Below are positions 1 to 64,000 of a DNA stretch of 64,000 nucleotides, piece after piece (within the stretch, counting starts at the first letter, position 1; each line of letters opens with the position of its first letter). This DNA comes from a virus. Taxonomy: Duplodnaviria > Caudoviricetes. Location of the stretch: the IMG/VR virus record IMGVR_UViG_3300025133_000020; one strand, given 5' to 3'. The position numbers were made by a program, and so were the translations under genes. The notes under the pieces were generated by a model. That model was not told the origin of the DNA. It was given only the letters and a program-made list of their open reading frames with translations, and searched no databases.

Positions 1-1014
1 GTCGCTGACCAAAAGGAAATTCCGTTTAGAGTGGTAACACAAAGATACGGTAAAGGTCTTGTTGACTATGATGACATCTGTGATACTGCTGGTGTAGTGT
101 ATTTAGGTCTTGACCTATCTCACCCAGTAGCGGGTAACGGAACATCAACATTTGATGGTTACGTTGGAGCATCTGGTTCAACAAGTGGTGTAACTGGTGG
201 TTTCACTGCTGATACATCTTCATTCCTAGTATCATGGGCACAATACGCAAGTCTTGAGTTCGAAACTGAAATGGGAGAAGTAACCTTCACACTTGATGAG
301 GTTGTAGTTTCTGTTGAAGAAAGAAAACTAAGAGCTACTTGGTCTCCTGAACTGGCACAAGATGTTAGTGCATTCCACAACATCGATGCTGAAGCGGAAT
401 TGACTGCGTTACTTTCTGAGCAAATTGCTTCTGAAATTGACCGTGAAATTCTAAGAGACCTTAGAAAAGTAGGTGCATGGCAATCACGTTGGGATTACAT
501 GGGATGGAGAAAAGCAAGTCAAGCATCTAATGCTTACACACAAAAAGACTGGAACCAAACGTTAATTACTAAGGTTAACCAAATCTCTGCTCAAATCCAC
601 AAGTCAACTCTAAGAGGTGGAGCAAACTTCATCGTAGTATCTTCCGAGATATCTGCAATCTTTGATGACTTGGAGTACTTCCACGTATCTGACGCAAGTC
701 CAGAGCAAGACCAATATAACATGGGTATCGAGAGAATCGGTAGCTTAGGAGGAAGGTACCAAGTGTACAGAGACCCTTACGCACCGTCTTGGTCAATGAT
801 TATCGGTCACAAAGGTAAGTCTTTGTTAGACACAGGTTACATCTACGCACCATACGTGCCGATGCAATTGACGCCTACAATGTACAACCCGTTCAACTTC
901 GCGCCAGTGAAGGGTATCATGACACGTTACGCTAAGAAGTCTGTTAATAACAGGTTCTACGGACACGTTCGTGTAGACGGAGTGGTAACATTCAACACTA
1001 ACGAATTGAGATAA
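1..1014 (+). CDS. gp23: Major capsid protein (T4 gp23-like), 5' truncated by window edge
   Basis: Open frame from base 1; gp23-type motifs DAEAELTALLSEQIASEIDREI, GYIYAPYVPMQ, KGIMTRYA. Confidence 0.95.
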   Translation, partial: VADQKEIPFRVVTQRYGKGLVDYDDICDTAGVVYLGLDLSHPVAGNGTSTFDGYVGASGSTSGVTGGFTADTSSFLVSWAQYASLEFETEMGEVTFTLDEVVVSVEERKLRATWSPELAQDVSAFHNIDAEAELTALLSEQIASEIDREILRDLRKVGAWQSRWDYMGWRKASQASNAYTQKDWNQTLITKVNQISAQIHKSTLRGGANFIVVSSEISAIFDDLEYFHVSDASPEQDQYNMGIERIGSLGGRYQVYRDPYAPSWSMIIGHKGKSLLDTGYIYAPYVPMQLTPTMYNPFNFAPVKGIMTRYAKKSVNNRFYGHVRVDGVVTFNTNELR

Positions 1015-1028
1015 TCATTCGTTTATAT

Positions 1029-1063
1029 AAAAAAAAAGCCTTCTTTATGAAGGCTTTTTTTTT
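1029..1063. terminator. Bidirectional intrinsic terminator
   Basis: A9-GCCTTC-tttat-GAAGGC-T9 between convergent capsid gene and minus-strand cluster. Confidence 0.9.
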
Positions 1064-1077
1064 GTCTTATACTTTTT

Positions 1078-1467
1078 CTATTGTCTGTCTAGATAAGCTT
1101 TAGCCATTTGTTTGGCTTCTGCTTCGTGTTTGGAATCGTTTCGTATAAACGCACCATACTCCATGGCAGATATAAAGGATTCTTCTAGGTCACTAAGTGG
1201 TACTTCTTCACCGATGAATTTCTCTATGTTGGCAGCTACATATTCCTCAACATCATCTTCGTATCCAGAACCTTCCCACCTTTCACAAAAGTATGCTTCT
1301 ACTTTACCATCATAATGTATGGTTACATTATTATCTCGATGAAGCCCACCTTCATCCAAATCGATGTCAAAAAACACATCTAAAAAGGTATCCTCTTCTC
1401 TAAATGTAATATTTTCAGCTATCTGATGCATTACATCGTAAATTAACGTCTTAAATTCTTCTTTCAT
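1078..1467 (-). CDS. Acidic hypothetical protein
   Basis: 129-aa ORF, tightly packed in minus-strand cluster. Confidence 0.7.
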   Translation of the reverse strand: MKEEFKTLIYDVMHQIAENITFREEDTFLDVFFDIDLDEGGLHRDNNVTIHYDGKVEAYFCERWEGSGYEDDVEEYVAANIEKFIGEEVPLSDLEESFISAMEYGAFIRNDSKHEAEAKQMAKAYLDRQ

Positions 1468-1472
1468 TTTTC

Positions 1473-1865
1473 CTATAGTTTAAATCCGCATTCACACTTA
1501 TGGTGTTGGTTTTTCTTTTGGGGACAATCTTCAAAATGGGAACCTTTTAAGTCCGTCCATTCTGGTAGGTCTAATTCCTCAGCATTATCACCAATAATGT
1601 AACCTATCACCCACCAACCTCTACAACCACCGAATTTTTCATCGTAATTGGTTACAGTCATTAGGCTATGGACTAACGGGTCATCTGGTCGCCATTCGTT
1701 TGGTTCACTAGTTGAAATAGCCAAAGAATAAGTCTGGTCAAGGTTAAAGGCGTTAGCCACCCAATCAATACTCTCTAAGTCTTGTCTATTCTCTACTTCA
1801 TGTTCGGTTTCTTCGAATCCTGAAAAGTAGTTAGGGAATCGCCTTCTTATTGTGAATTTGCTCAT
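1473..1865 (-). CDS. Hypothetical protein (start refined to MSKFTIRRRFPNYFSG)
   Basis: ATGA overlap with upstream ORF stop at 1862-1865. Confidence 0.7.
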   Translation of the reverse strand: MSKFTIRRRFPNYFSGFEETEHEVENRQDLESIDWVANAFNLDQTYSLAISTSEPNEWRPDDPLVHSLMTVTNYDEKFGGCRGWWVIGYIIGDNAEELDLPEWTDLKGSHFEDCPQKKNQHHKCECGFKL

Positions 1866-2176
1866 GGTTCTTCTATCGTTAAAATTTCCAGTATTCTGAT
1901 TCGTTTGGCTAGATACCATAGACCACCTTGATTATTTGGTCGTTGGAATTCCTCATAACCATCCATCTCTATTTTAACCCACACTCTACCTCTTTCGGAT
2001 AAATGGGGTGCCTCTGTCTTTGACGTGCAATGCCAGAATGGTCTTACCTTAAAACCCTTAGTCGGGTGAGATTCGGCTTCCATCCATTCGTTGAGTGGTA
2101 ACCTTAATTTCTTGTTGATGAATAATGGTGTTATATTACCATCCTTCAGTAGTCTTACGAGTTTGTATGCTATCAT
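1862..2176 (-). CDS. Hypothetical phage protein
   Basis: 104-aa ORF, basic, GFKVRPFWHC/APHL motifs. Confidence 0.7.
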   Translation of the reverse strand: MIAYKLVRLLKDGNITPLFINKKLRLPLNEWMEAESHPTKGFKVRPFWHCTSKTEAPHLSERGRVWVKIEMDGYEEFQRPNNQGGLWYLAKRIRILEILTIEEP

Positions 2177-2186
2177 TCTTGGTCTT

Positions 2187-2435
2187 TTAATATGCTACTT
2201 CTATATCTCTAAATCTAAGTTGTTTGTCTGGAAAATCATCTAATTCGAACCATCTGGAACCAATTGAGGTATCCCAATATTGCCAACCACTTTTACCACG
2301 ATATTGTTTATGGTATACATCTTTATTGATGGTTATACGTTTGCGCATCTTATAAACACGCTTGGTATTTATTTCAACTATCTCATAACCATTGGGTGTG
2401 ATATCACCTACTTCCGCTTCTTCTAAACTAGTCAT
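2187..2435 (-). CDS. Hypothetical protein
   Basis: 82-aa ORF, start overlaps upstream stop. Confidence 0.65.
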   Translation of the reverse strand: MTSLEEAEVGDITPNGYEIVEINTKRVYKMRKRITINKDVYHKQYRGKSGWQYWDTSIGSRWFELDDFPDKQLRFRDIEVAY

Positions 2436-2875
2436 TATAATAATATATGTCCGATGAAAGCGCCTACATTGATTAGTACGCCTAAAATAAATTGAATTGT
2501 TCTTGATACTGGAGTCATGAATTTTGTCGTCTTGGCGACACTTGACGTGCTTTGAGCCATCCAGCGTTTTGGGTATAGTGTATTATCTAACTCGTTTCTG
2601 GTAAGATACATGGCACCATTATGCATGAAACTGAAACATAATGCCAGTCCTATTAGACTTGCAACGCACCAGTACCAAGCCATTCCAGTGAAAAAGAGTA
2701 AACTACAGCCCATTATAATGACTATTGCTCTCTGAATCGTGAAAATAACGTGCTCTTCTACCTTTGGTTTCCAGTCATAATATCGGGAACCAATTTTAAT
2801 ATGCCAATAAATACCTTCTCTCCAACCTTCAAAGGCTGCGTAAGCTATAAATAATGCTAATATGATTAGATTCAT
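2435..2875 (-). CDS. Membrane protein
   Basis: Several hydrophobic helices. Confidence 0.75.
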   Translation of the reverse strand: MNLIILALFIAYAAFEGWREGIYWHIKIGSRYYDWKPKVEEHVIFTIQRAIVIIMGCSLLFFTGMAWYWCVASLIGLALCFSFMHNGAMYLTRNELDNTLYPKRWMAQSTSSVAKTTKFMTPVSRTIQFILGVLINVGAFIGHILL

Positions 2876-3211
2876 TTAATGAATTTTCAATTGCCATTTA
2901 CGTATCCACTTAACTATCTTGTTAAGGGTTTTGTTTTTAGGGTCTTCACCAACCAACATAATTAGCGGGTTGATGATTAGACCATTTGTTATGTACCACA
3001 AACCAGCAATTATTGGGTAGGCTGCGAGTGCTATGCTCGTATAGAATAACGCTGCGTTTGCTTCATAACTAATACTTGGTGCTTGCGAAATCCAAAATAC
3101 AATTGCCGCAATAACCGATAATACCATAATTCGACCTACTCTCGTGAACATCCACTTGATTGGTCTTGGCGTCTTATCTAAGAACGCTTTAAATTTTTCC
3201 CATTTAGTCAT
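2876..3211 (-). CDS. Membrane protein
   Basis: Two hydrophobic segments, basic termini. Confidence 0.75.
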   Translation of the reverse strand: MTKWEKFKAFLDKTPRPIKWMFTRVGRIMVLSVIAAIVFWISQAPSISYEANAALFYTSIALAAYPIIAGLWYITNGLIINPLIMLVGEDPKNKTLNKIVKWIRKWQLKIH

Positions 3212-3225
3212 ATCTACTGTTTATA

Positions 3226-3234
3226 AGTAAATAT
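3226..3234 (-). promoter_or_regulatory. Putative late promoter ATATTTACT
   Basis: Recurrent motif ~15 nt upstream of ATG at 3211. Confidence 0.55.
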
Positions 3235-3247
3235 GAAGCTAAAGATG

Positions 3248-3451
3248 TTAATTACCTAACTCTTTATCTATCTCCTTCCGTAAATCCTTATCACTGATAA
3301 CCCCATACTTATTAGTTATCAACTTCCTAACAGCTTTACCCAATTCCGCATCATTAGGGTGCCTAGCCGTAAGCGACCTAACAAGATGGGTTGTCATGAA
3401 TAAGTCCTGAACATCAAATGGGTCTGGATTGGCTTTAACGTCTTGTGGCAT
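3248..3451 (-). CDS. Hypothetical protein
   Basis: 67-aa ORF; HPNDAELGKAVR resembles a recurring small phage protein motif. Confidence 0.6.
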   Translation of the reverse strand: MPQDVKANPDPFDVQDLFMTTHLVRSLTARHPNDAELGKAVRKLITNKYGVISDKDLRKEIDKELGN

Positions 3452-3617
3452 CTAATTTCTCTTTTAGTAATTCCTTCGCTTTCACTCTGGTCTTAGCCCT
3501 TACATAATCACCTTTCTCACCATTAAAATATGATGCCACCGAATTAACGGTCATAGCACCCCAATTTTTAGCATAAGTGTTATGATGATAAAGGAACCCA
3601 TAATCTTCTGTAGCCAT
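3435..3617 (-). CDS. Hypothetical protein
   Basis: 60-aa ORF directly downstream of a promoter. Confidence 0.6.
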   Translation of the reverse strand: MATEDYGFLYHHNTYAKNWGAMTVNSVASYFNGEKGDYVRAKTRVKAKELLKEKLDATRR

Positions 3618-3636
3618 TTTTTTTCACTTTAGGTCA

Positions 3637-3667
3637 CAAAGATACAAAAAAAAAGCCAGAAGTGCAA
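3637..3667 (-). promoter_or_regulatory. Host-type (Bacteroidota-like) promoter TTGCAC-N17-TATCTTTG
   Basis: Exact TAnnTTTG element with TTG upstream. Confidence 0.75.
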
Positions 3668-3677
3668 CACTTCTGGC
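3646..3677 (-). terminator. Intrinsic terminator
   Basis: 10-bp stem GCCAGAAGTG/CACTTCTGGC followed by T9 on minus strand. Confidence 0.8.
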
Positions 3678-3694
3678 GATTTTATTTAAACTAC

Positions 3695-4663
3695 TTACGT
3701 TTTAGACCCACAGTTAGGGCAGAATTTGTAGTTGGCTTTTGCTTTGCTTCCGCAATTGTAGCAGTACCTTCTCATATTCAAATCCTGACTAGTTATAGTC
3801 TTAGTAGATTCAGGTAATAGGTTGAACTCATAGGTTTTAAAAGGAGTCTCATTAAAGGTTAACGACACTTGCGTCATCCTTTGACTAGAATGAGAACCTT
3901 CCTCAACTCTACCAGTTTCAACCGTTTTCTTACTCCTAACTTTCAACCTTTTTAGTGGGTTGAAAGATGTGTTTGTGATTTTCGTATCCTTTCTCGCGTT
4001 AGGGTCGAAAAAATCCCTCTTCAATTCATCAGCACCCATACTTAGGGATGCGTCCATGTTCATATCACCTAATGAATCCATTGATGCTGATATGTTGGTT
4101 GCATTACTTACATCACCAGCTAAACCTCTAGGAGTATTATCTGAACCCATATACCCACTCGAACAAGTGGTACCATAAATGTTATATGGGTTAGGGGCTG
4201 TTGAAGGTGAATTCCAAGGGTGAATAGGTTCACACCAAGGTGTGCTTCTATAATCTTCGAATACGCTTCTAAAACCGTTACCGAAGTAAGATGGGGCTAC
4301 ATATTCCTTATGGAATGTAACCTTCAGGTCTCCATTACTCTCAATCGCCTTACGAACTTCAGACGAATTATTCACCTCATAGGTTTCAAATCGGAACTTC
4401 TTAGGAACATCGATATAACGGTCTAGGAATACTCTTTCTCCTGGTCTTAATATTAAACCACCTTGACCTATCTTCTTGCCGTTCAGCGAGATACGTGCGG
4501 ATATCTTTTCAGATGTTGGATTGAATAATTCAATTTGAAATTCAGTTCCGTTAGTTAAATAAAAGGTTGGTTTTCCGTCTTTAGAGTACGTCTTTAAACG
4601 GCTCTTGTTGATGGCTACATTTACGGTGGGTATAGCCCCCCCACATTGAGTTTTGTATGACAT
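3695..4663 (-). CDS. Beta-rich N-terminal domain protein with C-terminal double zinc ribbon
   Basis: C-terminal CYNCG...FCPNCG; low-complexity middle. Confidence 0.8.
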   Translation of the reverse strand: MSYKTQCGGAIPTVNVAINKSRLKTYSKDGKPTFYLTNGTEFQIELFNPTSEKISARISLNGKKIGQGGLILRPGERVFLDRYIDVPKKFRFETYEVNNSSEVRKAIESNGDLKVTFHKEYVAPSYFGNGFRSVFEDYRSTPWCEPIHPWNSPSTAPNPYNIYGTTCSSGYMGSDNTPRGLAGDVSNATNISASMDSLGDMNMDASLSMGADELKRDFFDPNARKDTKITNTSFNPLKRLKVRSKKTVETGRVEEGSHSSQRMTQVSLTFNETPFKTYEFNLLPESTKTITSQDLNMRRYCYNCGSKAKANYKFCPNCGSKT

Positions 4664-4777
4664 GTGTTTAAGTTTTAATACGTCTTGTTATATTAGCTCC
4701 CAATCAATTCGATTACCGTTTTAGATAACTCTGACGCCCAAATGACGTAAGACTGAGATATTGCTTAACTCTGTTTA

Positions 4778-4808
4778 TAAATATAGGGATAAACCCCGAA
4801 AAGGTCAA
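4778..4808 (-). promoter_or_regulatory. Promoter TTGACC-N17-TATATTTA
   Basis: Same 17-nt spacing class as other early/middle promoters. Confidence 0.7.
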
Positions 4809-4846
4809 TAGTTTATGGAAAAAAAATGTTTTTTGGTCATTATGTG

Positions 4847-4855
4847 ATATTTATA
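4847..4855 (+). promoter_or_regulatory. Putative late promoter ATATTTATA
   Basis: Motif 15 nt upstream of ATG 4871. Confidence 0.6.
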
Positions 4856-4870
4856 TCTATAGATATACCC

Positions 4871-5614
4871 ATGAAAAATAAGAAAAAAATTTTAACATTA
4901 GATGAGAGAGCACGTATGATTACGGAGGCTTTCAGTGAAACGGTTTTAATGATGGAAGGTGATAAAGCTTTTATGACCGAACAAGAACAATTGAATGAAA
5001 TTGATTTCGGTAGGCTGAAGCAAAAGTTATTAGATAAATTACCAGGAATTAAAGGTAATGCTGAACAAATATATGATGGCGTTAAAGCTAAAGTTGGTGA
5101 GCAAATAGGTGTAGCGAAAGAAGAAATAAACAAACCAGAGAATCAAGCCAAAGTTAAGGAAGTTTTAAATGGGTTGGGTGGTATGATGAGTAAAATAAAA
5201 AACGCTGGTAACGAGGTTTTAAGTGACCCTAAAAAATTGCAGGGATTAATTTCAACGCTTAATTTCAGTACCTACGCTGCTCTTATTACTGGAGTAGCTC
5301 AAATGGTTTTTGGTAGTAGTCTTGGTATAGGTGCCATACTTAGTGGTGGTGCAGCAATTGGTGGAATATTCTTCCTTAAGTTAGCCTTAGTATTGTTCAT
5401 TATTAAGACCATATTATCGGTTGTTAAAGGTGTTAGTACTGTTGGTGAAACCTTGAGTAATATTGGTTCATTTATTAAGACCATTCTAACCTTATTCGAC
5501 CCAGCAAAAAATCCTAGAAATCAAGCCCCTAGTGATGGTATGCCAGAAGAAAGTTATGTACACGAATCACTTAACGAATCTTTAGATAGATTGGTTGCGG
5601 TACACGGATACTAA
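4871..5614 (+). CDS. Hypothetical protein with hydrophobic hairpin, possibly an internal virion protein
   Basis: Start refined to ATG 4871 after promoter motif; Gly/Ala-rich hydrophobic segment. Confidence 0.7.
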   Translation: MKNKKKILTLDERARMITEAFSETVLMMEGDKAFMTEQEQLNEIDFGRLKQKLLDKLPGIKGNAEQIYDGVKAKVGEQIGVAKEEINKPENQAKVKEVLNGLGGMMSKIKNAGNEVLSDPKKLQGLISTLNFSTYAALITGVAQMVFGSSLGIGAILSGGAAIGGIFFLKLALVLFIIKTILSVVKGVSTVGETLSNIGSFIKTILTLFDPAKNPRNQAPSDGMPEESYVHESLNESLDRLVAVHGY

Positions 5615-5868
5615 TACTCTTTAGCTAGTTTTTTAGCTTCAGTTTCACCCCCAATATGTCTGAAAATAATTGCGTCATAAGTGTCATTATGCTTGTCCAT
5701 TAACATAAAACGGATTCTGTGAGCGTTATATAATGCCTGCAATTCTTTGGTACCCAATTGGGTAACCATGGATGCCATTTTCTTCCCCTGAATCACGTCA
5801 TATAACGCCTGATTATTGCTCTGCGTTTCTAATTCGTAACGCAGGCTATTTGCTATCCTATCGCTCAT
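5611..5868 (-). CDS. Hypothetical protein
   Basis: 85-aa ORF overlapping stop of upstream structural gene. Confidence 0.65.
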   Translation of the reverse strand: MSDRIANSLRYELETQSNNQALYDVIQGKKMASMVTQLGTKELQALYNAHRIRFMLMDKHNDTYDAIIFRHIGGETEAKKLAKEY

Positions 5869-7283
5869 TGGCTATCTCTCAACTCACTTTGGGATAGAAC
5901 GCTGAAGTATAATACTTCCTTTAATGTGTTCACTTCCAAGTTGGTTGTAGCCTTAATATCGATGAAATATTCAGATGGAATAAGGCTAGCAGTATCTATC
6001 AAGAAGTAGTTATGGTTATTAGCCATTTCCACTGGTTGATAGTCTATTATTGTTAATTCATTTATACCTTCCTTCGCGTATAGGCGATATTGAACATCAT
6101 CCATTTTTTGCTCTTGGTTTACGGTATATGGTATCTTGGTTTGTACGATTACTTTTCGAATATCACCCCTCTTAATAACCTCACCTTTTTGGATTCCACC
6201 AGCTACAATTCCTACCTTCTTAGGTAGCCCAGCGCTGTCACCTACGTTGTACCAATCATCAGCCGATTTAAGGGCGAAATCAAGCGTTATATTAGGTCTG
6301 GAGACACCATTGATGGTTACACCTGACCAAACGTCATTAAACATCACACAATCAACCGCAGTGCTTGTTGTAGGTACATTAATATCGATGCTATAAACAC
6401 CCTTAGTTACCTGAGTTACAGCGCTTTGCGTGTAAGCTGAGTAAACAGCACCGTCTTGGTCTAAGACTTGAACCGTTGGTAAAGAGTCGAGATTAGTGGG
6501 CGTACCGCCCAAGTTAACGTATAGGTATAGCTTGTTAGCTTTGTCAAGGTAGAAATCATGTCTATCATCAGTGATATGGTCGGAATAAATAGTTTCAACA
6601 TATGGTTCATATATGCTCTGAGTGTGTCGTGTGAAGAACCCTACGTATTGATATTCGTAGGTTGGTAATTCTTCGTATTCTCTTTGAAACGCTAAAGCTA
6701 AACCATTATTGGTTGCACCAGTTATTAAATCATTAACGAATGATGTGATATCCATATCAATATTCTCATTCCCCAATGGGAAATTCTGAGTTTGGATGGT
6801 TATACCACTTGTGGCTCCTGTTACCACACCTTCTTCAGCCCACCCACTTAATGTGGTGGCTGAGTACCAGTTTGATGGTACCGCATTATAAGCTGGTTGC
6901 CCAGCAGTATAAGTACAGTCTGAATAATCATACCCGACACCCTCAACCCAATCTTGAGTTATAGGGAATAGGATAAGGTCGAATGAGGATGCTCTGGGTT
7001 TACCAGCACAATTCTTTTGACCTAATAATTCCTTATCCAAACAACCAGTATTAATCATACGTAACGTATGCGTCATCTTAGTTAAATCTGGGTAAGTACC
7101 ACCAGTGTATAGGGTCTGTAATCTTGAAACATCAAAATGGAATAAGTGTCTGGTATACTGTTGGTCATATGTACTTCCAGTACCGCCACCATAGTACAAT
7201 TCACTCACAGGATTTAGCCCAGTATTAGTGTAGCTATCCAGTATGATTGTGTTGTTTCTATCGAAGTAAGTTCTAACTACCAT
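5865..7283 (-). CDS. Putative virion structural protein (beta-rich, DNRLRE-like)
   Basis: Beta-rich, S/T/G-rich, late-type promoter upstream. Confidence 0.65.
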   Translation of the reverse strand: MVVRTYFDRNNTIILDSYTNTGLNPVSELYYGGGTGSTYDQQYTRHLFHFDVSRLQTLYTGGTYPDLTKMTHTLRMINTGCLDKELLGQKNCAGKPRASSFDLILFPITQDWVEGVGYDYSDCTYTAGQPAYNAVPSNWYSATTLSGWAEEGVVTGATSGITIQTQNFPLGNENIDMDITSFVNDLITGATNNGLALAFQREYEELPTYEYQYVGFFTRHTQSIYEPYVETIYSDHITDDRHDFYLDKANKLYLYVNLGGTPTNLDSLPTVQVLDQDGAVYSAYTQSAVTQVTKGVYSIDINVPTTSTAVDCVMFNDVWSGVTINGVSRPNITLDFALKSADDWYNVGDSAGLPKKVGIVAGGIQKGEVIKRGDIRKVIVQTKIPYTVNQEQKMDDVQYRLYAKEGINELTIIDYQPVEMANNHNYFLIDTASLIPSEYFIDIKATTNLEVNTLKEVLYFSVLSQSELRDSQ

Positions 7284-7294
7284 TTTGCTTTATA

Positions 7295-7303
7295 AGTAAA
7301 TAT
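7295..7303 (-). promoter_or_regulatory. Putative late promoter ATATTTACT
   Basis: Motif upstream of 7283. Confidence 0.6.
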
Positions 7304-7316
7304 AAGGTCAAATCGA

Positions 7317-8300
7317 TTAATTCGTCTTAACATTTTTGGAAAGCATGGTCTCCACAGGATACTCCAAATACTCTTTGATGAAGTTCTCACCTCGAATGGC
7401 AGTAGGTTTAAGACCTGGAAATCTATGAACATGATTCATGAACGCCATTTCCAACTTTTTAAGATACTCTAATAATGTATCACCAAACACTAATGGATGG
7501 GCTTCTTCTAGAATCTTTATTAACTCTTCCTCAGCTATATAACCATCTTGGTCGGTTATTGTAAATCTAGGTGAACCTTCTTTGTGGGTTAATAGATTAA
7601 TTTTATTGGCGACAACGTTAGCCACACTACCATATTCTGGAGGTGTTCCTCTGTTCTCAGACTCTTTAATTTTTGCGTTAAACTTAAGTTGAACATACGC
7701 TGGATTAGTCTTATTGAATATCAGGTTATTGTCTAATACGTGTTGACCCGCACGTAAGAAAACTTCATTCTCTTTTAGTATAAGGTCAGCGTTATCCCTA
7801 CCTTGTAAAGCAATGTCGACTAAATCTGGAAATACCCCCTGCGCATCCACCAACGTATCAATATTTACGTTAGCTGTTACTGGCGATACACTTAACCCCG
7901 CTAACCCAGTTTCACTAATACTATCTTTTTTAAGTTTCAGTGGGCTAGAAATGATAGGACCCATATAGAATCTATCAGCGTATTTAGTCCCATTATCAAA
8001 CGTGAAAATGAACACCGCCTCACCAACCTTTGGTACCACATTAAGGTGACTGGGCATTAACGGAAAACAGTTTGTTAAGTCACTTTCTTGTACATCTTTA
8101 TCCCAATTAGCTCCAGGAACATTACAACGAATAATCGTGGGGTCAGCATTAAACCTCTCATCACTTTTACGCTTAATATTGTCATCAACATTAGGGGTTA
8201 CGGTACCAACTACTTTAACGACACCTATTTGTATACCCATGTCATTGAATTGCTTATTGAATTCGCTTGACTTACCATATGAAAACTTACCGTTATCCAT
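7317..8300 (-). CDS. Baseplate hub/spike protein (gp5-like OB fold)
   Basis: N-terminal GVVKVV...VPKVGEAVFIF pattern; C-terminal HVH spike-type motif. Confidence 0.6.
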   Translation of the reverse strand: MDNGKFSYGKSSEFNKQFNDMGIQIGVVKVVGTVTPNVDDNIKRKSDERFNADPTIIRCNVPGANWDKDVQESDLTNCFPLMPSHLNVVPKVGEAVFIFTFDNGTKYADRFYMGPIISSPLKLKKDSISETGLAGLSVSPVTANVNIDTLVDAQGVFPDLVDIALQGRDNADLILKENEVFLRAGQHVLDNNLIFNKTNPAYVQLKFNAKIKESENRGTPPEYGSVANVVANKINLLTHKEGSPRFTITDQDGYIAEEELIKILEEAHPLVFGDTLLEYLKKLEMAFMNHVHRFPGLKPTAIRGENFIKEYLEYPVETMLSKNVKTN

Positions 8301-8457
8301 TTCTACTTGTTAATATTCGTTTGATTTTACCGTAACGAGCAGCAAGCTCATCCAGTTTATCACATTCCTTAAGCATCTTATCTTTAAGTGCTTGATATTC
8401 GTTCTCCAAAGACATTTGTTCCATCTTCAGGTCGTTTGTTGGTTTATCTTCTAACAT
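8293..8457 (-). CDS. Small coiled-coil protein (54 aa, below ORF-track cutoff)
   Basis: Hand translation MLEDKPTNDLKMEQMSLENEYQALKDKMLKECDKLDELAARYGKIKRILTSRNG; fills the gap and overlaps the next ATG. Confidence 0.7.
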   Translation of the reverse strand: MLEDKPTNDLKMEQMSLENEYQALKDKMLKECDKLDELAARYGKIKRILTSRNG

Positions 8458-8462
8458 ATCTA

Positions 8463-8918
8463 TTATTGTGCTACTCCAGCGCTACTTACCATAACTGGGT
8501 TTGTTCCAACGCTGGTGACGGGCCACCCTGCATACCCAACACCGTTGGTTTGAACCAGAATACTTCCAGGGTCAATCACATTTGAAATCTTCATTTCCGT
8601 CTGTATTGCGTTAACAACTTCTTCCATTCTTATTACTTCCAATGCAGTCATAACATTATCACCACCTTGGAATATTTCACCCCCGACAGCATCTGCCTCA
8701 GAGAATCTTGATATAACTCTTGCGGATATATCTCGTGCTGAAAGTCCAGGACGCATCTTACTACCAATCATGATTAATGGTGGTGGTAATGTTACTGCTG
8801 GTGCTTTCATCATTGAGAATACACTTAATAAAATCTTAAGTATATTACTCATCGAACTGAATTTACCCTTACTTTTAGGGACTCCAATTTTTTGTGTACT
8901 TCTACATTCTTGTGCCAT
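8463..8918 (-). CDS. Hypothetical protein, probably baseplate-associated
   Basis: 151-aa ORF in structural operon. Confidence 0.65.
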   Translation of the reverse strand: MAQECRSTQKIGVPKSKGKFSSMSNILKILLSVFSMMKAPAVTLPPPLIMIGSKMRPGLSARDISARVISRFSEADAVGGEIFQGGDNVMTALEVIRMEEVVNAIQTEMKISNVIDPGSILVQTNGVGYAGWPVTSVGTNPVMVSSAGVAQ

Positions 8919-8924
8919 GGTTAT

Positions 8925-10361
8925 TTATATTTGACTATTTTCTCTTATCATTCGTATAACGTCTTGTGGAACACCCACAAGACTTAATATCATTGCTAAT
9001 TGCGATGAAGCTAATTCTTTCGCCATCTCTACAGCGTTGGCTGCGACTAATCTCATAATGTATTTAAGTACCTTATCCAATAGGGCTTTTATAATTAGGT
9101 CACGAATACGTTTTACTAAATTCTCCAGTAGGGTTTTATTCTTACTTAAGAAATCTACTGGGTCTAAGTAGTCATTGTTTTGACCATATACTACCATGTA
9201 GTTGATTAAAAACACTACTATAACTTTAGGGCTTAGAATTGAACTTACGATTGACTTAATTATTTTACCAAACATTAGACCAATGAAGCTAAGTTCAACT
9301 GAGTATTCATCCACAGGGTCACTAGCCCCTTGGTTAGCTGTTTCCAGTGCCATACTATTAATACTGGTACTTATTATCTCACGCTTATCAATCATGGATG
9401 GTGGTGGTATAACCGTTAACTCTTCTTTCATATCGGTAAGGTATTCGATAGGCATACTAACGTCCACGTCACCACATGTTTTAAGCTGTCTAACACCCTT
9501 TCTCCTGTTGGTTGCCGCTTCCTTTATGTTTTGTATTTGAGGGTTTGAGAATTCGAAAAATGAATTATCTATTACACTATCCTCATCAGCGTTTATTATA
9601 CAGCTTATGATGGAATCCAATTTACCTTCCATCTCTAATTCTGATTCTGATTTATTAACGTTTCCTTGAACCGCTATGGTACCGAATAAACTATCAATGA
9701 TATTAACTATCAGGTCTTCAGAAGCGAATAAACTAAGACTATCAACAAACTTGTTATTAAGGTCGGTAAGGTTACCTATATTGGGGTCTGGTCTGAATAC
9801 GATTGAGTTAGGTTCGGTCAACGCATTCTGACTAAAGGTGGCATCTAATAAGTTTTCACCAGTGTTCGGGTCAGACCATGTATGGGTAACCGTTTCATCC
9901 TGTATCGTATAGTATAGGTACGTGTTATAATCCGTAGATGTAAATGTAGATGGTATATCGTTGAACATCAGACCACCAGCTTGTGTAACTGGGTTTATTT
10001 TCATGATACTCAGGAAATCTATTTTCTTAACAGGTATCTCAATTCCGTTAGTAGTAAACCATGTTGGTAGACTTGGGTCAACCCCACAGGCTACAAGACT
10101 CTTTAATTCCACTTTTAAGGCGTCCTTAACGACTATCTCGGCTTCTGAGGTGGCATACACCAGAATATCGACCAAAGTGTCTCTAACCTCTTCGTAGCCC
10201 ACTAATGATTTAAGTAGGTCAACAAGGAAGTCCTGTACGTTACCATCGTTATTAATCGATGGTATCGAATTGTTTAGTTTTAGTTCTGGAAAATCATTGG
10301 TGAGTGTTCGTAATGCGCCAATACCTCCAAAAACCTTTTCTTTTTGGTCTACTATTGCCAT
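8925..10361 (-). CDS. Hypothetical protein, probably structural
   Basis: 478-aa ORF in structural operon. Confidence 0.7.
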   Translation of the reverse strand: MAIVDQKEKVFGGIGALRTLTNDFPELKLNNSIPSINNDGNVQDFLVDLLKSLVGYEEVRDTLVDILVYATSEAEIVVKDALKVELKSLVACGVDPSLPTWFTTNGIEIPVKKIDFLSIMKINPVTQAGGLMFNDIPSTFTSTDYNTYLYYTIQDETVTHTWSDPNTGENLLDATFSQNALTEPNSIVFRPDPNIGNLTDLNNKFVDSLSLFASEDLIVNIIDSLFGTIAVQGNVNKSESELEMEGKLDSIISCIINADEDSVIDNSFFEFSNPQIQNIKEAATNRRKGVRQLKTCGDVDVSMPIEYLTDMKEELTVIPPPSMIDKREIISTSINSMALETANQGASDPVDEYSVELSFIGLMFGKIIKSIVSSILSPKVIVVFLINYMVVYGQNNDYLDPVDFLSKNKTLLENLVKRIRDLIIKALLDKVLKYIMRLVAANAVEMAKELASSQLAMILSLVGVPQDVIRMIRENSQI

Positions 10362-10756
10362 TAGTCCTCAGTATCCGCTTCTTTATCTTCAGCCTTAGCT
10401 TTCTCCATAATCATTTCTCGAATACTTGAGAGAGCTTCATTACTTACTTTACTGTCAGCAGGGTCATTCAACTCCGCTTTAAGGTCACCAGCATGTTTAA
10501 GGCTATCGTTTTGTAGTTTAGCCACTTCCATTTTAACCTTAACATTATCCGTCTTGGTTTTAAGGAAATCTATTTTAGCTTTAGCTACCTTAGCGTGGTC
10601 GTCCACATCTTCTGGTTCTGCCGCAGTTGTGATATTATTAATACCTTCTTGGGCTGACTTGATGTTACCACAGGCTTCGTTGTATACTTCTTGGAGAACC
10701 CCTTCAAGGCTCAATAGGTTGTTTACTTTAACTACTTGTTTTTTTCTTCTTGGCAA
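10361..10756 (-). CDS. Helical hypothetical protein (TTG start inferred)
   Basis: TTG-PRRKKQ after late motif at 10787. Confidence 0.65.
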   Translation of the reverse strand: MPRRKKQVVKVNNLLSLEGVLQEVYNEACGNIKSAQEGINNITTAAEPEDVDDHAKVAKAKIDFLKTKTDNVKVKMEVAKLQNDSLKHAGDLKAELNDPADSKVSNEALSSIREMIMEKAKAEDKEADTED

Positions 10757-10786
10757 AATTTCTAAGTTTTTAGTTTGTGTTATACT

Positions 10787-10795
10787 AATAAATAT
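10787..10795 (-). promoter_or_regulatory. Putative late promoter ATATTTATT
   Basis: Heads the structural operon 10756 to 7317. Confidence 0.6.
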
Positions 10796-10812
10796 CAAAG
10801 AAATTACAATTT

Positions 10813-11556
10813 TTAGTATATCCCTTCGTCTAAGCCCTTTATTTTCAGTATATCGTATAACCCCTTGAAGCGTTTCATCGCCAGTCTAATATCTTTAGTT
10901 GTTAGACCAGTATGGTTTCTCATGGTCTCAAGGATTGCTATTTTATTGTATTTACTACCCGTACTCACATGGGAGAGAACTTCTTCCCAGTTATCCAAGA
11001 TATCAATCAATGCGTGACCGACCAGACGTTCATTCTCATTTAGTTTCTTCTTCCCAGTATTCTCACCCTCTTCCAATTCAACTTTAATCTCCTGTATCAG
11101 TTTCACCATGAATTTATCCACGGTGAAATCGTCATGGTTCTTAATCTCGTACTGGTAATCATCTTGGGTCTCCAGATATGAACTCACATCATCAAACGAT
11201 GCGTATTTCTTCATATTCTTATCTTCATTCTGGACTTGCCCCAGAACATACCGTTTTATAATCGTACCATAATAAGAATAAGCTTTTTTGTTTCTACCAC
11301 CGTCAAATTTATCTGCCTTCATCATTACGTCTCCCAGCGCATCCATGTGCTGTTGTTCGAATGTTAGACCTTTCCGATAGAGCTTGTACGTTTTAATGAT
11401 GTATTCCACCATTTTGTTCAGAGGCTCTCTGAGATGTGCGTTGTAAATACGAGTCCGTTCCATTTGGTCATCGCATGCAACATATAGTTTAACAGCTTCT
11501 TCTTGTTCAGGTCCGAAATAAGGGTCTTTTTTCCTTTTCCGTCCTCTCTTAGCCAT
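10813..11556 (-). CDS. gp55: Phage sigma factor, T4 gp55-like (late transcription)
   Basis: KFDGGRNKKAYSYYGTIIKRYVLGQVQNEDK resembles the sigma region-2 segment of gp55-type proteins. Confidence 0.7.
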   Translation of the reverse strand: MAKRGRKRKKDPYFGPEQEEAVKLYVACDDQMERTRIYNAHLREPLNKMVEYIIKTYKLYRKGLTFEQQHMDALGDVMMKADKFDGGRNKKAYSYYGTIIKRYVLGQVQNEDKNMKKYASFDDVSSYLETQDDYQYEIKNHDDFTVDKFMVKLIQEIKVELEEGENTGKKKLNENERLVGHALIDILDNWEEVLSHVSTGSKYNKIAILETMRNHTGLTTKDIRLAMKRFKGLYDILKIKGLDEGIY

Positions 11557-12380
11557 TAGTCAGTTGTTTTCTCGTATGTTATCTTTCTATCTTCACTCCA
11601 GAAATATTCTTTCTTAGCTTTCTGCATCCACCAACGCGATTCAACATCATCCATCTCTTTCCTATAGGTATGGAATAACGAACCTTCTCTTAGGTTAACA
11701 TGTTTGTATCCGATTCTTGGTATAACCATCGTCTTAATACCACTGTGAGTCATCCTTAATAGGAACTCATAAATGAAGGTCAATTTGATTGAAGGTTTGA
11801 AGCCACCAAAATCATCGACCACCTCTTTCTTCATCACAATACCATCAGTATTAAAGTTCTGATACCTTAGTAAAGCGTCCGTGTCTAAGATACCCATCTC
11901 ATCAGAGAATTGGTTAGCCCACACAGCTTCGTTGGTACCACCGATATAGTTCATCTTAGTCTTGTCCTTCACATCTATGGCAACATCTGCAATCATAGGC
12001 ATAAAGATACCCACCTCTGGATAAGCCTCAATATACGTTATCGCATTCTTGAACCAGATATTGGCGTATTCATCATCGTATTCCAAGATTGAGAACCATT
12101 CCGTTTCAACCGCTTCAATTCCGAAGTTAACTTGAGTACAGAAATCAGTTTCACCATCATTCTCTAATACCGTAACTGGAAAATCCTTTGTGAATTTCTT
12201 CTTCTTAAGTTCTTTAGCTACATCACTACCCTTTGGTGTTACAATTAGTACCGCATCAGGTTGAGTTTGTTGTCTCACAATACTCTCAAACGCTACATCG
12301 AACATTTCCCTTGTCTCATCAGTCAATTCATGTACTGGTAAGACAACTGTAATATTACTCTTTGTTTTCTCTTTACTCAT
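11556..12380 (-). CDS. Glycosyltransferase family 2
   Basis: ITVVLPVH start; LEYDDEY DxD-like motif. Confidence 0.85.
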   Translation of the reverse strand: MSKEKTKSNITVVLPVHELTDETREMFDVAFESIVRQQTQPDAVLIVTPKGSDVAKELKKKKFTKDFPVTVLENDGETDFCTQVNFGIEAVETEWFSILEYDDEYANIWFKNAITYIEAYPEVGIFMPMIADVAIDVKDKTKMNYIGGTNEAVWANQFSDEMGILDTDALLRYQNFNTDGIVMKKEVVDDFGGFKPSIKLTFIYEFLLRMTHSGIKTMVIPRIGYKHVNLREGSLFHTYRKEMDDVESRWWMQKAKKEYFWSEDRKITYEKTTD

Positions 12381-12391
12381 TTTATTCGTTT

Positions 12392-13549
12392 TTAGTCATT
12401 AGCGGCTTGAGTAGCAGCTTTCTTATTATTTTCTTGTAGAGTAGAAATCTCCCCAATTCTATTCTCCACTAACTTACCATAAACCTCTTCAATCTTAAGT
12501 CTCTGAGCTTCAGGAGTATACACACCTTTACTGGTTTCCATATTTTCCAATATTTCAGAAGGTACGTTATCTTCTAACCACAACTTCAAATACGTTGCAA
12601 TCATCTCTGGCATCGCATGTTGCGTGTTAGTCCAAACACCGTTGTTCTTAATGGTTGGGTTGTTATCAGCATCTCTAGTTTCCATCCACTCTGGGATGAA
12701 TTCTGGCATCTTACCGATTACTGGTGTATCAGATTCGAACGCTTCCAATGGGAAGGTACCGAACCCAGCAGTATCATCAATCCATACCGCTAAACAAGAT
12801 GTACCTAACTCTTCAGCAAACGCTTTACGAGATAAACCTCTCATTTCTCGGAAGGTCACCCACTTATAAATTGGGTATTGCAGATAGAAAGCTTTGGCAA
12901 TCTTAGCCGCTTGTCCGTTATCCCTACATAAGATACTAACCATAGGCTTCTTAGGCTTATCGCTAGGCTTGAAGTATTCTGGAATACTCACAGGTACTAC
13001 CATCGTATTAAGTGATGGGAATAATGATTTAAGGTATTCACCTTGTCTAGCACTTGTAGTGATAGCATCGTTGAATCCAAACTCACTGTTCCACCTTTTA
13101 CCTAATGGTAACAATTCCAATAGGTATGATGGGCTTTGACTGAATACCACCTTCTTACATGGGAATGCTTTTACTTGTTCCATGATGTTGGCAAAAATCT
13201 CTGGGATAAGGATAAAGTCACTTGGCTTAATCTGTAGTTTTTGATTCTGGATTGAGATGTGGCTTAGTTCGCCATACTCTTCACCTAACCAATCAACCAG
13301 ACCCATAGACCCGTCTTCCCCACGTCTTAGTTTATAATCATCATGCTCGTGGATGATGTGAGCTTTATAGCCCAGTTCATTCAACACTTTAACGTGTTCG
13401 TAAATGTTAGCCACACCAGCAGTTGGGTTACCTTTGGTGTCTAGCGTAAAGAAGTAAAAATTACTTTCTTTGTTCTTAAGGTCCTTTAGAATGTCATCTA
13501 ATGATTGCCCTTGTGCGAATTCTTCTTTTGGTTGTTCTTGATTTTCCAT
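12392..13549 (-). CDS. GT-B (GT4-like) glycosyltransferase
   Basis: GFGTFPLEAFESDTPVIG matches the GT4 C-terminal motif region. Confidence 0.75.
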   Translation of the reverse strand: MENQEQPKEEFAQGQSLDDILKDLKNKESNFYFFTLDTKGNPTAGVANIYEHVKVLNELGYKAHIIHEHDDYKLRRGEDGSMGLVDWLGEEYGELSHISIQNQKLQIKPSDFILIPEIFANIMEQVKAFPCKKVVFSQSPSYLLELLPLGKRWNSEFGFNDAITTSARQGEYLKSLFPSLNTMVVPVSIPEYFKPSDKPKKPMVSILCRDNGQAAKIAKAFYLQYPIYKWVTFREMRGLSRKAFAEELGTSCLAVWIDDTAGFGTFPLEAFESDTPVIGKMPEFIPEWMETRDADNNPTIKNNGVWTNTQHAMPEMIATYLKLWLEDNVPSEILENMETSKGVYTPEAQRLKIEEVYGKLVENRIGEISTLQENNKKAATQAAND

Positions 13550-13551
13550 AT

Positions 13552-13872
13552 TTAATCTTCAATATATTTAATTATTCCTAAGTCTTCCAATGTCTCGAAA
13601 GCCAATTTATAGCCGAAATACGTATCATCTAACATAGTTTCTACGTTATTAGCGACCTTTGCCTCAGACAATAATAAGATGTCCAATAACTTGTTAATCA
13701 TTTCGTATTTGGTTCCGTCCAGTGTTGCTGCCCGTTCAAATTCTCTGGTTACCACAACCGTATTTTTATCGTCAGTGGTGGTAGTCTCAGTCTCCGTTAG
13801 TTTACCTTCAATTGGTGGTATCGTTACCAAGGCGTTAACCTTATCAAAATCTACTATGTATCTATATTTCAT
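13552..13872 (-). CDS. Hypothetical protein
   Basis: 106-aa ORF, operon-coupled. Confidence 0.7.
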   Translation of the reverse strand: MKYRYIVDFDKVNALVTIPPIEGKLTETETTTTDDKNTVVVTREFERAATLDGTKYEMINKLLDILLLSEAKVANNVETMLDDTYFGYKLAFETLEDLGIIKYIED

Positions 13873-14462
13873 ATTTCTACGCTATTAAAAATTTTGTCGT
13901 GAACATCAGTAGTTTCAATAAAATCCATTAATGTTGGATAGGCAAAATCCGCTACCGTGTCATGATTATATGATGCGTCAATTTTAACGCTAACCTTACC
14001 TTCTGGCTTTGAGTTCATGGCTATTGGGTTTGCCGTTACCAGCACGTCCACATAATCCCACATATCTTCATACTCGTTGACGAATTTGATTTCAGGTATC
14101 TCGCATTCCAGTTTGGACAAAAAGAAAAGGGTCGCTGGTATCGCTCTACCCACAGCCCTACTAATTATCATAACCTCAACACCTTCCTCTTCGTCAACCA
14201 TATCCATATTGAATATGTTTAGCGTACTCATAATGTTATCGTGTAAATGGTCTGGATGACCAAACAGTTCTAATGATGATTCCTCATAGAACATTTGATA
14301 CATTTCCTGTTTCGAGTCAAACTCGAAATATCTTACCAAATCGAATTCTGTGACCGTACTAAATGAAATGTCGTGGGTTCTCCCTCTATACTTATCTAAC
14401 GTATAGGTCAGGTGACCCATGAAGTCTCTTATTACTTCGTCTAGTGTTATTCCTATCTTCAT
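13869..14462 (-). CDS. HAD-fold 5'(3')-deoxyribonucleotidase-like protein, degenerate motif I
   Basis: KIGITLDEVIRDF versus canonical xDxDGV. Confidence 0.65.
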   Translation of the reverse strand: MKIGITLDEVIRDFMGHLTYTLDKYRGRTHDISFSTVTEFDLVRYFEFDSKQEMYQMFYEESSLELFGHPDHLHDNIMSTLNIFNMDMVDEEEGVEVMIISRAVGRAIPATLFFLSKLECEIPEIKFVNEYEDMWDYVDVLVTANPIAMNSKPEGKVSVKIDASYNHDTVADFAYPTLMDFIETTDVHDKIFNSVEI

Positions 14463-14466
14463 ATAA

Positions 14467-14497
14467 CAAGAATAGGTAGGAAAACACCTAAAGTAAA
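14467..14497 (-). promoter_or_regulatory. Promoter TTTACT-N17-TATTCTTG, near-leaderless
   Basis: 17-nt spacing; only a few nt to ATG. Confidence 0.65.
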
Positions 14498-14498
14498 G

Positions 14499-15395
14499 TT
14501 ACCAAGTAAATTTTTCTGAAAAAAAGTTTCTCACCCCTGAAAATAACCCTTCTTGCTTTATAATTCTAGGTTCAGGTGGTGTAGGTGGAGACCCTTCTGG
14601 AATAACCCTAATTTGAGGTCTAACAGGGGTTTTAACCTCTTTAGGTTTAATATCGGATAGGTCTGGAATCTCTTGCTTAGGGTAGTTATTCAATAACTTA
14701 CCGATAAGTGGGTTTCTTACGATGTCTGAATGTTTGAATTCGTAGAACCCAACTTCATCTAATTTACGGTGTCTGGCGAATAGGTCATATAACCCACTTT
14801 GTCTAACATCATTGTATCTATCTGATTGGTCTAAGTCACCAGAGATAATCATCTTACTGTTATACCCAATCCTACTTAAGATAGTTTTACATTGGCTTGG
14901 TGAAAGGTTTTGAGCCTCTTCGATAATGATAATTGAATTGTCCAAAGTCTTACCCCTGATGAAACCTAACGCTTGTATCCATAGGTAATCATTCTCTTCC
15001 AACTTCTTACGGTTAGCTTTACCCATAATCTTATCCACAATATCCAGAGATGAAGCCAAATATGGTTCCAATTTCTCTCGTATCGTTCCAGGAGTAAACC
15101 CAAGTTTCTCTTCTGCATCCACGGCTGGTTTTGATATGATTATTTTTTTATAGGAGTTACTACTATTCTGTAATAATTCAATAGCTCTGGCGATAGATAC
15201 GTATGACTTTCCAGTTCCAGCAGGTCCTGCCGCTACTATGATTTCCTTATCGGTTATTAATCTTGAGAATTCCTTCTGCGCTAGATTTTTACATTTTAGT
15301 CTGAATCTCGAAGGTAATAGTTTGTTTACTATTGACCCAAATTCGCTTTCCTTATACTCCACATTCCTTGCACTCTTTCCGTTTGTCTTAGCCAT
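14499..15395 (-). CDS. phoH: PhoH-family ATPase
   Basis: Walker A GPAGTGKS, FIRGKTL, EEAQN, SGDLDQSD. Confidence 0.93.
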   Translation of the reverse strand: MAKTNGKSARNVEYKESEFGSIVNKLLPSRFRLKCKNLAQKEFSRLITDKEIIVAAGPAGTGKSYVSIARAIELLQNSSNSYKKIIISKPAVDAEEKLGFTPGTIREKLEPYLASSLDIVDKIMGKANRKKLEENDYLWIQALGFIRGKTLDNSIIIIEEAQNLSPSQCKTILSRIGYNSKMIISGDLDQSDRYNDVRQSGLYDLFARHRKLDEVGFYEFKHSDIVRNPLIGKLLNNYPKQEIPDLSDIKPKEVKTPVRPQIRVIPEGSPPTPPEPRIIKQEGLFSGVRNFFSEKFTW

Positions 15396-15412
15396 TCATT
15401 ATAACTTTTTTC

Positions 15413-15421
15413 TATAAATAT
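15413..15421 (-). promoter_or_regulatory. Putative late promoter ATATTTATA
   Basis: Motif upstream of phoH. Confidence 0.55.
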
Positions 15422-15432
15422 TCGTCAGAACC

Positions 15433-16365
15433 TTAAAGTCTGACGTTAGGGTACTTTTCATTAAACCAGTCAATGGTCTCCTTCAACCCATCATATAATG
15501 GTGTGAATTCGAAGTCAGGTACTAAACTCATTAATTTACTATTATCCGTAGGTTTTCTAAACTGCCCATCAGGATTCTCTTCCAACCATTTAACCTCACC
15601 CTCAAATTCCATTAACTCTACAATCATCATAACCACATCCTTTATCGACACCTCTTCCGATGTTGATAGGATTATTGGTTCCTCACCTTCATAATTATCC
15701 AATATCCACTCCGTTAGTTTAGCCACATCCTTGTTGTATATGAACTCTCTCAATGGTTTACCTGAACCCCACACCTCAAATGGTGTACCATCACGTTTAG
15801 CTAAGTAACATTTATGTATCAAAGCTGGAACCACATGAGAACTCTCTAAGTTGAAGTTATCATTGATTCCGTATACGTTGGTAGGTATAACACATTTATA
15901 GTTCAACCCGTATTGCTCCCTGTACGCACGTACCTGTACCTCTGCCATTCTCTTAGCGTATGCGTATGCATCGTTGGAGTAATGTGGAGGACCTAAATGA
16001 ATCTTATCCTCAGTAAGTGGGTATTCCACGTCATCTGGGAATATACACGTTGATAGGAATACCACCATGTTCTTAATCCCATGTATCCTTGCCGCTTCTA
16101 TGGTGTTGGTGTTAATCATGATATTATCATAGAAGAATTCACCCTTATGGGTCATATTGTAACCCACACCACCAACCTTGGCAGCACAATGTACTATTCT
16201 ATCTATTGGTTCTTCATCCACCATATTTAAAGCGTAGTTATACACTACAACATCAGCGAATTCCCACCTTCTTAAGTCACATTTGGATGTCACCTTTACA
16301 ATATCGTCACCTTTAAATTGTGACCCAATTAGTCCGTTAGAACCTGTTACTAATAATCTACCCAT
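15433..16365 (-). CDS. fcl: GDP-L-fucose synthase
   Basis: TGSNGLIG, HCAAKVGG, FLSTCIFP, YAYAKR, PTNVYG, SHVVPALIHK, WGSGKPLREF. Confidence 0.95.
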   Translation of the reverse strand: MGRLLVTGSNGLIGSQFKGDDIVKVTSKCDLRRWEFADVVVYNYALNMVDEEPIDRIVHCAAKVGGVGYNMTHKGEFFYDNIMINTNTIEAARIHGIKNMVVFLSTCIFPDDVEYPLTEDKIHLGPPHYSNDAYAYAKRMAEVQVRAYREQYGLNYKCVIPTNVYGINDNFNLESSHVVPALIHKCYLAKRDGTPFEVWGSGKPLREFIYNKDVAKLTEWILDNYEGEEPIILSTSEEVSIKDVVMMIVELMEFEGEVKWLEENPDGQFRKPTDNSKLMSLVPDFEFTPLYDGLKETIDWFNEKYPNVRL

Positions 16366-17332
16366 AATAGTCTATCCAATAATCAATCATCTCATCCAAC
16401 ATACTTTCAAAGTCGTATTCGTGTATCCAACCCAATTTTTCCTTGGCTTTAATAGAATCACCTTTAAGGTGAGTTAATTCTTCTGGTCGTAAGAATTTGG
16501 GGTCACATTCTAAGTAGTCGTTATAATCTAATCCTAATTTTTCGAATACATATACCACAAGGTCTAATACCGAATGGGATATACCCGTAGCACATACAAA
16601 ATCATCTGGCTCATCCTGTTGTAACATTAACCACATGGCTTTAACATAATCCTTAGCGTGTCCCCAATCTCTGGTAGCTTCTAGATTACCTAATGTTAAT
16701 TTGTCAGTCATACCCAGACTAATCTCAACCGCAATCTTCACAACCTTATTGGTTACGAAGTTTATACCACGCCTTGGTGATTCATGGTTGAATAAGATAC
16801 CGTTTGAAACGAACATTCCGTATGAGTTTCTGTAGTTCCTACAGATGTTATATGCGTACACCTTAGCGCACCCGTAAGGGCTTACTGGGTTAAGTGGTGT
16901 TCTTTCCCTCTGGAACCCATCAGCATCTATATTATTACCGAACATCTCACTTGATGAGGCTTGATACATCTTAGCGTCTGGACAAGCTATCCTGATAGCC
17001 TCTAAGAGGTTCAGAACACCTAATCCTGTGGCTTGTGCTGTATAAACTGGCTGGTCGAAGCTTATCCTAACGTGAGACTGCGCAGCCAAATTATAAATCT
17101 CATCTGGTTTGGCTTTGGCTAACACTTTGATTAATGATGCCATATCAGTCATATCACCATATTCCAAGTGTAGCTTATCCATAATGTGGTCAATCCTACT
17201 GGTTTGATTCTCAGATACAGAGTTTCGTTTAACGACTCCCCATACTTGGTATCCCTTCTCCAATAGTAATTCAGCCAGATAACTTCCGTCCTGACCATTT
17301 ATCCCCGTTATTAGTGCTACTTTTTTACTCAT
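16358..17332 (-). CDS. gmd: GDP-mannose 4,6-dehydratase
   Basis: ALITGINGQDGSYLAE, NLAAQSHV, QASSSEMFG, SPYGCAK, FNHESPRRG, RDWGHAKDY. Confidence 0.97.
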   Translation of the reverse strand: MSKKVALITGINGQDGSYLAELLLEKGYQVWGVVKRNSVSENQTSRIDHIMDKLHLEYGDMTDMASLIKVLAKAKPDEIYNLAAQSHVRISFDQPVYTAQATGLGVLNLLEAIRIACPDAKMYQASSSEMFGNNIDADGFQRERTPLNPVSPYGCAKVYAYNICRNYRNSYGMFVSNGILFNHESPRRGINFVTNKVVKIAVEISLGMTDKLTLGNLEATRDWGHAKDYVKAMWLMLQQDEPDDFVCATGISHSVLDLVVYVFEKLGLDYNDYLECDPKFLRPEELTHLKGDSIKAKEKLGWIHEYDFESMLDEMIDYWIDYYG

Positions 17333-17904
17333 TTAATCTTCAAATATGTTAGATAATTTTCCCCACCATTTCTACCCTCTGGGTTAGACCCATCATACGG
17401 TAAAATTTCAAACGATTCTACGTAATCTGGAATTTTACCAGCCTCATCCAACATCGAAATCGTTGGGGTTGCTGGCATACCGAAATGGTGTAGCTTGTCG
17501 GTAGGTACATTATCATCGAACATAACATGTTTAAACCCAACCTTGTATGCCCACTTAAGTCTTTTCTCTTGATTGATGTGGTCATCGAAATAAATTAAAT
17601 CGTTAGCCTTTGGTGAATACTTATCAATATCTCTTTGGATATCATAATTATGGTAACCTATTGACTTATCCCGCCAATTCAAGCCAGCGTAGTTAATTTC
17701 GTATGAATGTAGTTCACTATCAGGGTTCTGTTGTTTAAATAACCATAAACTGTTACCCGTAAAACTTCCAGATTCTATGATTAAACTTGGTTTCAACTTA
17801 TCACAAATCGCATATAGATGTTTTAATTTCCACACACAACTAGCCCCACCATTTACCCTTTTATCTGGTCTACTTTTTATTATTTCCTCTAACGTCTTAC
17901 CCAT
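17329..17904 (-). CDS. Putative SAM-dependent methyltransferase-like protein
   Basis: IIESGSFTGNS motif-I-like, FDD; in glycan cluster. Confidence 0.45.
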   Translation of the reverse strand: MGKTLEEIIKSRPDKRVNGGASCVWKLKHLYAICDKLKPSLIIESGSFTGNSLWLFKQQNPDSELHSYEINYAGLNWRDKSIGYHNYDIQRDIDKYSPKANDLIYFDDHINQEKRLKWAYKVGFKHVMFDDNVPTDKLHHFGMPATPTISMLDEAGKIPDYVESFEILPYDGSNPEGRNGGENYLTYLKIK

Positions 17905-17905
17905 T

Positions 17906-18517
17906 TTAATCTAGCTTTATTTTTTCAAACACTTGAACATTTCTTTTATGGTTCACGTTAATTTCATTTGACGCCTTTCGTATCTTTTCCGTCATTTCTG
18001 GGTTAAATTTAAACCCACGTTTTGGGAATTCACTTCTCCAATCTTCTTGGTTCCTACATGCTATATGCCCATGACCGAATTGACCCATTCTAGCCGCAGA
18101 GAATACGATGAACTTATTCGACTTTTCACATAGGAAGTCGAATATATCATCATGATACTTTCTATCAATGTGTTCCATCACTTCCATACTGAATACCAAA
18201 TCGTATTCCCTGTTATTAATCTTCTCTGGGATATCGTCTTTAGTTATATCGAATTCGAATTGTATACAATCACGTTCTTCACTAAACATCCGACTATCCA
18301 TCTTCTCTGGCTCAATGGCATGTACCGTAGCAGCACCCTTTGATGAGAAGTAGTTAGAGTAGAACCCAAGACCACAACCAAACTCAAGTACGCTGGTAGG
18401 TTTTAGGTTATTCATTATCCACCCACAAATACCATTATTAAATGTATGTGCCCCGTTCATTCTTAAATGTGCATCTTTTGACCAATGCCCACCATCACTT
18501 CCTTTATTCGAATCCAT
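17906..18517 (-). CDS. Class I SAM-dependent methyltransferase
   Basis: VLEFGCGLG, YDLVFSMEVMEHI. Confidence 0.88.
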   Translation of the reverse strand: MDSNKGSDGGHWSKDAHLRMNGAHTFNNGICGWIMNNLKPTSVLEFGCGLGFYSNYFSSKGAATVHAIEPEKMDSRMFSEERDCIQFEFDITKDDIPEKINNREYDLVFSMEVMEHIDRKYHDDIFDFLCEKSNKFIVFSAARMGQFGHGHIACRNQEDWRSEFPKRGFKFNPEMTEKIRKASNEINVNHKRNVQVFEKIKLD

Positions 18518-18522
18518 TTTGT

Positions 18523-19206
18523 TTATATTTTAAAAAACCCTTCATTATTTGCTTTATTGGTTGGTATGTTATTATGTGAGTGCCATATGGTTATAGGACC
18601 ATGACCCTCAGTATGTAGACCACCCCTAAAATTCCAAGATTTGGTTAAGACATACGGATTAATACCTAAACCTTCAACAGCATTGGAAAACCCACATTGG
18701 TCTTGCATCGTGACACATTTATCATTATATTTAGACCACTCTTTAAACAGTTCCCCAGTTAACTCACCTTTTTTGTAGAAGAACATCCCACAATTATAAA
18801 CAGGTTGTTTATCATTGATTGGGGTTATACTATCGTGTGATGTGGTTTTAAAAAATTGTTTTGAGTAATAAGCGGGGGCGTGACATATAGCCAAACCGAA
18901 CTTATCAGCCTTTTCGAAGCCGTAAGTTAAATCCCCATTAACCACGGTATCACTATCTAAATGGAGTGTGATATCGAATGGTGATAATACTAATGATTCC
19001 GTTCTTCTGTGCCACCCGAATCTCTTCTTAGATACGGATTTTATCACTACATCAAATAAAGCTTTCTTTGGGTGGTTGGGTGTTTCTGTTATCCACGCAA
19101 TTTTAATACCCTCATTATGCTTCCTAATAGATGCTACTGACCGTTCCAAATCATTAGGAAACTTGTTACCAAAACTATAATACACTACACCGTAATTATC
19201 TTTCAT
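18523..19206 (-). CDS. GT-A glycosyltransferase (GT8-like)
   Basis: LHLDSDT, YNCGMFFY, QDQCGF. Confidence 0.7.
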   Translation of the reverse strand: MKDNYGVVYYSFGNKFPNDLERSVASIRKHNEGIKIAWITETPNHPKKALFDVVIKSVSKKRFGWHRRTESLVLSPFDITLHLDSDTVVNGDLTYGFEKADKFGLAICHAPAYYSKQFFKTTSHDSITPINDKQPVYNCGMFFYKKGELTGELFKEWSKYNDKCVTMQDQCGFSNAVEGLGINPYVLTKSWNFRGGLHTEGHGPITIWHSHNNIPTNKANNEGFFKI

Positions 19207-19831
19207 ATCGTTTCAAATATTTATCAAAAATAACACCTTTATTAGTTTTCAACCACTCCACATTTTCTAAAATCTCACTATCAGTGAATATTCTAGAATG
19301 CTTAATATTTACATTACCTTTGGTTACGGAGTTACCATATCTGTTTATCGATTTTTGTTTATGCGTAGCCAAATTACTCATGAAGTTAGTTATATCGGAT
19401 TCTGGAACATCTAATTCTAGAAACTCATTACATTTGGTTAATTGACTCTCTAGGTCAGTTAGTAGGTCTTCATAATATATTACCAACTTATCACCCACAA
19501 ACCCTTCACAAAAATCGATAAGTTTAAGATATCCAACCTCAGTATTACTATTGTGGTCATCCTTAATTGTGAATTTACCACCCTTATGCCTAACTAGGAC
19601 ATCATTATAATCTCGTAATAAGAGTATTACCTTATTATTCTTGACGTTCTCGATATCCTTAGTATCGTGACGCTTAATCATGAAGATTTCTTTAGTCCTA
19701 TTTTCTAATAAAATTGATTTGTCGAAATCATTTGAGTTCAGGTATCCGATACTCCTTTTACCAGTTAAAACCTCTAACGCATATCTTAACCAAGTGTTCC
19801 CGCTTCTGGGGTATGATAATAAATAATTCAT
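19196..19831 (-). CDS. PAPS-dependent sulfotransferase
   Basis: 5'-PSB loop SYPRSGNTWLR; LLRD; IYYEDL. Confidence 0.85.
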   Translation of the reverse strand: MNYLLSYPRSGNTWLRYALEVLTGKRSIGYLNSNDFDKSILLENRTKEIFMIKRHDTKDIENVKNNKVILLLRDYNDVLVRHKGGKFTIKDDHNSNTEVGYLKLIDFCEGFVGDKLVIYYEDLLTDLESQLTKCNEFLELDVPESDITNFMSNLATHKQKSINRYGNSVTKGNVNIKHSRIFTDSEILENVEWLKTNKGVIFDKYLKRYER

Positions 19832-20646
19832 CCTTTGTGTAAATATTTTTCGTATATCCAGTCTTCAGCTATCAAAAACTCCTTAGCTCTGTTGAAGTTA
19901 TCCTCAATCGCTGGTAACATGGACTTATAACCTTCTAAAGATAGAGATTCTAATTTATTAAGTAAAGTGTTCACATCATCAATTATTATCATCCCATCAG
20001 TATTAAAGAAGTCCCCTATGGATGGACACCCCCAGTATATAGGAACCGTACCAGTTACGAATGAATCCATCAACTTTTCCGTGAAGTAATAATCTGATTT
20101 TGAGTTCTCAATAACTACCGAAAAAGCGTAATCTTTGAGTGTGGTTAATTTATAGTTTACTGGGTTGTATCCTCTACCGTAAACATCTAATGGGATACCA
20201 TTATCCTTGGAGAGTTTAATCGTCTCATGTCTTAACTTATGACCCGTGGTTTGTCTCTTAGCTGATGCCACTATTGAAAGTAGCTTGCTCTTCTGGTAAA
20301 CCTTTTGGTCAGCCTCATTAATCCAACAACCACAATGAGGTGAGAATTTAATGTTATCTGAAATGGATAGTAAATTCTTATCGTAGGTTAAGACCGTATC
20401 GAACCTATGGTGGTTATCCTTCATCCATTCATAATTGCGTGGGAATATGGCTCTTGGTTCCATTAACCAACCTATCTTAACACCCTTAACGTTATCCACA
20501 CCATATAACGAATTATCAGTCATAAATGTAACATCACTTGGTTCATTATTACGATACCAATCGATATATTTTGATTCTTGAAAGTCGGTACTATACTTGG
20601 CGTGAGCGAAATTAGTATCTATGATTTTTAATCTATTCTTAACCAT
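19828..20646 (-). CDS. GT10 alpha-1,3/4-fucosyltransferase-like protein
   Basis: YAFSVVIENS...YYFTEKLMDSFVTGTVPIYWG GT10 motif; start refined to MVKNRL. Confidence 0.8.
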   Translation of the reverse strand: MVKNRLKIIDTNFAHAKYSTDFQESKYIDWYRNNEPSDVTFMTDNSLYGVDNVKGVKIGWLMEPRAIFPRNYEWMKDNHHRFDTVLTYDKNLLSISDNIKFSPHCGCWINEADQKVYQKSKLLSIVASAKRQTTGHKLRHETIKLSKDNGIPLDVYGRGYNPVNYKLTTLKDYAFSVVIENSKSDYYFTEKLMDSFVTGTVPIYWGCPSIGDFFNTDGMIIIDDVNTLLNKLESLSLEGYKSMLPAIEDNFNRAKEFLIAEDWIYEKYLHKG

Positions 20647-21410
20647 TCTTCTGGAATCATATCTTTTGTTATTATACCACTCTTTGCAGGTCCGAACCAT
20701 TTCTTAGGCGCTACAACCTTCTTCTCATCTAGTTTGTTTAACCAAGCACCCCACCAAGAGAAACTTGAGTTACCTATGATGTTGTGATAACAAAGGGACA
20801 TTAGATACATGTCAATGTAATCTGGTTCACCTTCCATAAACACAAACTGGTCACCTATGAAGTTTTCCTTACACCACTCAATATCGTCCGAGAAAATCAA
20901 ATACTTATCAGCTTGCACCTTTTTCATTGCAGCCTCATAATATTGCATATTCAATACTGGGTGATGTTCTTGTAGGTTTAAGTAATCACCTCTTCTTACA
21001 TGAACTGAGCATGATACCACGTTTAGGTTGAATAGGTGCTCGTATTTGACGAATAATGAATGTAGGGTTTCATTTGGTAATGCGAAAAGATTTAATAGTT
21101 CACCCCGATGGTGTTTGAAATACTTCTCCGATTGGAAGTAACCCCATAGTAGGATATTGTCCACTTTTGGTAGGTCAGTATAGGCGAAGTTTGGTTCTGT
21201 GTATGTGGTAGTGGGTCTACCAGTAAGTTCTGTCACATCCTTAACCCCACTAAAGATGTTATTTCGGTAGCTAGTAATGTGTCCGTGACCCTGTGCGGCT
21301 CTATTAAAATCAAACCCAGCATCTACCCCTAAGTCCCAAGCCAAGGCTTGAGCAGCAGCAATTTGGAACATGTAATTACCTAAACCACCCTGTAAATACG
21401 TACTTATCAT
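20628..21410 (-). CDS. GT11 alpha-1,2-fucosyltransferase
   Basis: GGLGNYMFQ, HVRRGDY, IFSDD, NSSFSWWGA. Confidence 0.93.
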   Translation of the reverse strand: MISTYLQGGLGNYMFQIAAAQALAWDLGVDAGFDFNRAAQGHGHITSYRNNIFSGVKDVTELTGRPTTTYTEPNFAYTDLPKVDNILLWGYFQSEKYFKHHRGELLNLFALPNETLHSLFVKYEHLFNLNVVSCSVHVRRGDYLNLQEHHPVLNMQYYEAAMKKVQADKYLIFSDDIEWCKENFIGDQFVFMEGEPDYIDMYLMSLCYHNIIGNSSFSWWGAWLNKLDEKKVVAPKKWFGPAKSGIITKDMIPEEWLRID

Positions 21411-21411
21411 T

Positions 21412-22014
21412 TCACTTTAATTGCCAGTTCTCCCACACGAATGGGTAATCATACGTTAGTTTATGGGTCTTTTGTAGTACCTCTCTTATCTTATCCCTAC
21501 GCTCAACACAATTAGGTATGAATCTATGGAATTGGACTTGTATGTTACCTAACTTAGTTTGTAACCCTTTGGTGATAATATCATCTAATAAGTCAAACTC
21601 ACCACCCTCAATATTAATCTTTATCAGGTCGATGAAGTCTATGTCGTTTTCATTGATGACATCAGCTAAACCCCTTAGTTGTATGGTAATAGGAACCTCA
21701 CCTACGAACATAGAAGATGCATCCTTATTCAGGAATATAGTGTCTTCAGCGTTCCTATCGGATAAACCAAACATATGTGGGATGATTTTATCGTTTTCAC
21801 TAAACCTATCCTCTATTTTTTTATGAAACGGTCTTACAGGTTCAAATATGTGAACCGTAGACTCATATTTGTTATAGATTTTGGCGGCAAAATCACCATT
21901 GTAACCACCAACATCAAATACTATTGAGTCAGCGTCTAAGTCGTATAACACTCTATGTGTGGTACCACCTTCGTCCTCAAACCATTTATTTAATATCTCT
22001 CTTGGGTTTCCCAT
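21412..22014 (-). CDS. FkbM-family methyltransferase
   Basis: VFDVGGYNG, FEP, LIKINIEGGE, QVQFH. Confidence 0.9.
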   Translation of the reverse strand: MGNPREILNKWFEDEGGTTHRVLYDLDADSIVFDVGGYNGDFAAKIYNKYESTVHIFEPVRPFHKKIEDRFSENDKIIPHMFGLSDRNAEDTIFLNKDASSMFVGEVPITIQLRGLADVINENDIDFIDLIKINIEGGEFDLLDDIITKGLQTKLGNIQVQFHRFIPNCVERRDKIREVLQKTHKLTYDYPFVWENWQLK

Positions 22015-22739
22015 TATCTAACTAACCTATCATACCTTTTCAAGGTTTTAGCGTATTGTGTGTACTTATGAACCTTTGGCATATGTAACTTATGGTCATT
22101 CAATGGGTTACCATCATTATAGACGTAATTTATTTCGGGTGAGTACAGATAATGTTCTTCACCCGCCATTTCCAGCATTGGGAACATGAACGATAGGTCG
22201 CCAGTCGTCTCCCAATAGTTACCGTCTGGGGTTTTTAAATCCTTACGTTTGATAGCTCTCCATAGGAACATCTTCCACGTTCTTAGGTGGCTAGCAACGA
22301 ATGACTTATTCCTAACATCATTGAAGTCTGATATTGCTGCTGAAAAACCAGCTCTACCATCCTTATATCTAAAGGAACCATTAGTAATCCAAATATCACC
22401 ACTGTTATAATTGTCTATCACTCGTTGGAACACATGTCTATCTGGCAACCAATCATCACCATCCACTTCCACTAAGATATCCTCATCATCAATACCTTCC
22501 ATATCTCTACATATCAGGTCATAATTACCACCTTGGTAGAGCTTTTTCTCGTTCCTAATCAGTATGAATCTATCGTCATCTTCGATGAATTCTTCAGCTA
22601 CGTCAGGCGCACCATCAGTAGATAAATCATCCGTTATATAACATACGAAATTTTCATATGATTGGGACATTATTGAACCTAGGGTTCGCTCTATTATATC
22701 ACTAGAATTGTATAACGTAACTGCTACTACTATTTTCAT
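22014..22739 (-). CDS. Glycosyltransferase family 2
   Basis: DDLSTD, VDGDDWL; start refined to MKIVVAV. Confidence 0.88.
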   Translation of the reverse strand: MKIVVAVTLYNSSDIIERTLGSIMSQSYENFVCYITDDLSTDGAPDVAEEFIEDDDRFILIRNEKKLYQGGNYDLICRDMEGIDDEDILVEVDGDDWLPDRHVFQRVIDNYNSGDIWITNGSFRYKDGRAGFSAAISDFNDVRNKSFVASHLRTWKMFLWRAIKRKDLKTPDGNYWETTGDLSFMFPMLEMAGEEHYLYSPEINYVYNDGNPLNDHKLHMPKVHKYTQYAKTLKRYDRLVR

Positions 22740-23712
22740 CTCTTTGTTCTTTATTTTCATATCGTTCATCTAAATCAGCCATCCTGTATTGTTCCGTAAG
22801 GTCCTCACCATCCGTAACCACAGTAGCCGTCATTTTAATAATGTAATAACCATTGAACTCAACAGTCTTATCATAAGCTAAATTATCGTAAATGTAAAGC
22901 TTATTGTTGTGAACCCCTATGTCGTTATAGGTGGTGAATGATACCTCATCGAAATCGATAACACTGGAAATCCTTGGGTTATCGTCAATCTTCAAAACAT
23001 TCTTAATGAATACATCACTACGCCTATCGTACTCTTTAGGGTATTTACTCACACAGAACTCCAATAACTTAACCTTATGGTCAATACTCCTTACGTTTAG
23101 TTTCTTGGTGTATTCTTCTAACTTGAATTTGGGTGGGTGCGTTCTACCAATCTTGAGCTTGAAGTTTGATTTTATCAAAGAGAAATACTTATCCGATGAT
23201 ATTTCACCCACAACCTTACTATTGGTAACGTCCTTATTGGGGTTACCATCAATACCTTCGTCAAGCTCGTTACCAGACTTATCACTTTCCCCTATTTGAT
23301 TCCCATCAAATGCTTCGTGAGCTTCTTTCGCTCTTGGTCTATTATCTATAACCATTTCCACAGCGAAATCATCGAATGCGTCCAATTGTACCTTTCTAAG
23401 TTCACTGGCTTTATTCACCGATGTGGTCGTATAGGTAATCTTACCATCAGAATCAATCTTATGTACGGTTCTGATATTAGCGCTTGCAGCTAACACTTTA
23501 TACATTCTCCATCGTAAGGTTTGGACTTCTTGCGTTACCCTACCTTGTAGAAGGTCATCCAACATGGTACCTTGATTAATACTTTGGAAATGAGCCATAT
23601 CTTCACCCATATAGCTTCCCTGTTGACCTAAAGATGACTTCTCCGTGTTATATAATGCCAACATCAAGTATGTGGCAATCCGTCTCCCAATATTCTTCAA
23701 CCATGAGAACAT
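22702..23712 (-). CDS. Hypothetical protein
   Basis: 336-aa ORF inside glycan cluster, no family recognised. Confidence 0.7.
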   Translation of the reverse strand: MFSWLKNIGRRIATYLMLALYNTEKSSLGQQGSYMGEDMAHFQSINQGTMLDDLLQGRVTQEVQTLRWRMYKVLAASANIRTVHKIDSDGKITYTTTSVNKASELRKVQLDAFDDFAVEMVIDNRPRAKEAHEAFDGNQIGESDKSGNELDEGIDGNPNKDVTNSKVVGEISSDKYFSLIKSNFKLKIGRTHPPKFKLEEYTKKLNVRSIDHKVKLLEFCVSKYPKEYDRRSDVFIKNVLKIDDNPRISSVIDFDEVSFTTYNDIGVHNNKLYIYDNLAYDKTVEFNGYYIIKMTATVVTDGEDLTEQYRMADLDERYENKEQRDENSSSSYVIQF

Positions 23713-25373
23713 TACCTCAATACATCTTCATACTCTTTCAGGACTTCTACTACTACGTTATCTGCTCTGAATTTATCTACGTCCTCTGGTACCTCATGGA
23801 ATTCCTTACCAATGATATTACCACCAGAATCAACATCATATATCCAACCACCCTTACCACATAACCAACCTTCAATAGTCGTTCTACCTAACAATATACC
23901 AGCAGTCTCATCACATTGTTTCACAATCTTCTCTACGTTTGGTGTTGCTGGATAGTACGTGATATGCTCATTATCCTTCAAAATACCCTCAAGATACGTA
24001 TCACTATTATTACCAACCAATATCAAGTGGTTACCCTCTGACTTGGTGGTCTCAACCAAGTCCTCAATAGCATTGCGCCTCAAGTAATCCATGGTACCAA
24101 CAAATACAACTCTCTTACTATCACTCTTCCTATCAAAATTGTAGTCAGTATTGAAGCGAGTATTGTCAATAGGGTTATACACAACATCAATCTTTTCCTC
24201 TGGAATATTGAAGCTGTTTACCAAATAGTCCTTAATCTCTGGTCTAATGGCTATGTATTTGATTATCCTATCAGATATCACAGGCTTCTCCAAGTCAATA
24301 ACTTCCGAATGAATGGAAGATATCGCTGGTATCTCTGGGTATAGTTCCAATAATCTACTAGCGATTGGTGTATGGTTCAAGTGCATGATATCGAAATCAG
24401 CCACCGCAACCTTGTATAACGTCTTAGGGTTTGATGCTACCATGCTACCATCTTGCGTAGGTAGTTGCCATAGACCATCACCCAATTTGAATGTTGGTGG
24501 TTCATTGATACTGAACAACTTAATACCCAACTTTTTAGCCTTCTGAGCCAATGGTTCTCCAATATTGGATACCACAGTCACGGAGTGCCCTTTCTTAATC
24601 AGGGATTTAGCTAATTCGAACACATAAAGTTCCGAACCAGTATAACCGTTGAAGTTAAGGCACCCGATTAATATTTTCAATCTGGTATGTTTATCAAATA
24701 CCCTATCGTTTTTGATTGGGAAATGTTTGGCGTATCTTTCGGTTACCATCACACGCTTCTCTTCCCACTTATCATCAGTTTGACCTATTGATTGGTGAGT
24801 GATTTTAATGTTGGTGTGAACACCTATTTTAAGCCCTTTCAGGTAATTATCCAAACAGAATGTAACATCGTAGAAGTGGAACCCGTCCACCTTCTTATCG
24901 AACTTCTTCTTTAACCTATCCCTACGGACGGAAAAGAAAACCCCATCGACCAGAACCACCGATTCTAATCGAGTACCAAGGTCATCACTATATTTGGACA
25001 TCCATGTTCTACCTTCGTGCGTGTGTGATACTCGACCATACATTTTACTTGGGTCATCCCACCAACGTCCAGAGTCAGTTATTAGCTTAGTTCCAGCCAC
25101 ACCAATAATACCATACTCTTCATTGGCGTTAAAGTGTTTAATCACTTTTTTACCCCACTGCTTGGTATCGATATTGATATCATCATGTAAGAACGTTATA
25201 ACGTCATTCTTAGCTTCTTTCAAAGCTTTGTTATATAATTCAGTCAGAGAATACTTACCCTTATTTTCATAATGAAGTATCTCTACGTTCTTATTTCCCA
25301 GACCACAGGTCTTTAACAGATGAGTTCTAAACTCGTCTGAAGGTTCTTTACTGGAACATACTATTGTAATCAT
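23712..25373 (-). CDS. Fused GT2-like plus GT4-like glycosyltransferase
   Basis: N-half FLHDD/GVAG/FHFYD; C-half GSELYVFELAKSL and GT-B core. Confidence 0.85.
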   Translation of the reverse strand: MITIVCSSKEPSDEFRTHLLKTCGLGNKNVEILHYENKGKYSLTELYNKALKEAKNDVITFLHDDINIDTKQWGKKVIKHFNANEEYGIIGVAGTKLITDSGRWWDDPSKMYGRVSHTHEGRTWMSKYSDDLGTRLESVVLVDGVFFSVRRDRLKKKFDKKVDGFHFYDVTFCLDNYLKGLKIGVHTNIKITHQSIGQTDDKWEEKRVMVTERYAKHFPIKNDRVFDKHTRLKILIGCLNFNGYTGSELYVFELAKSLIKKGHSVTVVSNIGEPLAQKAKKLGIKLFSINEPPTFKLGDGLWQLPTQDGSMVASNPKTLYKVAVADFDIMHLNHTPIASRLLELYPEIPAISSIHSEVIDLEKPVISDRIIKYIAIRPEIKDYLVNSFNIPEEKIDVVYNPIDNTRFNTDYNFDRKSDSKRVVFVGTMDYLRRNAIEDLVETTKSEGNHLILVGNNSDTYLEGILKDNEHITYYPATPNVEKIVKQCDETAGILLGRTTIEGWLCGKGGWIYDVDSGGNIIGKEFHEVPEDVDKFRADNVVVEVLKEYEDVLR

Positions 25374-25380
25374 ATTTCTT

Positions 25381-25845
25381 TTATTTGTACCCCAAACGAG
25401 TTGCGGTATTACTCATTATATCACACACTTGGTCTGACATTTTAAAACGCTCTTTGTTTATTTCAATTGATTTGAAAATGTTACCATCAGTATGTCGCTC
25501 TGTGGCAGCTTTCCAATCAAAGAACATTTCCATTAAGTCGAATAGGTCAAAACCATTTAGACCATTTTCATAGTGTTCTGGGTGGTGACTATTATTCTCG
25601 TAATGGTGGTTTAGAGCTACTTTAAGCTCATTTAAGAACTCTTTATACTCATCACTACCATATGTACTATCTTTAAGCTTAGGTGTGTACTCATCGAATA
25701 ATTCCTTCTCTGGGGCTTCCAGTTTGGAGTTATCATGAAGGTTAGCTCGTCTCATCAATTCGATTGACGCTTCGCCTAATAATTCTGCCACCCTCTTAAT
25801 ATGGAGTAGTGTATCTTCCCTACTATCGTAACTCATCTTCCACAA
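25381..25845 (-). CDS. HD-like protein (DUF5662-type)
   Basis: HIKRV, HDNSKL, HHYENNSHHPEHY, DWKAA. Confidence 0.7.
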   Translation of the reverse strand: MWKMSYDSREDTLLHIKRVAELLGEASIELMRRANLHDNSKLEAPEKELFDEYTPKLKDSTYGSDEYKEFLNELKVALNHHYENNSHHPEHYENGLNGFDLFDLMEMFFDWKAATERHTDGNIFKSIEINKERFKMSDQVCDIMSNTATRLGYK

Positions 25846-26104
25846 ATTCGTCTAATAGACTTACTTTAACTCTAATAGGTAGGTTGGAACGTTCAATATC
25901 CTTTTCCCCAACTTTTTCATAACCGTAGGTGTTACCTACCATCTTATTATAAAAGTCAGATATATTTACCTTCTTTGGATAATCTCTACTCAATTCTCGA
26001 AATCTCCTTAATCTAGGTGTTTCTTCATCACCTTTTGGTATTCTCTGCAACCCAATAAATTCTAGTGCGTTATCCAGATATCCCATTAATACTACTTTTC
26101 TCAT
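25823..26104 (-). CDS. Hypothetical protein (alternative start 26086)
   Basis: 93-aa ORF. Confidence 0.65.
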   Translation of the reverse strand: MRKVVLMGYLDNALEFIGLQRIPKGDEETPRLRRFRELSRDYPKKVNISDFYNKMVGNTYGYEKVGEKDIERSNLPIRVKVSLLDEFVEDELR

Positions 26105-26111
26105 AGCGTTC

Positions 26112-26810
26112 TTATTTAACTTTATTATTATTCTTATACTCTACTAATTTAGGTATTATTAAGTCTAAGTAAAGTTTAAATTCTAATTCATTCATCATAC
26201 CTTTAAACGAATTTATAGCGTATGACGCTAATACCACATTATTTTTAGTGTACCCTAACATGGGGTCTAATCGCTCAACACTTATACTATCAAATTGGTG
26301 GCATCCTTCGTTATGTTTAATCTCAACATTAGTATAATAACATTTATGATTTTGTTTAAGTAAAGTCTCGTATAAAAAGGTTTTAGGTAGGTTAAATTCT
26401 AACCCCATTCTTTCCGACTTCCTTTTCAAGCCTGACGTTTTATTCCTGAGATAAACTTCTAAGCTAGTTTTTAATAATTTGGATTTCTTTTTGTACCCAC
26501 GTTTCACCGAATCATAATTACTAAAACACCCTTTACAACATTTTTGGTAGCCATCGAAGGTGCTTCTATTTTTAGAGAATTCCGACAACTCTTTGCGTTG
26601 TTTACACTTAAAACATTTCTTTTTACCGTCTATAATTGATTTACATATATGTTTCCGTTTGGCTTCCCTAAATCGTTTGTTAGCTTTCACCCCACAATCA
26701 GAACAAACACATACCACTGGTTTTTTACTACCGTATGTTAAACCACTAACAACATAACCAAATTCTTCAGTTGTTTCCTTTTCTTGTATTATCCATTGCC
26801 CATAACTCAT
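26112..26810 (-). mobile_element. Free-standing HNH/His-Cys-type endonuclease gene
   Basis: CxxC pairs plus CYYT...SISVERLDPMLGYTKNNVVLASYAINSFKG; own promoter. Confidence 0.7.
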
Positions 26811-26826
26811 ATCAAATCATTTGTAG

Positions 26827-26857
26827 TAAATATAGGTATAAAGCGAAAAAGGTTAAA
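26827..26857 (-). promoter_or_regulatory. Promoter TTTAAC-N17-TATATTTA
   Basis: Directly upstream of the endonuclease. Confidence 0.6.
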
Positions 26858-26869
26858 CCATTTTAATAA

Positions 26870-27490
26870 CTATCGGTGACCTGTTGAACCGAAGCCACCG
26901 TCACCTCTATCGGTTTCGGTATTTATTTCATCGACACGATTCAATTTTATTATATTGGATGCTGTCACCGTAGCAACAACTCCTTGCGCAATTCTATCAC
27001 CATTGTTGATAAGGAACGCTTCCCTACCATGATTGATAAGGATTACCTTTAATTCACCTCTATAATCAGCGTCTATCGTACCAGGAGTATTAAGTACGGT
27101 TACACCTTTTTTAGCGGCTAATCCACTTCTAGGTCTTACTTGAATTTCAAACCCAGTCGGGATTTCGAAAAACAAACCTGTAGGTATTACTTTGAACTCA
27201 CCTACTTCTATAATTTCTTCACCCACTAAGTTAGCACGTAGGTCAAAGCCAGAAGACCCAGCAGTTTCATACTGTGGGTCTGTGTTATCTGATTCGTTCT
27301 TAAATGGTACTGAAATCTTTTGTATCTCAGTTACCTGTGGTGCGTTGATTTGGTACCACTTTTCGAAATCGAATGGTTCTGGTTCCGATTCAACACCATC
27401 TTTAACTAAATCTTTAAAGTAGTCTGGAATGGAGGCATCCCCCATTCCGAACCACTTCTTAAAATAGTCTTTGTTTTCTTTATCAGGCAT
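26870..27490 (-). CDS. dut: Trimeric dUTPase with N-terminal extension
   Basis: GSSGFDL, VRPRSGL, GTIDADYRGE, RIAQG, RGDGGFGSTG. Confidence 0.96.
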   Translation of the reverse strand: MPDKENKDYFKKWFGMGDASIPDYFKDLVKDGVESEPEPFDFEKWYQINAPQVTEIQKISVPFKNESDNTDPQYETAGSSGFDLRANLVGEEIIEVGEFKVIPTGLFFEIPTGFEIQVRPRSGLAAKKGVTVLNTPGTIDADYRGELKVILINHGREAFLINNGDRIAQGVVATVTASNIIKLNRVDEINTETDRGDGGFGSTGHR

Positions 27491-28058
27491 ACTCCAATAA
27501 TCTTTTCTTCTCTTCCATTATTGCTAGGTCACTGGCTTGGCTCAGTATGATACCTAACGTGTTAGTATGGAACCTTGCTTGTTTATCATCGTCCGTTTTA
27601 TCGTAGTTGATAATAGCTTGGTATTCATCGTCCGTAAACCGAACACCGTTATCCACAGCATACTTTATTGAACGCTCACCCACGTGTAGCGCCACAAGGT
27701 CGTTAGCGAACTCATACATTTGCCCTAACTTATCTTTATGCCATTGTGATGTGTTCTCAAGGAACATAAACGTCTTACCAATCTGGAATAAGCATGCTAC
27801 CTTTACAACAGACGCTAATGGTTGTTGCATATCTTCTGGTAGTATTTCATTTAGCTTACAAGCGTAATACGTAGTTCTAAGCGTGTGGTCTATTAGACCA
27901 CCTTTGAACGCATTGTAAGAATCCAGTTTTGTTGTAGCGGGTGCAGCTATGATGTCGGCACCTAAGAAGTTCATTAACTCTTCGGTCATGAACTCATACT
28001 TTTCACCAGTATTAAAATACTTGGTGGCATTAGATTTGATTTTCTCTTCTGTTAACAT
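27483..28058 (-). CDS. YhaM-like HD-fold protein, HD replaced by FQ
   Basis: GGLIDHTL, ACLFQIGK, ERS, QAI..D. Confidence 0.65.
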   Translation of the reverse strand: MLTEEKIKSNATKYFNTGEKYEFMTEELMNFLGADIIAAPATTKLDSYNAFKGGLIDHTLRTTYYACKLNEILPEDMQQPLASVVKVACLFQIGKTFMFLENTSQWHKDKLGQMYEFANDLVALHVGERSIKYAVDNGVRFTDDEYQAIINYDKTDDDKQARFHTNTLGIILSQASDLAIMEEKKRLLEYA

Positions 28059-28088
28059 GTTGTTTGTTTTGTTTGTTTGTTATTATAA

Positions 28089-28119
28089 CAAATATACGCA
28101 TTTTATTTGGGAAAATCAA
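28089..28119 (-). promoter_or_regulatory. Promoter TTGATT-N17-TATATTTG
   Basis: Exact TAnnTTTG element. Confidence 0.75.
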
Positions 28120-28124
28120 CCCTA

Positions 28125-29399
28125 TTATGCAGGTTCTTTAATTGCTTCTACTACTTCTGTTAACTTAGTCATGTATAATTCTCGCCTTGTATCTGAGGTA
28201 CTATCAGTGCTGTATGTATCCTTAACAGTCTCATATAGATTATTAGCCAATAGCTCAACCTTTTCTGGGTTCTGAATTAGGAACTTGATGTGTTGGTACC
28301 ATTGTTTGTGGTTCTTGTTCGTATCCACCAATAAAGCGTTAGCCTCATCATTATACCCACCACCATATTCTCTAGCATTCGTTAGGTCAATAGTGTAAGG
28401 ACCGAAATCCTGAGCAATAATAGCCTTCTTATGGAAACCAGATTCAATCACCTTCAATTGGCTCTTAACCTTATTGAACATATTCGTGTACAACGGAGCT
28501 AATGAAATATCAAATAGGTTATAGTTGGATGCGTAGCTTGTGATAGGCTTCGTCCAAACCCTTCTATACGGTTCATTATCAACATTTTCATAGACACTAT
28601 TAACCTTAAACTTATGAAGGAAATCCTTATATTCTGGACTCACAATCTTGAAGTTATCCGTGAATATCTTTTCATACTCATACCATACACTCTCTTGCGG
28701 TTGTATAGGTCTCTGAGATTGCTGACCAGTTTTCTCATCGATTGTAGTCACATTACCTCTAAGGTCGTAACCACATAGCACGAATTGTACTTTGTCCAAT
28801 AACCCGTCAGATTTTACCTTTTGTACTACACCTTTCAATAATTTAAGGTCTTCCAAGTGGGAGCTACCACCCAACCATCCGATTCTTAGTCGTTTGGATT
28901 CAATTGGTTTTGGTGTGTATTGTTTTTCGTTGGGGTCGATAGCATTCGGGATAACATAGATGTTATCATTCATCCTATCCATCTCTTTAGCGAAGATGTC
29001 GGTAGTTGTGATAATATTTCTAGCGTGTTTAAGGTTGCTGGCAATCTTCTTATCCAACTTAGACTGAATTATCAGTTTATGTGCTGGATGATGTGTTCCT
29101 GGTGCCCAGTGGTCATCTACATCCATGAAACTAAGAATATTAAGCTCATCCAACCGTTCCAGTAATTTCTCCATCCCGTCATAATCACCTAACGTTCTAT
29201 GGTAATGAACTAAGTCAAACCCTTTTAACCATTCGTCTGATTTAAGGTCTGGTTCGTATTCAATTTCTACGTGAAAATCATCTGGATATTTTTTTTCCAG
29301 TGAAATATGGGGTTTAGTAGAGCGAAAATATGAGACGCCAGTGCGGTCAGATGGTACTACTAAAACTTTAATTTTTCTATTTAAGGGGTTTACTATCAT
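28125..29399 (-). CDS. GT-B glycosyltransferase
   Basis: DVDDHW, IPNAID, IGWLGGSSHLEDL, DISLAPL, KSQLKVIESG. Confidence 0.85.
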   Translation of the reverse strand: MIVNPLNRKIKVLVVPSDRTGVSYFRSTKPHISLEKKYPDDFHVEIEYEPDLKSDEWLKGFDLVHYHRTLGDYDGMEKLLERLDELNILSFMDVDDHWAPGTHHPAHKLIIQSKLDKKIASNLKHARNIITTTDIFAKEMDRMNDNIYVIPNAIDPNEKQYTPKPIESKRLRIGWLGGSSHLEDLKLLKGVVQKVKSDGLLDKVQFVLCGYDLRGNVTTIDEKTGQQSQRPIQPQESVWYEYEKIFTDNFKIVSPEYKDFLHKFKVNSVYENVDNEPYRRVWTKPITSYASNYNLFDISLAPLYTNMFNKVKSQLKVIESGFHKKAIIAQDFGPYTIDLTNAREYGGGYNDEANALLVDTNKNHKQWYQHIKFLIQNPEKVELLANNLYETVKDTYSTDSTSDTRRELYMTKLTEVVEAIKEPA

Positions 29400-30120
29400 A
29401 TCTATTTATTATTTCTTTTATTATCATTATACCGTTTTGCTTGTAATCGGTTTCCCATATTACTTCACAATGGTAACCATTTTTTTTTCCTAAGTAAAGC
29501 TTATCCTTATCGTATTCCCAAATTTCTTTAGCTGACTTATTTTTTTTCTTATTTACATAAGTCTCGGAATATTTGTTAGGGTTACAATGCCAATAATCAC
29601 CATTATATTCAATCAATAAGTTAAATTCAGGAATGTAAATATCAAAAATTTTACCTTCCACTATATGGTTACCATTGGCTTCAATATTGATACTACCCAA
29701 ATAATTAAGTATTTCATCCTCAGCTTTAGACCTATTATACCCCTTTATCTCCCCATTATTGATACGGCTCTTCATTAATTCACTCAACTTGAGTCGTGTG
29801 TTTTCCATCTTACCACTAGCCCATAGTTTAGTTTTCATATCACTAAACATTTTGCGATATTTAGGTTCTGACATGTGAGCACTATTAGTGTGACCACTTT
29901 TACTAATCGATATAGCTATTTTTGTTTTTTCAGTGTGTCGCTTATTATAAAATGGGTTACCCTCACCTATTTGTAACTTTAACGAACAAGGTTTACAGAT
30001 ATTCTTTTTCTTTAAATTACGTTTTAACGCCCATTCACTACTTGCTGAACACTCAATATCTGTATTACAACTATTACAAATCCAGTTACCATACCATCTA
30101 TTATTAACCTCTCTAATCAT
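29377..30120 (-). mobile_element. Homing-type endonuclease: Zn finger, NUMOD3, Vsr/DUF559-like nuclease
   Basis: CxxC pairs, GEGNPFYNKRHTEKTK, FDIYIPEFNLLIEYNGDYWH, VIWE. Confidence 0.8.
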
Positions 30121-30132
30121 AATACGTTTTTA

Positions 30133-30141
30133 ATTAAATAT
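30133..30141 (-). promoter_or_regulatory. Putative late promoter ATATTTAAT
   Basis: Upstream of endonuclease ATG. Confidence 0.55.
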
Positions 30142-30161
30142 GTGCCAACGTACTAAAAGTC

Positions 30162-30236
30162 TTAGTAACTTACTCCCGTTCTGTCGCTCGGTACGACCAG
30201 AACTTTAACTTTTCTTCCTAATGGGTTCTTTATCAT
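30162..30236 (-). pseudogene. Stranded original 5' end of the downstream glycosyltransferase (24 codons)
   Basis: MIKNPLGRKVKVLVVPSDRTGVSY* versus MIVNPLNRKIKVLVVPSDRTGVSY at 29399. Confidence 0.9.
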
Positions 30237-30252
30237 GATATCAATTATGTGG

Positions 30253-30283
30253 TAAATCTAATGATACTGAAGTTATAAGTAAA
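30253..30283 (-). promoter_or_regulatory. Promoter TTTACT-N17-TAGATTTA
   Basis: Sits before the stranded 5' end, i.e. probably the original GT promoter. Confidence 0.6.
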
Positions 30284-30293
30284 GTTAATCCAT

Positions 30294-30320
30294 AAAAAAA
30301 GGGGCTTTCGCCCCACTTTT
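30294..30320 (-). terminator. Intrinsic terminator
   Basis: GGGGC-GAAA-GCCCC followed by T7. Confidence 0.85.
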
Positions 30321-30344
30321 AATACTTCGTTACCTATATTAACC

Positions 30345-31028
30345 TTATTTTTTAGGTATAATACCTTCCTTCATTAAGGTTGTTATGGTGTCTTTGATTG
30401 CTTGCTCTCTAATATTCTTGGTCATAATAGTCATCATCTCATCCCGTACCATATCCCTAATCATATTTTCAGACATTTTAACCGTCTTTGGTGCTTGCGC
30501 TGGAACCTGCTCGTTCAATTGTTGTCTTGATTGTAATGGTCTCCCTTTTGATGCTGGTTTTGCTGATGTGCCTGCGTAATCCATAAGGTCAGTTCTGACA
30601 TTCTTCATAGCATCCTCACTAAGAGGTACCACTGGGGCATCAGTAGACGTTGGGAATTGCTTCATAGCTTTCTTAACCGCATCTGGCATACCAGAGTTAT
30701 CAACTAATGCATCCGTAATCGGTCCTGCAATCGCTGGTTTAGGTGCTTGAGTTTGTGGTTGCATCATTTGTTGCTCTCTAATGTGAGGTGGCAACTCTTC
30801 CAAATAGTTAATATCTGGTGCTGGTTGATATTTTTGTTTAGCCCCTGCAACTGAGTCACCCATTGTTTGGGTTGAATTCGAATTACGTGGCGCTAATGGT
30901 TCGTTACGCATACCTGTACCAACATTCTTTGCTTTCTCAGCAGCAAATTGGTCAGCAGCAATCATTACATCACGGCTTTCACTTAGTTTAGTTAAAAATG
31001 ATAAAGGTACGTCTGTTAATTGTTCCAT
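30345..31028 (-). CDS. Low-complexity (P/A/Q) hypothetical protein
   Basis: 227-aa ORF in late operon. Confidence 0.7.
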   Translation of the reverse strand: MEQLTDVPLSFLTKLSESRDVMIAADQFAAEKAKNVGTGMRNEPLAPRNSNSTQTMGDSVAGAKQKYQPAPDINYLEELPPHIREQQMMQPQTQAPKPAIAGPITDALVDNSGMPDAVKKAMKQFPTSTDAPVVPLSEDAMKNVRTDLMDYAGTSAKPASKGRPLQSRQQLNEQVPAQAPKTVKMSENMIRDMVRDEMMTIMTKNIREQAIKDTITTLMKEGIIPKK

Positions 31029-31037
31029 ATTCTTGTA

Positions 31038-31454
31038 TTATCCATAATTGTTAAAGTCAGCAACTTTGATATCACCCGTCATCTTTTTATCCCCATTAGG
31101 GTTAAATCCTGACGACCTATCTCCTAACGCAAATAAGTCTGGTCTACCATTGGCTTTCATAACTGGTTCCCAATTAGTAATCCTATCCACTCTGAATAGT
31201 TTCCATCCTTGGACACCACCACCACTTGTTACACCTTTGGTTTGGAATGCTCTGATAACTTCGTTACCTAAACCACCTTCCTTTCCTCTCGTGTGACCGT
31301 GTGCGTATACTTCGATGATTCTCTCACCACCACCTGTATTATCGTCACCAGCATAGGTAATCTTAACCCTATAGTGTGATTCTATAGCTTCAAAGATAAC
31401 ATCCTTACTAACTCCCTCTAATATAAGGCTTTCATATAAAGAGTAAAGCTTCAT
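31038..31454 (-). CDS. WYL-like domain protein
   Basis: ITY...ERIIEVYAHG...GWKLFRVDRI. Confidence 0.6.
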   Translation of the reverse strand: MKLYSLYESLILEGVSKDVIFEAIESHYRVKITYAGDDNTGGGERIIEVYAHGHTRGKEGGLGNEVIRAFQTKGVTSGGGVQGWKLFRVDRITNWEPVMKANGRPDLFALGDRSSGFNPNGDKKMTGDIKVADFNNYG

Positions 31455-31455
31455 A

Positions 31456-31800
31456 TTAAGATTGTGGGTCTACTGAAGGTGAATTTGGGTCTCCTTCGAT
31501 GTCTGGAGCCGTGTATGGTGACTCAGGACCGTAACCCCATTTTGATGTGTTATTAGCTATTGCAGCCAATCTACCAGAACCTGCGTAGTTTGGGTTACCG
31601 TTGATATCCATGTCGCCCCCACCATTGTAGGTATCCATGTATACACCAGTACCTTTACCCTTTACAGGGGTTTCTTGGTCGCTCAACGCTTTAGTGTGTG
31701 TCGCAGAATAGTTATTGGCATCAGCCTCACCATTGTATGCGTTCTTTGTGATGTTCTTTCTTCGTGCGTCATCAGCCGCTTGTCCTAATTTATTTGCCAT
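31456..31800 (-). CDS. Hypothetical protein, probably virion
   Basis: G/N/D-rich 114-aa ORF in late operon. Confidence 0.7.
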   Translation of the reverse strand: MANKLGQAADDARRKNITKNAYNGEADANNYSATHTKALSDQETPVKGKGTGVYMDTYNGGGDMDINGNPNYAGSGRLAAIANNTSKWGYGPESPYTAPDIEGDPNSPSVDPQS

Positions 31801-31815
31801 GTCGTTTTTTTTTAT

Positions 31816-32265
31816 TTAAGTCTTATTCATGTACTCTATTAAATATAGTATATCAGTAATTTCCTTCTCATAGGATTCAGAATTTACTACATTGTTGGTT
31901 ATTTCCCTACCAGAAGTAGCCACTTTTGTCCCATCAGGTGTATCACCAATGTTCTTATTGTTAGTATCTTTAGCCGTACCAATCTTGTGGTTATTTCTAG
32001 TACCATTAATAGAGTTTTTGGTACCTTCAGCACCAATCTTCATTCTAAGGTCTTTAGGGTGCTTCGCTTTTTGTATTGAGCTACCCAGCGTATCATCAAT
32101 CCACTTAAGCATTGCGGTATCACCATTATCCTTATCTTGCTTACCATCCAACTCAGATTTAATCTTCTTCATATTGGAATACGACAAAGATTTATTACCC
32201 TTAGCTAACATTACCAACTTCTCTGGAACAGGGAAGGATTTATTTTGTAAGTCTAGATTCGGCAT
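31816..32265 (-). CDS. Hypothetical protein
   Basis: 149-aa ORF in late operon. Confidence 0.7.
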   Translation of the reverse strand: MPNLDLQNKSFPVPEKLVMLAKGNKSLSYSNMKKIKSELDGKQDKDNGDTAMLKWIDDTLGSSIQKAKHPKDLRMKIGAEGTKNSINGTRNNHKIGTAKDTNNKNIGDTPDGTKVATSGREITNNVVNSESYEKEITDILYLIEYMNKT

Positions 32266-32869
32266 CTGATAGCAGTTTTTCTAATTTCTTCTTAGCGTCT
32301 GGGTCTAAATCTTTTATCTTATCTATAAGGTCATCGATATGAGCTTTCTTACTTAAGTCTAAATCGACCTTCTTAATTGAAATCTCATCATCTTTCTTGG
32401 TAAGCATCTTTTCAACCATTTTGGTCATAGCCTCTTCCAGACCTTCACCAATACCTACACCACCTTCAGGAGTTTCTAAGTCCATATCACCAACTAAACC
32501 GTGTGAGCCACCTACCCATGGAACCCATGAGCCTGTATTCACTCGTCTACCGTGACTGTAGTATGTACCACCAAGACCACCATAAGCAGCTTGCCAGTCA
32601 GGTCCTTGGCTGGTTTTAGCACGAACATCATCAGTTGTTGTCGCAATACCCTTCACATAATTCGAAGTCTTCTGCGCCTTCTTAGGTTTTTGTATGGGTC
32701 CTGTCTGAATATTAGCTTCATTACCATCTGGTACCGAACCACCAATTGGGGTAGCATCAGCGTTTACCAATTCTTCTATAGTTTCCTCATCCTCAATACC
32801 TTCACACGCACATTCGATTAATGGTGTCTTATATTCTTCCAAAAAATTACTTTTCTTAAAGGTTCTCAT
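32240..32869 (-). CDS. Hypothetical protein, possible internal head protein
   Basis: Acidic N-terminus with several [I/L]xE. Confidence 0.7.
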   Translation of the reverse strand: MRTFKKSNFLEEYKTPLIECACEGIEDEETIEELVNADATPIGGSVPDGNEANIQTGPIQKPKKAQKTSNYVKGIATTTDDVRAKTSQGPDWQAAYGGLGGTYYSHGRRVNTGSWVPWVGGSHGLVGDMDLETPEGGVGIGEGLEEAMTKMVEKMLTKKDDEISIKKVDLDLSKKAHIDDLIDKIKDLDPDAKKKLEKLLSDAESRLTK

Positions 32870-32885
32870 TTAATTTCGTCTTTAT

Positions 32886-32917
32886 TATAAATATACCGCT
32901 AATCCCCAATATTTATT
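32886..32917. promoter_or_regulatory. Back-to-back divergent late promoters
   Basis: ATATTTATA on minus (32886-32894) and ATATTTATT on plus (32909-32917). Confidence 0.65.
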
Positions 32918-32932
32918 AGTAAATCTAATGTA

Positions 32933-33973
32933 ATGCCTTTTAGAACACAACTAGACTTATCAAATAACCGTCAAGCTAAGGAACGACAAAGAACTATCAC
33001 CCAATTATCGGGTGCTACTATATTCGGAGTTCCATTCAGCGCGATGACTTCAGGTCCTGACTATCAGAACGAAGTCATCACCTCAAGCGTAAGCGGTTTA
33101 ACGAGTACTTTCACAGGTACGAGTGCTACCACAGTTTATACTTGGGCGCAACCTAATATGGTATTGGGAGAGCCTGTTTTAAGTGCTCTAACCCCTTCTA
33201 ATAGTGGTATCACTCAGAATACCGATAGCGTATTCTCAGCATGGACAACAACAACAATAGATGGTAATACAGTGGTATTAACATACTCAGGGGTTAGCTT
33301 TGACGTTAAACCTAATCAAATGGTGCAGTTAGCACCTAACTTATTTAGTGGTAATACCAATACGAATGTGTTAAATTACCTATCGGCTGGTACATTGGAC
33401 TTCACAGGAAGAACGATATGGGCTGATAATCCAGAAATAACAAGGACAGATAGACTGATTGTTAGTAGAAACCCAACAATTGGGTACGTTCTTACATGTA
33501 TTGATAATGAGGGTATGGTCGGGTGGTTCCCATCTTCTGGTGGAACCACTGGTGGAACAAGTACGGACGTATTCGTTACTGGTGGTACTTGTAGTGGATT
33601 AGAGATGACATTCACCAATAATACGGGTGGAACGTTCACCGTAACTGGTTGTACCTCAAGTGGTGGTACACCATCTAGTGCCGCAACGATTGATTTAATT
33701 GCTTCTACGACCAGTAGTGCTTATACAATGACTAATCTTGTTGATACGGTATTTATAGACTGTACCACTACTAATATTACAGCTACATTACCATCAATGA
33801 TTGGTAATGGTGGTAGAGTTTTAACGGTGGTTAGAACTGATAATACCGTTAACACTGGTACACTATCGGTAGGTGGGGTAGGATTTGTACAGGGAGCAGC
33901 ATCAGTGAACGTAGCAGCACAATCATCAATAACAGTAGTTTGTGACGGGGTTACTGGGTGGTGGATTAAATAA
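32933..33973 (+). CDS. S/T/G-rich virion protein sharing a module with fibre genes
   Basis: DVFVTGGT module; many SGxT/TGxT. Confidence 0.7.
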   Translation: MPFRTQLDLSNNRQAKERQRTITQLSGATIFGVPFSAMTSGPDYQNEVITSSVSGLTSTFTGTSATTVYTWAQPNMVLGEPVLSALTPSNSGITQNTDSVFSAWTTTTIDGNTVVLTYSGVSFDVKPNQMVQLAPNLFSGNTNTNVLNYLSAGTLDFTGRTIWADNPEITRTDRLIVSRNPTIGYVLTCIDNEGMVGWFPSSGGTTGGTSTDVFVTGGTCSGLEMTFTNNTGGTFTVTGCTSSGGTPSSAATIDLIASTTSSAYTMTNLVDTVFIDCTTTNITATLPSMIGNGGRVLTVVRTDNTVNTGTLSVGGVGFVQGAASVNVAAQSSITVVCDGVTGWWIK

Positions 33974-33994
33974 TGAATAATAAAACAAAAGATA

Positions 33995-35671
33995 ATGACT
34001 TACATACCTAACGAAATTAATAGAATATCAACACTGAACTCACTAACAGGTGGGACGATGGCTGTTGATGGTGGTTACACTGGGACTTCGGAAAATATAT
34101 CTAACTATACCACACTTTCCGTGTCAGTATACACCCCCTTTGGTACCAACTTAAATGGTACCGTATGGTTGGAAGTGTCAAGAGATGATGTAAATTGGAA
34201 TACTATTCCTAGAACACTTCGAAATTCGTCTGTAGCACAACCTATAACATTTTTAGTAGCCGAGGAATACTTCAGATTAAGGTTTGAGAATGGGCAAGAC
34301 GGAGGTGGAAATCCTATCGATACTGTCTCAGCATCTACTATGCAAATGCAAACGATGTTCTCCACCACAAGACCTATGTTTATTGGTCACGAAATGGGTG
34401 AAACTATATACGATTGGACTGGTGGTGTGGTTAGTAAATCAGTCCTAACTGGTAGTTTACCATCAGGTAACTACGCTAACGTGAAGGTTAATTCTGAAGG
34501 TTCTTTGAACACTAGTATTACTAGCCCAAGAACCGCATTCGGTGAGTTACAAATGGCACAATTTACCCCAGCAATTCAAGTATCTTTCCAATATGATGTG
34601 GTCAACACTGATATTATCTCCAGTGGTGATACTGGTGGTGGTGGAACTATTAGTCAAGCTAACGGATTAATGACGTGTAGTACTGGTGCTAATACTGACG
34701 CAATCGGTAGTGCGGAGAGCATTAGGAAATTAAAGTATAGAGCTGGTCAAGGAGTAATGGCTAGATTTACCGCTATTTTTACAAGCGGTGTTACTGGTAG
34801 CCTACAAAAAATAGGTATAGGTAATGAGGTTGATGGGTTCACCTTTGCGTATTCTGGAGAAACGTTTGGGGTGATAAGGACTGATAGCGGTACCGAATAT
34901 TTTACACCACAATCGGCTTGGACTATTGACGTATGTGATGGTAGCGGTTCTGTTATGAATCCAAGTAATATTCTATTAGACCAAACAAAGGGTAATGTTT
35001 ATCAAATACAATTCCAGTGGTTAGGTTTTGGTTCTATCAAATACTTCATAGAAAAACCATCTTCGGGTGATTTTACTTTAGTACATGTGGATGAATACTC
35101 TAATAATCACACAAGACCTTCAGTACATAACCCAACGTTGCCACTCCATTTACATGCGGAGAATACCACAAACAATACTGATATAACCCTTCAATGTTCT
35201 AGTATGGGGGCATTTGTAGAGGGGGAAGAAGCGTTCTTAGGTCCTACCAACGCTTTTGAAAATACTAAAGGTGTGAATACCGAGACTTCAATATTCTCAC
35301 TATCTGGTAAAACAAGTTATGGTGGTCAAGTAAATTTAGTTGAAGCTATCGTACAAATGTTATCTGTAGGTAATGAGACTAATAAGAACGCTATCTTTAG
35401 AATTTGGGAGGATTGTACTTTGGGTGGTTCACCTTCATATCAAGATATTAATACCAACAACTCTATTGTTCAAGTGGACACGTCTGGAACAACGGTATCT
35501 GGCGGTAAATTAGTTTACGCAGTTGTGGTAGGAAAAGATAGTGGTGAAGGGTTTAACCTAAAGGAATTAGATATTAGGTTAAGACCAGGACACACCCTAA
35601 CATTCACATGTTCAACGGTTGGTGGTACAGATGATAAAAATATTGCCGTAGTTTGGATTGAAGATTTCTAA
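33995..35671 (+). CDS. Beta-rich virion/fibre-associated protein
   Basis: 558 aa, lectin-like beta composition. Confidence 0.6.
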   Translation: MTYIPNEINRISTLNSLTGGTMAVDGGYTGTSENISNYTTLSVSVYTPFGTNLNGTVWLEVSRDDVNWNTIPRTLRNSSVAQPITFLVAEEYFRLRFENGQDGGGNPIDTVSASTMQMQTMFSTTRPMFIGHEMGETIYDWTGGVVSKSVLTGSLPSGNYANVKVNSEGSLNTSITSPRTAFGELQMAQFTPAIQVSFQYDVVNTDIISSGDTGGGGTISQANGLMTCSTGANTDAIGSAESIRKLKYRAGQGVMARFTAIFTSGVTGSLQKIGIGNEVDGFTFAYSGETFGVIRTDSGTEYFTPQSAWTIDVCDGSGSVMNPSNILLDQTKGNVYQIQFQWLGFGSIKYFIEKPSSGDFTLVHVDEYSNNHTRPSVHNPTLPLHLHAENTTNNTDITLQCSSMGAFVEGEEAFLGPTNAFENTKGVNTETSIFSLSGKTSYGGQVNLVEAIVQMLSVGNETNKNAIFRIWEDCTLGGSPSYQDINTNNSIVQVDTSGTTVSGGKLVYAVVVGKDSGEGFNLKELDIRLRPGHTLTFTCSTVGGTDDKNIAVVWIEDF

Positions 35672-37338
35672 TGGGCGCTAACATACATAATTACGATTTA
35701 AACAACCTCAAGTTGAGAGTATCCAATAAGGATTATTGGGACTTTAATCTTGTTGATGGAGATGTTCTGGGTTCCGCATATACTGGGGTTACATCGGGTT
35801 CATGCTTCATAACTCATTTCGACTTCAATAACCCTAACATCTATTCAACTGGTTCAACATCTGCCGACACTATCTATTCACTTAGAAGCTGGGAAGATGC
35901 TGTTAACACTGGGTATACACTTACCACTATTGGTATCACAGGAATCGATAATGGTCTGGTCACATTCGATAAAGCTACTGGCGATACGAGCAATACCGCC
36001 TTATTATCAGCCTTAACTGGTACAACGTTAGTTATACCTTCAGGTGATAGTAGATTCATAATGAATCGTGTTACTGGTATGACAGAACAATACATTTACC
36101 CTATCGATATTATGTCAGGTTCAAGTGGTAATCACGCAAGATTGTGTGGTGGGTTCTATCAAGGATACTACAAGTTGGATGGATACAACTATGAGGTGCT
36201 ACCTAACAGAGTACCTAAAGGGTGGACAGCCGAACTATGGGTCAATAAGTCAGATACGGTTTGTAGTGGCTATACGGGCACGACATTGAATGACGACTTC
36301 CCAGATAATAAAGGGTTCTTCTTCTACATGGGTACCAGAGCAGAAAATAAATTCTGGACAGTATTCGGTGGGGTGGATTCTGGTTGCACAAGTGCGTGTA
36401 CCGTACCTTTAGGATGTGTGGATACGGTAACAGAATGGTGTACAGTACCTAAAGAAACAAACATAACATTAGCTGATGGTCACGCTCTAAGCCCACCACC
36501 AACCAGATTCATTACCGTTACAAACGGATTCTTGATTTATGGTAATGGTGCTGGAGGTACTAACCATTACGGTGTTACATATCCTGAAGGTAAAATGGCT
36601 AGAAGCTTTACTGGAGATAGTGTGACTTATATAGCTCGTTCTCAGACGGTTACGGATTTTAGAAATCCATTCTCAATTTATTGCGAATCGTGTAGAAACA
36701 GTAATTGTAATAATGGTTGCGAGACTGTTCAAACATATTCTGGCGCTACTACGAGTGAATTAACTTTAGATGTTGATGCTGATATTATAGATAACGCTAT
36801 AGGGTTCAGGGTGAAGGATGACGGTAGTATTGGGTATAGATTGCTTAGTGTTACTGGTGCGTGTTCTGGTGATACATACACATCTGGTGTTACCGTAACG
36901 GAAGATTATTCGGTTAGTGGTACTGTAAGTGGTGATGTATGGACTAACATAGCTGTTAGGTTCTTCGCGTATGAGACCTATGATGATGATGAATTGGCTT
37001 GTAGTGCAAGACGATTGGGTAGGTTAAGTATATATGTGAATGGTAAGTTGAAGTTATGGGTGGATGACTTCTTAGAGATAGTACCAAGGCGACTTGAAGA
37101 GGATAAGTCTAAACAGGTCGCGGTACCGTATAACATAAGTGTAGGTGGTGGTTCTCAGGGATTATTGGAGAGTATGACGTTTGATGGTCAAGACCCAAGC
37201 GATTTAGGGTTAAATATAGAACAGAATTTTGCTGGAACCTTCGTTGGTGACATCTCACAATTCAAGTTCTATGCCTGTGATTTGAGTTGGGTTGACATCC
37301 AGAACGATTTTAATCAAGAATTATCTAGATATAGCTAA
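35671..37338 (+). CDS. LamG/concanavalin-A-like virion protein
   Basis: WTAELWV, WTNIAVRF, SIYVNGKL, FVGDISQFKFY. Confidence 0.7.
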   Translation: MGANIHNYDLNNLKLRVSNKDYWDFNLVDGDVLGSAYTGVTSGSCFITHFDFNNPNIYSTGSTSADTIYSLRSWEDAVNTGYTLTTIGITGIDNGLVTFDKATGDTSNTALLSALTGTTLVIPSGDSRFIMNRVTGMTEQYIYPIDIMSGSSGNHARLCGGFYQGYYKLDGYNYEVLPNRVPKGWTAELWVNKSDTVCSGYTGTTLNDDFPDNKGFFFYMGTRAENKFWTVFGGVDSGCTSACTVPLGCVDTVTEWCTVPKETNITLADGHALSPPPTRFITVTNGFLIYGNGAGGTNHYGVTYPEGKMARSFTGDSVTYIARSQTVTDFRNPFSIYCESCRNSNCNNGCETVQTYSGATTSELTLDVDADIIDNAIGFRVKDDGSIGYRLLSVTGACSGDTYTSGVTVTEDYSVSGTVSGDVWTNIAVRFFAYETYDDDELACSARRLGRLSIYVNGKLKLWVDDFLEIVPRRLEEDKSKQVAVPYNISVGGGSQGLLESMTFDGQDPSDLGLNIEQNFAGTFVGDISQFKFYACDLSWVDIQNDFNQELSRYS

Positions 37339-37395
37339 GTATTTCACTATTTACTAATAAATAACGTATCGACCTGCGCTTGTCGTGGGTCAGAT

Positions 37396-37404
37396 ATATT
37401 TATA
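37396..37404 (+). promoter_or_regulatory. Putative late promoter ATATTTATA
   Basis: Upstream of fibre 1; preceded by GC-rich hairpin 37368-37395. Confidence 0.6.
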
Positions 37405-37417
37405 AAAGAAACGATAG

Positions 37418-40400
37418 ATGGCAACTAATAGATTGAAATTAAGAAGCACCGCAAGTCCCTATACTTTCCCACAACCAGATACAGTAAAGGGGTCGGTATT
37501 AAGTTGGGGCGAAGTTGACAACAACTTCATATTCCTTAAGGGTCTTAACATAAAGAACGGTGTGTATGATAGTGGTACTTCTACTATCACTCTTAATCGA
37601 ATAGATGGTACTACAGTTAGCATATCTGGTATTACTGCTGGTGGTGGTGGTACTGGGAATACTGCATACTCATCTATCGATAACTACGTTTCTGCCGTAA
37701 CTAAAACAATTACTCACAATCTTGGAACTACAAGTATCGTTGCTCAATTGGTTGACACTGGGGCTAACGAACAAATCGTAGGTTACCTTAATAACTACCA
37801 ACTTAATTCTGTAGATGTTCTACTTAGTGATACAATACCTGACGTTGAGATATCAATCGTAAGTGTTGGTGGTAGTGGAGCTACTGTTGGTGGTGTGGAT
37901 GTTTTCGTAACAGGTGGTACATACAGTGGTAGTAATATATTATTCGTTAATAATACTGGTGGTACGTTCTCAGTAAGTGGTATTACTGGTGGTGGTGGTT
38001 CTGGTGCTACAATGTTCACATCTACCGATAACTACGTTTCTGGTGTAACTAAAACAATTACTCACAACTTAGGTACTGATGGTGTTATGGTTCAATTGAA
38101 CTACAATAACGAATTGGTGGTTGGTGAGGTAAATAATTATCAAACCAATTCTGTTGATGTGACGATGAGTCAGACCTTGAATAACGTTAAGACGTTAGTT
38201 CTTGGAGGACCTATTACAAGTGGTGGTACTGGTGGTACGGATGTTTTCGTAACTGGTGGTACATATACAGGTACAACAATCATATTCACAAATAACTCAG
38301 GTGGTACATTCAGTGTTAGTGGTATTACTGGTGGTGGTGGTACAGGTACAACTGTATATGAATCAACAGATAATTACATCTCTGGTGTAACTAAAACAAT
38401 TACTCACAGTCTTGGAACGACAAGCATCCTATCACAATTAATTGATACTGGAGCTAATGAAATGATTGATGGGTTCATAGATAACTATCAAACCAATTCT
38501 GTTGATGTTACGTTAAGTCAAACTCTGAACGGTGTTAAGATAGTAGCTGCAAGTATTGGTGGTTCTGGTAGTACTTCACCTGCTGGTTCAGATACATGGG
38601 TTCAATATAATGATAGTGGTTCATTTGGAGCCACAAGTGGTTTTACTTGGGATGGAAGTGAAAAATTAGATGTAACTTCAAACTACAGTGGTTCAACTCA
38701 AAAATTAGTTATCGGTAACCCTAATTTAGCTGGATTAGCTGATTATGATGGTGTGAGTATGACATATAGGAATCCTTTATCTGGTGGAACAAGTGTTATC
38801 ACAGCAGGTAATTTATCTGGTCTTAGTGGGGAAGATAACCATACTGTAGTGGGTTACGTTGATTTTCTGGGTAGTGTGCAACACATGATTACCGCAAGTC
38901 CAGTTACTGGTCTAGATATGTCATCTGAGGTTGGTAGTGATACCGCTAAATTCAACTTAGAAGCTGGTGAAAATGTTAGAGTTGATGTAAATAGTACTGC
39001 CACTACCGCATTCCAAGTTTACGATGGTAATACTGGTACTATCAGATTTGCTGTTGACGTTAACGGTGGTGGTGTTACAATTAATGATTCATTCACATTC
39101 CCTAACGGTGATGGTAATAATGGGCAAGTATTACAAACAGACGGAGTAGGAAACGTAACATGGGAAGATGTTAGTGGTGGTACGGGTAGTACTTCACCTG
39201 CTGGGTCTGATACTCAAATACAATTCAACGATAGTGGTTCATTCGGAGCCAATACTGGTTTTACATTCAGCCCTTTGAGTGGTAACGTGTTATCAGTACA
39301 ATCAGGTTACGGTACAAGTGGTAGTACCACTAAAATGTCCAGACAATTTGTGGGTATAGACTCATTATCATCAATTGAGGGTGCTGGTACACTGTATACC
39401 AATAGTGACGCACCTAATTACGCAACTATAAACGCTATAGGTAATTTGAATACTTTAGGTTTAAGTGATAATGGTGTCGTAGTAGGTAACTTTAATTTCG
39501 GTGGTGGTAGAGTAGGTTTATTTGCTGAGACTGGCGCTACTCAAATGGCGTTAGTAGACAACAACGCTAATTATAATTCTAATGTTTTAGTCGATTATAT
39601 TGGGATAGGATTGAACTATGTTAGTGGTAATACCGAATCATCATTACAAGTTGGTAATGGTGGTGTTCAAGCTCATTTGAATCCAGTATCTGGCGACACA
39701 AAACAATTTGCCGTAACTAATGGTAGTGGTGTTAATTATTTTTCAGTAGATTATAGTCCACAGTATGGTTATAGTGGTATCACATTCTTTGAAGCATACA
39801 CGTTCCCAACAACTGATGGGTCTGCTAACCAAGTACTGGAAACAAATGGTGTCGGTGAATTATCGTGGGTTAGTGTATCAGGTGGTGGTTCATCAATAAT
39901 GGTAGTTGGTGGTGGAAGTAATTCTACAGTTAGAGACGGTGTTGGTAACCAAGCTACAAGTGACCGTTCAGCCGCATTAGGTGGTGGTGGTAATACTGCT
40001 TCTGGTTATTACTCAACTATTGCTGGTGGTAGTACTAATGAAGCTGGTGGTAATTGTTCATTCGTAGGTGGTGGACAAAGTAACAGTGGTACCACGGAAT
40101 ACTCAACTATTGGTGGTGGTTGTGGTAATACCGCTTCAGGTACTTATGCAACGATTGCTGGTGGTGGTGGAATGATGGGTGGTAACTGCGCTACTGGTTG
40201 CGCTTCATTCATTGGTGGTGGTGGTGCTAATACAGCATCTGGATATTATTCAGTAGTTGCTGGTGGTGGTGGAATGGGTGGTAGTAATTCCGCTTCAGGT
40301 AACTACTCTGCCGTTTTAGGTGGTTATGGTAATACCGCTATTGCTCATGGTTCAACAGTTGGTGGTGGGTATAATAACACAGCTTCAGGTTATTATTCAG

Positions 40401-40726
40401 TAGTAGCTGGTGGTAATGGTAATACCGCTTCAGGTTTCTGTTCAACGATTGTTGGTGGGCAAGATAATACTGCTGGTGGAGCTAAGGCTGCCATTGTTGG
40501 TGGTTTAAATAATACAGCATCGGGTGATTACTCATTCGTTGGTAATGGTAATAATAATACTGATAGTGGGTGCTCATGCGCAATGATTGTTGGTAGTAAT
40601 ATAACCGCAGATAGAGCTTGTACAACATTCATGAATAACCTATCAGTAAAGAATATTCCAACAAGCGCTGCTGGATTACCTTCAGGTTCTGTATGGAGTT
40701 CTGGTGGAACATTAATGATAGTATAA
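37418..40726 (+). CDS. Modular fibre protein 1 with 14-aa Gly-rich beta-roll repeats
   Basis: TITHNLG modules x3, DVFVTGGT x2, FPxxDGxxGQVL x2, GGxxNTASGxYS repeats. Confidence 0.8.
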   Translation: MATNRLKLRSTASPYTFPQPDTVKGSVLSWGEVDNNFIFLKGLNIKNGVYDSGTSTITLNRIDGTTVSISGITAGGGGTGNTAYSSIDNYVSAVTKTITHNLGTTSIVAQLVDTGANEQIVGYLNNYQLNSVDVLLSDTIPDVEISIVSVGGSGATVGGVDVFVTGGTYSGSNILFVNNTGGTFSVSGITGGGGSGATMFTSTDNYVSGVTKTITHNLGTDGVMVQLNYNNELVVGEVNNYQTNSVDVTMSQTLNNVKTLVLGGPITSGGTGGTDVFVTGGTYTGTTIIFTNNSGGTFSVSGITGGGGTGTTVYESTDNYISGVTKTITHSLGTTSILSQLIDTGANEMIDGFIDNYQTNSVDVTLSQTLNGVKIVAASIGGSGSTSPAGSDTWVQYNDSGSFGATSGFTWDGSEKLDVTSNYSGSTQKLVIGNPNLAGLADYDGVSMTYRNPLSGGTSVITAGNLSGLSGEDNHTVVGYVDFLGSVQHMITASPVTGLDMSSEVGSDTAKFNLEAGENVRVDVNSTATTAFQVYDGNTGTIRFAVDVNGGGVTINDSFTFPNGDGNNGQVLQTDGVGNVTWEDVSGGTGSTSPAGSDTQIQFNDSGSFGANTGFTFSPLSGNVLSVQSGYGTSGSTTKMSRQFVGIDSLSSIEGAGTLYTNSDAPNYATINAIGNLNTLGLSDNGVVVGNFNFGGGRVGLFAETGATQMALVDNNANYNSNVLVDYIGIGLNYVSGNTESSLQVGNGGVQAHLNPVSGDTKQFAVTNGSGVNYFSVDYSPQYGYSGITFFEAYTFPTTDGSANQVLETNGVGELSWVSVSGGGSSIMVVGGGSNSTVRDGVGNQATSDRSAALGGGGNTASGYYSTIAGGSTNEAGGNCSFVGGGQSNSGTTEYSTIGGGCGNTASGTYATIAGGGGMMGGNCATGCASFIGGGGANTASGYYSVVAGGGGMGGSNSASGNYSAVLGGYGNTAIAHGSTVGGGYNNTASGYYSVVAGGNGNTASGFCSTIVGGQDNTAGGAKAAIVGGLNNTASGDYSFVGNGNNNTDSGCSCAMIVGSNITADRACTTFMNNLSVKNIPTSAAGLPSGSVWSSGGTLMIV

Positions 40727-40750
40727 ATAATATAGAATAAAAACAATAAA

Positions 40751-43669
40751 ATGGCAGCAAGAAATAATATTTATGGTAACCTAGCGGTTAGAGGAACATT
40801 AAGTTTGAGAAACTTCGAGTTCCCAACATCAGATGGGACAAACGGTCAAGTAATGGTAACCGATGGTGGTGGTGGCTTATCGTGGGTTAACATGTCAGGT
40901 GGAACGTCAGGTTGCTGCTTAGACGTATTCGTAACGGGTGGTACTTATAGTGGTGATACAATCATATTAACTAATACCACAGGTGGTACAGTTAGTATAA
41001 CGGGAATCACAGGTGGTGGCTCTGGTAGCACAAATCCAGGTGGTAATGATTATGCTGTTCAGTTTAATAACACTAATACTTTTGACGGTAACGATGATTT
41101 CACTTGGAATCACGTAGATGGAATCCTTAATGTAACAAGTAGTGCTGGAACTGGTGTTAACAGATTCAGTGTTGGTTCTGCGGTAATAGCGCCAATGATA
41201 GATATTAGCGGTGTTACCTCAAATATTTATGAGAATCCACTATCAGGTGGTAGTTTACACACAGTATCCCTCCAAGGGGACTTAAGTGGGGTTGGCATGG
41301 GTGATAATGGTACCTTTATAGGTAACGTATCTTTAATGGGTGATGATACTGCAACTATAGGTCTAAGTCAAGAAAGGGTTCAATTAAGACATAATGACGG
41401 AACCTACGGTAATAATAACACCACTATTTATCTTGCTAATGGTATACAAATGGAATTACCAGATACTAGTGGTAATACTCTATTTGACCTCAGAAATAGT
41501 AATCATGACCAACTAATTCGAATCCGTAGTTGTGGTGATATAACATTTAATAATTCATATACATTCCCTAATTCCGATGGTAATAACGGGCAAGTATTGC
41601 AAACAGACGGTGGTGGTGTTTTATCATGGGAAGATGCCGCTTCAGGTGGTACATCAGGTGGTTCATCGACATCAATTATAATAACTGGCACTGGTGTGAA
41701 CTCTACAATGCGATGCGGTAATAATAATAGCGCAACGGGTGACTATTCAACCGCTTTTGGTAGGAATAGTATAGCTTCGGGTAATTGTTCAACAGTGAGT
41801 GGTGGATATAATAATAGTGCTGAGGTTAATGGTGATTTTTCCACCATCGGTGGTGGTGCTAGTAATGCGACAACTTGTTGGTTTACGACCATTGGTGGTG
41901 GTAGACAGAATACTGCATCTAACTATTACGCAACCGTAGCTGGTGGTGACCAAAATAACGCTACTGGTAATAATGCAGCCATTGGTGGTGGTGCTAATAA
42001 TACCGCTTCAGGTAATTATTCATTCATAGGTGGTGGTAATAATAACGTGGCTACAGTTGCTAGGGCAGTTGTTGTTAGTGGACAAGAAAATTGCGCTAAC
42101 GGTGACCAATCTTTCATTGGTAGTGGTTATCAAAATATAACTTCTGGTAATCATACAGCAATTGTAGCTGGTTGGGATAATACGGCATCAGCCAATTACT
42201 CATCTATAGGTGGTGGTGCCCATAATACCACATCTGGCGGTACTTATGCGTCAATTGGTGGTGGTCAGAGTAATACGTCAAACGCTGCTAACACAACCGT
42301 TGCTGGTGGTAGTGGTAATACGGCTTCAGGATATGCGGCATTTATTGGAGGTGGAGCATATAATACCGCTAGTGATGCTGCATCAACCGTAGCTGGTGGT
42401 GTAAATAATGTTGGTTCGTGTGTTTATTCAACTATAGCTGGTGGTAAAGATAATATCGCTTCAGGTAATTCAACCACGATTGCTGGTGGAGAAAATAACA
42501 CTGCTGGTGATGACTACACAACCATTGCTGGTGGTAAAGATAATGTCAGTAATTATTACGCATCATTCGTTGGTGGTGGGTGTGGCAATGCCGCTACTTG
42601 TACTTATTCGACAATTGCTGGTGGTAGTGGAAATACAGCATCTGGTGGTTATTCATTCGTTGCTGGTGGTTTGGGTAATACCAATAGTGGTACTGGTTCA
42701 ACGATTGCTGGTGGTATATATAATATCATTAATAGTGATGCTGCTGCATCTACGATAGGTGGTGGATATAATAACACTATTCCGACAGGAACTACTGTGA
42801 CTATTGGTGGTGGGCAATATAACACAGCATCTGCAAATAGAGCAACAATTGCTGGTGGTAGTGGTAATACAGCGTCTTGTCATGGTTCAACAGTAGGTGG
42901 TGGTAAGATGAACAACTCAAGTGGTGATTATGGTACAATCAGTGGTGGTTGGATAAATAATGGTTCAGGTAATTGTTCTGTAATAGGTGGTGGTAGTGAA
43001 AATACTGCCTCTGGTACAATATCCTTCATCGGTGGTGGTAGAGCTAACAGTGCAACTACAACATACTCAACAATCGTTGCTGGGTGTAACCACTTAGCGT
43101 CTGGTCTATATTCATTCATTGGTGGTGGTCAAGATAATACTGCTACAGGTAATCACTCAACCATAAGTGGTGGGTACGATAATGACGCTACAGGTGATTG
43201 TTCTACAATCGGTGGTGGTAAGGATAATATCGCAGAGCAAAACGCAACAATCGGTGGTGGTATTGATAACACCGCATCAGGTTATTACGCGGTTATTGGA
43301 GGTGGTACAAATAATACTGCTAATTCTGGTTGGCACGTAACTATTGCTGGTGGTAATAGGAATACTGGTTCAGGTAACTATGCAACCATAGGTGGTGGTT
43401 GGAGGAATGATGCTTCAGGTGAGTATACAACCGTTGCTGGTGGTAGGTGTAATGTGGTAGACGGAGACGGTTCTGGTATTCTTGGAGGGTATAATAATAG
43501 TATTACTGGTACATCAAAAACGTTTATCGTTGGGGATAATATTACAGCTAATAGAACTTGTGCAACATTCGTTAACAACTTATCCATTACGGATATACCA
43601 ACTAGTGCTGCTGGCTTACCTTCAGGTTCGGTTTGGCGTAGTGGTACTACTTTACAAATTGTAGTATAA
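40751..43669 (+). CDS. Modular fibre protein 2, long beta-roll repeat tract
   Basis: Dozens of ~14-aa GGxxNxASGxYSTI repeats; C-terminus PTSAAGLPSGSVW shared with fibre 1. Confidence 0.8.
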   Translation: MAARNNIYGNLAVRGTLSLRNFEFPTSDGTNGQVMVTDGGGGLSWVNMSGGTSGCCLDVFVTGGTYSGDTIILTNTTGGTVSITGITGGGSGSTNPGGNDYAVQFNNTNTFDGNDDFTWNHVDGILNVTSSAGTGVNRFSVGSAVIAPMIDISGVTSNIYENPLSGGSLHTVSLQGDLSGVGMGDNGTFIGNVSLMGDDTATIGLSQERVQLRHNDGTYGNNNTTIYLANGIQMELPDTSGNTLFDLRNSNHDQLIRIRSCGDITFNNSYTFPNSDGNNGQVLQTDGGGVLSWEDAASGGTSGGSSTSIIITGTGVNSTMRCGNNNSATGDYSTAFGRNSIASGNCSTVSGGYNNSAEVNGDFSTIGGGASNATTCWFTTIGGGRQNTASNYYATVAGGDQNNATGNNAAIGGGANNTASGNYSFIGGGNNNVATVARAVVVSGQENCANGDQSFIGSGYQNITSGNHTAIVAGWDNTASANYSSIGGGAHNTTSGGTYASIGGGQSNTSNAANTTVAGGSGNTASGYAAFIGGGAYNTASDAASTVAGGVNNVGSCVYSTIAGGKDNIASGNSTTIAGGENNTAGDDYTTIAGGKDNVSNYYASFVGGGCGNAATCTYSTIAGGSGNTASGGYSFVAGGLGNTNSGTGSTIAGGIYNIINSDAAASTIGGGYNNTIPTGTTVTIGGGQYNTASANRATIAGGSGNTASCHGSTVGGGKMNNSSGDYGTISGGWINNGSGNCSVIGGGSENTASGTISFIGGGRANSATTTYSTIVAGCNHLASGLYSFIGGGQDNTATGNHSTISGGYDNDATGDCSTIGGGKDNIAEQNATIGGGIDNTASGYYAVIGGGTNNTANSGWHVTIAGGNRNTGSGNYATIGGGWRNDASGEYTTVAGGRCNVVDGDGSGILGGYNNSITGTSKTFIVGDNITANRTCATFVNNLSITDIPTSAAGLPSGSVWRSGTTLQIVV

Positions 43670-43672
43670 GAC

Positions 43673-43704
43673 TTTACAATTAAAAGGTCTTACTTATATT
43701 TATC
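43673..43704 (+). promoter_or_regulatory. Promoter TTTACA-N16-TATATTTA
   Basis: Upstream of the GT9-like/sulfotransferase pair. Confidence 0.55.
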
Positions 43705-43717
43705 AAAACGATGAATC

Positions 43718-44608
43718 ATGAGTAAGACCTTTTCAATTTTCCACATAGAGGGTGGACTAGGAAAACATATTGCTGCTACCGCAGTAGCCGAAGCAATTAA
43801 AAAGAATCACCCAGATAGGGAACTGATAGTAGTTTGTGCCTACCCAGAGATATTTTTGAACTTGGGATTTATAGATAGGGTATACCGTTTAGGTATGGTT
43901 CCATATTTCTATAGAGATTTCATTGACGGGAAGGATTCGCTCATCTTTAAACATGAGCCTTATTTCACCACAGACCACATCCATAAGAGATTACCATTGA
44001 TTGAAAATTGGTGTAAATTATATGATTTGGATTACGGTGGTGAAACCCCGTCACTGGTGTTTAATAGGCGACAACAGGAATTTGGTTACAACAAATGGAA
44101 TAGGGATAAACCTATCGTGGTGATACACACCAATGGAGGACCGATGGATGAACAACCATATCCATATTCTTGGTGTAGGGATATACCAAAAGATTTAGCT
44201 CAATCTATAGTTGATTATTATAGTGTAAGTGGTCATCATGTGATACAGATATGTAGAAACCAAGTCAACGCTTTAAATAACGTTGAAGTGGTCACTGAGT
44301 CAATGGGTAATATGGAGCTATTATCGTTATTATTACTATCACAGAAGAGGATTTTAATAGACTCATCATTACAACACGCAGCCGCAGCCTTAGAATTACC
44401 TTCAACGGTATTATGGGTGGCAACCTCACCAAATATATTCGGATACAGCATTCATAGTAACGTTCAAGCGAATTTACCAGAGACGGTTAAATTACCAGAT
44501 AGTTACCTATTCGACTATAATTTCAATGGTCTAATTCATGAGTGTCCAATATTAGATGAGCCAATTTTCAATTACGATGAAGTTATGGATGTAATACATG
44601 GCACCTAA
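43718..44608 (+). CDS. GT9-like GT-B glycosyltransferase
   Basis: GGLGKHIAATAV...KKNHPD; ILIDSSLQHAAAALELPSTVLW. Confidence 0.72.
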   Translation: MSKTFSIFHIEGGLGKHIAATAVAEAIKKNHPDRELIVVCAYPEIFLNLGFIDRVYRLGMVPYFYRDFIDGKDSLIFKHEPYFTTDHIHKRLPLIENWCKLYDLDYGGETPSLVFNRRQQEFGYNKWNRDKPIVVIHTNGGPMDEQPYPYSWCRDIPKDLAQSIVDYYSVSGHHVIQICRNQVNALNNVEVVTESMGNMELLSLLLLSQKRILIDSSLQHAAAALELPSTVLWVATSPNIFGYSIHSNVQANLPETVKLPDSYLFDYNFNGLIHECPILDEPIFNYDEVMDVIHGT

Positions 44609-45416
44609 GATATATTTTCAAAGTTCATTACCGAGAGCTGGTTCTACATTACTTCAAAACGTTGTAGGTCAAAACCCAGAGTTCTACGTTACACCAACAT
44701 CTGGCGTATTAGAGCTTGTATATGCTGCCAGAGCCAATTACAGCTCTTCTCCCGAATTTAAAGCCCAAGATGGTGAGTTGATGAAGGAAGGGTTCCTATC
44801 GTTCTGTAAAGGTGGTGTAGAGGGTTTTTTCAAGGCTATCACTGATAAACCATTCGTATTAGATAAGAGTAGAGGTTGGGGTGTCCATTATGGTTTCCTA
44901 AATTCTTTCTACCCAGACCCTAAAATCGTATGTATGATTAGAGACCCTAGAGATATATTCACTTCGATGGAAAAGAACTTCAGGAAGAATCAACATCAAG
45001 ATTCTGGTATAGTGAATCACGCTGAGATGAAGGGAACTACCACTGAGAAACGCATCGATACTTGGGTTAACAGTCAACCAGTAGGATTAGCCATGGAAAG
45101 GTTACAACAAATAGTTAAAGAAGGTATCGATAATAAGATGTTATTCATCAAATTCGAAGACCTTTGTAGTAGACCAGACGTAGAAATGAAACGTATGTAC
45201 AACTACTTAGAATTACCCGAATTTAAGCACGATTTCAATAATGTGGAACAGATAACCATGGAAGATGATTCGGTATACGGTATCTATGGTGACCACAACA
45301 TCAAAACTAAAATTTCCCCACAACCAAGTAAGTATAATGAAATATTGGGTAAGGGTGCATCTGATTGGATTCGAAACCATTATGGATGGTTTTACGATAA
45401 TTTCGGATACGCTTAG
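44598..45416 (+). CDS. PAPS-dependent sulfotransferase (Sulfotransfer_3-like)
   Basis: SLPRAGSTLL, MIRDPRDIFTS, FIKFEDL. Confidence 0.88.
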   Translation: MAPKIYFQSSLPRAGSTLLQNVVGQNPEFYVTPTSGVLELVYAARANYSSSPEFKAQDGELMKEGFLSFCKGGVEGFFKAITDKPFVLDKSRGWGVHYGFLNSFYPDPKIVCMIRDPRDIFTSMEKNFRKNQHQDSGIVNHAEMKGTTTEKRIDTWVNSQPVGLAMERLQQIVKEGIDNKMLFIKFEDLCSRPDVEMKRMYNYLELPEFKHDFNNVEQITMEDDSVYGIYGDHNIKTKISPQPSKYNEILGKGASDWIRNHYGWFYDNFGYA

Positions 45417-45434
45417 ATTTTATCCTTAGTCGGT

Positions 45435-45443
45435 ATATTTATA
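45435..45443 (+). promoter_or_regulatory. Putative late promoter ATATTTATA
   Basis: Upstream of fibre 3. Confidence 0.6.
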
Positions 45444-45470
45444 GTTAGAGATAAAATACTATAAATAATC

Positions 45471-47345
45471 ATGGCTAATTCAAAAATATTTAACGGTGTA
45501 ACCATATATGGTAATCTAGATGTTGGTGGTAACTATACCTTACCGTCTGTAGATGGTAGTAACGGACAAGTACTTCAAACCGATGGTGGTGGTACTGTGA
45601 CATGGCAAGCAGTATCAGGTGGTACTGGTGGTGGCTCAGGTTCAACATACTCATCAACCAATGATTACATATCTGGTGTAACTGGAACAATCACACACAA
45701 CCTTAATTCTATTGACGTTATAGTTCAATTAATTGATACTGATAATAACGAGCAGATTGAGGGTTATATAAACAACTTCCAACTTAATTCTGTTGACGTT
45801 ACCTTAAATGATACACTAACCAACGTAACAACTGTTGTGGCTGGTGGTATATTCGTAAGCGTTTCGGGAGCGACTGGTAGCACAAGTCCAGGTGGTTCAG
45901 ACCAAGATATTCAATATAATAGTAGTGGCTCATTTGCTGGTGATAGTAATTTCACTTGGGATAATGCCATGTCCAACTTTAGTGTTGATAGTACCACTGG
46001 TTATAATAGTATCATAACCAATATTGGTGAGGGTGATGCAACTAATGTTGGTGGTAATACGTTTAGAGGTGCTAGTATGGTATACAATAACACCCTATCT
46101 GGCGCTAGCGCTACCACATCAATCATGATTGGTGACTTAGATGGTTTCTTAGGTGATAATACAGTATTTATGGGTTACGCTAGTACGGGTAAAACTCACG
46201 CTATATTCACGACACCCTTTATAGCGCAGATGGTGGCAACAGATAGTACTACTAATGATAACTCTGTCATCAATGCCACCGTAGATAGGGGTATTACTTT
46301 ATCATCCGATTATCTTGGTCGTCAGGCTCAACTAACCGTATACAATGATGTTAACGCATTTGTACATACTGGTGGCACATTCAACGTGAATAGTAGCTCA
46401 GGTAACCCATTCAAAGTAAATAATGATGGTACTGTAGAGTTTAATAACGCTTTCACCTTCCCTAATTCAGGTGGGACTAACGGACAAGTATTGCAAACCG
46501 ATGGTGGTGGAAACGTAACATGGGCTAACGTATCAGGTGGTGGTTCATCAATCATGGTAGTTGGTGGTGGTGGTGATTCAACGATGAGGTGTGGTGTTTC
46601 GAATGCGTCAAATGGTAATTACGCTGCCGCTTTGGGTGGTTGTGATAACACAGCATCAGGTAATTACTCAGTGATTGGTGGTGGTCCAAGTAATACAGCT
46701 TCAGGTAATACATCTACTATTGCTGGTGGTGCAAATAACTGTACATATGCACCTTATTCAACCATTGGTGGTGGATGGGAGAATACAGCATCAGGTAACT
46801 ATTCAGTTATTGCTGGTGGTGGTGGTATGGGTCAAGGTAATACGGCAAGTGCTTATCACTCTACTATTGGTGGTGGTGGTTATAACGTAGCTAATAAATG
46901 TTTCACAACCGTAGGTGGTGGTGCCGCTAATACAGCTTCAGGGTATTATTCAACCGTTGCTGGTGGTAGTAATAACATCTCAAGTGGTCTCTATTCATCC
47001 GTTATTGGTGGATGGGAGAATACAGCTTCAGGGTATTATTCAACCGTTGCTGGTGGATTCTACAATAGAGCATCTGGTAACACATCAGCCATAATAGGTG
47101 GTTGTGGTAATACTGTGAGTGGTAATTACTCAGCAATCATTGCTGGAGAATCATTCTCATTATCAGCTAATAGTACTGTGATGGTACCAAACCTGATTGT
47201 TAATGATGAGCTTACATTCAATAACATAACAACCACATCTGGTGCGACACTGGGTGCTGGTGGCGGATTACCAGCGATAAACGAAGGGTTTATATCCGTA
47301 GCTATAGGTGGTACAACATATAAAATACCATATTACAACAACTAA
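45471..47345 (+). CDS. Modular fibre protein 3
   Basis: Same modules and 14-aa repeats; distinct C-terminus. Confidence 0.8.
   Translation: MANSKIFNGVTIYGNLDVGGNYTLPSVDGSNGQVLQTDGGGTVTWQAVSGGTGGGSGSTYSSTNDYISGVTGTITHNLNSIDVIVQLIDTDNNEQIEGYINNFQLNSVDVTLNDTLTNVTTVVAGGIFVSVSGATGSTSPGGSDQDIQYNSSGSFAGDSNFTWDNAMSNFSVDSTTGYNSIITNIGEGDATNVGGNTFRGASMVYNNTLSGASATTSIMIGDLDGFLGDNTVFMGYASTGKTHAIFTTPFIAQMVATDSTTNDNSVINATVDRGITLSSDYLGRQAQLTVYNDVNAFVHTGGTFNVNSSSGNPFKVNNDGTVEFNNAFTFPNSGGTNGQVLQTDGGGNVTWANVSGGGSSIMVVGGGGDSTMRCGVSNASNGNYAAALGGCDNTASGNYSVIGGGPSNTASGNTSTIAGGANNCTYAPYSTIGGGWENTASGNYSVIAGGGGMGQGNTASAYHSTIGGGGYNVANKCFTTVGGGAANTASGYYSTVAGGSNNISSGLYSSVIGGWENTASGYYSTVAGGFYNRASGNTSAIIGGCGNTVSGNYSAIIAGESFSLSANSTVMVPNLIVNDELTFNNITTTSGATLGAGGGLPAINEGFISVAIGGTTYKIPYYNN
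46929..47056 (+). repeat. Identical 38-nt direct repeat inside fibre 3
   Basis: aatacagcttcagggtattattcaaccgttgctggtgg at 46929-46966 and 47019-47056. Confidence 0.9.
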
Positions 47346-47362
47346 TAAATAAGAAAAAAAAA

Positions 47363-48994
47363 ATGGCAGGTACTAAAAAAATATACACAGACTTATACGT
47401 AAAGGGCACACTTAACAACAACGGATTCTCATTCCCAGAAAGTGATGGGACGAATGGTCAAGCATTACTAACAACTGGTACAGGAAGTACTGTTTGGGGT
47501 AATATCTCAGGCGCAACGTCAGGTTGCTGCTTAGACGTATTCGTTACAGGTGGTACTTATACAGGTACAACAATCGTATTAACTAATACCACAGGTGGTA
47601 CAGTTAGTATAACTGGAATCACAGGTGGTGGAACAGGTAGTACATTTCCTGGTGGAAATAATACCCATGTTCAATGGAATAATGGTGGTTTATTTGATGG
47701 TACCAGTGGATTAACTTGGGATGGAAGTGAGCAATTCAACGTAGTTTCAGATTACAGTGGTTCAACCCAAAAATTAAGTATTGGTAAGGCTAATTTAGCT
47801 GGATTAGCTGATTACGATGGTGTGGGAATGTCCTATAAGAATCCTTTATCTGCTGGAACAAGTGGTTTATGGAGTGGTAATTTATCTGCCGTTAGTGGTC
47901 AAGATAACCATTCAGTTTTAGGTTATGCAGATTTGATGAGTAATACTCAGAACCTTTTGAGTATTAGCGCTTCTGAGGTAGGAATACAATCTACAACCCC
48001 TAGTGAAAGTTCTTCATTCTCTATGCTGGCTGGTGATGACACTCAAATACAATTAGAAAGTACGGGAACAACAGCTTTTATAGTAAGAGATGGGATTGGA
48101 AACCGTATGTTACAAGTTAATACTGCTGGTGACATCATATTTAACGATAATTATACATTCCCACAAGGTGATGGTTCAAATGGTCAAGTATTATCCACAG
48201 ACGGTGGTGGAAACGTATCATGGGAAAATGCCGCTTCAGGTGGGACGGGTGGTACCTCAATTATGATTGTAGGTGTTGGTTCCAACTCAACAATTAGAGA
48301 TAATGTAGGTAATACTGCTTCAGGTTATTATTCAGCCGCTTTAGGTGGTGGTGGTAATGTCGCTTCAGGTAATTATTCATTCGTTGGTGGTGGGCATGAT
48401 AATACAGCTTCAAATTATTGTGCAACAGTGGGTGGTGGTAAATGTAATATTGCTTCAGGTAATACTTCAACCGTATCTGGTGGGTATCAGAATACTGCTG
48501 GTAATAGTAACTCAGCAGTCGGTGGTGGTATTGATAACACCGCATCAGGTTATTACGCGGTTATTGGAGGTGGAGCATATAATACCGCTAGTGGTGCTGC
48601 ATCAACCGTAGCTGGTGGTAGTAATAACGCCTCTTCGGGTCAAGGGTCATTCATAGGTGGTGGATGGGAGAATACAGCTTCTGGTGCTTATTCAGTAATT
48701 GGTGGTGGTTTGGGTAATACCGCTTCGGGTTGTTACACATCCGTATTGGGTGGGCAGGGTAACACGGCTTCAGGTAACTATTCATCCGTATTGGGTGGGC
48801 AAGGATTATCTGCTGGAACAAATACATCGGCAGTACCTAACTTAGATATTAACGGTGATATTAGATTAATCGGAACATCAACAGCAACAGAAGCCTTTAA
48901 TGGTTCTGCTGGTGCAGTACCTTCAAGTGCGGCAACTTATGTAACAATAACATTGGATGGGTCAGATTATCTACTCCCATTATTTAGTATTTAA
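47363..48994 (+). CDS. Modular fibre protein 4
   Basis: Patchwork of segments near-identical to fibres 1 and 2. Confidence 0.8.
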   Translation: MAGTKKIYTDLYVKGTLNNNGFSFPESDGTNGQALLTTGTGSTVWGNISGATSGCCLDVFVTGGTYTGTTIVLTNTTGGTVSITGITGGGTGSTFPGGNNTHVQWNNGGLFDGTSGLTWDGSEQFNVVSDYSGSTQKLSIGKANLAGLADYDGVGMSYKNPLSAGTSGLWSGNLSAVSGQDNHSVLGYADLMSNTQNLLSISASEVGIQSTTPSESSSFSMLAGDDTQIQLESTGTTAFIVRDGIGNRMLQVNTAGDIIFNDNYTFPQGDGSNGQVLSTDGGGNVSWENAASGGTGGTSIMIVGVGSNSTIRDNVGNTASGYYSAALGGGGNVASGNYSFVGGGHDNTASNYCATVGGGKCNIASGNTSTVSGGYQNTAGNSNSAVGGGIDNTASGYYAVIGGGAYNTASGAASTVAGGSNNASSGQGSFIGGGWENTASGAYSVIGGGLGNTASGCYTSVLGGQGNTASGNYSSVLGGQGLSAGTNTSAVPNLDINGDIRLIGTSTATEAFNGSAGAVPSSAATYVTITLDGSDYLLPLFSI

Positions 48995-49078
48995 CAAATA
49001 AAAAAGGTAGACTATTTATAATAAGACGGTACCGAAAAATTGTTACCACATTATAACACATTAAAAAAACAAGAAAAA

Positions 49079-49453
49079 ATGGCAGATAGCGGAGCAACAA
49101 GCGGAGACACAGTAACAAGTGGAGACACAGTAACAAGTGGGGATACAGTACTGGTTACTGGGGTAACCTTAGATGAGCAAAGTAGAATCGATTTATCGGG
49201 TACAACTAGAATCATAATAAGAGAACCAAAAACGAGAGTTGTGGATAAAATCACTATAAATAGTATAGTAGATTCACCACTAAAACAGCGACTATTCGTT
49301 ATTATAGCAGAGGTCGGTCAGCTTACAATAGCTGAAGGTGTAGACTATATTGCTTTAGGTGATTGGTCAAGGTCTTATGTATATGATTACGTGTATAATT
49401 ACTACAAGACTTTTAAAGGTGATAGCCTTGTAGACGAAGGACTCCCAAAGTAA
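49079..49453 (+). CDS. Small protein with TSGDTV tandem repeats
   Basis: Start refined to ATG 49079 downstream of CTATTTATA at 49012. Confidence 0.7.
   Translation: MADSGATSGDTVTSGDTVTSGDTVLVTGVTLDEQSRIDLSGTTRIIIREPKTRVVDKITINSIVDSPLKQRLFVIIAEVGQLTIAEGVDYIALGDWSRSYVYDYVYNYYKTFKGDSLVDEGLPK
49097..49150 (+). repeat. Three tandem 18-nt repeats
   Basis: acaag(c/t)gg(a/g)ga(c/t)acagta x3. Confidence 0.95.
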
Positions 49454-49462
49454 GATAATTAA

Positions 49463-49846
49463 ATGGATTTCTTTATAAATAAAGATGCAACCTTACCAGT
49501 TCTAAGAATGGAACTGATTCAGGATGGTAGGTATGAGTGGAGTAGCTTTTTTGATAAGCTACAGAATTCTACTATGTACTTCACCATGTCCAATTTAGAA
49601 ACTGGTGTCAAAAAGATAGGTAAGAAAGTTACAACAGCGTTACTCAAAGAGGAATGTCCAGATTGTGATGATTGTCTTGGTGATGAGTATTACCTATCGT
49701 ACAATTTTACCGCCAGAGATACAAACAAAGAAGGTGTTTATATTGGTAAATTCATTATCGAATTCGATGATGGTTCTGGAACTCTGATTGTACCTCTGCG
49801 TGAGGAACTACGCATCAATGTTATTGGTGGGTCAATCAAGAAATAA
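49463..49846 (+). CDS. BppU-like Ig-fold small protein
   Basis: FFINKDATLP...YNFTARDTNKEGVYIGKF..EF. Confidence 0.6.
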   Translation: MDFFINKDATLPVLRMELIQDGRYEWSSFFDKLQNSTMYFTMSNLETGVKKIGKKVTTALLKEECPDCDDCLGDEYYLSYNFTARDTNKEGVYIGKFIIEFDDGSGTLIVPLREELRINVIGGSIKK

Positions 49847-49856
49847 GTCCATAGGG

Positions 49857-49887
49857 TTGACACTCTCAATTTTTTTCAGTATGTTCG
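49857..49887 (+). promoter_or_regulatory. Promoter TTGACA-N17-TATGTTCG
   Basis: Upstream of DNA polymerase. Confidence 0.75.
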
Positions 49888-49949
49888 TGTTATAATTTTA
49901 CGACCTTATCTATGTTGGATAGGTGTTCGAACAACAAATTAACAACATC

Positions 49950-52900
49950 ATGGCAAACATCAATTCCGAGACCATCGAGAAATTTCTCGCTGGCAAAAAC
50001 CAACAATCTTACATCACATCAATAGAAGTCCCTTATTATTCGAATGAGGCTTCAGTGATAGTAAATCACCCTGAAAGAGGGAAATCAATAGAAAAACATA
50101 AATTCAGACCGTTCGTATGGATGAGACATGACGTTTCAGGTATCCTATACGGTGGTAATAGACTTCTAATCAAACGTGCCATGAACGAATATGGCGTCAA
50201 GATTAAAGAGTTGAAGGTGACGGATGAGACTGGCTTCACCCCAGATAGAATGAAGAACGGTTTTAAATACCTTGCTTCAACAGATAGGAGTTATTCCAAG
50301 TTATTAGAATTCTTCGAGAATGGTGGTATAAAGGTTTATAACGACCCTAACTATTCTCGAATGTTCCAAGCATTCTCACCTACAGAACAATTCATGATAC
50401 AGACTGGTAAGCGTCTGTTCAAAGGTATGGAAGATTACGACCATATCCACAGGTTCCAGTTTGACCTTGAAACGAAAGGGCTTATAGCTGAGGAACATGA
50501 GATATTCCAAATAGGTATGAGTGATAATAAGGGTTGGTCAAAAATCCTTACGACAACTGGCGATACACTACAAGAGCGTAGAGATTCTGAACGACTGAAT
50601 ATTCAAGAGTTCTTCCGAGAAATCATAAGAAAGAAACCAGATACGATTGCAGGGTATTACTCTGAGAATTTCGACTGGGACTTCATCGAGAAAAGATGTA
50701 AGAGGTTAGGGGTACCAATGGAAAATTTGGCTATAACCCTTAACGGTAAGGATAAAATTAAGCGTAGACCTTCTTCTGTTAAGTTAGGTGCCAAGAGTGA
50801 ACATTACGTACAAACGTACTTATGGGGTTTCAACGTATTGGATATCTCTCACGCAGTAAGACGAGCAATGGAGATTAACTCCAACATCAAATCTTGGGGT
50901 CTTAAATATATTACCCAATTCTCTAAAGTACACAAGGAAAACCGTGTGTATGTTCCTGGTAAAGATATCTACAAAACGTGGGCTGATAAGGGAACCGATT
51001 ACTGGTTTTGTGATGAAGATGGTTCTTGGGGGAAGATAAAGCCTGATAGTAAGTTAGAACACAACATGGAGATTGTGTCTGGTTCTTACATTGTAGAGCG
51101 ATACCTTCTTGATGACCTTTGGGAAACTGAAAAGGTTGATGCTATCTACAATCAAGCGTCTTTCCTATTAGCTAAGATTTTACCTACGGGTTACATGCGT
51201 AGCTCTACTATGGGTACCGCAGGTCAATGGACACTTCTATTGGCTGCTTGGTCTTACGAAAATAATCTTGGAATACCTGAATATGGTGAAAAAGAAGACT
51301 TTACGGGTGGTCTTTCACGATTATTAGAGACTGGATATGCTACCAGAGTGGTCAAGCTTGACTTCGCGGCACTTTACCCTAAAACTACTTTGACTTGGGA
51401 TATATTCCCAGATTTGGATATCTCTCACGTTATGAAAGGTCTATTGACCTATGTTGTGGATACCCGTGATAAATACAAATTCCTTACTGCTGAATACTAT
51501 GAGGAAGTTGATAAGCTTAAAGAAACACTTGAAGGGTTGGAGCCTAACACCCCTGATTATCAATTAATTAGCGATGAAATAACTAGGAAAACTAGGTTAG
51601 CATCTGATGCGGATAAGAAGCAGTTACCACTTAAGATATTGGCTAACTCATTCTTTGGTTCTTATGGTGCGCCACACATCTTCCCATGGGGTGATGTTAA
51701 GTGTGCTGAGAGGATTACATGTATGTCAAGACAAAACCTTAGACTTATGGTTACCTTCTTCAAGGATAGAGGGTTCCGACCATTGGTTGGTGATACTGAT
51801 GGTTTCAACTTTGCGGTATTGGATGAAGTGGATGAGTATACTTATACTCCTACTTGTGAGCATAGTTTGACTAAGAAGTATGATGGTACTGAATTGAAAG
51901 GTGTTGAAGCTGTTGTAGCAGAGTTCAACGAAACCCTAATGACTGGGTGGATGGGACTTGATGTGGATGATATTTGTGAAGCCACTATCAACTTTAAGAG
52001 GAAGAACTATGCTAACCTTATCAATGGTAAGGTCAAGTTGGTCGGTAACTCTATCAAGTCTAAGAAGATGCCTACATACATTGAGGAATTCCTTAATATC
52101 GGTATCCCATTATTACTGCATGGTAAAGGTCATGAATTCATTCAAGAGTATTACAAAGAGGTTGATAAGATTTTCAACTACGAGATACCTATTGTGAAGA
52201 TTGCTTCCAAAGGTAAGGTTAATGAGACTTTAGAGTCGTATGAGAGAGATTGTAAGACCAAAACGAAGTCTGGTAGCTATAAAGCTAGAAAGGCTCATAT
52301 GGAGCTTGTTAAGCATCATGAGTTGACTGTTAACATGGGTGATGTAATCCATTATGTTAATACGGGTCAAGCAAAATCTACTGGTGATGTTTCGGTTAAG
52401 ACTGAGAAAGAGAGTGGTAAGAGAACCGTAACCATCAATTGCAAGTACATACCTGAAAGTATGTTAGAGGATAATCCAGACCTTGTTACTGAAGAATATA
52501 ATGCTGCGAGATATATCACAGCACTTAATAAGAAAGTAGTACCGTTATTGGTTTGTTTCGATAAGGAAATACGTGATGAAATTATCATTGAAACTGTTAA
52601 GGATAGAAAGCTTAAAGAATACGTTCTTAAGCCTAGAAGTATGTTCACCGAGAACCAGTGTAAATTGGTTAATAATCAACCTATCGAAGAGAAAGACCAA
52701 GATGATTTCCAGACAGCCCTTATGACTATGGAAGATAAGGAAATCAGATTCTGGGATAAGGTGGATGAAGTACCTCACCTTATGGAAAGTACCGAATGGG
52801 AAGTCCTTAAGCATGACTACCAAGAGCGTAAGCGTATTGAACGTAGAGAAAGCATCAATGCTGAAATCAGTCACATACATCAAGTAGCTAGAAGCTTTGA

Positions 52901-53507
52901 ATTGAAGGATATAACCAATATGGAGTTATACGGTAAGATTCCTCACGATATACTTAAGATGTCTACCATTGACGCTAAGAACCGTAAACTACGGTCAATC
53001 AAGTGGGATGTGTCATTAACTGACCTGACAGTCTTATTTGACTATAAGGAAGATGCTCAGATACGTGATAAGTTCTACACCAAAGCACTCCTATATCTTA
53101 CCAGAGATAGGAAACACACTCCTATGCATTACTGGGTTGAGTTCCAAGATTATATCAGGGACGTTAGATTCCAAGGTATAGATAAAAATCATAGAATTCA
53201 GAACTACTGGATTGATATCGCTGAAGAAATCGGTTACGATACCTTAATGGCGCTTGAACCTGATAAGTTATACGAATACTGGTTGAAGTGTGAAGAGAAG
53301 TTCCCAACGGCTCGTAAACCTATGTCTCAAGAAGAAGCGTATGCTGACATGCGACCAACGTTTGATGAGATGGAATCCGCAGTAGAGGATTATCAAAGCC
53401 AACGTATGGTTAGTAAAGGTATTATGACGCAAGAGGAAGCTGACCAACGTAAAGATGAGATAGCTAAGACTAAAGCCGAGGAAGAGGATGTGGACTGGGG
53501 ATTTTAA
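49950..53507 (+). CDS. polB: Family B DNA polymerase with long C-terminal extension
   Basis: Exo FDLET/ENFD/YLLDD; Pol DFAALYP, KILANSFFG, GDTDG; ATG at 49950. Confidence 0.93.
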   Translation: MANINSETIEKFLAGKNQQSYITSIEVPYYSNEASVIVNHPERGKSIEKHKFRPFVWMRHDVSGILYGGNRLLIKRAMNEYGVKIKELKVTDETGFTPDRMKNGFKYLASTDRSYSKLLEFFENGGIKVYNDPNYSRMFQAFSPTEQFMIQTGKRLFKGMEDYDHIHRFQFDLETKGLIAEEHEIFQIGMSDNKGWSKILTTTGDTLQERRDSERLNIQEFFREIIRKKPDTIAGYYSENFDWDFIEKRCKRLGVPMENLAITLNGKDKIKRRPSSVKLGAKSEHYVQTYLWGFNVLDISHAVRRAMEINSNIKSWGLKYITQFSKVHKENRVYVPGKDIYKTWADKGTDYWFCDEDGSWGKIKPDSKLEHNMEIVSGSYIVERYLLDDLWETEKVDAIYNQASFLLAKILPTGYMRSSTMGTAGQWTLLLAAWSYENNLGIPEYGEKEDFTGGLSRLLETGYATRVVKLDFAALYPKTTLTWDIFPDLDISHVMKGLLTYVVDTRDKYKFLTAEYYEEVDKLKETLEGLEPNTPDYQLISDEITRKTRLASDADKKQLPLKILANSFFGSYGAPHIFPWGDVKCAERITCMSRQNLRLMVTFFKDRGFRPLVGDTDGFNFAVLDEVDEYTYTPTCEHSLTKKYDGTELKGVEAVVAEFNETLMTGWMGLDVDDICEATINFKRKNYANLINGKVKLVGNSIKSKKMPTYIEEFLNIGIPLLLHGKGHEFIQEYYKEVDKIFNYEIPIVKIASKGKVNETLESYERDCKTKTKSGSYKARKAHMELVKHHELTVNMGDVIHYVNTGQAKSTGDVSVKTEKESGKRTVTINCKYIPESMLEDNPDLVTEEYNAARYITALNKKVVPLLVCFDKEIRDEIIIETVKDRKLKEYVLKPRSMFTENQCKLVNNQPIEEKDQDDFQTALMTMEDKEIRFWDKVDEVPHLMESTEWEVLKHDYQERKRIERRESINAEISHIHQVARSFELKDITNMELYGKIPHDILKMSTIDAKNRKLRSIKWDVSLTDLTVLFDYKEDAQIRDKFYTKALLYLTRDRKHTPMHYWVEFQDYIRDVRFQGIDKNHRIQNYWIDIAEEIGYDTLMALEPDKLYEYWLKCEEKFPTARKPMSQEEAYADMRPTFDEMESAVEDYQSQRMVSKGIMTQEEADQRKDEIAKTKAEEEDVDWGF

Positions 53508-54655
53508 TAAACCCAGAAGCCTAACGGTCTGAAGCCTAGATGTTTATTTAGGTCTTCAGATTCTTTAGCTGCACGTTCTATTTGTGCTGTGGAAGATAAT
53601 CTTGCCAGCCATTCATCTAAACGTTCCAACACTTCCCTTCTTTCATCGTTACCTTCAGAAATAAGAGTTTCGTAATCCATTGTACGTTCAGCTTCTGGCG
53701 GACCTACAATACCACCGAATTTACCTCTGGTTCTACCCAAAGCTCGTTTAGATTCAGCTACGAATAACTTACGAACCAACACCTTAGTAGGCTCATTGAA
53801 ATCGGCAAAGTCTAACTTAGCCAAAGGAACCTCATTAGGTAGTTTGATGATGTCTGGGTTATCCAGTCTACATTCATCCACGTTCTCTGGAGTTGTATCG
53901 TAATAGTGGTACCACACTTGACACCCAGTCATATTGATTGAGCTTGATGTTGAACCACCAATTCCGTGACCAAATGATAGCTTAGAACCAGGAGTCGACA
54001 TTAGATGTAATAGTCTTGTTCCATCAGGTCCCGCAGTGATTTTATACACCAATTCACTTCTAAGAATTCTATTTTTAAGGTTGAAGTCTGATGCTGTTAA
54101 TAGAATGTCGTATGCTGGGGCGATGTAATATCCACCCGCACCACCTGCACCAGCAGCGTTGAAACCACCACCAGATGAACCAAGTTGTCCATAACCACCA
54201 CCGAAACCATAATCAATACCTGCATAGTTCGCCATAAGCGCCATGTCGGTTGTTGGTGGGGTCATCCATAATACTTCATTAATTTCACGACCAGCAGGTA
54301 TTTGATACACCTGTCTACCAGCTTCCAATTCTACATAATCCTTCTTAAGTTCCCAAGGACCTCTAGCTTGGTGTCCTACTTGCTTTGAATAAGCGTAGGT
54401 ATATTGTGTCATTAGGTCGAATGAGCGTACACTCATTGCGAATGCCATATCAGTAGTTGATATGCTGTCGCCCAATAATGATTGCCATTGGTGCTCGATT
54501 AACCATTCTTGAACGTATTGAGCGTAATCCTCAATAGCAATCTCAAGAAGAGTACACAGGGTCTCATCTTTTAATTCTATATTCCGTATCGGAGCACCCA
54601 TTTGTGCTCGGAATTGGTTAAATATTCTTTGTTTGTCTTCGTTTGATACTGCCAT
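53504..54655 (-). CDS. Neck protein (T4 gp13-like)
   Basis: GAPIRNIELKDE..., terminal LNKHLGFRPLGFW pattern; late promoter. Confidence 0.65.
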   Translation of the reverse strand: MAVSNEDKQRIFNQFRAQMGAPIRNIELKDETLCTLLEIAIEDYAQYVQEWLIEHQWQSLLGDSISTTDMAFAMSVRSFDLMTQYTYAYSKQVGHQARGPWELKKDYVELEAGRQVYQIPAGREINEVLWMTPPTTDMALMANYAGIDYGFGGGYGQLGSSGGGFNAAGAGGAGGYYIAPAYDILLTASDFNLKNRILRSELVYKITAGPDGTRLLHLMSTPGSKLSFGHGIGGSTSSSINMTGCQVWYHYYDTTPENVDECRLDNPDIIKLPNEVPLAKLDFADFNEPTKVLVRKLFVAESKRALGRTRGKFGGIVGPPEAERTMDYETLISEGNDERREVLERLDEWLARLSSTAQIERAAKESEDLNKHLGFRPLGFWVY

Positions 54656-54672
54656 TTTCGGTAGTGTTTAAC

Positions 54673-54681
54673 TATAAATAT
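54673..54681 (-). promoter_or_regulatory. Putative late promoter ATATTTATA
   Basis: Upstream of neck gene. Confidence 0.6.
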
Positions 54682-54702
54682 CCAACAAATGGATAAACCG
54701 TA

Positions 54703-54741
54703 CTAGTTATCTGACAATAATTTTTTGGTGATTATTTGGTA
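54703..54741 (-). pseudogene. Probable stranded original 3' end of the glutaredoxin gene
   Basis: YQIITKKLLSDN* versus current YLLVKKLLNDS. Confidence 0.5.
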
Positions 54742-54769
54742 CCAAATCGTTCTTTTTAGATTATAGTAG

Positions 54770-54778
54770 ATATTTAAT
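54770..54778 (+). promoter_or_regulatory. Putative late promoter ATATTTAAT
   Basis: 3 nt before endonuclease ATG. Confidence 0.5.
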
Positions 54779-54781
54779 AGT

Positions 54782-55867
54782 ATGACTAAAACGATAAAAT
54801 TTGTAAATGAGTGTAAAGCTATATTTGGTGAAGAATACGATTACAGTAAAGTAGAATATACCAATCTTAAAACTAAAGTGGAAATTGTGTGTCCCACACA
54901 CGGCTCCTTTCATAAAACGCCACATCATCATAAAATTAGAAAACAAGGGTGTCCTAAATGTTCTAATGCAATTAAAAGTAAAAACAATACCAAGACCACC
55001 GAGAAATTCATAAAACAATCAATAGTGGTACATGGTGATAGATACGATTATTCAAAGGTTGCATACGAACATGCTAAACGTAAAGTGAGTATTATATGTC
55101 CAAAACACGGAGAATTCAGACAAACACCAGATAATCATTTACAAGGTAATAATTGCCCCAAATGCGTTGGTAAGTCTATGACTAATGAAGATATATTGAT
55201 TAAATTTAATGAAACTCATAGTAATAAGTATGATTATTCTAATGTATATTATGTTAACGGTAAAACTAAAGTTAAAATTATATGTCCAGAACATGGAGAA
55301 TTCAAGCAGTTGCCATACCCACACATAAATGGTCAAGGTTGTCCACGTTGCTTTGGACTAAACAAAACCAACGAGATTTTCATTAACGATTCCAAATTAA
55401 TTCATGGTGATAGATACGATTACTCCAAAATAGAATACATTAATAATAAATGTAAGGTTATTATTAAATGTCCAGAACATGGAGAATTCAAACAAACACC
55501 AAATATGCATCTACAGGGTAATGGTTGTCCTACTTGTAAAGAATCGGTAGGTGAGAAATTAGTGAGAGGTTACCTGATATGTAACAATATTAATTTTAGT
55601 CCCCAACATTCATTCAACGAATGTAAAAATGTTTGTGCTTTACCTTTTGACTTCTATTTACCAGAATATAATGTTTGTATTGAATATGATGGCATTCAAC
55701 ATTTTAAACCAATATCGTTTTTCGGTGGTATCGGAGGATTCAATAATAGGAAGCGTAACGATAACATTAAAAATAGGTTTTGTGAAAATAATAACATCGA
55801 TTTACTCCGAATACCCTATGATTCGGATGTGTTTGAATCGTTGAGTAACTTTTTTACCAATAAATAA
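54782..55867 (+). mobile_element. Endonuclease with tandem DUF723-like Zn modules and Vsr/DUF559-like nuclease
   Basis: Repeated YDYSKVxY...ICPxHGEFxQxPxxHxxGxGCPxC; PFDFYLPEYNVCIEYDGIQHF; inverted relative to neighbours. Confidence 0.85.
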
Positions 55868-56091
55868 CCTTCCTTAATAGTCTTGAACGAACGCTCTGGT
55901 ATCAGTATCTTCTTACCGACAATAATAATAGGGACACTATCGGCTCCACTTATTTCAACTATTTTATTGAACTCCAGTTTGTTCTTGTTAAGCTCAACTT
56001 CCACTTCTTTAAATTCTACGCCACCTTCTGTGAAATATTTTTTCATCTCATCACAGAATGGACATTTCTTCATTGTGTATAATCGTACCAT
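55816..56091 (-). CDS. Glutaredoxin-like protein (NrdH type)
   Basis: CPFC active site, SVPII. Confidence 0.85.
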   Translation of the reverse strand: MVRLYTMKKCPFCDEMKKYFTEGGVEFKEVEVELNKNKLEFNKIVEISGADSVPIIIVGKKILIPERSFKTIKEGYLLVKKLLNDSNTSES

Positions 56092-57914
56092 TAGTCCTCT
56101 TCAATTATAAAATCCATAACGTCTTCCATTTTATCTTCGTTGACGCCAATTATCTGGTCAATAACATCTCTCTTTCTCAGAACCGTATACCACATTCTTG
56201 TAGTGATAGTTTCATCAAACAATTGATAGTACACGTTAACCGTGTTATCTTGACCAATCCTGTAACATCTATCCTCAGCTTGTTCGTTATTTCCTGGAAC
56301 CCAGTCAAATGAATTGAACACAACAACCGTACCTTCTGTTAGTGTTATACCAACTCCAGCAGATATGATGTTACCTATAAATACTTTCACACCAGCATTA
56401 TTTTGGAACCTGTCCACAGATTTTTGCTTTTCAGTAGCACTCATTGAACCATTATGACGCACACACTTCTTACCGAAATGTTCAGCCAATTCATTTTGTT
56501 CCTCATTGAATGTGGTGAATATTACAACCTTTTGGTTTTCCTCAATAGCATCTTCCACCATTTCTATAGTGTGAGGTATTGCAGACTGAGCGATGAATTT
56601 CCTAAGTAGGATAACTTCAACCAAATCTTTGTCTGGTGTACCTCTCTTCTTCTTCGCTCTCCTTTCTTCCAGATACTCTTCCCACAGGTATTCATATTCA
56701 GATTCTTGGGGTTTAGTGAGTTCGTGGTGAACTGGTGTTATAATCTTATCTGGCATATCTAATACATCGGTCTTAAGTCTACGCATAACGTAGTTCCTAG
56801 ACTTGATAGATAATTCACCCAGATTTGAGTCCCCATTGGCGATTAGAATCTTTCTGCTACCGTTGGCTGTCTTCTTGTAAATGGTCTTACCATCACAATA
56901 CCTTTTGATATAGAACGGATAATTGTCTGCCAGTGGGCTTTTAATCAGCTTTAAGAGGTTAAAGAAGTCTTTAGGTCTGTTGGCAACAGGTGTACCAGTT
57001 AATAACCACATACGCTTTGTCTCAGGATTCTTAGATAATTCTCCAACGATAGCCCCTCTCTTACTCTTATGGTCTTTAACCTTATGAGCTTCATCACATA
57101 TGATGATATCGAAGTTCTCGTCATAGATATCTCTCTTCCATAAATCTATAGCATCCCTATCCTTTTTAAGTCTTGGTGTGATGGTATGGAAATTCTTTAG
57201 AATATCATAGTTGATGATTGTCCACTTAGATGATGTCCATTGGTAGCTGTTCACGATAGAGATATCAGTCTCACCGAACATTTCAATTTCTCTTTTCCAG
57301 TTAATCTTAGTTGATGCTGGGCAGATAATAAGAATCTTCTTGGCACCAGTTTCCATTGCAGCGATAATAGATTGGTATGTCTTACCAAGACCCATATCAT
57401 CAGCAAGGATACCACCTTCCCTACTCAATAGGAACTTAATACCGCTTTCCTGATGCTTGAAAGGTATTCTGGATTTAGTATCCAATTCAAGATACTTACT
57501 GAAATCCACTTCAATATCCACAGGAACGAAGTATGGGTCTTCCATAACTTGCGTCTTTGGAATCCAATACATACCATTATCCTTCTGATTCTTCTTTAGT
57601 TTACCGTATACGTGATAAGACTTTTCAGTCTCAGCTAATACGAAACCAAAATACATACGTTCAGGGGTGAACGATAAGTTATATTTCTCCTTCAATTCTT
57701 CACCAATGTAAGAAGATAGGGTTACAACCCTATTTACCTTAACAGGCTCTTTATCGTGGTTATCTAGAATGTATGACTCTTGATTGTTAGTCAACGGCAC
57801 CTTCCCTTTAGTCTTCAATTGATGTTGTAGCTTAAGTAGGTACGGATTACGTCCCTTGTATAAGCCCAAATGAATTAAAGCTTTTCTTCCTTTAATATCT
57901 CCTAAGTCTATCAT
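56091..57914 (-). CDS. SNF2-family (HARP/SMARCAL1-like) helicase
   Basis: ADDMGLGKT, CDEAH, LTGTP, QAEDRCYRIGQ. Confidence 0.93.
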   Translation of the reverse strand: MIDLGDIKGRKALIHLGLYKGRNPYLLKLQHQLKTKGKVPLTNNQESYILDNHDKEPVKVNRVVTLSSYIGEELKEKYNLSFTPERMYFGFVLAETEKSYHVYGKLKKNQKDNGMYWIPKTQVMEDPYFVPVDIEVDFSKYLELDTKSRIPFKHQESGIKFLLSREGGILADDMGLGKTYQSIIAAMETGAKKILIICPASTKINWKREIEMFGETDISIVNSYQWTSSKWTIINYDILKNFHTITPRLKKDRDAIDLWKRDIYDENFDIIICDEAHKVKDHKSKRGAIVGELSKNPETKRMWLLTGTPVANRPKDFFNLLKLIKSPLADNYPFYIKRYCDGKTIYKKTANGSRKILIANGDSNLGELSIKSRNYVMRRLKTDVLDMPDKIITPVHHELTKPQESEYEYLWEEYLEERRAKKKRGTPDKDLVEVILLRKFIAQSAIPHTIEMVEDAIEENQKVVIFTTFNEEQNELAEHFGKKCVRHNGSMSATEKQKSVDRFQNNAGVKVFIGNIISAGVGITLTEGTVVVFNSFDWVPGNNEQAEDRCYRIGQDNTVNVYYQLFDETITTRMWYTVLRKRDVIDQIIGVNEDKMEDVMDFIIEED

Positions 57915-57921
57915 AATGAGT

Positions 57922-57952
57922 TAAATATAATGAAAATAAATATAAAAATCAA
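57922..57952 (-). promoter_or_regulatory. Promoter TTGATT-N17-TATATTTA
   Basis: Upstream of helicase, near-leaderless. Confidence 0.7.
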
Positions 57953-57980
57953 GTGTTTCGCAGCTTTAATGAGTACAAAG

Positions 57981-57989
57981 ATATTTATC
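57981..57989 (+). promoter_or_regulatory. Putative late promoter ATATTTATC
   Basis: Upstream of 58000. Confidence 0.6.
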
Positions 57990-57999
57990 TAAAAAAGAC

Positions 58000-58524
58000 A
58001 TGGCTAAACCTAACAAGATTGTACCTATAAATAGAATCAGTAAGTTTTTCTCTCAGGAAGATTTCGACTTGGAAATTGAGATGGGTAGAGAGGCTATCGA
58101 AGGTGATGGTAATTTCACGGTTATCTTATATCGGGTAGACCGAGAAATGACTAATACCGATATTTACAACGAAGCCCGAAAGGGTGATGTGGTGTATAAG
58201 GTACCTGTGGAGTTAAGTGTTATGCCTATAATTGATGAAGCTGAAAACTTAGCATTCAATACAACTGCTGGGTCATTACGGGATTTACAAGATGGTAATC
58301 TTAAGTTCCTTATATACCAAGCGCACTTGGATGAGCTTAATGTTGAGCTTACATTTGGTGATTACATAGGTTACCCAGTTACCGAAACTGAGGTTAGATT
58401 CTTTAGTATCGTAAATGATGGTGTTAAGAATTACGATAATGAACATACTATTATGGGATACAAAGGAGTGTATAAAGTGGTTAATTGTGCTCCAGTAGAC
58501 GAAAATGAATTTACTTCTGAATAA
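58000..58524 (+). CDS. Head closure/neck protein (gp14-like)
   Basis: Size, position before tail terminator and sheath, GDYIGY beta-barrel pattern. Confidence 0.55.
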   Translation: MAKPNKIVPINRISKFFSQEDFDLEIEMGREAIEGDGNFTVILYRVDREMTNTDIYNEARKGDVVYKVPVELSVMPIIDEAENLAFNTTAGSLRDLQDGNLKFLIYQAHLDELNVELTFGDYIGYPVTETEVRFFSIVNDGVKNYDNEHTIMGYKGVYKVVNCAPVDENEFTSE

Positions 58525-59960
58525 TGCCAAAAGGATTTAGAAAACAGTTAAAATTAACCTCTCAAAAGGTTGGGGTAGAACGTAGACAGGAACTGCTCGA
58601 TGGTATCGCTGATGGTAATGGTTTCCTACCTCAAGGTGTTCATATCCGAGATATGGATGCATCCTTCATTGATTTTGTTAATGAGAACCTTAAGATAGAG
58701 ATTGATGGTGAGCAAGTGCCTGTTATCTTCTTAACCATTCAAAGATACTCTGATTTCACCAAGACGTGGAAATTCACTGATGAGTACAAGAATATCAAGA
58801 TGCCTTTCATAACGATTGTTAGAAACCCTGACATTCAGAAAGGAACAAATCAAGCTGGATTAGCCAATATACCAGGACATCAACATTGGTCTTACTACAA
58901 AGTTCCATCTAATGATGGTGCCAGAGTTGGAGTGGATATCTATAAGATTCCACAACCTACTGCGGTGGATATCACCTATGAGGTTAGATTCTTCAGTAAT
59001 AAGATGTCTGACGTGAATGTCATTCACAATAAGGTTCAACGAGAATTCAACGCTATACAATCTTACATTTACCCAAAGGGGCATCCTATGCCTATTACGA
59101 TACCCACTATCAGTGATGAAAGTAATATTGAGGATTTTGAAAACAGACGTTTCTACGTTCAAACCTTCGAGATGCTATTGGCTGGTTATATCTTAGATGA
59201 GAATGATTTCGAGGTTCAACCAACGATTAATAGGGCGATGGTATTAAATGAGATTGCGATTGACCCTGAAACAGCCGAACCGTATCCAAACCAAAACAAG
59301 AGAACGCCTGTAATCAGAACCCAAGGTAATGTTATCATTCGTAACAGTGCTGGTCAGTTAATCAATTCAAGTGCGTGTGATACTTCATATGTGGTTGGAA
59401 ATTCAGAGATAATTAATTCTGGTGCGACATGGAGCGTAAGTGTTCCAGCAACCAGTGGTTATACATTAGAGAATGTGATTAACTATGATAGTGATGGTTC
59501 ACCAGTAGTAACACCTGCAATGGTAGGTTTTACCGCAACAACGTGTGACCCCGCTACCATTATTAATTCTGGTGCAACATATTCAGCTACAACGCCTGCT
59601 GGAAGCATATTCAATGTACCTAACACACCAATATTCAGTACGTCTTCAGGGTTTACTGATTCAACACCATCAGTTGCTACAGGTTATACGATAGGTGATG
59701 TGGCTTGGACAGATAGTGATGGGGTACCTAAGACAACCGAATACGGTCAACCTATCGCATGTATATTAGCATTAAAGGATGAGGTGGAACACGATTTTGT
59801 ACCACCAATGGATTATTTGGGTAGGGCACCTAATGGTACGTTGACCAGTGCTAGTGCTTGGACGATAACTAGGATTGAGGTATTCACTGGTGGTACCACT
59901 GATGTTAAATCAGCCACTAATGTAGCATGGGACGATAGGTATATCGTTATTTACTCATAA
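58524..59960 (+). CDS. Tail terminator/completion protein (gp15-like) with C-terminal extension
   Basis: KMPFITIVR, PTAVDITYEVRFF, YxQTFE; upstream of sheath. Confidence 0.6.
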   Translation: MPKGFRKQLKLTSQKVGVERRQELLDGIADGNGFLPQGVHIRDMDASFIDFVNENLKIEIDGEQVPVIFLTIQRYSDFTKTWKFTDEYKNIKMPFITIVRNPDIQKGTNQAGLANIPGHQHWSYYKVPSNDGARVGVDIYKIPQPTAVDITYEVRFFSNKMSDVNVIHNKVQREFNAIQSYIYPKGHPMPITIPTISDESNIEDFENRRFYVQTFEMLLAGYILDENDFEVQPTINRAMVLNEIAIDPETAEPYPNQNKRTPVIRTQGNVIIRNSAGQLINSSACDTSYVVGNSEIINSGATWSVSVPATSGYTLENVINYDSDGSPVVTPAMVGFTATTCDPATIINSGATYSATTPAGSIFNVPNTPIFSTSSGFTDSTPSVATGYTIGDVAWTDSDGVPKTTEYGQPIACILALKDEVEHDFVPPMDYLGRAPNGTLTSASAWTITRIEVFTGGTTDVKSATNVAWDDRYIVIYS

Positions 59961-59965
59961 CACAC

Positions 59966-59974
59966 ATATTTATT
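59966..59974 (+). promoter_or_regulatory. Putative late promoter ATATTTATT
   Basis: Upstream of 59988. Confidence 0.6.
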
Positions 59975-59987
59975 AAAAAAGACTAAA

Positions 59988-60284
59988 ATGACATTAAATA
60001 ACCCATATGTAGGAGAAGATAGTAACGGAGACGAAAGAACGTTCGATAAATTCACCGTTCAATTCAGTACCGCACCTAGACTAAAGGCTGGTGAACTTAA
60101 GACTATTCTAAACATGAAATTCTTCGGAACGGTAGATGTTGACGGTAGTGTTGTTTTATCAAAAACCCCTTTTAAGCGGATAGTTCTTTCTGATGTTGCT
60201 GGTCAAGGTGATGTTGACGAATTGACCGCATTCGACACAATTCAAGTTGCGATACAGAATTACGTAAACGCTAAAAATATATAA
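59988..60284 (+). CDS. Hypothetical protein
   Basis: 98-aa ORF. Confidence 0.7.
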   Translation: MTLNNPYVGEDSNGDERTFDKFTVQFSTAPRLKAGELKTILNMKFFGTVDVDGSVVLSKTPFKRIVLSDVAGQGDVDELTAFDTIQVAIQNYVNAKNI

Positions 60285-60287
60285 TAA

Positions 60288-61304
60288 ATGGCTGAGAAAT
60301 ATGCAGTAGTAAATGGGCTTTGGAGTGCTACGGGTACTTGGGACGGTGGTGTTAAACCTGTCGGTGGTGATACTGTTCACGCCAATGGATTCAATGTAGA
60401 TATTGATGAAGACATCACGGTTGATAGTATCAGGACGGATGCAGGTGTAACTGCTAGTGCTGGTGGTAGCTTTGATTGGCTTGATGGGTGTGAAACAATT
60501 ACAGCCGATGCTATAGCTGGGAGTTCTTCTTGTTTATTGGTTAAATCCGTCTACACTAACACCAAATACTTCATAGGTGATGTTTATGGTGGTACTAATT
60601 CTGATAGGGGGATAGACATTCATTCGGTGACTACTGATATTGTAGGTGTGGGGGATTGTTATGGTGGTACATCTTCTTCTAGTGCTATCTACACAAATAA
60701 TATGTCCTCTTTTAATTGGACGGGTAATTTTTATGGGGGTACGAATGTAAATTCAGAAGGTATTAGAAATCAAGGCGCAACTAACCTGTTTATTACTGGT
60801 AACGTATATGGTAGTGCTACCTATACAAACGGACACGGTATCTATAATTACAATAGTGGAAGTGTCTATATTACAGGGATGGCTGTGGGTCGTCAGGGGT
60901 CAGGTTATTTCTCAAGGATAGCCTCTTACGCTGAAATAGATATTATTACAACAGATGTGGCGACTCAGTATGGGTATGGCGCTTTTGCGACAGTAATAGG
61001 GGCTAAAGTCGTTGTAAAGGAGATGGATTGGAACGGTTTTGATAGGTGCCCAGCACAGGGAAATATCGTATTTGATAACACCCCAGCAAATATTCAGGTT
61101 ACTGTTGAACAAGCAGATGGTTCAGAAGTTATTTTAACAGATGCGGCTAGCGCACCTGCTGATTATCCACCAGTAAGTGGTGTAAGTAAAAGTATAGTTT
61201 ACGCTTACGGTTCTAAGACTGGAACGGCTGTATTAACTCAAGGAGACGTTATCAACGCTGTAACTCAAGTAGTTGGAGACCAGATATCAGCAGCATTACC
61301 GTAA
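60288..61304 (+). CDS. G8-like N-terminus plus beta-helix-type repeats, putative virion protein
   Basis: WSATGTWDGGVKPVGGDTVH; repeated GxxYGGT. Confidence 0.55.
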   Translation: MAEKYAVVNGLWSATGTWDGGVKPVGGDTVHANGFNVDIDEDITVDSIRTDAGVTASAGGSFDWLDGCETITADAIAGSSSCLLVKSVYTNTKYFIGDVYGGTNSDRGIDIHSVTTDIVGVGDCYGGTSSSSAIYTNNMSSFNWTGNFYGGTNVNSEGIRNQGATNLFITGNVYGSATYTNGHGIYNYNSGSVYITGMAVGRQGSGYFSRIASYAEIDIITTDVATQYGYGAFATVIGAKVVVKEMDWNGFDRCPAQGNIVFDNTPANIQVTVEQADGSEVILTDAASAPADYPPVSGVSKSIVYAYGSKTGTAVLTQGDVINAVTQVVGDQISAALP

Positions 61305-61768
61305 TGAATGAAGATACCCCTAAGAATATATTCTTCGGTTTTTTCATTCGAATAGTCGGGGGCTTATTTTTCACCTTATTGTGGATGGTGTTTCAATTCG
61401 TTAGTACCTTATACGTACTAATCACCAATTGGAAGGGCGCTAATTTGGAGATAGGTATGATGCAGTATAGAATGGCGCTATGTGATGACCAAAAAGCCAA
61501 TGTGGTACTAGGTCCTTTACTTAATGCGGCATTCGTTAAAAAAGCGGTGCCAAGCGAAATCAATGAGGTGAGAGTACTATATGGACATCAAGATGATACC
61601 ATTAGTGATATTACTGGTAGGTTGATGATAGTTGGAGGGCTTAACCGTTCTGGAGAAAGATTTAGAAAGGTGTTGAATAAGGTACTGGGCAAAGAACATT
61701 GCATCAAGAGCGTATCCCAAAGAAATGTGGATATTCTTAAAATGGGGGATACTTCTACAGTCTTTTGA
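61304..61768 (+). CDS. Membrane-anchored phage protein
   Basis: N-terminal TM; DQKANV...DTISDITG...HCIKSV. Confidence 0.65.
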   Translation: MNEDTPKNIFFGFFIRIVGGLFFTLLWMVFQFVSTLYVLITNWKGANLEIGMMQYRMALCDDQKANVVLGPLLNAAFVKKAVPSEINEVRVLYGHQDDTISDITGRLMIVGGLNRSGERFRKVLNKVLGKEHCIKSVSQRNVDILKMGDTSTVF

Positions 61769-61778
61769 CTTTTCCTTC

Positions 61779-61787
61779 ATATTTATT
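61779..61787 (+). promoter_or_regulatory. Putative late promoter ATATTTATT
   Basis: Upstream of sheath gene. Confidence 0.6.
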
Positions 61788-61838
61788 AAGTAGATAATCA
61801 AGATATTATAATAAAGACACACAAAAAAATAAAGTTAA

Positions 61839-64000
61839 ATGGCTGAAAATAGAGTATTCGTTAGTCCAGGTGTATATACCTCAGAAAGAGATTTAAGTTT
61901 CGTTACCCGTCAAGTCGGTGTAACAACATTGGGATTGGTAGGTGAAACCGTAAAAGGACCTGCATTTCAACCCGTATTCATATCAAATTATGACGAGTTT
62001 ACAACCTTCTTCGGAGGTCAAAATGCTACAAAATTCAAAGATGGTGGGTACCCTAAATATGAGTTGCCATACATCGCAAAATCATATTTGACACAATCAA
62101 ATCAATTATTCGTAACAAGGGTCTTAGGATTCTCAGGTTATGATGCTGGTGAAGCATGGGGTATTACCCTTGATGCCGCATTAGACCCAAGTACAGTTGC
62201 TACCGTTTCAGGTGCGACTTATTCTGGATTCTCAGGTGATTCATTAGTTACTTATACCACAACAACTGGTGGTACATTCACAACTACCGCTAACGTAGGT
62301 GAGCCAGCGATTCAACAATTAATCGATGATGGTTTACTTACAACTGAATTAGCATTCTTAGAGACTGCGGCTGTAAGTGCTACAACTACTGTGGCTTGTA
62401 CATACTATAAGGTTGGAAGTACCTTTATTGGTAGCTCCTTCAACTTGTACGTAACTGATATTGTAACAGGTCTTAGTGGTTCAACCACAGGTTACACTTC
62501 TGGTGTAACTACAAGTTGTTCAGGTACATCTTATTCAGATGTTGAAAACCAAATTGTAGCGTTATTACGTTCAAGAGGTGAGTATGACGGTGATGAATAC
62601 TTGATTCCTGAAGTAACAGGTTCAACAACAACAGATACGACATATGTTGAATTTGGTGCTACACCAACTGATGCTGAAACAGACCCAATGGGTAACTTCT
62701 CATTAAGTGGTCTTGCAACCACATTGGGTGCGTTCGATTACAACCTATCATTTGATGTTACAAAGAGAAATTACTTAGGTAAAGTTCTTGGTAGAGGTGA
62801 GAAAGATGGTAAGACAGCAATCTTTGTCGAGGAACTATATCAAAATATGATGGATAAGGCAGTCGAGGATGAAAAAGTAAGAGGTGTGAACCTTTCACTT
62901 ATTGACTATGCTAGTCCACTTGGGCTTAAGCCATTTGATGATTACAAAGAAGAATACGCACCTGCGGTATCTCCGTATGTCGTATCCGAACTTCGTGGTA
63001 CCAACTTACTTAGATTGTTCAGATTCTGGACAATTGCTGATGGTAATGCGGCTAACCACCAAATTAAGATTTCAATCATAAACATAAAACCAGACGATAA
63101 AACTTTCGATTTAGAAATTAGAAGTTTCTTCGATACTGACTCTAATAAAGTGGTTCTTGAAAAATTCGCAAGATTGACGATGGACCCAACATCAAACAAC
63201 TACATTGCCAAGAAGATTGGTACGTTGGATGGTGATTACGCTTCAAACTCTTCTTACGTATTAGTTGAATTGGATGATACATCCGATACTAGTGATGCGT
63301 TCCCAGCAGGTATGCTTGGAGTTCCGTTAAGGGATTACCATGAGGCTATTGCGGCTAACACTGGTGTGACTTACCCAACAATCTGTTACAACCAAACATA
63401 CGGGGCTTTCGAAAATAAGAGAAAAGTTTATTTAGGTCTTTCTGATACTGTAGGTATTGACCAAGACTTCTTAGATTACAAAGGTGTACCTAACGATACA
63501 GACCTTTCAATGTGGACTGGTCTTACTAAAGGTTTCCACATGGATGTTGACGCCACTGGCGCAACTATCGATGGTGTGGAAGTTGTTTACAACTCATCAG
63601 GTGATACATACTCACCAGTATTCTTGTTTGATACAGGATGCTGCGAGTTCAGAACTGATGCTGGAATAGCAGACACAGCTTACGACAAGATTTATGCTCG
63701 TAAATTCACATTTGCACCTTACGGTGGTTTCGATGGTTGGGATATCTACAGAGATAGAAGAACTAACAGAGACAACTATAGAATAGGTCAAAGTAAGAGT
63801 GATGCCGCATTACTTTCTACTGCAATTGCAAATAGAGCATTAACAAACGGTGATAATGGTACGAGTGCCGATTACTACGCTTACTTAGAAGCTATCTGGA
63901 CATTCAATAACCCTGAATCAGTAAACATTAACTTGTTTGCAACTCCTGGTATTGACGGTTTAGAAAACACTAATTTGGTGGAAGAAACAATCGAAATGAT
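61839..64000 (+). CDS. gp18: Tail sheath protein (gp18-like), 3' truncated; absent from ORF track
   Basis: Hand translation MAENRVFVSPGVYTSERDLSF...LVGETVKGPAFQPVFI...FVTRVLG...LFATPGID. Confidence 0.92.
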   Translation, partial: MAENRVFVSPGVYTSERDLSFVTRQVGVTTLGLVGETVKGPAFQPVFISNYDEFTTFFGGQNATKFKDGGYPKYELPYIAKSYLTQSNQLFVTRVLGFSGYDAGEAWGITLDAALDPSTVATVSGATYSGFSGDSLVTYTTTTGGTFTTTANVGEPAIQQLIDDGLLTTELAFLETAAVSATTTVACTYYKVGSTFIGSSFNLYVTDIVTGLSGSTTGYTSGVTTSCSGTSYSDVENQIVALLRSRGEYDGDEYLIPEVTGSTTTDTTYVEFGATPTDAETDPMGNFSLSGLATTLGAFDYNLSFDVTKRNYLGKVLGRGEKDGKTAIFVEELYQNMMDKAVEDEKVRGVNLSLIDYASPLGLKPFDDYKEEYAPAVSPYVVSELRGTNLLRLFRFWTIADGNAANHQIKISIINIKPDDKTFDLEIRSFFDTDSNKVVLEKFARLTMDPTSNNYIAKKIGTLDGDYASNSSYVLVELDDTSDTSDAFPAGMLGVPLRDYHEAIAANTGVTYPTICYNQTYGAFENKRKVYLGLSDTVGIDQDFLDYKGVPNDTDLSMWTGLTKGFHMDVDATGATIDGVEVVYNSSGDTYSPVFLFDTGCCEFRTDAGIADTAYDKIYARKFTFAPYGGFDGWDIYRDRRTNRDNYRIGQSKSDAALLSTAIANRALTNGDNGTSADYYAYLEAIWTFNNPESVNINLFATPGIDGLENTNLVEETIEM

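Follow-up and report, generated by a model that had tools for sequence, protein, structure and literature searches.

The window, that is the whole stretch of 64,000 nucleotides analysed here, comes from an uncultured marine jumbo phage and encodes a series of motif-bearing virion proteins together with an island of glycan enzymes. The motif, originally predicted as [S/T]-G-x-[T/S], is real, while a gapped-tripeptide scan refined it to S-[G/A]-x-T or T-G-x-T; the prediction had missed the Ala variant, and the last position is mainly Thr and seldom Ser. The 5'-open, T4 gp23-type major capsid ORF (1–1014, plus strand; Pfam Gp23, E 7e-60) carries it in tandem (SGST and SGVT, read as SGSTSGVT) in a loop insertion at 172–195, which is missing or different in five relatives. 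A 472-aa protein without known family (5865–7283, minus strand), located beside the glycan island, has 9 motifs at 14 candidate dipeptides. On the plus strand follow a 346-aa virion protein (32933–33973, 18 motifs), a 558-aa virion structural protein (phrog_1645; 33995–35671, 8 motifs), a 555-aa Cys-rich ConA/LamG-like jelly-roll protein assigned by AF2 and Foldseek (35671–37338, 16 motifs) and four fibre genes (37418–40726, 40751–43669, 45471–47345 and 47363–48994) with 77 motifs in total, the fibre cluster being broken up at 43718–45416 by a gene of unassigned family and a sulfotransferase gene. Further along the plus strand, a 124-aa protein (49079–49453) displays six motifs, all within residues 1–56, and a tandem SGDTV(T/L) repeat accounts for three of these. 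A putatively gp15-like protein (58524–59960, plus strand) has all its 8 motifs in a C-terminal extension (residues 299–458); the homologues in G002, G003 and G004 are 342–353 aa long and only the N-terminal part aligns. Finally, the 3'-open tail sheath (61839–63998, plus strand; PHROG tail sheath) has 11 motifs, mostly within an insertion region (residues 124–263) delimited in an alignment of 32 relatives, the cluster lying at 62208–62628.

The glycan island on the minus strand comprises soluble enzymes, and no membrane segment was found in any of them. A GDP-mannose 4,6-dehydratase (16358–17332, Pfam E 1.6e-119) and a GDP-fucose synthase-like epimerase/reductase (15433–16365, Pfam E 6.5e-46) form a GDP-fucose supply pair present only in the window and in G002. 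Variable tailoring enzymes assigned by Pfam (17906–22769: a methyltransferase, a weak GT8-like protein, a sulfotransferase, GT10 and GT11 fucosyltransferases, an FkbM methyltransferase and a GT2) have no homologues in G001–G004, and fucose, sulfo and methyl enzymes are altogether restricted to the window or close relatives. A GT2_5 and GT4 fusion glycosyltransferase (23712–25373, Pfam) occurs in some motif-rich relatives and was seen in no motif-free one. A conserved trio (10813–13549) consists of a 247-aa protein without known family, a second GT2 (11556–12380, Pfam GT2) and a 385-aa glycosyltransferase (12392–13549) distantly similar to AmGGT/Agt (PDB 8xsg, E 2.5e-5). Neither the 12392–13549 enzyme nor the fusion enzyme has a homologue in any cultured phage. 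No kinase was detected and no GT41 was found within the window.

Motif enrichment and its specificity

The hand counts of motifs over SG/TG dipeptides were all reproduced: 13/17 in 32933–33973, 15/21 in 35671–37338, 6/9 in 5865–7283, 6/6 in 58524–59960 (all at residues 299–458, outside the 353-aa homologue of G002), 6/6 in 49040/49079–49453 and 2/13 in the DNA polymerase. In an unbiased scan of all gapped tripeptides, SG.T (33 observed versus 4.9 expected, z 12.8), SA.T (19 versus 2.7, z 10) and TG.T (26 versus 6.9, z 7.4) take the top three ranks, and a residue-by-residue scan found no excess for residues other than G or A after S or T. The excess in virion proteins holds against composition-shuffled sequences; when residues were shuffled inside 15-residue local windows, the 12 virion proteins, unrelated in sequence, had 155 motifs versus 34.6 expected (z 22, about 4–5 fold), and the remaining 55 ORFs 6 versus 8.3. 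With shuffles in 10- and 20-residue windows the excess was kept for 5865, 32933, 35671, 37418, 49040 and 61839 (p ≤ 0.0005), and for the 58524 protein at p about 0.002. The frequency of Thr at +3 after [ST]G is 0.56 in virion proteins other than the fibres, against a background of 0.11, and 0.07 in non-virion proteins. At motif positions Ser is encoded from either of its codon families, and every Thr and every Gly codon occurs; the signal therefore lies at the protein rather than the DNA level. Residue x is very variable, large hydrophobics included, flanks are frequently hydrophobic or aromatic, and overlapping or tandem motifs are common (15 cases of a spacing of 3 or 4 residues). The Bacteroidota-type sequon D-[ST]-[AILMTV], from which the motif had been said to differ, shows no enrichment in virion proteins (30 observed versus 31.7 expected), and neither does N-x-S/T.

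A compositional or counting artefact of the S/T/G-rich fibres, which are 18–20% Gly and strongly repetitive, is rejected and can be considered almost certainly wrong: the signal survives local shuffles, the position-specificity test and the comparison with control phages, and once all paralogous and repeat segments were removed 57/101 candidate dipeptides still carried the motif in virion proteins versus 6/120 elsewhere (odds ratio 24.6, p 2.5e-18). Among these controls, T4 (15/241 in structural genes, 10/109 in the fibre region) and the Microcystis phage Mel-JY01 (17/194) have the motif at background while sharing the capsid and sheath folds of this phage; thus the fold does not demand the motif. 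The 23 structural proteins of phi92 show a marginal excess only (26/204, z 2.2). The motif is specific to the lineage, and it is confined to outer virion proteins. Probable inner tail proteins of the syntenic relative G002, namely a 2083-aa lysozyme-domain protein (0/29) and a gp6-like wedge (0/6), are devoid of it, as is a 162-aa ORF adjoining the sheath gene (0/4) that we guess from its position to be the tube, so that a glycan coat over the whole particle, as first proposed, is too broad a claim.

A glycosyltransferase gene that co-varies with the motif

Motif density is unequal between relatives with and without the glycosyltransferase described below, the genome-wide fraction being 0.08 in motif-free and 0.17–0.20 in motif-rich genomes. 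Sheath orthologues have 8/27, 4/28, 6/18 and 5/18 in motif-rich genomes versus 2/22 and 2/20 in motif-free ones, and orthologues of the 5865–7283 protein 4/14, 7/15, 2/5 and 1/7 versus 0/0 and 2/5. We also observed that the LamG-like family (35671–37338) is bimodal, its members being either motif-rich or motif-free, which is new here. Conservation within this family extends to 15–20 sites: Ser and Thr replace each other at position 0, as do Gly and Ala at position 1, and the Thr at +3 is near-invariant; more distant relatives keep the density while motif positions turn over, and in motif-free relatives a conserved [TS]-G-N-T column becomes [NDS]-G-N-N. In the AF2 model the motifs are located in a hairpin turn, at strand starts, at a helix end and in pre-helix coil, with one clear two-residue hairpin (residues 399–402) and no regular periodicity or flat array. 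The positional conservation would also fit a structural role within the LamG-like family.

Of the window genes that have homologues in six relatives, a single one tracks the motif, being present in G002, G003, G010 and G011 and missing from G006 and G008. This gene (28125–29399, minus strand) adjoins a dUTPase/dCTP-deaminase-like gene and encodes a protein without transmembrane segment, for which the AF2 model (pLDDT 93) is a confident GT-B fold, GT4-like and near to retaining GT4 enzymes. Its top Foldseek matches are GlgM, PglA, MshA and BshA (probability 1.0, TM 0.55–0.66), while its Pfam GT4 match stays under threshold (21 versus 28.5 bits) and no sequence-level match to any solved glycosyltransferase was found. 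A homologue is present in 5/5 motif-rich complete genomes and in 0/5 motif-free records, two of which are complete (339 and 373 kb). At syntenic loci with a neighbouring gene, it is found in 21/21 motif-rich cases and in 33/33 of a second, overlapping set, but in 0/14 motif-free loci, where the neighbours 22702, dUTPase and 27483 are kept. G011 and G010 have 37 genes in common that the motif-free genomes lack, and this gene alone among them recurs in the window, in G002 and in G003. In a second motif-free lineage, the separately placed contig L286, the gene is missing from the syntenic position, which the 31038-like/161-aa genes and the 27483-like gene flank, and motif-free rows do not form one clade (p-AU 7.5e-6). 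The support for co-variation amounts to one well-documented lineage (clade D) and this one short contig, about two independent contrasts, and shared ancestry could therefore yield the pattern. The contig that encodes motif-free P0184 has in the syntenic place a 403-aa gene with a weak Glyco_trans_1_4 match, which may be a counterexample. Also speaking against the link, phi92-like coliphages carry distant homologues of the glycosyltransferase (24% identity), and phi92 has the motif in marginal excess only. Altogether, the 28125–29399 product is a candidate enzyme for reading the motif, judged by predicted structure and phyletic pattern.

The original prediction had assigned this role to the soluble glycosyltransferases of the window as a group. 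The soluble island stands, and one glycosyltransferase gene does co-vary with the motif, but the group is too broad since the trio at 10813–13549 is found in motif-rich and motif-free relatives alike; the trio was therefore ruled out as motif reader. As a whole, the earlier reading is partly supported.

Interpretation of the motif

The motif probably marks the sites at which a sugar coat made by the virus is attached, because it is enriched on outer proteins and tracks one phage sugar-transferase gene among relatives. With confidence just above even, we favour a reading in which S/T-G/A-x-T serves as a short recognition signal where outer virion proteins are exposed (in the sheath insertions, the capsid loop, the fibres and the LamG-like protein, and in the extension at the C-terminus of 58524–59960), and the phage's own soluble GT-B enzyme (28125–29399) would read this signal in the cytoplasm, putting the first sugar on a motif hydroxyl. 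As acceptor or key contact, the Thr at +3 would be the better candidate, since it hardly varies whereas position 0 swaps Ser and Thr freely. Other soluble island enzymes would then extend and decorate the glycan with a set that differs between relatives; in the window phage the decoration would involve GDP-fucose synthesis, two fucosyltransferases, GT2 enzymes, sulfotransferases and methyltransferases. Such a coat might serve shielding or adhesion.

Unlikely, yet deserving serious weight, is that another trans-acting factor (kinase, sulfotransferase, methyltransferase or assembly chaperone) reads the motif, with the 28125–29399 gene co-varying by ancestry and perhaps acting on DNA, which phage GT-B enzymes often glycosylate, or on another acceptor. 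The two or so contrasts, the dUTPase-like neighbour, the possible P0184 counterexample, the sulfotransferases and methyltransferases encoded both within the island and among the fibre genes, and 36 further genes with the G010 and G011-only pattern, which the fragments leave as candidates, are all in agreement with this. Nevertheless, no window gene other than 28125–29399 matches the pattern, two motif-free lineages that are placed separately lack it at the syntenic position with flanking genes kept, no kinase was detected in the window, and the sulfo- and methyltransferases are not conserved in motif-rich relatives.

The motif could also be an unmodified turn or strand-capping element of beta-rich virion proteins, spread by descent and domain shuffling, as the hydrophobic or aromatic flanks, the hairpin at residues 399–402, the strongly conserved LamG-like sites and a TGGT-rich module common to the fibres and the 32933 protein might suggest. 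We consider this improbable: T4 and Mel-JY01 have the same folds without the motif, motif-free orthologues have lost the S/T and the T although the fold, and even the Gly-Asn turn, is retained, secondary-structure contexts are varied, residue x tolerates large hydrophobics, and the enrichment persists in unique, unrelated sequences while non-virion proteins of the same genome stay at background. Even less credible is an unmodified Thr/Ser array binding host polysaccharide, ice or mineral, or mucus-like polymers; the restriction to outer proteins and the frequent tandem motifs would fit, but the model has no periodic or flat array, the motif is dispersed over unrelated folds including short loops, and the co-loss with the glycosyltransferase would be left unexplained.

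Comparison with known glycosylation systems

The retaining GT4-family enzymes MshA, BshA, PglA and GlgM share the GT-B fold with the soluble 28125–29399 product; the substrates of these characterised structural neighbours are small molecules or lipid-linked sugars and not protein, while GtfA is a GT4-family O-GlcNAc transferase of serine-rich repeat adhesins. The chlorovirus PBCV-1 glycosylates its capsid independently of host machinery, using virus-encoded cytoplasmic enzymes at atypical sequons (for a review, see PMC4691112). The window likewise has a virus-encoded GDP-fucose pathway (GMD and the following enzyme) and soluble glycosyltransferases, whereas PBCV-1 is a eukaryotic virus without tail or fibres and its glycans are N-linked to Asn at a different sequon. 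General O-glycosylation in Bacteroidota, the phylum assumed as host in the original prediction, relies on a three-residue sequon, D-[S/T]-[A/I/L/V/M/T], but with periplasmic en-bloc transfer, and this sequon is the one that showed no enrichment above. In Actinobacillus, NGT/HMW1C and the elongating glucosyltransferase Agt carry out sequon-directed cytoplasmic N-glycosylation at N-x-S/T (PMC12159676). The reading proposed here has in common with it the soluble enzymes, the short linear sequon and a glycan that grows step by step on the protein; that system, however, is N-linked and started by a GT41, a family not found in the window, the Agt-like window gene also occurs in motif-free relatives, and N-x-S/T is not enriched.

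Mycobacteriophage virions are O-glycosylated by phage-encoded glycosyltransferases (Freeman et al. 2023, Cell Host Microbe 31:1216, as cited in PMC12619734 and PMC10877033), and the passages of these two articles that deal with the subject place the glycans, seen by mass spectrometry, at the C-termini of capsid and tail-tube subunits and do not describe a four-residue sequon. Judged from these passages, the system differs from ours in that a defined motif, read here from sequence, lies on about a dozen outer proteins, in an unrelated host and phage lineage, and in that the 12392–13549 and 23712–25373 enzymes lack cultured-phage homologues while 28125–29399 has distant ones (24% identity) in phi92-like coliphages. 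On the same basis, both systems are proposed to employ soluble phage-encoded glycosyltransferases that modify the structural proteins of the phage itself within the cytoplasm, and the extension at the C-terminus of the 58524–59960 protein recalls the mycobacteriophage C-terminal sites.

The S/T-G/A-x-T motif of the virion proteins

The window forms a 64-kb part of a 212.8 kb contig from an uncultured jumbo myovirus. Its genes include those for a capsid protein of the T4 gp23 type (1-1014), the tail sheath (61839-63998), a family-B DNA polymerase and four fibres, and its minus strand has an island of glycan enzymes (~10.8-29.4 kb). A megablast search with the window gave no match, no near-identical or cultured relative was found, and the closest match of the sheath displays ~30% identity, with no cultured phage near. 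IMG/VR contains at least 599 relatives of the sheath and more than 1,860 of the LamG-like protein (35671-37338), some of them from Tara samples and some on contigs of up to 413 kb; aquatic metagenomes are very rich in this lineage.

The original prediction proposed that an [ST]-G-x-[ST] motif found throughout the virion is the sequon of a phage-encoded glycosylation system. Every hand count of the motif versus SG/TG dipeptides was reproduced exactly, and the excess persists when composition is controlled by local shuffles over 10 and 20 residues, six proteins reaching p <= 0.0005. The contrast between structural and non-structural proteins is pronounced, with 155 instances versus 34.6 expected in 12 virion proteins (z 22) and 6 versus 8.3 expected in 55 other ORFs. 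After [ST]-G, Thr occupies position +3 at a frequency of 0.56 in the non-fibre virion proteins, when compared to a background of 0.11, to 0.09-0.20 at other offsets and to 0.07 in non-virion proteins. When all gapped tripeptides were scanned without bias, SG.T (z 12.8), SA.T (z 10.0) and TG.T (z 7.4) came out on top, and tabulating all residues after S/T showed that just two carry the effect, G following either residue and A following S; thus, the motif is S-[G/A]-x-T / T-G-x-T. TA.T is also enriched in the wider LamG-like family (134/240).

Since the fibres and the 32933 protein have repeated modules in common, we masked every segment matching another protein or elsewhere in the same protein. 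After masking, the motif accounts for 57/101 candidate dipeptides in eight unrelated proteins versus 6/120 elsewhere (odds ratio 24.6, p 2.5e-18). A composition or repeat artefact is rejected because the signal withstands both local shuffles and repeat masking. An explanation at the DNA level fails as well: motif positions draw on Ser codons of either family and on every Thr, Gly and Ala codon, with a usage roughly equal to background, which places the signal at the protein level. Residue x is highly variable, V, D, A, Y, S, T and G being the commonest in unique sequence, while Pro is found at x in 0/57 unique instances versus 1.5 expected, a sample that gives no ground to claim Pro avoidance. 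In the virion proteins neither the Bacteroidota sequon D-[ST]-[AILVMT] (30 observed vs 31.7 expected) nor N-x-[ST] (z 1.1) is enriched. A sequon should exceed compositional expectation in its substrates and be missing from other proteins, and such is the distribution of the motif, which is very probably a real, selected signal read by something in trans.

Motif sites and the folds that carry them

Internal loops, insertions and fibres harbour the motif sites, and both motifs of the capsid fall in one such loop; this siting in insertions and loops hints, indirectly, that the acceptor residues may be solvent-exposed. In control phages the number of motif instances per candidate dipeptides is at background (T4 structural genes, 15/241; T4 fibre region, 10/109; Microcystis phage Mel-JY01, 17/194), and phi92 is close to it with a marginal excess (26/204, z 2.2). 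The capsid and sheath families of T4 and Mel-JY01 are the same as those of the window, and the motif is not a property of the folds. In the motif-rich relative G002, the motif fraction of fibres and outer proteins is 30-60%; its probable inner tail proteins are devoid of the motif (0/29 in a 2083-aa lysozyme-domain protein, 0/6 in a gp6-like wedge), as is a 162-aa ORF adjoining the sheath gene (0/4), which by position we guess to be the tube. AF2 models the LamG-like protein as a jelly roll resembling ConA/CBM40 (pLDDT 77), in which motifs occupy a hairpin turn of two residues (399-402), the starts of strands (64-67, 80-83 and 357-360), a helix end (113-116) and coil ahead of helices (103-106 and 202-205).

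Among relatives, the motif is retained at some positions and relocated at others. In the sheaths of 31 relatives it occurs at partly conserved columns within an indel-rich insertion region. In 120 LamG-like relatives (50-100% identity), the pooled motif fraction is 59% for SG.T, 59% for TG.T and 69% for SA.T, with Thr at 10.5%; their alignment displays 15-20 columns conserved at 70-100%, where S and T exchange freely at position 0, position 1 is G or A and Thr at +3 is almost invariant. At 30-40% identity most motif positions differ while density is maintained. The family is bimodal: among 150 representatives (50% clustering) 22 have no motif at all, and most others have a motif fraction of 40-90%. 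One conserved column reads [TS]-G-N-T in motif-rich members and [NDS]-G-N-N in motif-free ones, which keep the Gly-Asn turn and lose the hydroxyl residues.

Some further features of these proteins were recorded. The LamG-like protein has invariant cysteines (C159, C198, C239, C243 and C257), unusual if it folds in the cytoplasm, and some of them are residue x of a motif (SGCT, SACT). The C-terminal halves of the fibres (37418-48994, plus strand) are YadA/UspA1-like head repeats (NTASG[NY]YS; weak PF18792 match), and the N-termini of all four share a TGGT-rich module with the 32933 protein. Between fibre genes 2 and 3, the segment 43718-45416 (plus strand) encodes an uncharacterised 296-aa product and a sulfotransferase (44598-45416, Pfam E 1e-17), the latter being embedded apart from the main glycan island.

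Co-variation of the motif with the 28125-29399 gene

We examined 79 IMG/VR loci around LamG-like genes, with 10-kb flanks each. The 17 loci whose LamG-like gene is motif-free form one well-supported clade nested among motif-rich loci. A homologue of the predicted glycosyltransferase (GT) gene 28125-29399 (minus strand; hereafter 28125) was found in 0 of the 14 motif-free loci that retain the neighbours 22702, dUTPase and 27483, and in 21/21 motif-rich loci retaining 27483; in a second, partly overlapping set, it was present in 33/33 motif-rich versus 0/2 motif-free loci. The same holds for whole records, since a homologue exists nowhere in five motif-free records, two of them (339 and 373 kb) complete, terminally repeated genomes, while all five complete motif-rich genomes have one (39-48% identity), even when it does not adjoin the LamG-like gene. 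The genome-wide motif fraction is 0.08 in motif-free versus 0.17-0.20 in motif-rich genomes, SG.T or SA.T ranks among the top words of unbiased scans in motif-rich genomes only, and orthologous sheaths score 8/27, 4/28, 6/18 and 5/18 versus 2/22 and 2/20.

Comparing the window proteins with their homologues in six relatives, 28125 is the sole gene present in the four motif-rich genomes (G002, G003, G010 and G011) and absent from the two motif-free ones (G006 and G008). The remaining genes, among them 5865, 7317, 8925 and the trio formed by 10813, GT2 11556 and the Agt-like 12392, occur in both groups. Of the 37 genes that G011 has in common with G010 and with neither motif-free genome, the 28125 homologue is the only one to recur in the window, G002 and G003. 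The proposal that the GTs of the window read the motif leaves 28125, which follows it, as candidate reader, and does not hold for the trio, which is rejected as reader by its occurrence in motif-free genomes. GMD/fucose genes are discarded as a correlate, being absent from motif-rich G003, G010 and G011.

Because one clade amounts to one event, further motif-free lineages were sought. When 37 LamG-like proteins were placed on a tree, at least three changes were required for the motif-free rows, and placing these in one group is rejected (p-AU 7.5e-6, for a group drawn up with knowledge of a previous tree). The clade A contig L286 carries, in order, 31816-like, 31456-like, 31038-like, a 161-aa gene and 27483-like, with no GT at the position that it occupies in the window. 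The two contigs of clade B, L283 and L287, are motif-free, with low values in the adjoining S/T-rich structural proteins (11/77); they are too short to count for GT presence, and clade C gave no informative data. GT presence was not judged, the contigs being short or without DNA, for motif-rich P0166, P0185 and P0213 and motif-free P0209, P0196 and P0189. An IMG/VR search with the single motif-free protein P0255 gave no match, and one with P0175 matched only contigs on which GT status is not judgeable. On the P0184 contig (clade A), the gene listing has a 403-aa gene with a weak Glyco_trans_1_4 match at the syntenic place, possibly one counterexample to the link. Judged from these genomes, the motif appears to co-occur with the transferase in about two independent contrasts, with P0184 as one possible exception.

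Several observations concern the same relatives. SG.T dominates in G010 (41% GC) and SA.T in G011 (30% GC). C-P-x-C and C-P-x-H words stand 12-27 standard deviations above expectation in G006, G008, G010 and G011 (the genomes behind L134, L138, L149 and L151), motif-rich and motif-free alike, mostly over 13-20 proteins per genome. In G003 (the contig behind L028), huge structural proteins, e.g. at 77849-92251, have collagen-like G-x-K-G and T-P-T repeats that dominate the word statistics and may represent a different kind of modified appendage. The PhoH gene on the P0184 contig has an intein/homing-endonuclease insertion; in the window, a PhoH-like ATPase (14499-15395, minus strand) sits within the glycan island.

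The candidate enzyme and known glycosylation systems

The AF2 model of 28125 is a two-Rossmann-domain GT-B fold (pLDDT 93, pTM 0.91), and the top 50 Foldseek matches are all GT-B, the best being the retaining GT4-type enzymes GlgM, PglA, MshA and BshA. The modelled fold thus resembles CAZy GT4-like GT-B enzymes, while the family match in sequence is sub-threshold (Pfam Glyco_transf_4, 21.1 bits vs a cut-off of 28.5); no match was obtained in NCBIfam or in a profile search of PDB sequences. Invariant residues are present in alignment A3 of 28125, and neither this protein nor the other island GTs has a hydrophobic segment. Predicting a complex of 28125 with the motif-rich N-terminal 60 residues of the 49079 protein gave a score of 0.01, which carries no weight either way. 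In tblastn searches of 50,697 phage records, 28125 matched only phi92-like coliphages, Klebsiella phages and uncultured megaphages, whereas 12392 and the GT2_5+GT4 fusion 23712 gave no match. The phi92-like homologues are distant (24% identity) and show no convincing motif excess; as the excess of phi92 is only marginal, any link between motif and GT is confined to the closer 28125 family. The best record match is LR756501.1 (540613-541791), a 735-kb uncultured megaphage (32% identity, E 8e-52). A NUMOD3-motif endonuclease ORF (29377-30120, minus strand), absent from syntenic relatives, lies directly upstream of 28125 and overlaps its start.

Window GTs above the Pfam threshold are GT2 (two genes), GT10, GT11 and the GT2_5+GT4 fusion; a GT8-like match is weak and below threshold, and GT41 is absent among the Pfam matches. 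No flippase, polymerase or oligosaccharyltransferase was seen, which fits stepwise cytoplasmic glycosylation rather than en-bloc transfer. Two contigs syntenic with the window, G002 and G003, retain homologues of 10813, GT2 11556, 12392, 23712 and 28125; fucose genes are found in the window and G002 only, and fucosyltransferases, sulfotransferases and methyltransferases in the window only.

To our knowledge, a few mycobacteriophages are the only phages with demonstrated virion glycosylation, which is the nearest precedent. As cited in two later papers, the glycans are located at the C-termini of capsid and tail-tube subunits, and no sequon was found described there (PMC12619734, PMC10877033); the former, a moraphage paper, also mentions core GTs. 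Like these mycobacteriophages, the window phage encodes predicted glycosyltransferases; unlike the C-terminal capsid and tube sites, its motifs are in loops, insertions and fibres, the putative G002 tube having 0/4. A further difference is that, in the phage records searched, 12392 and 23712 have no homologues in cultured glycosylating phages and that 28125 has its matches elsewhere. NGT/Agt is a known sequon-directed cytoplasmic N-glycosylation system (PMC12159676), of which 12392 is a distant Agt/AmGGT relative; yet 12392 does not follow the motif, no GT41 initiating enzyme is among the Pfam matches of the window, and N-x-S/T is not enriched. General O-glycosylation of Bacteroidota differs in its sequon, which is not enriched in the window virion proteins. 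The literature searched contained no description of S/T-G/A-x-T as a glycosylation sequon, and we believe four points to be new here: the Ala form of the motif, controls matched by fold, the bimodality of the LamG-like proteins and a single GT identified as co-varying.

On balance, we lean slightly towards the GT4-like enzyme as the motif reader with O-glycosylation of outer virion proteins as the outcome. A fuller model, which we advance tentatively, is that soluble 28125 would recognise S/T-G/A-x-T on virion proteins in the cytoplasm and initiate O-glycans that a strain-variable enzyme set would complete, in the window phage as fucosylated, sulfated and methylated glycans, yielding a serotype-like sugar coat on abundant marine jumbo phages; the composition and role of the glycans are what we infer. 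If true, phage virion glycosylation would have its first defined sequon, which would also serve as a compact, portable tag for cytoplasmic O-glycosylation and glyco-engineering; the model would bear on the ways in which marine phages evade grazing, adsorption traps or recognition by the host, and would account for the great variability of phage glycan islands. With a four-residue tag on a dozen outer proteins and one soluble GT gene tracking it across relatives, the loose notion that jumbo phages may use their GT islands to coat themselves becomes a one-enzyme, one-peptide question for which no phage culture is needed.

Follow-up and report, generated by a model that had tools for sequence, protein, structure and literature searches.

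Genes of the locus

The window considered here, the whole stretch of 64,000 nucleotides of viral DNA that was analysed, comes from a large, marine, T4-like phage with hundreds of uncultured relatives. A gp23-like capsid protein and a sheath homologue bear out its description as a myovirus in an earlier note on this DNA. Its resemblance to T4 is only distant, the capsid protein being 33-43% identical to those of cultured phages. In this phage and its relatives alike, an island of glycan genes separates the capsid gene from the divergently transcribed fibre genes; Pfam, NCBIfam and PHROG scans placed all glycan genes of the present island on the minus strand at 11556-29399. The genes in and beside the island are as follows.

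10813-11556, minus: sigma-factor-like protein, not a glycan gene (viral 'RNA polymerase sigma factor family' atlas clusters at 0.98-0.99, some with Sigma70_r2)
11556-12380, minus: core GT2 glycosyltransferase (Pfam Glycos_transf_2, 1.5e-7)
12392-13549, minus: GT-B glycosyltransferase, 385 aa (atlas neighbours including Glycos_transf_1 clusters; GT4-type FGTFPLEAIE motif)
14499-15395, minus: PhoH, a backbone gene bounding the cassette (Pfam, 2e-60)
15433-22769, minus: variable cassette of this phage, ten genes from fcl through GT2 (Pfam, NCBIfam)
15433-16365, minus: fcl (best family GDP-L-fucose synthase, score under the family cut-off)
16358-17332, minus: gmd (409.6 bits; equivalog cut-off 415)
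17329-17904, minus: cassette protein, 191 aa
17906-18517, minus: class-I SAM methyltransferase
18523-19206, minus: GT-A-like protein called as GT8-like (sub-threshold, E 0.0056; only GT-A-like)
19196-19831, minus: sulfotransferase
19828-20700, minus: GT10 (GT10 in 38/84 relatives)
20628-21410, minus: GT11 (GT11 in 34/84 relatives)
21412-22014, minus: FkbM methyltransferase
22014-22769, minus: GT2, cassette member
22702-23712, minus: conserved non-GT protein, 336 aa (38/84 relatives)
23712-25373, minus: bifunctional glycosyltransferase, a fusion of Glyco_tranf_2_5 and Glyco_transf_4 (Pfam, 9e-29 and 2e-13)
26112-26810, minus: HNH/endonuclease VII-type mobile endonuclease (PHROG 1035, 2e-21; 0/84 relatives)
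26870-27490, minus: dUTPase, dut (NCBIfam dUTP diphosphatase equivalog; 173 bits, cut-off 103)
27483-28058, minus: conserved protein, 191 aa (47/84 relatives; no match in Pfam, PHROG or PDB)
28125-29399, minus: GT-B glycosyltransferase, 424 aa, here GT424 (PHROG 7162 glycosyltransferase, 7e-37; weak Glyco_transf_4 match)
29377-30120, minus: NUMOD3 homing endonuclease inserted immediately upstream of GT424 (Pfam NUMOD3; only 4/84 relatives)

The soluble sugar-building cluster of this phage is confirmed. At least seven clear glycosyltransferase (GT) genes with eight catalytic domains occur in 11556-29399, together with one weak GT8-like gene; the eight co-oriented GT genes proposed earlier are thereby reduced to seven clear ones, the GT8-like call being sub-threshold. 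The gmd, fcl and sulfotransferase genes were all recovered by Pfam or NCBIfam, the first two with scores below their cut-offs, and of the two or three methyltransferases suggested, the FkbM and class-I enzymes were found and the third (17329-17904) was left without confirmation. The island had been drawn from 10813 to 29399, but its first gene is the sigma-factor-like one, which may, as a lead only, encode a sigma factor. As for the dut and nucleotide-fold genes described as interleaved, dut is a bona fide dUTPase, a conserved backbone gene within the frame and probably outside the glycan pathway, and the others are phoH and the two endonuclease genes.

The GT and sugar genes had been described as having no membrane anchor, and a hydropathy scan (19-residue window, Kyte-Doolittle mean of at least 1.6) agrees, with no TM-like segment in the island proteins of this phage except for one window in gmd. 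None of the 1,455 island ORFs of 84 relatives contained two or more hydrophobic segments, and Bac_transf, Glycos_transf_4 and Polysacc_synt had no match in two complete and three partial relatives. The absence of membrane glycan enzymes reported for the window therefore extends to the islands of 84 relatives and to whole genomes of relatives, and the gene content supports the proposal of a soluble, cytoplasmic pathway that makes GDP-fucose and includes fucosyl-, sulfo- and methyltransferases.

Conserved frame and exchanged cassette

How is the island built in other phages? In 84 relatives, a conserved frame composed of GT424, dut, the fusion GT, phoH, the GT-B gene and GT2 surrounds a phage-specific cassette. 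GT424 has a homologue in 73 of the 84 (median identity 60%); five of these 73 are 704-800 aa long, and an intein-like insertion is present in L006, the single one inspected, in keeping with strong conservation of the gene. Homologues of the fusion GT number more than 2,600, with identities of up to about 55%; their contigs reach 368 kb, and at least 537 of them are in IMG/VR. dut is present in 76 of the 84 relatives. The 385-aa GT-B, whose FGTFPLEAIE motif is unvarying across three homologues, was found in 21 of the 84 loci, many of which stop short of its position, and homologues of the core GT2 occur in L001, L002 and 17 loci. A phoH gene near the capsid gene is also found in Flavobacterium phage immuto, which has no island.

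Across 27 relatives, the cassette, which lies between the fusion GT and PhoH, ranges from 1.6 to 9.4 kb; its proteins there form 91 clusters, 63 of them singletons, and every annotated family is a sugar-pathway family. gmd is found in 24 of the 84 relatives, and other sugar genes take the place of this cassette in relatives. Because the gmd-fcl pair is closest to Saprospiraceae/Aureispira genomes (70-75% and 58-63% identity, with the same gene order), we deduced that it was acquired from a bacterial glycan locus. The island is therefore not a one-off: its core is common to hundreds of uncultured relatives, and its middle is exchanged among them.

Depending on the relative, the cassette is inserted to either side of the 22702-23712 gene. 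The product of this gene was rejected as a glycosyltransferase and is listed as a conserved non-GT protein, since its AF2 model (pLDDT 71) had no Foldseek match and only weak tail-tube/neck-like matches were obtained (Z 5-6).

Candidate acceptors and competing readings

A second, separate module lies among the fibre genes.

32933-48994, plus: divergently transcribed virion/fibre genes, candidate acceptors with [S/T]-G-x-T (PHROG 1645 virion structural protein)
43718-44608, plus: GT9-fold glycosyltransferase, 296 aa, amid the fibre genes (AF2, Foldseek)
44598-45416, plus: second sulfotransferase, overlapping the GT9-fold gene (Pfam Sulfotransfer_3, 1.3e-17)

The GT9-fold model (AF2 pLDDT 81.5, pTM 0.84) matched the GT9 structure 3tov (2.7e-9), WaaF (1psw) and TibC (4rb4/4rap, TMq 0.67-0.69) in Foldseek, and more than 2,499 homologues of its sequence were found, with identities of up to about 68%. 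The enzyme fits the protein heptosyltransferase TibC and the LPS heptosyltransferases equally, and was counted for a virion target. The pair is kept in relatives, where it adjoins an APS kinase gene. The fibre products contain beta-roll repeats, and homologues in relatives carry Peptidase_S74.

In the virion proteins of the window, the motif [S/T]-G-x-T was counted 127 times where 23.4 would be expected (z 21.6, about 5-fold), with z values of 2.5-9 for individual proteins of 32933-48994, and neither the reversed motif nor a Ser-ending variant is enriched there. The fibre-side ORFs of relatives contain 1,039 copies against 221 expected, a figure to which homologous fibres contribute as non-independent samples, whereas the island enzymes of relatives are depleted (37 against 64), and phage immuto, which lacks an island, reaches a ratio of only 1.6. 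The motif could also be a structural turn peculiar to the fibre folds of this lineage.

What might such a system decorate? From the observed gene content, solubility, frame-and-cassette architecture and motif statistics, we consider cytoplasmic glycosylation of the phage's own virion proteins the best reading, with a probability of about 0.45, and infer the acceptor, step order and glycan structure. The earlier note had favoured this target; gene position, the fibre-side GT9/sulfotransferase pair and the lineage-wide motif now speak for it as circumstantial evidence. The island would be the principal locus of a glycosylation system that is encoded by the phages throughout the lineage and operates purely in the cytoplasm, in which GT424, the GT2_5+GT4 fusion, the 385-aa GT-B, GT2 and the fibre-side pair may build a common inner glycan. 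The replaceable cassette would then provide the activated sugars and decorate the outer part of the glycan. In this phage, gmd and fcl would yield GDP-fucose, alpha-1,2- and alpha-1,3/4-type fucosyltransferases would add it, and extra GT-A enzymes, O-methylation and PAPS-dependent sulfation would contribute further decoration. The likeliest acceptors would be fibres, a sheath insertion and small surface proteins, glycosylated ahead of assembly, with [S/T]-G-x-T possibly the modified site.

The main rival, which we regard as rather unlikely, is that the soluble GTs, working on the cytoplasmic side of the inner membrane, extend the lipid A-core (LOS-type) or an undecaprenyl-linked intermediate of the host, with export by host MsbA/Lpt or Wzx/Wzy and a surface change that blocks superinfection or re-adsorption of progeny to debris. 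In pelagimyophages and cyanomyophages, the GT-rich 'host recognition clusters' that adjoin fibre genes have been read as modifying the host O-chain (PMC7029224). GT9 is classically an LPS inner-core family with WaaC/WaaF among the best folds for 43718-44608, and GT10, GT11, gmd and fcl belong to the usual repertoire of O-antigen/LOS loci, the last two here derived from a bacterial locus; were the acceptor itself conserved, as lipid A-core is, the conserved GT core would be accounted for equally well. The lack of membrane enzymes, once taken to favour a virion target, holds, but argues less than was stated: LOS-type extension of lipid A-core uses soluble or peripheral GTs only and requires no Wzx, Wzy or priming transferase, so envelope remodelling keeps some probability. 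Against it, neither the 84 islands nor the whole genomes of relatives yielded a priming transferase, a flippase or any other membrane protein, and surface-modifying morons are mostly accessory, whereas the GTs here are lineage-core, some GT424 homologues being apparently intein-bearing. Envelope remodelling also leaves unexplained the virion-specific enrichment of [S/T]-G-x-T and its depletion in enzymes. Furthermore, the motif TATATTTA precedes both fibre genes and island sub-operons, whereas the polymerase gene has a sigma-70-like promoter; because TATATTTA also precedes a helicase gene, it is no proof of late timing.

It is improbable that the product is a sulfated oligo- or polysaccharide, free or bound to a carrier, or a glycolipid, or that the acceptors are phage or host proteins outside the virion. 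The architecture of the bifunctional GT2_5+GT4 suggests that it could act as a polymerase, and methyl and sulfate groups are known to terminate or decorate soluble glycan chains, but the island has no linked gene for export or for a carrier, and gene position and the [S/T]-G-x-T statistics point toward virion proteins. Assembly of an oligosaccharide on a hydroxylated pyrimidine of phage DNA, as in T4, RB69/DLP3 and metagenomic 5hmC-glycan clusters, was the alternative raised earlier and has been weakened to the point of being very improbable. The phage is T4-like, its frame includes a dUTPase and a conserved protein without assigned function, and phage DNA may bear mono- to trisaccharides made by LPS-like GTs, sometimes with phage NDP-sugar genes, near structural genes (bioRxiv 10.1101/2023.12.21.572611; PMC13326640). 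However, complete relatives have a single ThyA-family locus, whose intact copies keep D169, N177 and the PCH motif and share about 55% identity with bacterial ThyA; judged by the diagnostic residues given in PMC13326640, the enzyme is canonical, and so is not a 5hodCMP synthase or a dCMP-hydroxymethyl synthase. Tet/JBP had no match in relatives, the same model being silent in control genomes too; dut scores above the dUTPase equivalog cut-off; and no DNA glycan described is as elaborate as 8-10 GT domains combined with fucosylation, methylation and sulfation would imply.

Comparison with known systems

The phage DNA glycan clusters (T4 a/b-gt; arabinosyl-5hoC of RB69/DLP3, PMC13326640; 5hmC, 10.1101/2023.12.21.572611) share T4-like phages, LPS-like GTs and NDP-sugar genes with this system, but a base-hydroxylating or base-hydroxymethylating enzyme was not found in the relatives, and the enzyme set here is far more complex. 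Chlorovirus PBCV-1 and giant viruses (PMC9614988, PMC7019647) likewise have soluble GTs, GDP-mannose dehydratase, GDP-fucose synthase, methyltransferases and membrane-independent cytoplasmic assembly; they infect eukaryotes, their capsids and enzymes are unrelated, and their glycans have been shown chemically, whereas here the glycan is predicted from genes. Virion O-glycosylation in mycobacteriophages (Freeman et al. 2023, cited in PMC12619734) also involves GTs near structural genes, and these modify virion proteins. In mycobacteriophages, one or two GTs act on Ser/Thr-rich C-terminal tails of capsid and tail-tube proteins; here there are 8-10 GT domains with sugar-nucleotide synthesis, and the capsid C-terminus is not Ser/Thr-rich. 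In the TibC/Aah autotransporter heptosyltransferases, which are GT9-related, the TibC gene adjoins a beta-helical adhesin gene, just as 43718-44608 lies amid beta-roll fibre genes; its product matches TibC at 15-18% identity, with 296 aa against about 400, and fits WaaC/WaaF about equally well.

Closest in setting are aquatic phages. Four GT orthogroups are core in 'moraphages', aquatic jumbo phages of Bacteroidota (PMC12619734), which, compared by description, have in common with this phage an aquatic origin, an affinity to Bacteroidota, T4-like structural genes, PhoH and several core GTs; genome size is similar too (212-kb contig). That paper gives the GTs but not the island architecture, cassette turnover, sulfation module or motif. 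GT islands beside fibre genes have already been described in aquatic T4-like myophages (PMC7029224), and the clusters of pelagimyophages and cyanomyophages (PMC7029224, PMC3037559) resemble this island in having many GT and sugar-nucleotide genes in the structural region by the fibres, non-syntenic among relatives, with functions predicted from the genes, as here. In contrast to those clusters, the present lineage has a GT set that is conserved in hundreds of relatives, where it encloses the variable genes, and its island has sulfotransferases, joined in relatives by an APS kinase.

Architecture of the glycan island

The window comes from a large myovirus with a distant T4-like affinity. A gp23-like capsid protein (PHROG 138, 6e-51), 33-43% identical to those of immuto (a Flavobacterium phage), Microcystis phage Mel-JY01 and uncultured huge phages, is accompanied by a sheath homologue, and these two supply the T4-like backbone; long fibre genes and a family-B polymerase are also encoded. 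The virus contig comprises 212,812 bp, and its source is marine metagenomes. An earlier note, made from the sequence alone, had described here a cluster of soluble glycan-assembly genes and read it as a pathway acting on the virion. The observation was confirmed and the interpretation partly supported. Pfam, NCBIfam and PHROG recovered nearly all of the listed genes on the minus strand, except that the GT8-like assignment was sub-threshold and the third methyltransferase was not borne out; its putative gene at 17329-17904 had no Pfam match at E values up to 1. As had been claimed, the island proteins lack membrane anchors, with zero transmembrane-like segments. The features discussed below are as follows.

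Features of the window
10813-11556, minus strand, 247-aa protein resembling sigma factors
11556-12380, minus strand, GT2
12392-13549, minus strand, 385-aa GT-B
15433-22769, minus strand, variable cassette (fcl, gmd, GT10, GT11 and others)
22702-23712, minus strand, 336-aa conserved protein
23712-25373, minus strand, fusion glycosyltransferase (GT2_5+GT4)
28125-29399, minus strand, GT424, the 424-aa core GT-B
43718-44608, GT9-fold gene
44598-45416, sulfotransferase gene

The fusion glycosyltransferase has more than 2,600 homologues, at least 537 of its homologues being in IMG/VR; the best 120 are about 55% identical, are about 549 aa long and lie on contigs of up to 368 kb. The lineage is widespread. 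We compared the loci of relatives, six closely and 84 in bulk, and found a common gene order: divergent fibre genes, five small genes, GT424, a 191-aa protein, dUTPase, the fusion glycosyltransferase, the cassette, PhoH, two small genes, the 385-aa GT-B and GT2. The cassette is the part that changes. Among the 27 relatives with a locus extending to PhoH, it measures 1.6-9.4 kb and holds 2-12 genes; these genes form 91 clusters, and 63 of the clusters are singletons. A Pfam tally of the cluster representatives gave mostly sugar-pathway families (GT2, SDR epimerases/dehydratases, FkbM, DegT aminotransferases, FdtA, cytidylyltransferases, Polysacc_synt_2 and Epimerase_2). Close relatives, with fusion glycosyltransferases 82-83% identical to that of the window, retain GT2-GT11-GT10 and differ in the rest of the cassette, one of them carrying SIS_2, CTP_transf_3, an aminotransferase and a faint MptE-like match. 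Elsewhere the cassette contains rhamnose genes (L003) or a DegT gene with a GNAT acetyltransferase (L001). Fucosylation genes are common, with GT10 in 38, GT11 in 34 and gmd in 24 of the 84 loci. Glycosyltransferase and sugar-nucleotide genes thus lie beside fibre genes without synteny among relatives, in the manner of a GT-rich island; the flanking glycosyltransferases are nevertheless conserved.

GT424 itself appears to have been invaded in some relatives. Of 73 relatives with a homologue, five (L006, L012, L025, L034 and L038) encode versions of 704-800 aa, and in L006 (5775-8177) an insertion of about 370 aa, led by a cysteine (CMTPDTEIL) and with a weak LAGLIDADG match, splits the protein in the manner of an intein, an unusual element in a glycosyltransferase. 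In the window, a NUMOD3 endonuclease lies directly upstream of GT424, and both this endonuclease and the intein-like insertions are consistent with strong conservation of the gene. In immuto, which has no island, PhoH is likewise close to the capsid gene; PhoH and dut are therefore backbone genes around which the glycosyltransferase genes accumulated.

The 336-aa protein had been taken for a glycosyltransferase. It is a conserved protein of another kind: a GT-B fold was expected, and the predicted fold is a different one with weak structural matches (Z 5-6). Residues 182-304 bear a weak likeness to tail-tube, neck or Dit folds (Z 5-6), and cassette genes are inserted on one side of it or the other, varying among relatives. 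Profile searches against PDB sequences gave nothing useful for the 336-aa and 191-aa families.

Where might these genes have come from? Megablast found no DNA-level similarity between the island and cultured phages, and tblastn against a phage collection found no match to the fusion glycosyltransferase or the 385-aa GT-B; for GT424 the search gave only a 32% match, in a 735-kb uncultured phage. The closest gmd-fcl pairs belong to Saprospiraceae/Aureispira genomes (MAG contigs L097-L106), at 70-75% and 58-63% identity with the gene order kept, and stand there without other island genes. A Bacteroidota host, and acquisition of the pair from a bacterial glycan locus, would agree with this affinity, which gives a hint of the host or of the donor. 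The island recurs letter for letter over several pieces in a second marine sample (run X2), the gmd region excepted. There, one contig carries 71 differences and two small indels across window positions 15898-17324, and this segment looks like a recombinant allele.

Evidence bearing on virion proteins

Several lines of evidence point to the virion as the destination of the glycan: the position of the island, the GT9 pair, an amino acid motif in the window and again in relatives, and the shared upstream sequence TATATTTA. In all relatives examined, the island is flanked by the capsid gene on one side and by fibre genes on the other. TATATTTA occurs 15-47 nt upstream of fibre genes and island sub-operons (copies, for example, at 7304, 26834, 32895, 37395, 43695, 45434 and 57929/57944), and 9 of its 15 exact copies are intergenic at that distance from a start codon on the same strand. 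It also precedes a helicase gene and so does not prove late timing; the polymerase gene at 49923 has a TTGACA/TATAAT-type promoter instead. TATATTTA also resembles the Bacteroidota -7 box TAnnTTTG. The protein encoded at 10813-11556, which lies within the interval of the earlier note, has no Pfam match at E values up to 1 and resembles viral clusters of the 'RNA polymerase sigma factor family', a few of which contain Sigma70_r2. Recognition of this phage-specific sequence may be its role. The T4 late-promoter consensus TATAAATA was also considered and is not clearly enriched (17 copies against 10.6 expected, a count reached in 3 of 100 shuffles), and no copy on the right strand lies upstream of any island gene.

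For the amino acid motif [S/T]-G-x-T, shuffling predicts 23.4 copies in eleven putative virion proteins of the window; these proteins hold 127 (z 21.6), and neither a Ser-ending variant (0.83x) nor the reversed motif (1.14x) is enriched. Taken singly, virion proteins have z values of 2.5-10, and enzymes have values of about 0. The 100 fibre-side ORFs of relatives hold 1,039 copies against 221 expected, although these fibres are homologous and the counts are not independent events. In 400 island-side ORFs of relatives (L001-L085) the motif is depleted (37 against 64 expected, z -2.9), and such depletion in cytoplasmic enzymes is the pattern that sequon avoidance in non-target proteins would give. 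The fibres of immuto contain as much Ser, Thr and Gly and reach only 1.6x. The motif may nonetheless represent a structural turn and not a sequon. A 137-aa protein at 49040-49453 (plus strand) has six copies within residues 17-56, with SGDTVT three times. The capsid protein shows no Ser/Thr richness over its final 80 residues, and an acceptor of the mycobacteriophage type was not found there.

The GT9-fold gene overlaps the sulfotransferase gene, and both are placed between beta-roll fibre genes. Its confidently predicted structure (pLDDT 81.5) is that of a GT9 enzyme, with Foldseek matches to 3tov (2.7e-9) and to TibC (4rb4/4rap, 7.5e-8, TMq 0.67-0.69). The model has the GT9-like GT-B fold of the BAHT family (TibC/Aah), although the product is about 100 residues shorter than TibC, and the LPS heptosyltransferases WaaC/WaaF match about as well as this protein heptosyltransferase. 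The GT9-fold protein has more than 2,499 homologues, with identity of about 68% in the best. The pair adjoins an APS kinase in two relatives examined (L095:9717-10636; L096:6918-7379), so that one step of PAPS synthesis is phage-encoded; the window itself showed no APS kinase. L095 has in addition a cytidylyltransferase-like gene beside the pair, perhaps for ADP-heptose supply.

Alternative acceptors

We put the probability that the island serves cytoplasmic glycosylation of virion proteins at roughly 0.45. The host envelope is the most serious competitor. The absence of membrane enzymes had been offered as an argument against it, and what that absence excludes is a self-contained Wzx/Wzy or Gtr system, which is ruled out. 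The integral-membrane proteins of a serotype-converting cassette (GtrA, GtrB, a serotype-specific Gtr, Wzy, Oac) are lacking from the window's island and from those of the 84 relatives, where none of the 1,455 island ORFs has more than one hydrophobic segment. Bac_transf, Glycos_transf_4 (WecA/MraY type) and Polysacc_synt (Wzx) are absent from two complete and three partial genomes of relatives, the models for priming transferase and Wzx being positive in 10-13 of 14 control genomes. The genomes of relatives, as read from their genes, would accordingly lack the priming transferase and Wzx of a phage-encoded Und-P-dependent O-antigen or CPS pathway. LOS-type extension of the lipid A-core, however, needs only peripheral glycosyltransferases and host MsbA. 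It is untouched by these absences, and this is the main weakness of the earlier argument. We regard such remodelling of the host envelope as somewhat unlikely; were the island to act on host LPS, it would count as an auxiliary module of a conventional kind, if a large one. That the glycan goes to some other acceptor is less likely again.

The DNA of the phage was the alternative raised by the earlier note, from the interleaved 'nucleotide' genes, and phage DNA can indeed carry oligosaccharides (10.1101/2023.12.21.572611; PMC13326640). Against this, dut is a true dUTPase, scoring 173 bits where the dUTP diphosphatase equivalog cut-off is 103, and not a dCTPase; the other interleaved genes are PhoH and two homing endonucleases. 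Each complete genome of a relative has a single ThyA-family locus, and where intact its product retains the PCH motif, D169 and N177, the last two being residues altered in 5hodCMP and dCMP-hydroxymethyl synthases (N177D or D169N) (PMC13326640). No Tet/JBP match was found in relatives, with a model that was equally silent in every control genome. Relatives thus appear to have no enzyme creating a hydroxyl acceptor on a base, and DNA modification, weakened by this search, is very unlikely. The lone thyA of two relatives lies in several matched pieces (G002:C1:230121-232307; G004:C1:41393-43651), within one 761-aa open frame in G004 and with stops between the pieces in G002, which suggests invasion by an intein or endonuclease.

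Proposed mechanism and comparison with known systems

If virion proteins are the acceptors, the conserved glycosyltransferase core would attach sulfated, fucosylated and methylated glycans in the cytoplasm at the [S/T]-G-x-T sequon, and the swappable cassettes would confer a phage-specific 'glycotype', a viral counterpart of O-antigen serotypes. We tentatively propose, with somewhat less than even confidence, that virion proteins, fibres and sheath among them, are coated in this way across an abundant lineage of aquatic jumbo phages. That sulfated, fucose-rich coats mimic algal polysaccharides bound and imported by Bacteroidota hosts is a speculative extension, and an improbable one. If the proposal is true, cassette diversity would be a new axis of phage variation, with consequences for host range, particle stability, grazing and adsorption at sea.

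Aquatic jumbo phages of Bacteroidota have been described as 'moraphages', with four core glycosyltransferase orthogroups and PhoH reported and no further analysis (PMC12619734). That description (aquatic, at least 200 kb, T4-like structural genes, PhoH, four core glycosyltransferases) fits the window, which has at least four conserved glycosyltransferase genes; the likeness is one of description only. New here are the architecture of conserved frame and variable cassette, with its scale, the conserved sulfation module, the long intein-type insertions in core glycosyltransferase homologues, the lack of membrane or DNA-hydroxylation enzymes across relatives' genomes, and the quantified, direction-specific virion motif. 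In chloroviruses, soluble virus-encoded glycosyltransferases work with the virus's own GDP-fucose supply, and the genes by themselves match this arrangement: GT10 and GT11 are present, the island proteins lack transmembrane segments, gmd scores 409.6 bits (just under its equivalog cut-off of 415), and the best family for fcl, also below its own cut-off, is GDP-L-fucose synthase. Hypervariable regions rich in glycosyltransferases beside fibre genes are known in pelagimyophages and cyanomyophages, where they were read as modifying the host O-chain (PMC7029224). Glycosylation of virion proteins, if true, would challenge the usual view of such islands, in marine T4-like phages, as modifiers of the host surface, and would be the first sequon-directed, multi-enzyme protein glycosylation in tailed phages, far more elaborate than the mycobacteriophage case.

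Follow-up and report, generated by a model that had tools for sequence, protein, structure and literature searches.

A re-spelled gene start probably brought by a free-standing homing-endonuclease cassette into a glycosyltransferase gene of a marine jumbo phage

Why does a phage genome contain the beginning of one gene twice, in two different spellings, with a nuclease gene in between? This question is raised by a locus in a 64,000-nucleotide stretch of viral DNA (Caudoviricetes; IMG/VR record IMGVR_UViG_3300025133_000020), which is referred to here as the window. We consider it likely that a free-standing homing-endonuclease cassette entered a glycosyltransferase (GT) gene of a marine jumbo phage, bringing a re-spelled gene start with it and leaving the old start behind as a stub. 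The sequence and the list of open reading frames (ORFs) between 27900 and 30500 give the following order on the minus strand, on which all features discussed below are located: a terminator and a promoter, a 24-codon stub, a 41-nt junction, the nuclease gene, and the GT gene. The locus is flanked on its 5' side by a gene for a 227-aa protein (30345..31028), for which a family search returned no match and whose homologues lie directly 5' of GT in the nuclease-less relatives L001-L010, L040, and L041, making it a conserved left neighbour; the gene on the other side (27483..28058, 191 aa) is the conserved right neighbour of GT. The upstream gene ends in an intrinsic terminator (30294..30314; GGGGC-GAAA-GCCCC plus a T run), and L040 and L041 have an equivalent hairpin with a T run in the corresponding position.

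The original prediction had placed a promoter in front of the stub, and such a site (TTTACT-N17-TAGATT, 30255..30283) does precede it, in the position that it has in L040 and L041. The TTTACT box and the spacing are kept in these two relatives and in L008, and this promoter-like sequence may formerly have been GT's own; a sigma-70 scan found no more sites than in shuffled sequences. Likewise, the nuclease gene (29377..30120) is followed by the functional GT gene (28125..29399) with an overlapping ATG, as had been proposed, the GT start overlapping the 3' end of the nuclease gene by 23 nt in another frame. The 424-aa product is GT-B/GT4-like, with a PHROG glycosyltransferase match at 7e-37 and a weak match to Pfam Glyco_transf_4. 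A nucleotide search of a phage collection revealed no close relative of the window, and a protein search of the same collection retrieved distant GTs only.

The stub (30162..30236) represents codons 1 to 24 of the old GT 5' end, and its TAA stop is the first triplet of the cassette. The cassette-side copy of the same codons (29328..29399) has its ATG within the last 23 nt of the nuclease gene. Whereas the stub begins with MIKNPLG, the functional GT begins with MIVNPLN. The claim that the two copies encode nearly the same peptide with synonymously changed codons was borne out: over codons 1 to 24, 21/24 residues and 48/72 nt (~67% of the DNA) are identical, and 10 of the last 12 codons differ, in each case synonymously, with 16/36 nt identical in this part. 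A tblastn search of the window with GT matched the stub at E=1e-7, and the stub used as a query matched the GT start at E=9e-11; the similarity is thus far above chance.

Which of the two copies is the older one is answered by the closest relatives, L040 (84% GT amino acid identity) and L041 (79%). Both are nuclease-less, both have GT behind the same terminator and promoter layout, and in both the stub-type spelling is fused directly to FRSTKPH, which is the joint that had been predicted for relatives without the nuclease. The recoded version, which was sought in these same two genomes, was not seen there. Consistent with this, the stub shares 58/72 nt with L040 and 61/72 nt with L041 (81 to 85%), versus 52/72 and 49/72 nt, respectively, for the functional GT start. 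Over codons 9 to 24, the alleles nearest to the stub are those of L041 (0.85) and L040 (0.81), and those nearest to the new copy belong to distant lineages, at ~80%. Judged by sequence similarity, the stub is native to the recipient, and GT from about codon 32 onward is native to the window's lineage. In the wider set L001-L025, 23 of the 24 readable GT loci are nuclease-less (the exception being L018), most of them showing the order neighbour-GT-neighbour. Some relatives have an unrelated intein elsewhere within GT.

The scenario that we propose is built on established features, namely, the anatomy of the locus, its uninterrupted state in the ancestor, the patchy, non-vertical distribution of the cassette, the family to which the nuclease belongs, and the confinement of the recoding to one tract. 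A cassette of ~860 bp (about 29307-30164) would have entered a previously uninterrupted GT at codon 24/25. Its cargo would consist of (i) a short left junction with the ATATTTAA box, (ii) the nuclease gene, and (iii) GT codons 1 to ~31, which overlap the nuclease end. The promoter and codons 1 to 24 of the recipient would have stayed upstream as a dead-end 24-codon ORF, and the stub may be merely a by-product of the insertion. The enzyme would now be made from the cassette's start codon, and in this way the gene would stay complete with neither an intron nor an intein. The presumed target of the nuclease is the conserved coding stretch that includes PSDRTGVSYFRS, and the duplicated start would recreate this target at the right junction. 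In the window, the rebuilt site would be disguised by ~16 to 20 silent changes in codons 13 to 31, including four Ser/Arg codon-family switches; in most related cassettes, it would be split by a stop-first insert of 5 to 12 nt that is probably hopped by ribosomes.

The recoded tract (codons 13 to 31, 29307..29363) spans both the presumed target and the insertion point at codon 24/25. It is characterized by Ser AGY>TCN and Arg AGA>CGC switches at codons 17, 19, 26, and 27, accompanied by wobble changes. Within codons 1 to 36, 20 changes are private to the window, versus 9 in L040 and 8 in L041. The three alleles differ little in codons 1 to 12 (4, 4, and 3 private changes, respectively), the excess lying in codons 13 to 36, and over codons 37 to 200 the window has 46 private changes versus 35 in L040 and 58 in L041 (Fisher p=0.02, a modest value computed ignoring shared ancestry). 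Of the replacement start put forward in the original prediction, the localised silent recoding stands, but it is longer than the 24-codon duplication and continues to about codon 31. By analogy with the HomR of the T4 MobA element, the tract most likely travels with the cassette and was not made on insertion. Comparable tracts were found in two other pairs of alleles. L091, which has a truncated nuclease, differs from its nuclease-less sister L005 at 14 positions within codons 14 to 28, where AGY>TCN and AGA>CGY switches occur again, and the Arg19, Arg26, and Ser27 switches distinguish L085, which is hop-less, from the hop-bearing L081.

Most nuclease-bearing relatives have instead a stop-first insert of 5 to 12 nt at codon 23/24, with matching flanking codons and a strong hairpin upstream (z, -2.7 to -5.8). 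We counted 25 distinct stop-first inserts exactly at codon 23/24, of which 22 have matched codons, and their presence is associated with that of the nuclease (Fisher p=4e-5, a value that ignores shared ancestry). By comparison with the T4 mobA/gene 60 cassette, this insert is probably a ribosomal hop. Neither an insert nor an upstream hairpin was found in the GT of the window, which on its sequence is a rare hop-less version of the cassette. The inserts and the recoding are both centred on codons 23 to 25, and we infer that the recoding would confer immunity to cleavage. I-Bth0305I, a nuclease of the same family, tolerates most single substitutions (PMC3239194), which fits a need for many changes or for an insert.

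An alternative that we regard as possible, though on the unlikely side, accepts the cassette as real and takes the silent differences as neutral hitch-hiking from a divergent donor by co-conversion, cleavage resistance being incidental or coming from elsewhere. Nuclease-less alleles show free variation in the codon families used for Ser17, Arg19, Arg26, and Ser27, and in the wider family TCN and CGN codons occur at tract positions in nuclease-less and hop-bearing alleles as well; the spelling of the window is thus within natural variation and may be simply that of a donor. Neutral transfer would also agree with the identity that the last 12 codons of the stub share with those of the new copy, which ranges from 20/36 to 32/36 among cassettes, with the ~80% identity of the new copy to other lineages, as expected of a foreign segment, and with the report that the polymorphisms of the T4 MobA HomR alone did not block nicking (bioRxiv 10.1101/2022.08.31.505936). 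However, the excess divergence is confined to codons 13 to 31, codons 1 to 12 being no more diverged than in the sister alleles, and CGY-TCY at codons 26 and 27 is common to all four hop-less nuclease-bearing alleles versus 16/56 others. Furthermore, the switch coincides with the absence of the hop in L085 versus L081, whose nucleases are 78% identical to each other and only 58% identical to that of the window, which points to a repeated association rather than to one inherited tract.

We give even chances to a broader proposition, namely, that the GT locus is a second independent natural system of the mobA/gene 60 type, in which a single cassette family has hop and silent recoding as interchangeable ways of protecting the rebuilt target. 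Most members would use the hop, driven by a hairpin that ends immediately ahead of the take-off codon; the window, L085, and L091, with neither gap nor hairpin, would rely on family switches of the Ser and Arg codons flanking the cut, and such recoding would have arisen more than once. If this is true, the window is a natural control for the hop, whose purpose would be immunity to the nuclease and for which silent recoding can substitute.

Protection of the target presupposes a nuclease that cuts. The original prediction of a NUMOD3/Vsr-like enzyme agrees with the analysis of the 247-aa protein, which consists of an N-terminal part with a zinc ribbon and NUMOD3 and a Vsr-like/EDxHD catalytic domain. 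Residues 52 to 71 match Pfam NUMOD3 with 22 bits (cut-off, 20.4), and the protein has a PHROG homing endonuclease match. D160, E171, D175, H178, and D204 show no variation among 30 homologues, an invariance that refers to the homologue alignment and not to positions matched with D196, H213, and D222 of I-Bth0305I. In Foldseek searches, the AF2 model (pLDDT 87) matched 3r3p_A, the catalytic domain of I-Bth0305I, with a TMt of 0.72 (prob 1.00; ~26% identity over the domain) and Vsr (1cw0/1vsr) with a TMt of 0.58 to 0.60; a PDB sequence search gave nothing useful. The predicted fold and the conserved residues identify the protein as a Vsr-like/EDxHD homing endonuclease. Site-specific cleavage and current mobility of the cassette would be expected of such an enzyme. 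A metagenome scan for a near-identical nuclease or donor found none, the best full-length match being ~62% and the best partial match 76% identical.

The window nuclease lacks an N-terminal helix-turn-helix that is found in most homologues, and its activity could be reduced or lost; immunity would then be unnecessary. We nevertheless consider it doubtful that the nuclease has become a relic, decaying or domesticated, without the ability to cut, and that the recoded tract is a fossil that records an earlier invasion and now plays no role. Among the relatives, truncated or frameshifted forms of the nuclease are common (L091, L046/64, L062, L070, L073, and L026), and in T4 itself MobA is a pseudogene (10.1101/2022.08.31.505936). 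The ORF of the window, however, is intact and has kept all invariant catalytic residues together with the NUMOD3/zinc-ribbon part, its AF2 model is confident, and L054 has the same short nuclease form in an intact cassette.

The arrangement of stub, nuclease, and new start seen in the window is also present in six other lineages (L026/27/28/88, L044/45/71, L054/60, L081, L083, and L085), in all of which the stub ends right after codon 24. Nuclease homologues with 35 to 63% identity precede GT in distant lineages, and the association is thus old. It may be argued that the layout itself is ancient and vertically inherited, that L040 and L041 are precise losses, and that the stub was kept for a function, for example, as a leader peptide controlling the nuclease or GT; the intact stub ATG and frame in seven lineages are in accordance with such a function, and in some lineages only a few bases separate the end of the stub from the nuclease ATG, so that translational coupling is possible. 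We judge this explanation improbable. In the GT tree, the window is in a clade with the nuclease-less L001, L040, and L041 (support, 98/94), so that several precise losses would be needed, and the four hop-less nuclease-bearing alleles are found at four separate places. The stub of the window is closer to L040 and L041 than to other stubs, as would fit a fresh stub per invasion, and the boundaries of the insertion are clean when L091 is compared with the 90%-identical L005. Across the sampled alleles, the cassette has a patchy, non-vertical distribution. Contigs of four marine runs contained the identical cassette in a second marine sample (run X2); neither a nuclease-skipping joint nor a nuclease-less variant was found in these four runs, the small-share runs providing short fragments only.

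The reading of the stub as a first exon, with the junction, nuclease, and second start forming a self-splicing intron and the enzyme beginning with the stub, was rejected as highly improbable: EDxHD-family homing endonucleases are often intron borne (PMC3239194) and the stub ends at a codon boundary, but Rfam intron families gave no match in 28900-30500 at E values up to 1, a stop codon directly follows the stub, the junction region has no stable fold, and the downstream copy starts at a separate ATG and encodes a complete, conserved N terminus under protein-level constraint. Since intron families gave no match and the nuclease, with a start and a stop of its own, is out of frame with GT, the prediction of an insertion that involves no intron or intein holds.

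The left end of the cassette (30121..30164) contains a junction box, TAAGACTTTT (30164-30155), and the ATATTTAA box (30141-30134) before the nuclease ATG. Homologous junctions are located directly 3' of codon 24 in L026, L044, L054, L081, L083, and L085, and they read TWARAYTTTT in 5/6 lineages, that of L044 having diverged. An ATATTT box precedes the nuclease ATG in 6/6, as ATATTTAW in five and as ATATTTCT in L044. What had been proposed as a late promoter is thus a box conserved in all cassettes, but it is not enriched in the window: ATATTTAW occurs 29 times on both strands, approximately the number expected from base composition by our own estimate. Its role as a general phage promoter was discarded for this reason, and we describe it as a cassette-conserved box only. 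The TACTAA-N5-TTAGTA inverted repeat (30151..30167), which had been suggested to mark the junction, is present, but it comprises 6 AT-rich bp, is missing from the homologous junctions of the six other lineages, and lies in a region that folds no better than shuffled sequences (z=0.02); we judge it to be a chance occurrence.

To our knowledge, the established view has been that a homing endonuclease inside a gene is tolerated only by means of an intron, an intein, or a split of the gene into functional parts. The T4 MobA element, which combines a replacement segment with a ribosomal hop of 50 nt, was long regarded as unique. The window suggests a simpler solution, in which the element brings a re-spelled gene start and the old start is left behind, and the allele that was invaded and the one that invaded it would both remain visible in a single genome. 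With the relatives included, a single 30-bp site provides a graded natural series, whose states we interpret as uninterrupted and sensitive, hop protected, recoding protected, and nuclease lost. The series makes it possible to test how much silent change is needed against an EDxHD nuclease and whether short hops are maintained for nuclease immunity. It also holds a warning for annotation, as short ORFs that duplicate a gene start and seemingly broken genes beside nucleases can be functional arrangements.

In mitochondrial mobile ORFs, which the original prediction had named as a parallel, a copy carried by the element repairs the displaced gene end; these are 3' ends, repaired by in-frame fusion, whereas in the window the replacement affects a 5' end and the nuclease has an ORF to itself. 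A literature search on mitochondrial gene-end replacement returned general mitogenome papers only. With the EDxHD family and its member I-Bth0305I (Taylor et al. 2011, PMC3239194; Dassa et al. 2009, PMC2677866), the window nuclease shares the C-terminal Vsr-like fold, conserved acidic and His residues, N-terminal modules of the NUMOD type, and the phage setting. It differs in being free-standing rather than intron or intein borne, in having NUMOD3 and a Cys-rich ribbon instead of two NUMOD2 motifs, and in that its activity and target are predicted. Intronless homing in T-even phages involves the Seg and Mob families, including MobE, which splits nrdA in phage Aeh1 (10.1101/2022.08.31.505936). 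According to that source, these nucleases also adjoin or sit in their target gene and rely on double-strand-break repair with co-conversion of the flanks, the resident allele being protected by sequence differences; their gene is left untouched or is split into two functional pieces, whereas that of the window would be restored by a re-spelled start.

The closest parallel is the mobile MobA/gene 60 cassette of T4, as described by Manning & Atkins (bioRxiv 10.1101/2022.08.31.505936), who cite and extend Bonocora 2011. In both cases, a free-standing homing endonuclease lies within a conserved phage ORF that is element-less in close relatives, the element has a new start and a divergent homologous region (67 to 81% DNA identity for HomR and ~67% in the window), and the new ORF overlaps the nuclease end out of frame. 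The nucleases are often pseudogenised in both, and the relatives of the window have a stop-first gap with matched take-off and landing codons beside the target. The two systems differ in the nuclease (Vsr-like/EDxHD versus HNH in MobA), in the target gene (GT versus topoisomerase), and in the position of the insertion, which in the window is so near the 5' end that, with the copy carried by the element, the downstream ORF is complete. Furthermore, the upstream piece of the window is a redundant 24-codon stub, whereas in T4 the host protein is split into two functional subunits with added tails, the upstream one bearing a C-terminal extension; the parental region, which is deleted in T4, has been retained in the window. 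Finally, the window has no bypass gap, and the gaps of its relatives measure 5 to 12 nt, compared with 50 nt in T4.

Every element of the original prediction was recovered at positions 27900-30500 of the window, which derives from a marine metagenomic jumbo phage, by reading the sequence together with the ORF listing. All of these elements lie on the minus strand, namely, an upstream gene of 227 amino acids (end at 30345), followed by a GC-rich terminator and its T run (30314-30294), a 24-codon ORF (30236-30162; here termed the stub), a nuclease ORF of 247 amino acids that starts 41 nt after the stub (30120-29377), and an ORF of 424 amino acids (29399-28125), the ATG of which lies within the nuclease ORF, 23 nt from its end. 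The last was identified as a glycosyltransferase (GT) by its PHROG match (7e-37), a weak match to Pfam Glyco_transf_4, and the names of the source proteins. The stub and GT codons 1 to 24 share 21 of 24 residues but just 48 of 72 bases, and at the protein level this match is significant (E = 1e-7 and 9e-11) inside the window. Ten of the final 12 codons are changed, all of them silently, including AGC/TCT, AGA/CGC, and AGT/TCA. The cassette is also present in a further marine sample, which belongs to a different study and whose contigs are identical over 29114-29567 and 29540-30973 and span the GT start, nuclease, junction, stub, and promoter; no joint skipping the nuclease was seen among the contigs of the marine samples examined. 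The inverted repeat thought to mark the junction did not hold up, as it measures just 6 bp, is not conserved, and gives no fold signal.

When viral contigs were scanned using the GT as the query, 25 loci were returned. The site was readable in 24, and the nuclease was absent from 23 of these, most of which show the order upstream gene-GT-downstream gene. A protein search provided closer relatives, the nuclease-less contigs L040 (GT 84% identical) and L041 (79%), in which the terminator and the TTTACT promoter-like site are laid out as in the window and directly precede the GT. By base identity the stub is the native version of the GT start: it matches L040 and L041 at 58 and 61 of 72 nt, respectively, and the functional start matches these two contigs at 52 and 49. 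As anticipated for relatives lacking the nuclease, the stub-type spelling in both contigs continues directly into TTC AGA AGY ACN AAR (FRSTK). The anatomy and evolutionary reading, in which a homing-endonuclease cassette was inserted at codon 24/25 and the gene was restored by a start carried on the cassette itself, is well supported.

Nuclease searches and a degenerate DNA pattern search yielded about 60 distinct GT alleles. The stub-nuclease-new-start layout was found in six further lineages (L026/27/28/88, L044/45/71, L054/60, L081, L083, and L085), in all of which the stub ends immediately after codon 24 and an ATATTT box lies a few bases 5' of the nuclease ATG. The junction after the stub is homologous, reading TWARAYTTTT in five of the six and having diverged in L044. 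Other lineages (L018, L029, L051, L057, and others) carry a nuclease homologue between promoter and GT and no stub; this layout is probably older and would have given rise to the stub-bearing form via a one-sided repair event. A maximum-likelihood tree built from GT residues 24 to 173 places the window in a clade (support, 98/94) with three nuclease-less alleles (L001, L040, and L041), and nuclease presence mapped on this tree requires many changes. This tree and the affinity of the stub to L040 and L041 make vertical inheritance followed by precise loss unlikely. An intron was rejected, given that no Rfam family matched and that the downstream GT copy has its own start. L091, with a truncated nuclease, and the nuclease-less L005 share about 90% DNA identity on either flank of a clean replacement of 283 nt. 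In L091 (1510-1792, versus L005:3959-4006), the nuclease is reduced to its last ~96 codons, between promoter and GT start and with no stub. In L026 (3130-3165), L027, L028, and L088, a frameshift in a G8/A-run region breaks the nuclease gene; either the gene is decaying or the related assemblies share a homopolymer sequencing error.

The 247-residue protein matches Pfam NUMOD3 and homing endonuclease families of PHROGs. Eight residues (D160, E171, G174, D175, H178, N180, P181, and D204) are invariant in an alignment of 30 homologues, and the C-terminal domain of the AlphaFold model built from this alignment (pLDDT, 87) matches the I-Bth0305I catalytic domain (3r3p; TMt, 0.72; 26% identity) as well as Escherichia coli Vsr. 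On this fold and motif evidence, the protein was grouped with the EDxHD/Vsr-like homing endonucleases (PMC3239194), of which it is predicted to be a member. An N-terminal helix-turn-helix of ~45 residues, present in most homologues (291 to 315 residues), is missing in the window (29380-30120) and L054; the window nuclease may be weakened.

Further putative selfish elements were noted. A second free-standing endonuclease-like ORF (26112-26810, minus strand; 232 amino acids; PHROG endonuclease VII/HNH, E = 2e-21) sits between a dUTPase gene and a 93-amino-acid gene that are adjacent in L040 (7504/7512), so it represents another insertion. A 361-amino-acid ORF (54782-55867, plus strand) with four zinc-ribbon repeats (CPxHGxF...GCPxC) and, at its C terminus, an FDFYLPE..IEYDG motif resembling the Vsr-type nuclease core is a candidate third homing endonuclease. 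In several cassette-bearing relatives, the GT additionally contains an intein-like insert at the conserved GWLGGS|SHL motif (L026:4290-5380, about 360 amino acids; also L042, L044, and L054); two kinds of selfish element therefore strike the same gene.

In 25 distinct variants among the relatives, an insert of 5, 6, 7, 8, 11, or 12 nt splits the GT copy 3' of the nuclease precisely at the boundary of codons 23 and 24. The first triplet is always TGA, TAA, or TAG, and in 22 of 25 the last codon of the insert is synonymous with the codon preceding the stop (AGY...AGY or GGY...GGN). The frame thereafter encodes the conserved YFRS..PH, and no start codon lies close by. The presence of an insert is linked statistically to that of the nuclease (Fisher P = 4e-5) and goes along with GGG at Gly21 (28/35 insert alleles versus 1/25 others), a codon within a strong hairpin (z = -2.7 to -5.8 in L026, L044, L054, and L029) whose 3' arm stops just before the take-off codon. 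These features suggest the signature of short translational hopping. Insert loci include L026:3760-3800, L029:1614-1650, L008:4034-4070, and about 35 more (L042-L092). Ten insert-bearing alleles lack the nuclease, probably having lost it but retained the gap. The new start of the window has neither insert nor hairpin (fold z = +0.6).

Instead, the window start is recoded. Window-private changes numbered 20 in codons 1 to 36, versus 9 for L040 and 8 for L041, and 46 in codons 37 to 200, versus 35 and 58, respectively (Fisher P = 0.02). The excess sits in codons 13 to 31, codons 1 to 12 being ordinary, and the tract therefore reaches about 7 codons past the duplicated part, across the codon 24/25 junction. 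Comparable codon switches were found in two other pairs. Relative to L005, L091 has 14 differences crowded into codons 14 to 28, including Ser17 AGC>TCA, Arg19 AGA>CGT, Arg26 AGA>CGC, and Ser27 AGC>TCC; L091 keeps this tract despite its nuclease remnant. L085, relative to L081, has Arg19 AGA>CGT and Arg26-Ser27 AGA AGT>CGT TCT. CGY-TCY at codons 26 and 27 occurs in all four insert-less nuclease-bearing alleles (window, L018, L085, and L091) versus 16/56 others (about P = 0.01, uncorrected for ancestry). The L085 nuclease shares 78% identity with its counterpart in the insert-bearing L081 and just 58% with the one in the window, so this link does not simply reflect one inherited tract. The same codon choices also occur family-wide in nuclease-less alleles, and the recoded spelling represents natural variation, put to use or carried along, rather than design. 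That the silent changes confer immunity to the nuclease, as initially proposed, is plausible, supported by the localization of the recoding and its recurrence in sister pairs.

In the T4 mobA/gene 60 cassette, a gap shields the element's own rebuilt target (10.1101/2022.08.31.505936), and the stop-first inserts of the relatives parallel this hop cassette. The window differs in that the start is duplicated in full, the stub is retained, the nuclease is Vsr-like, and recoding takes the place of the hop; its arrangement is a MobA-type cassette in a new form.
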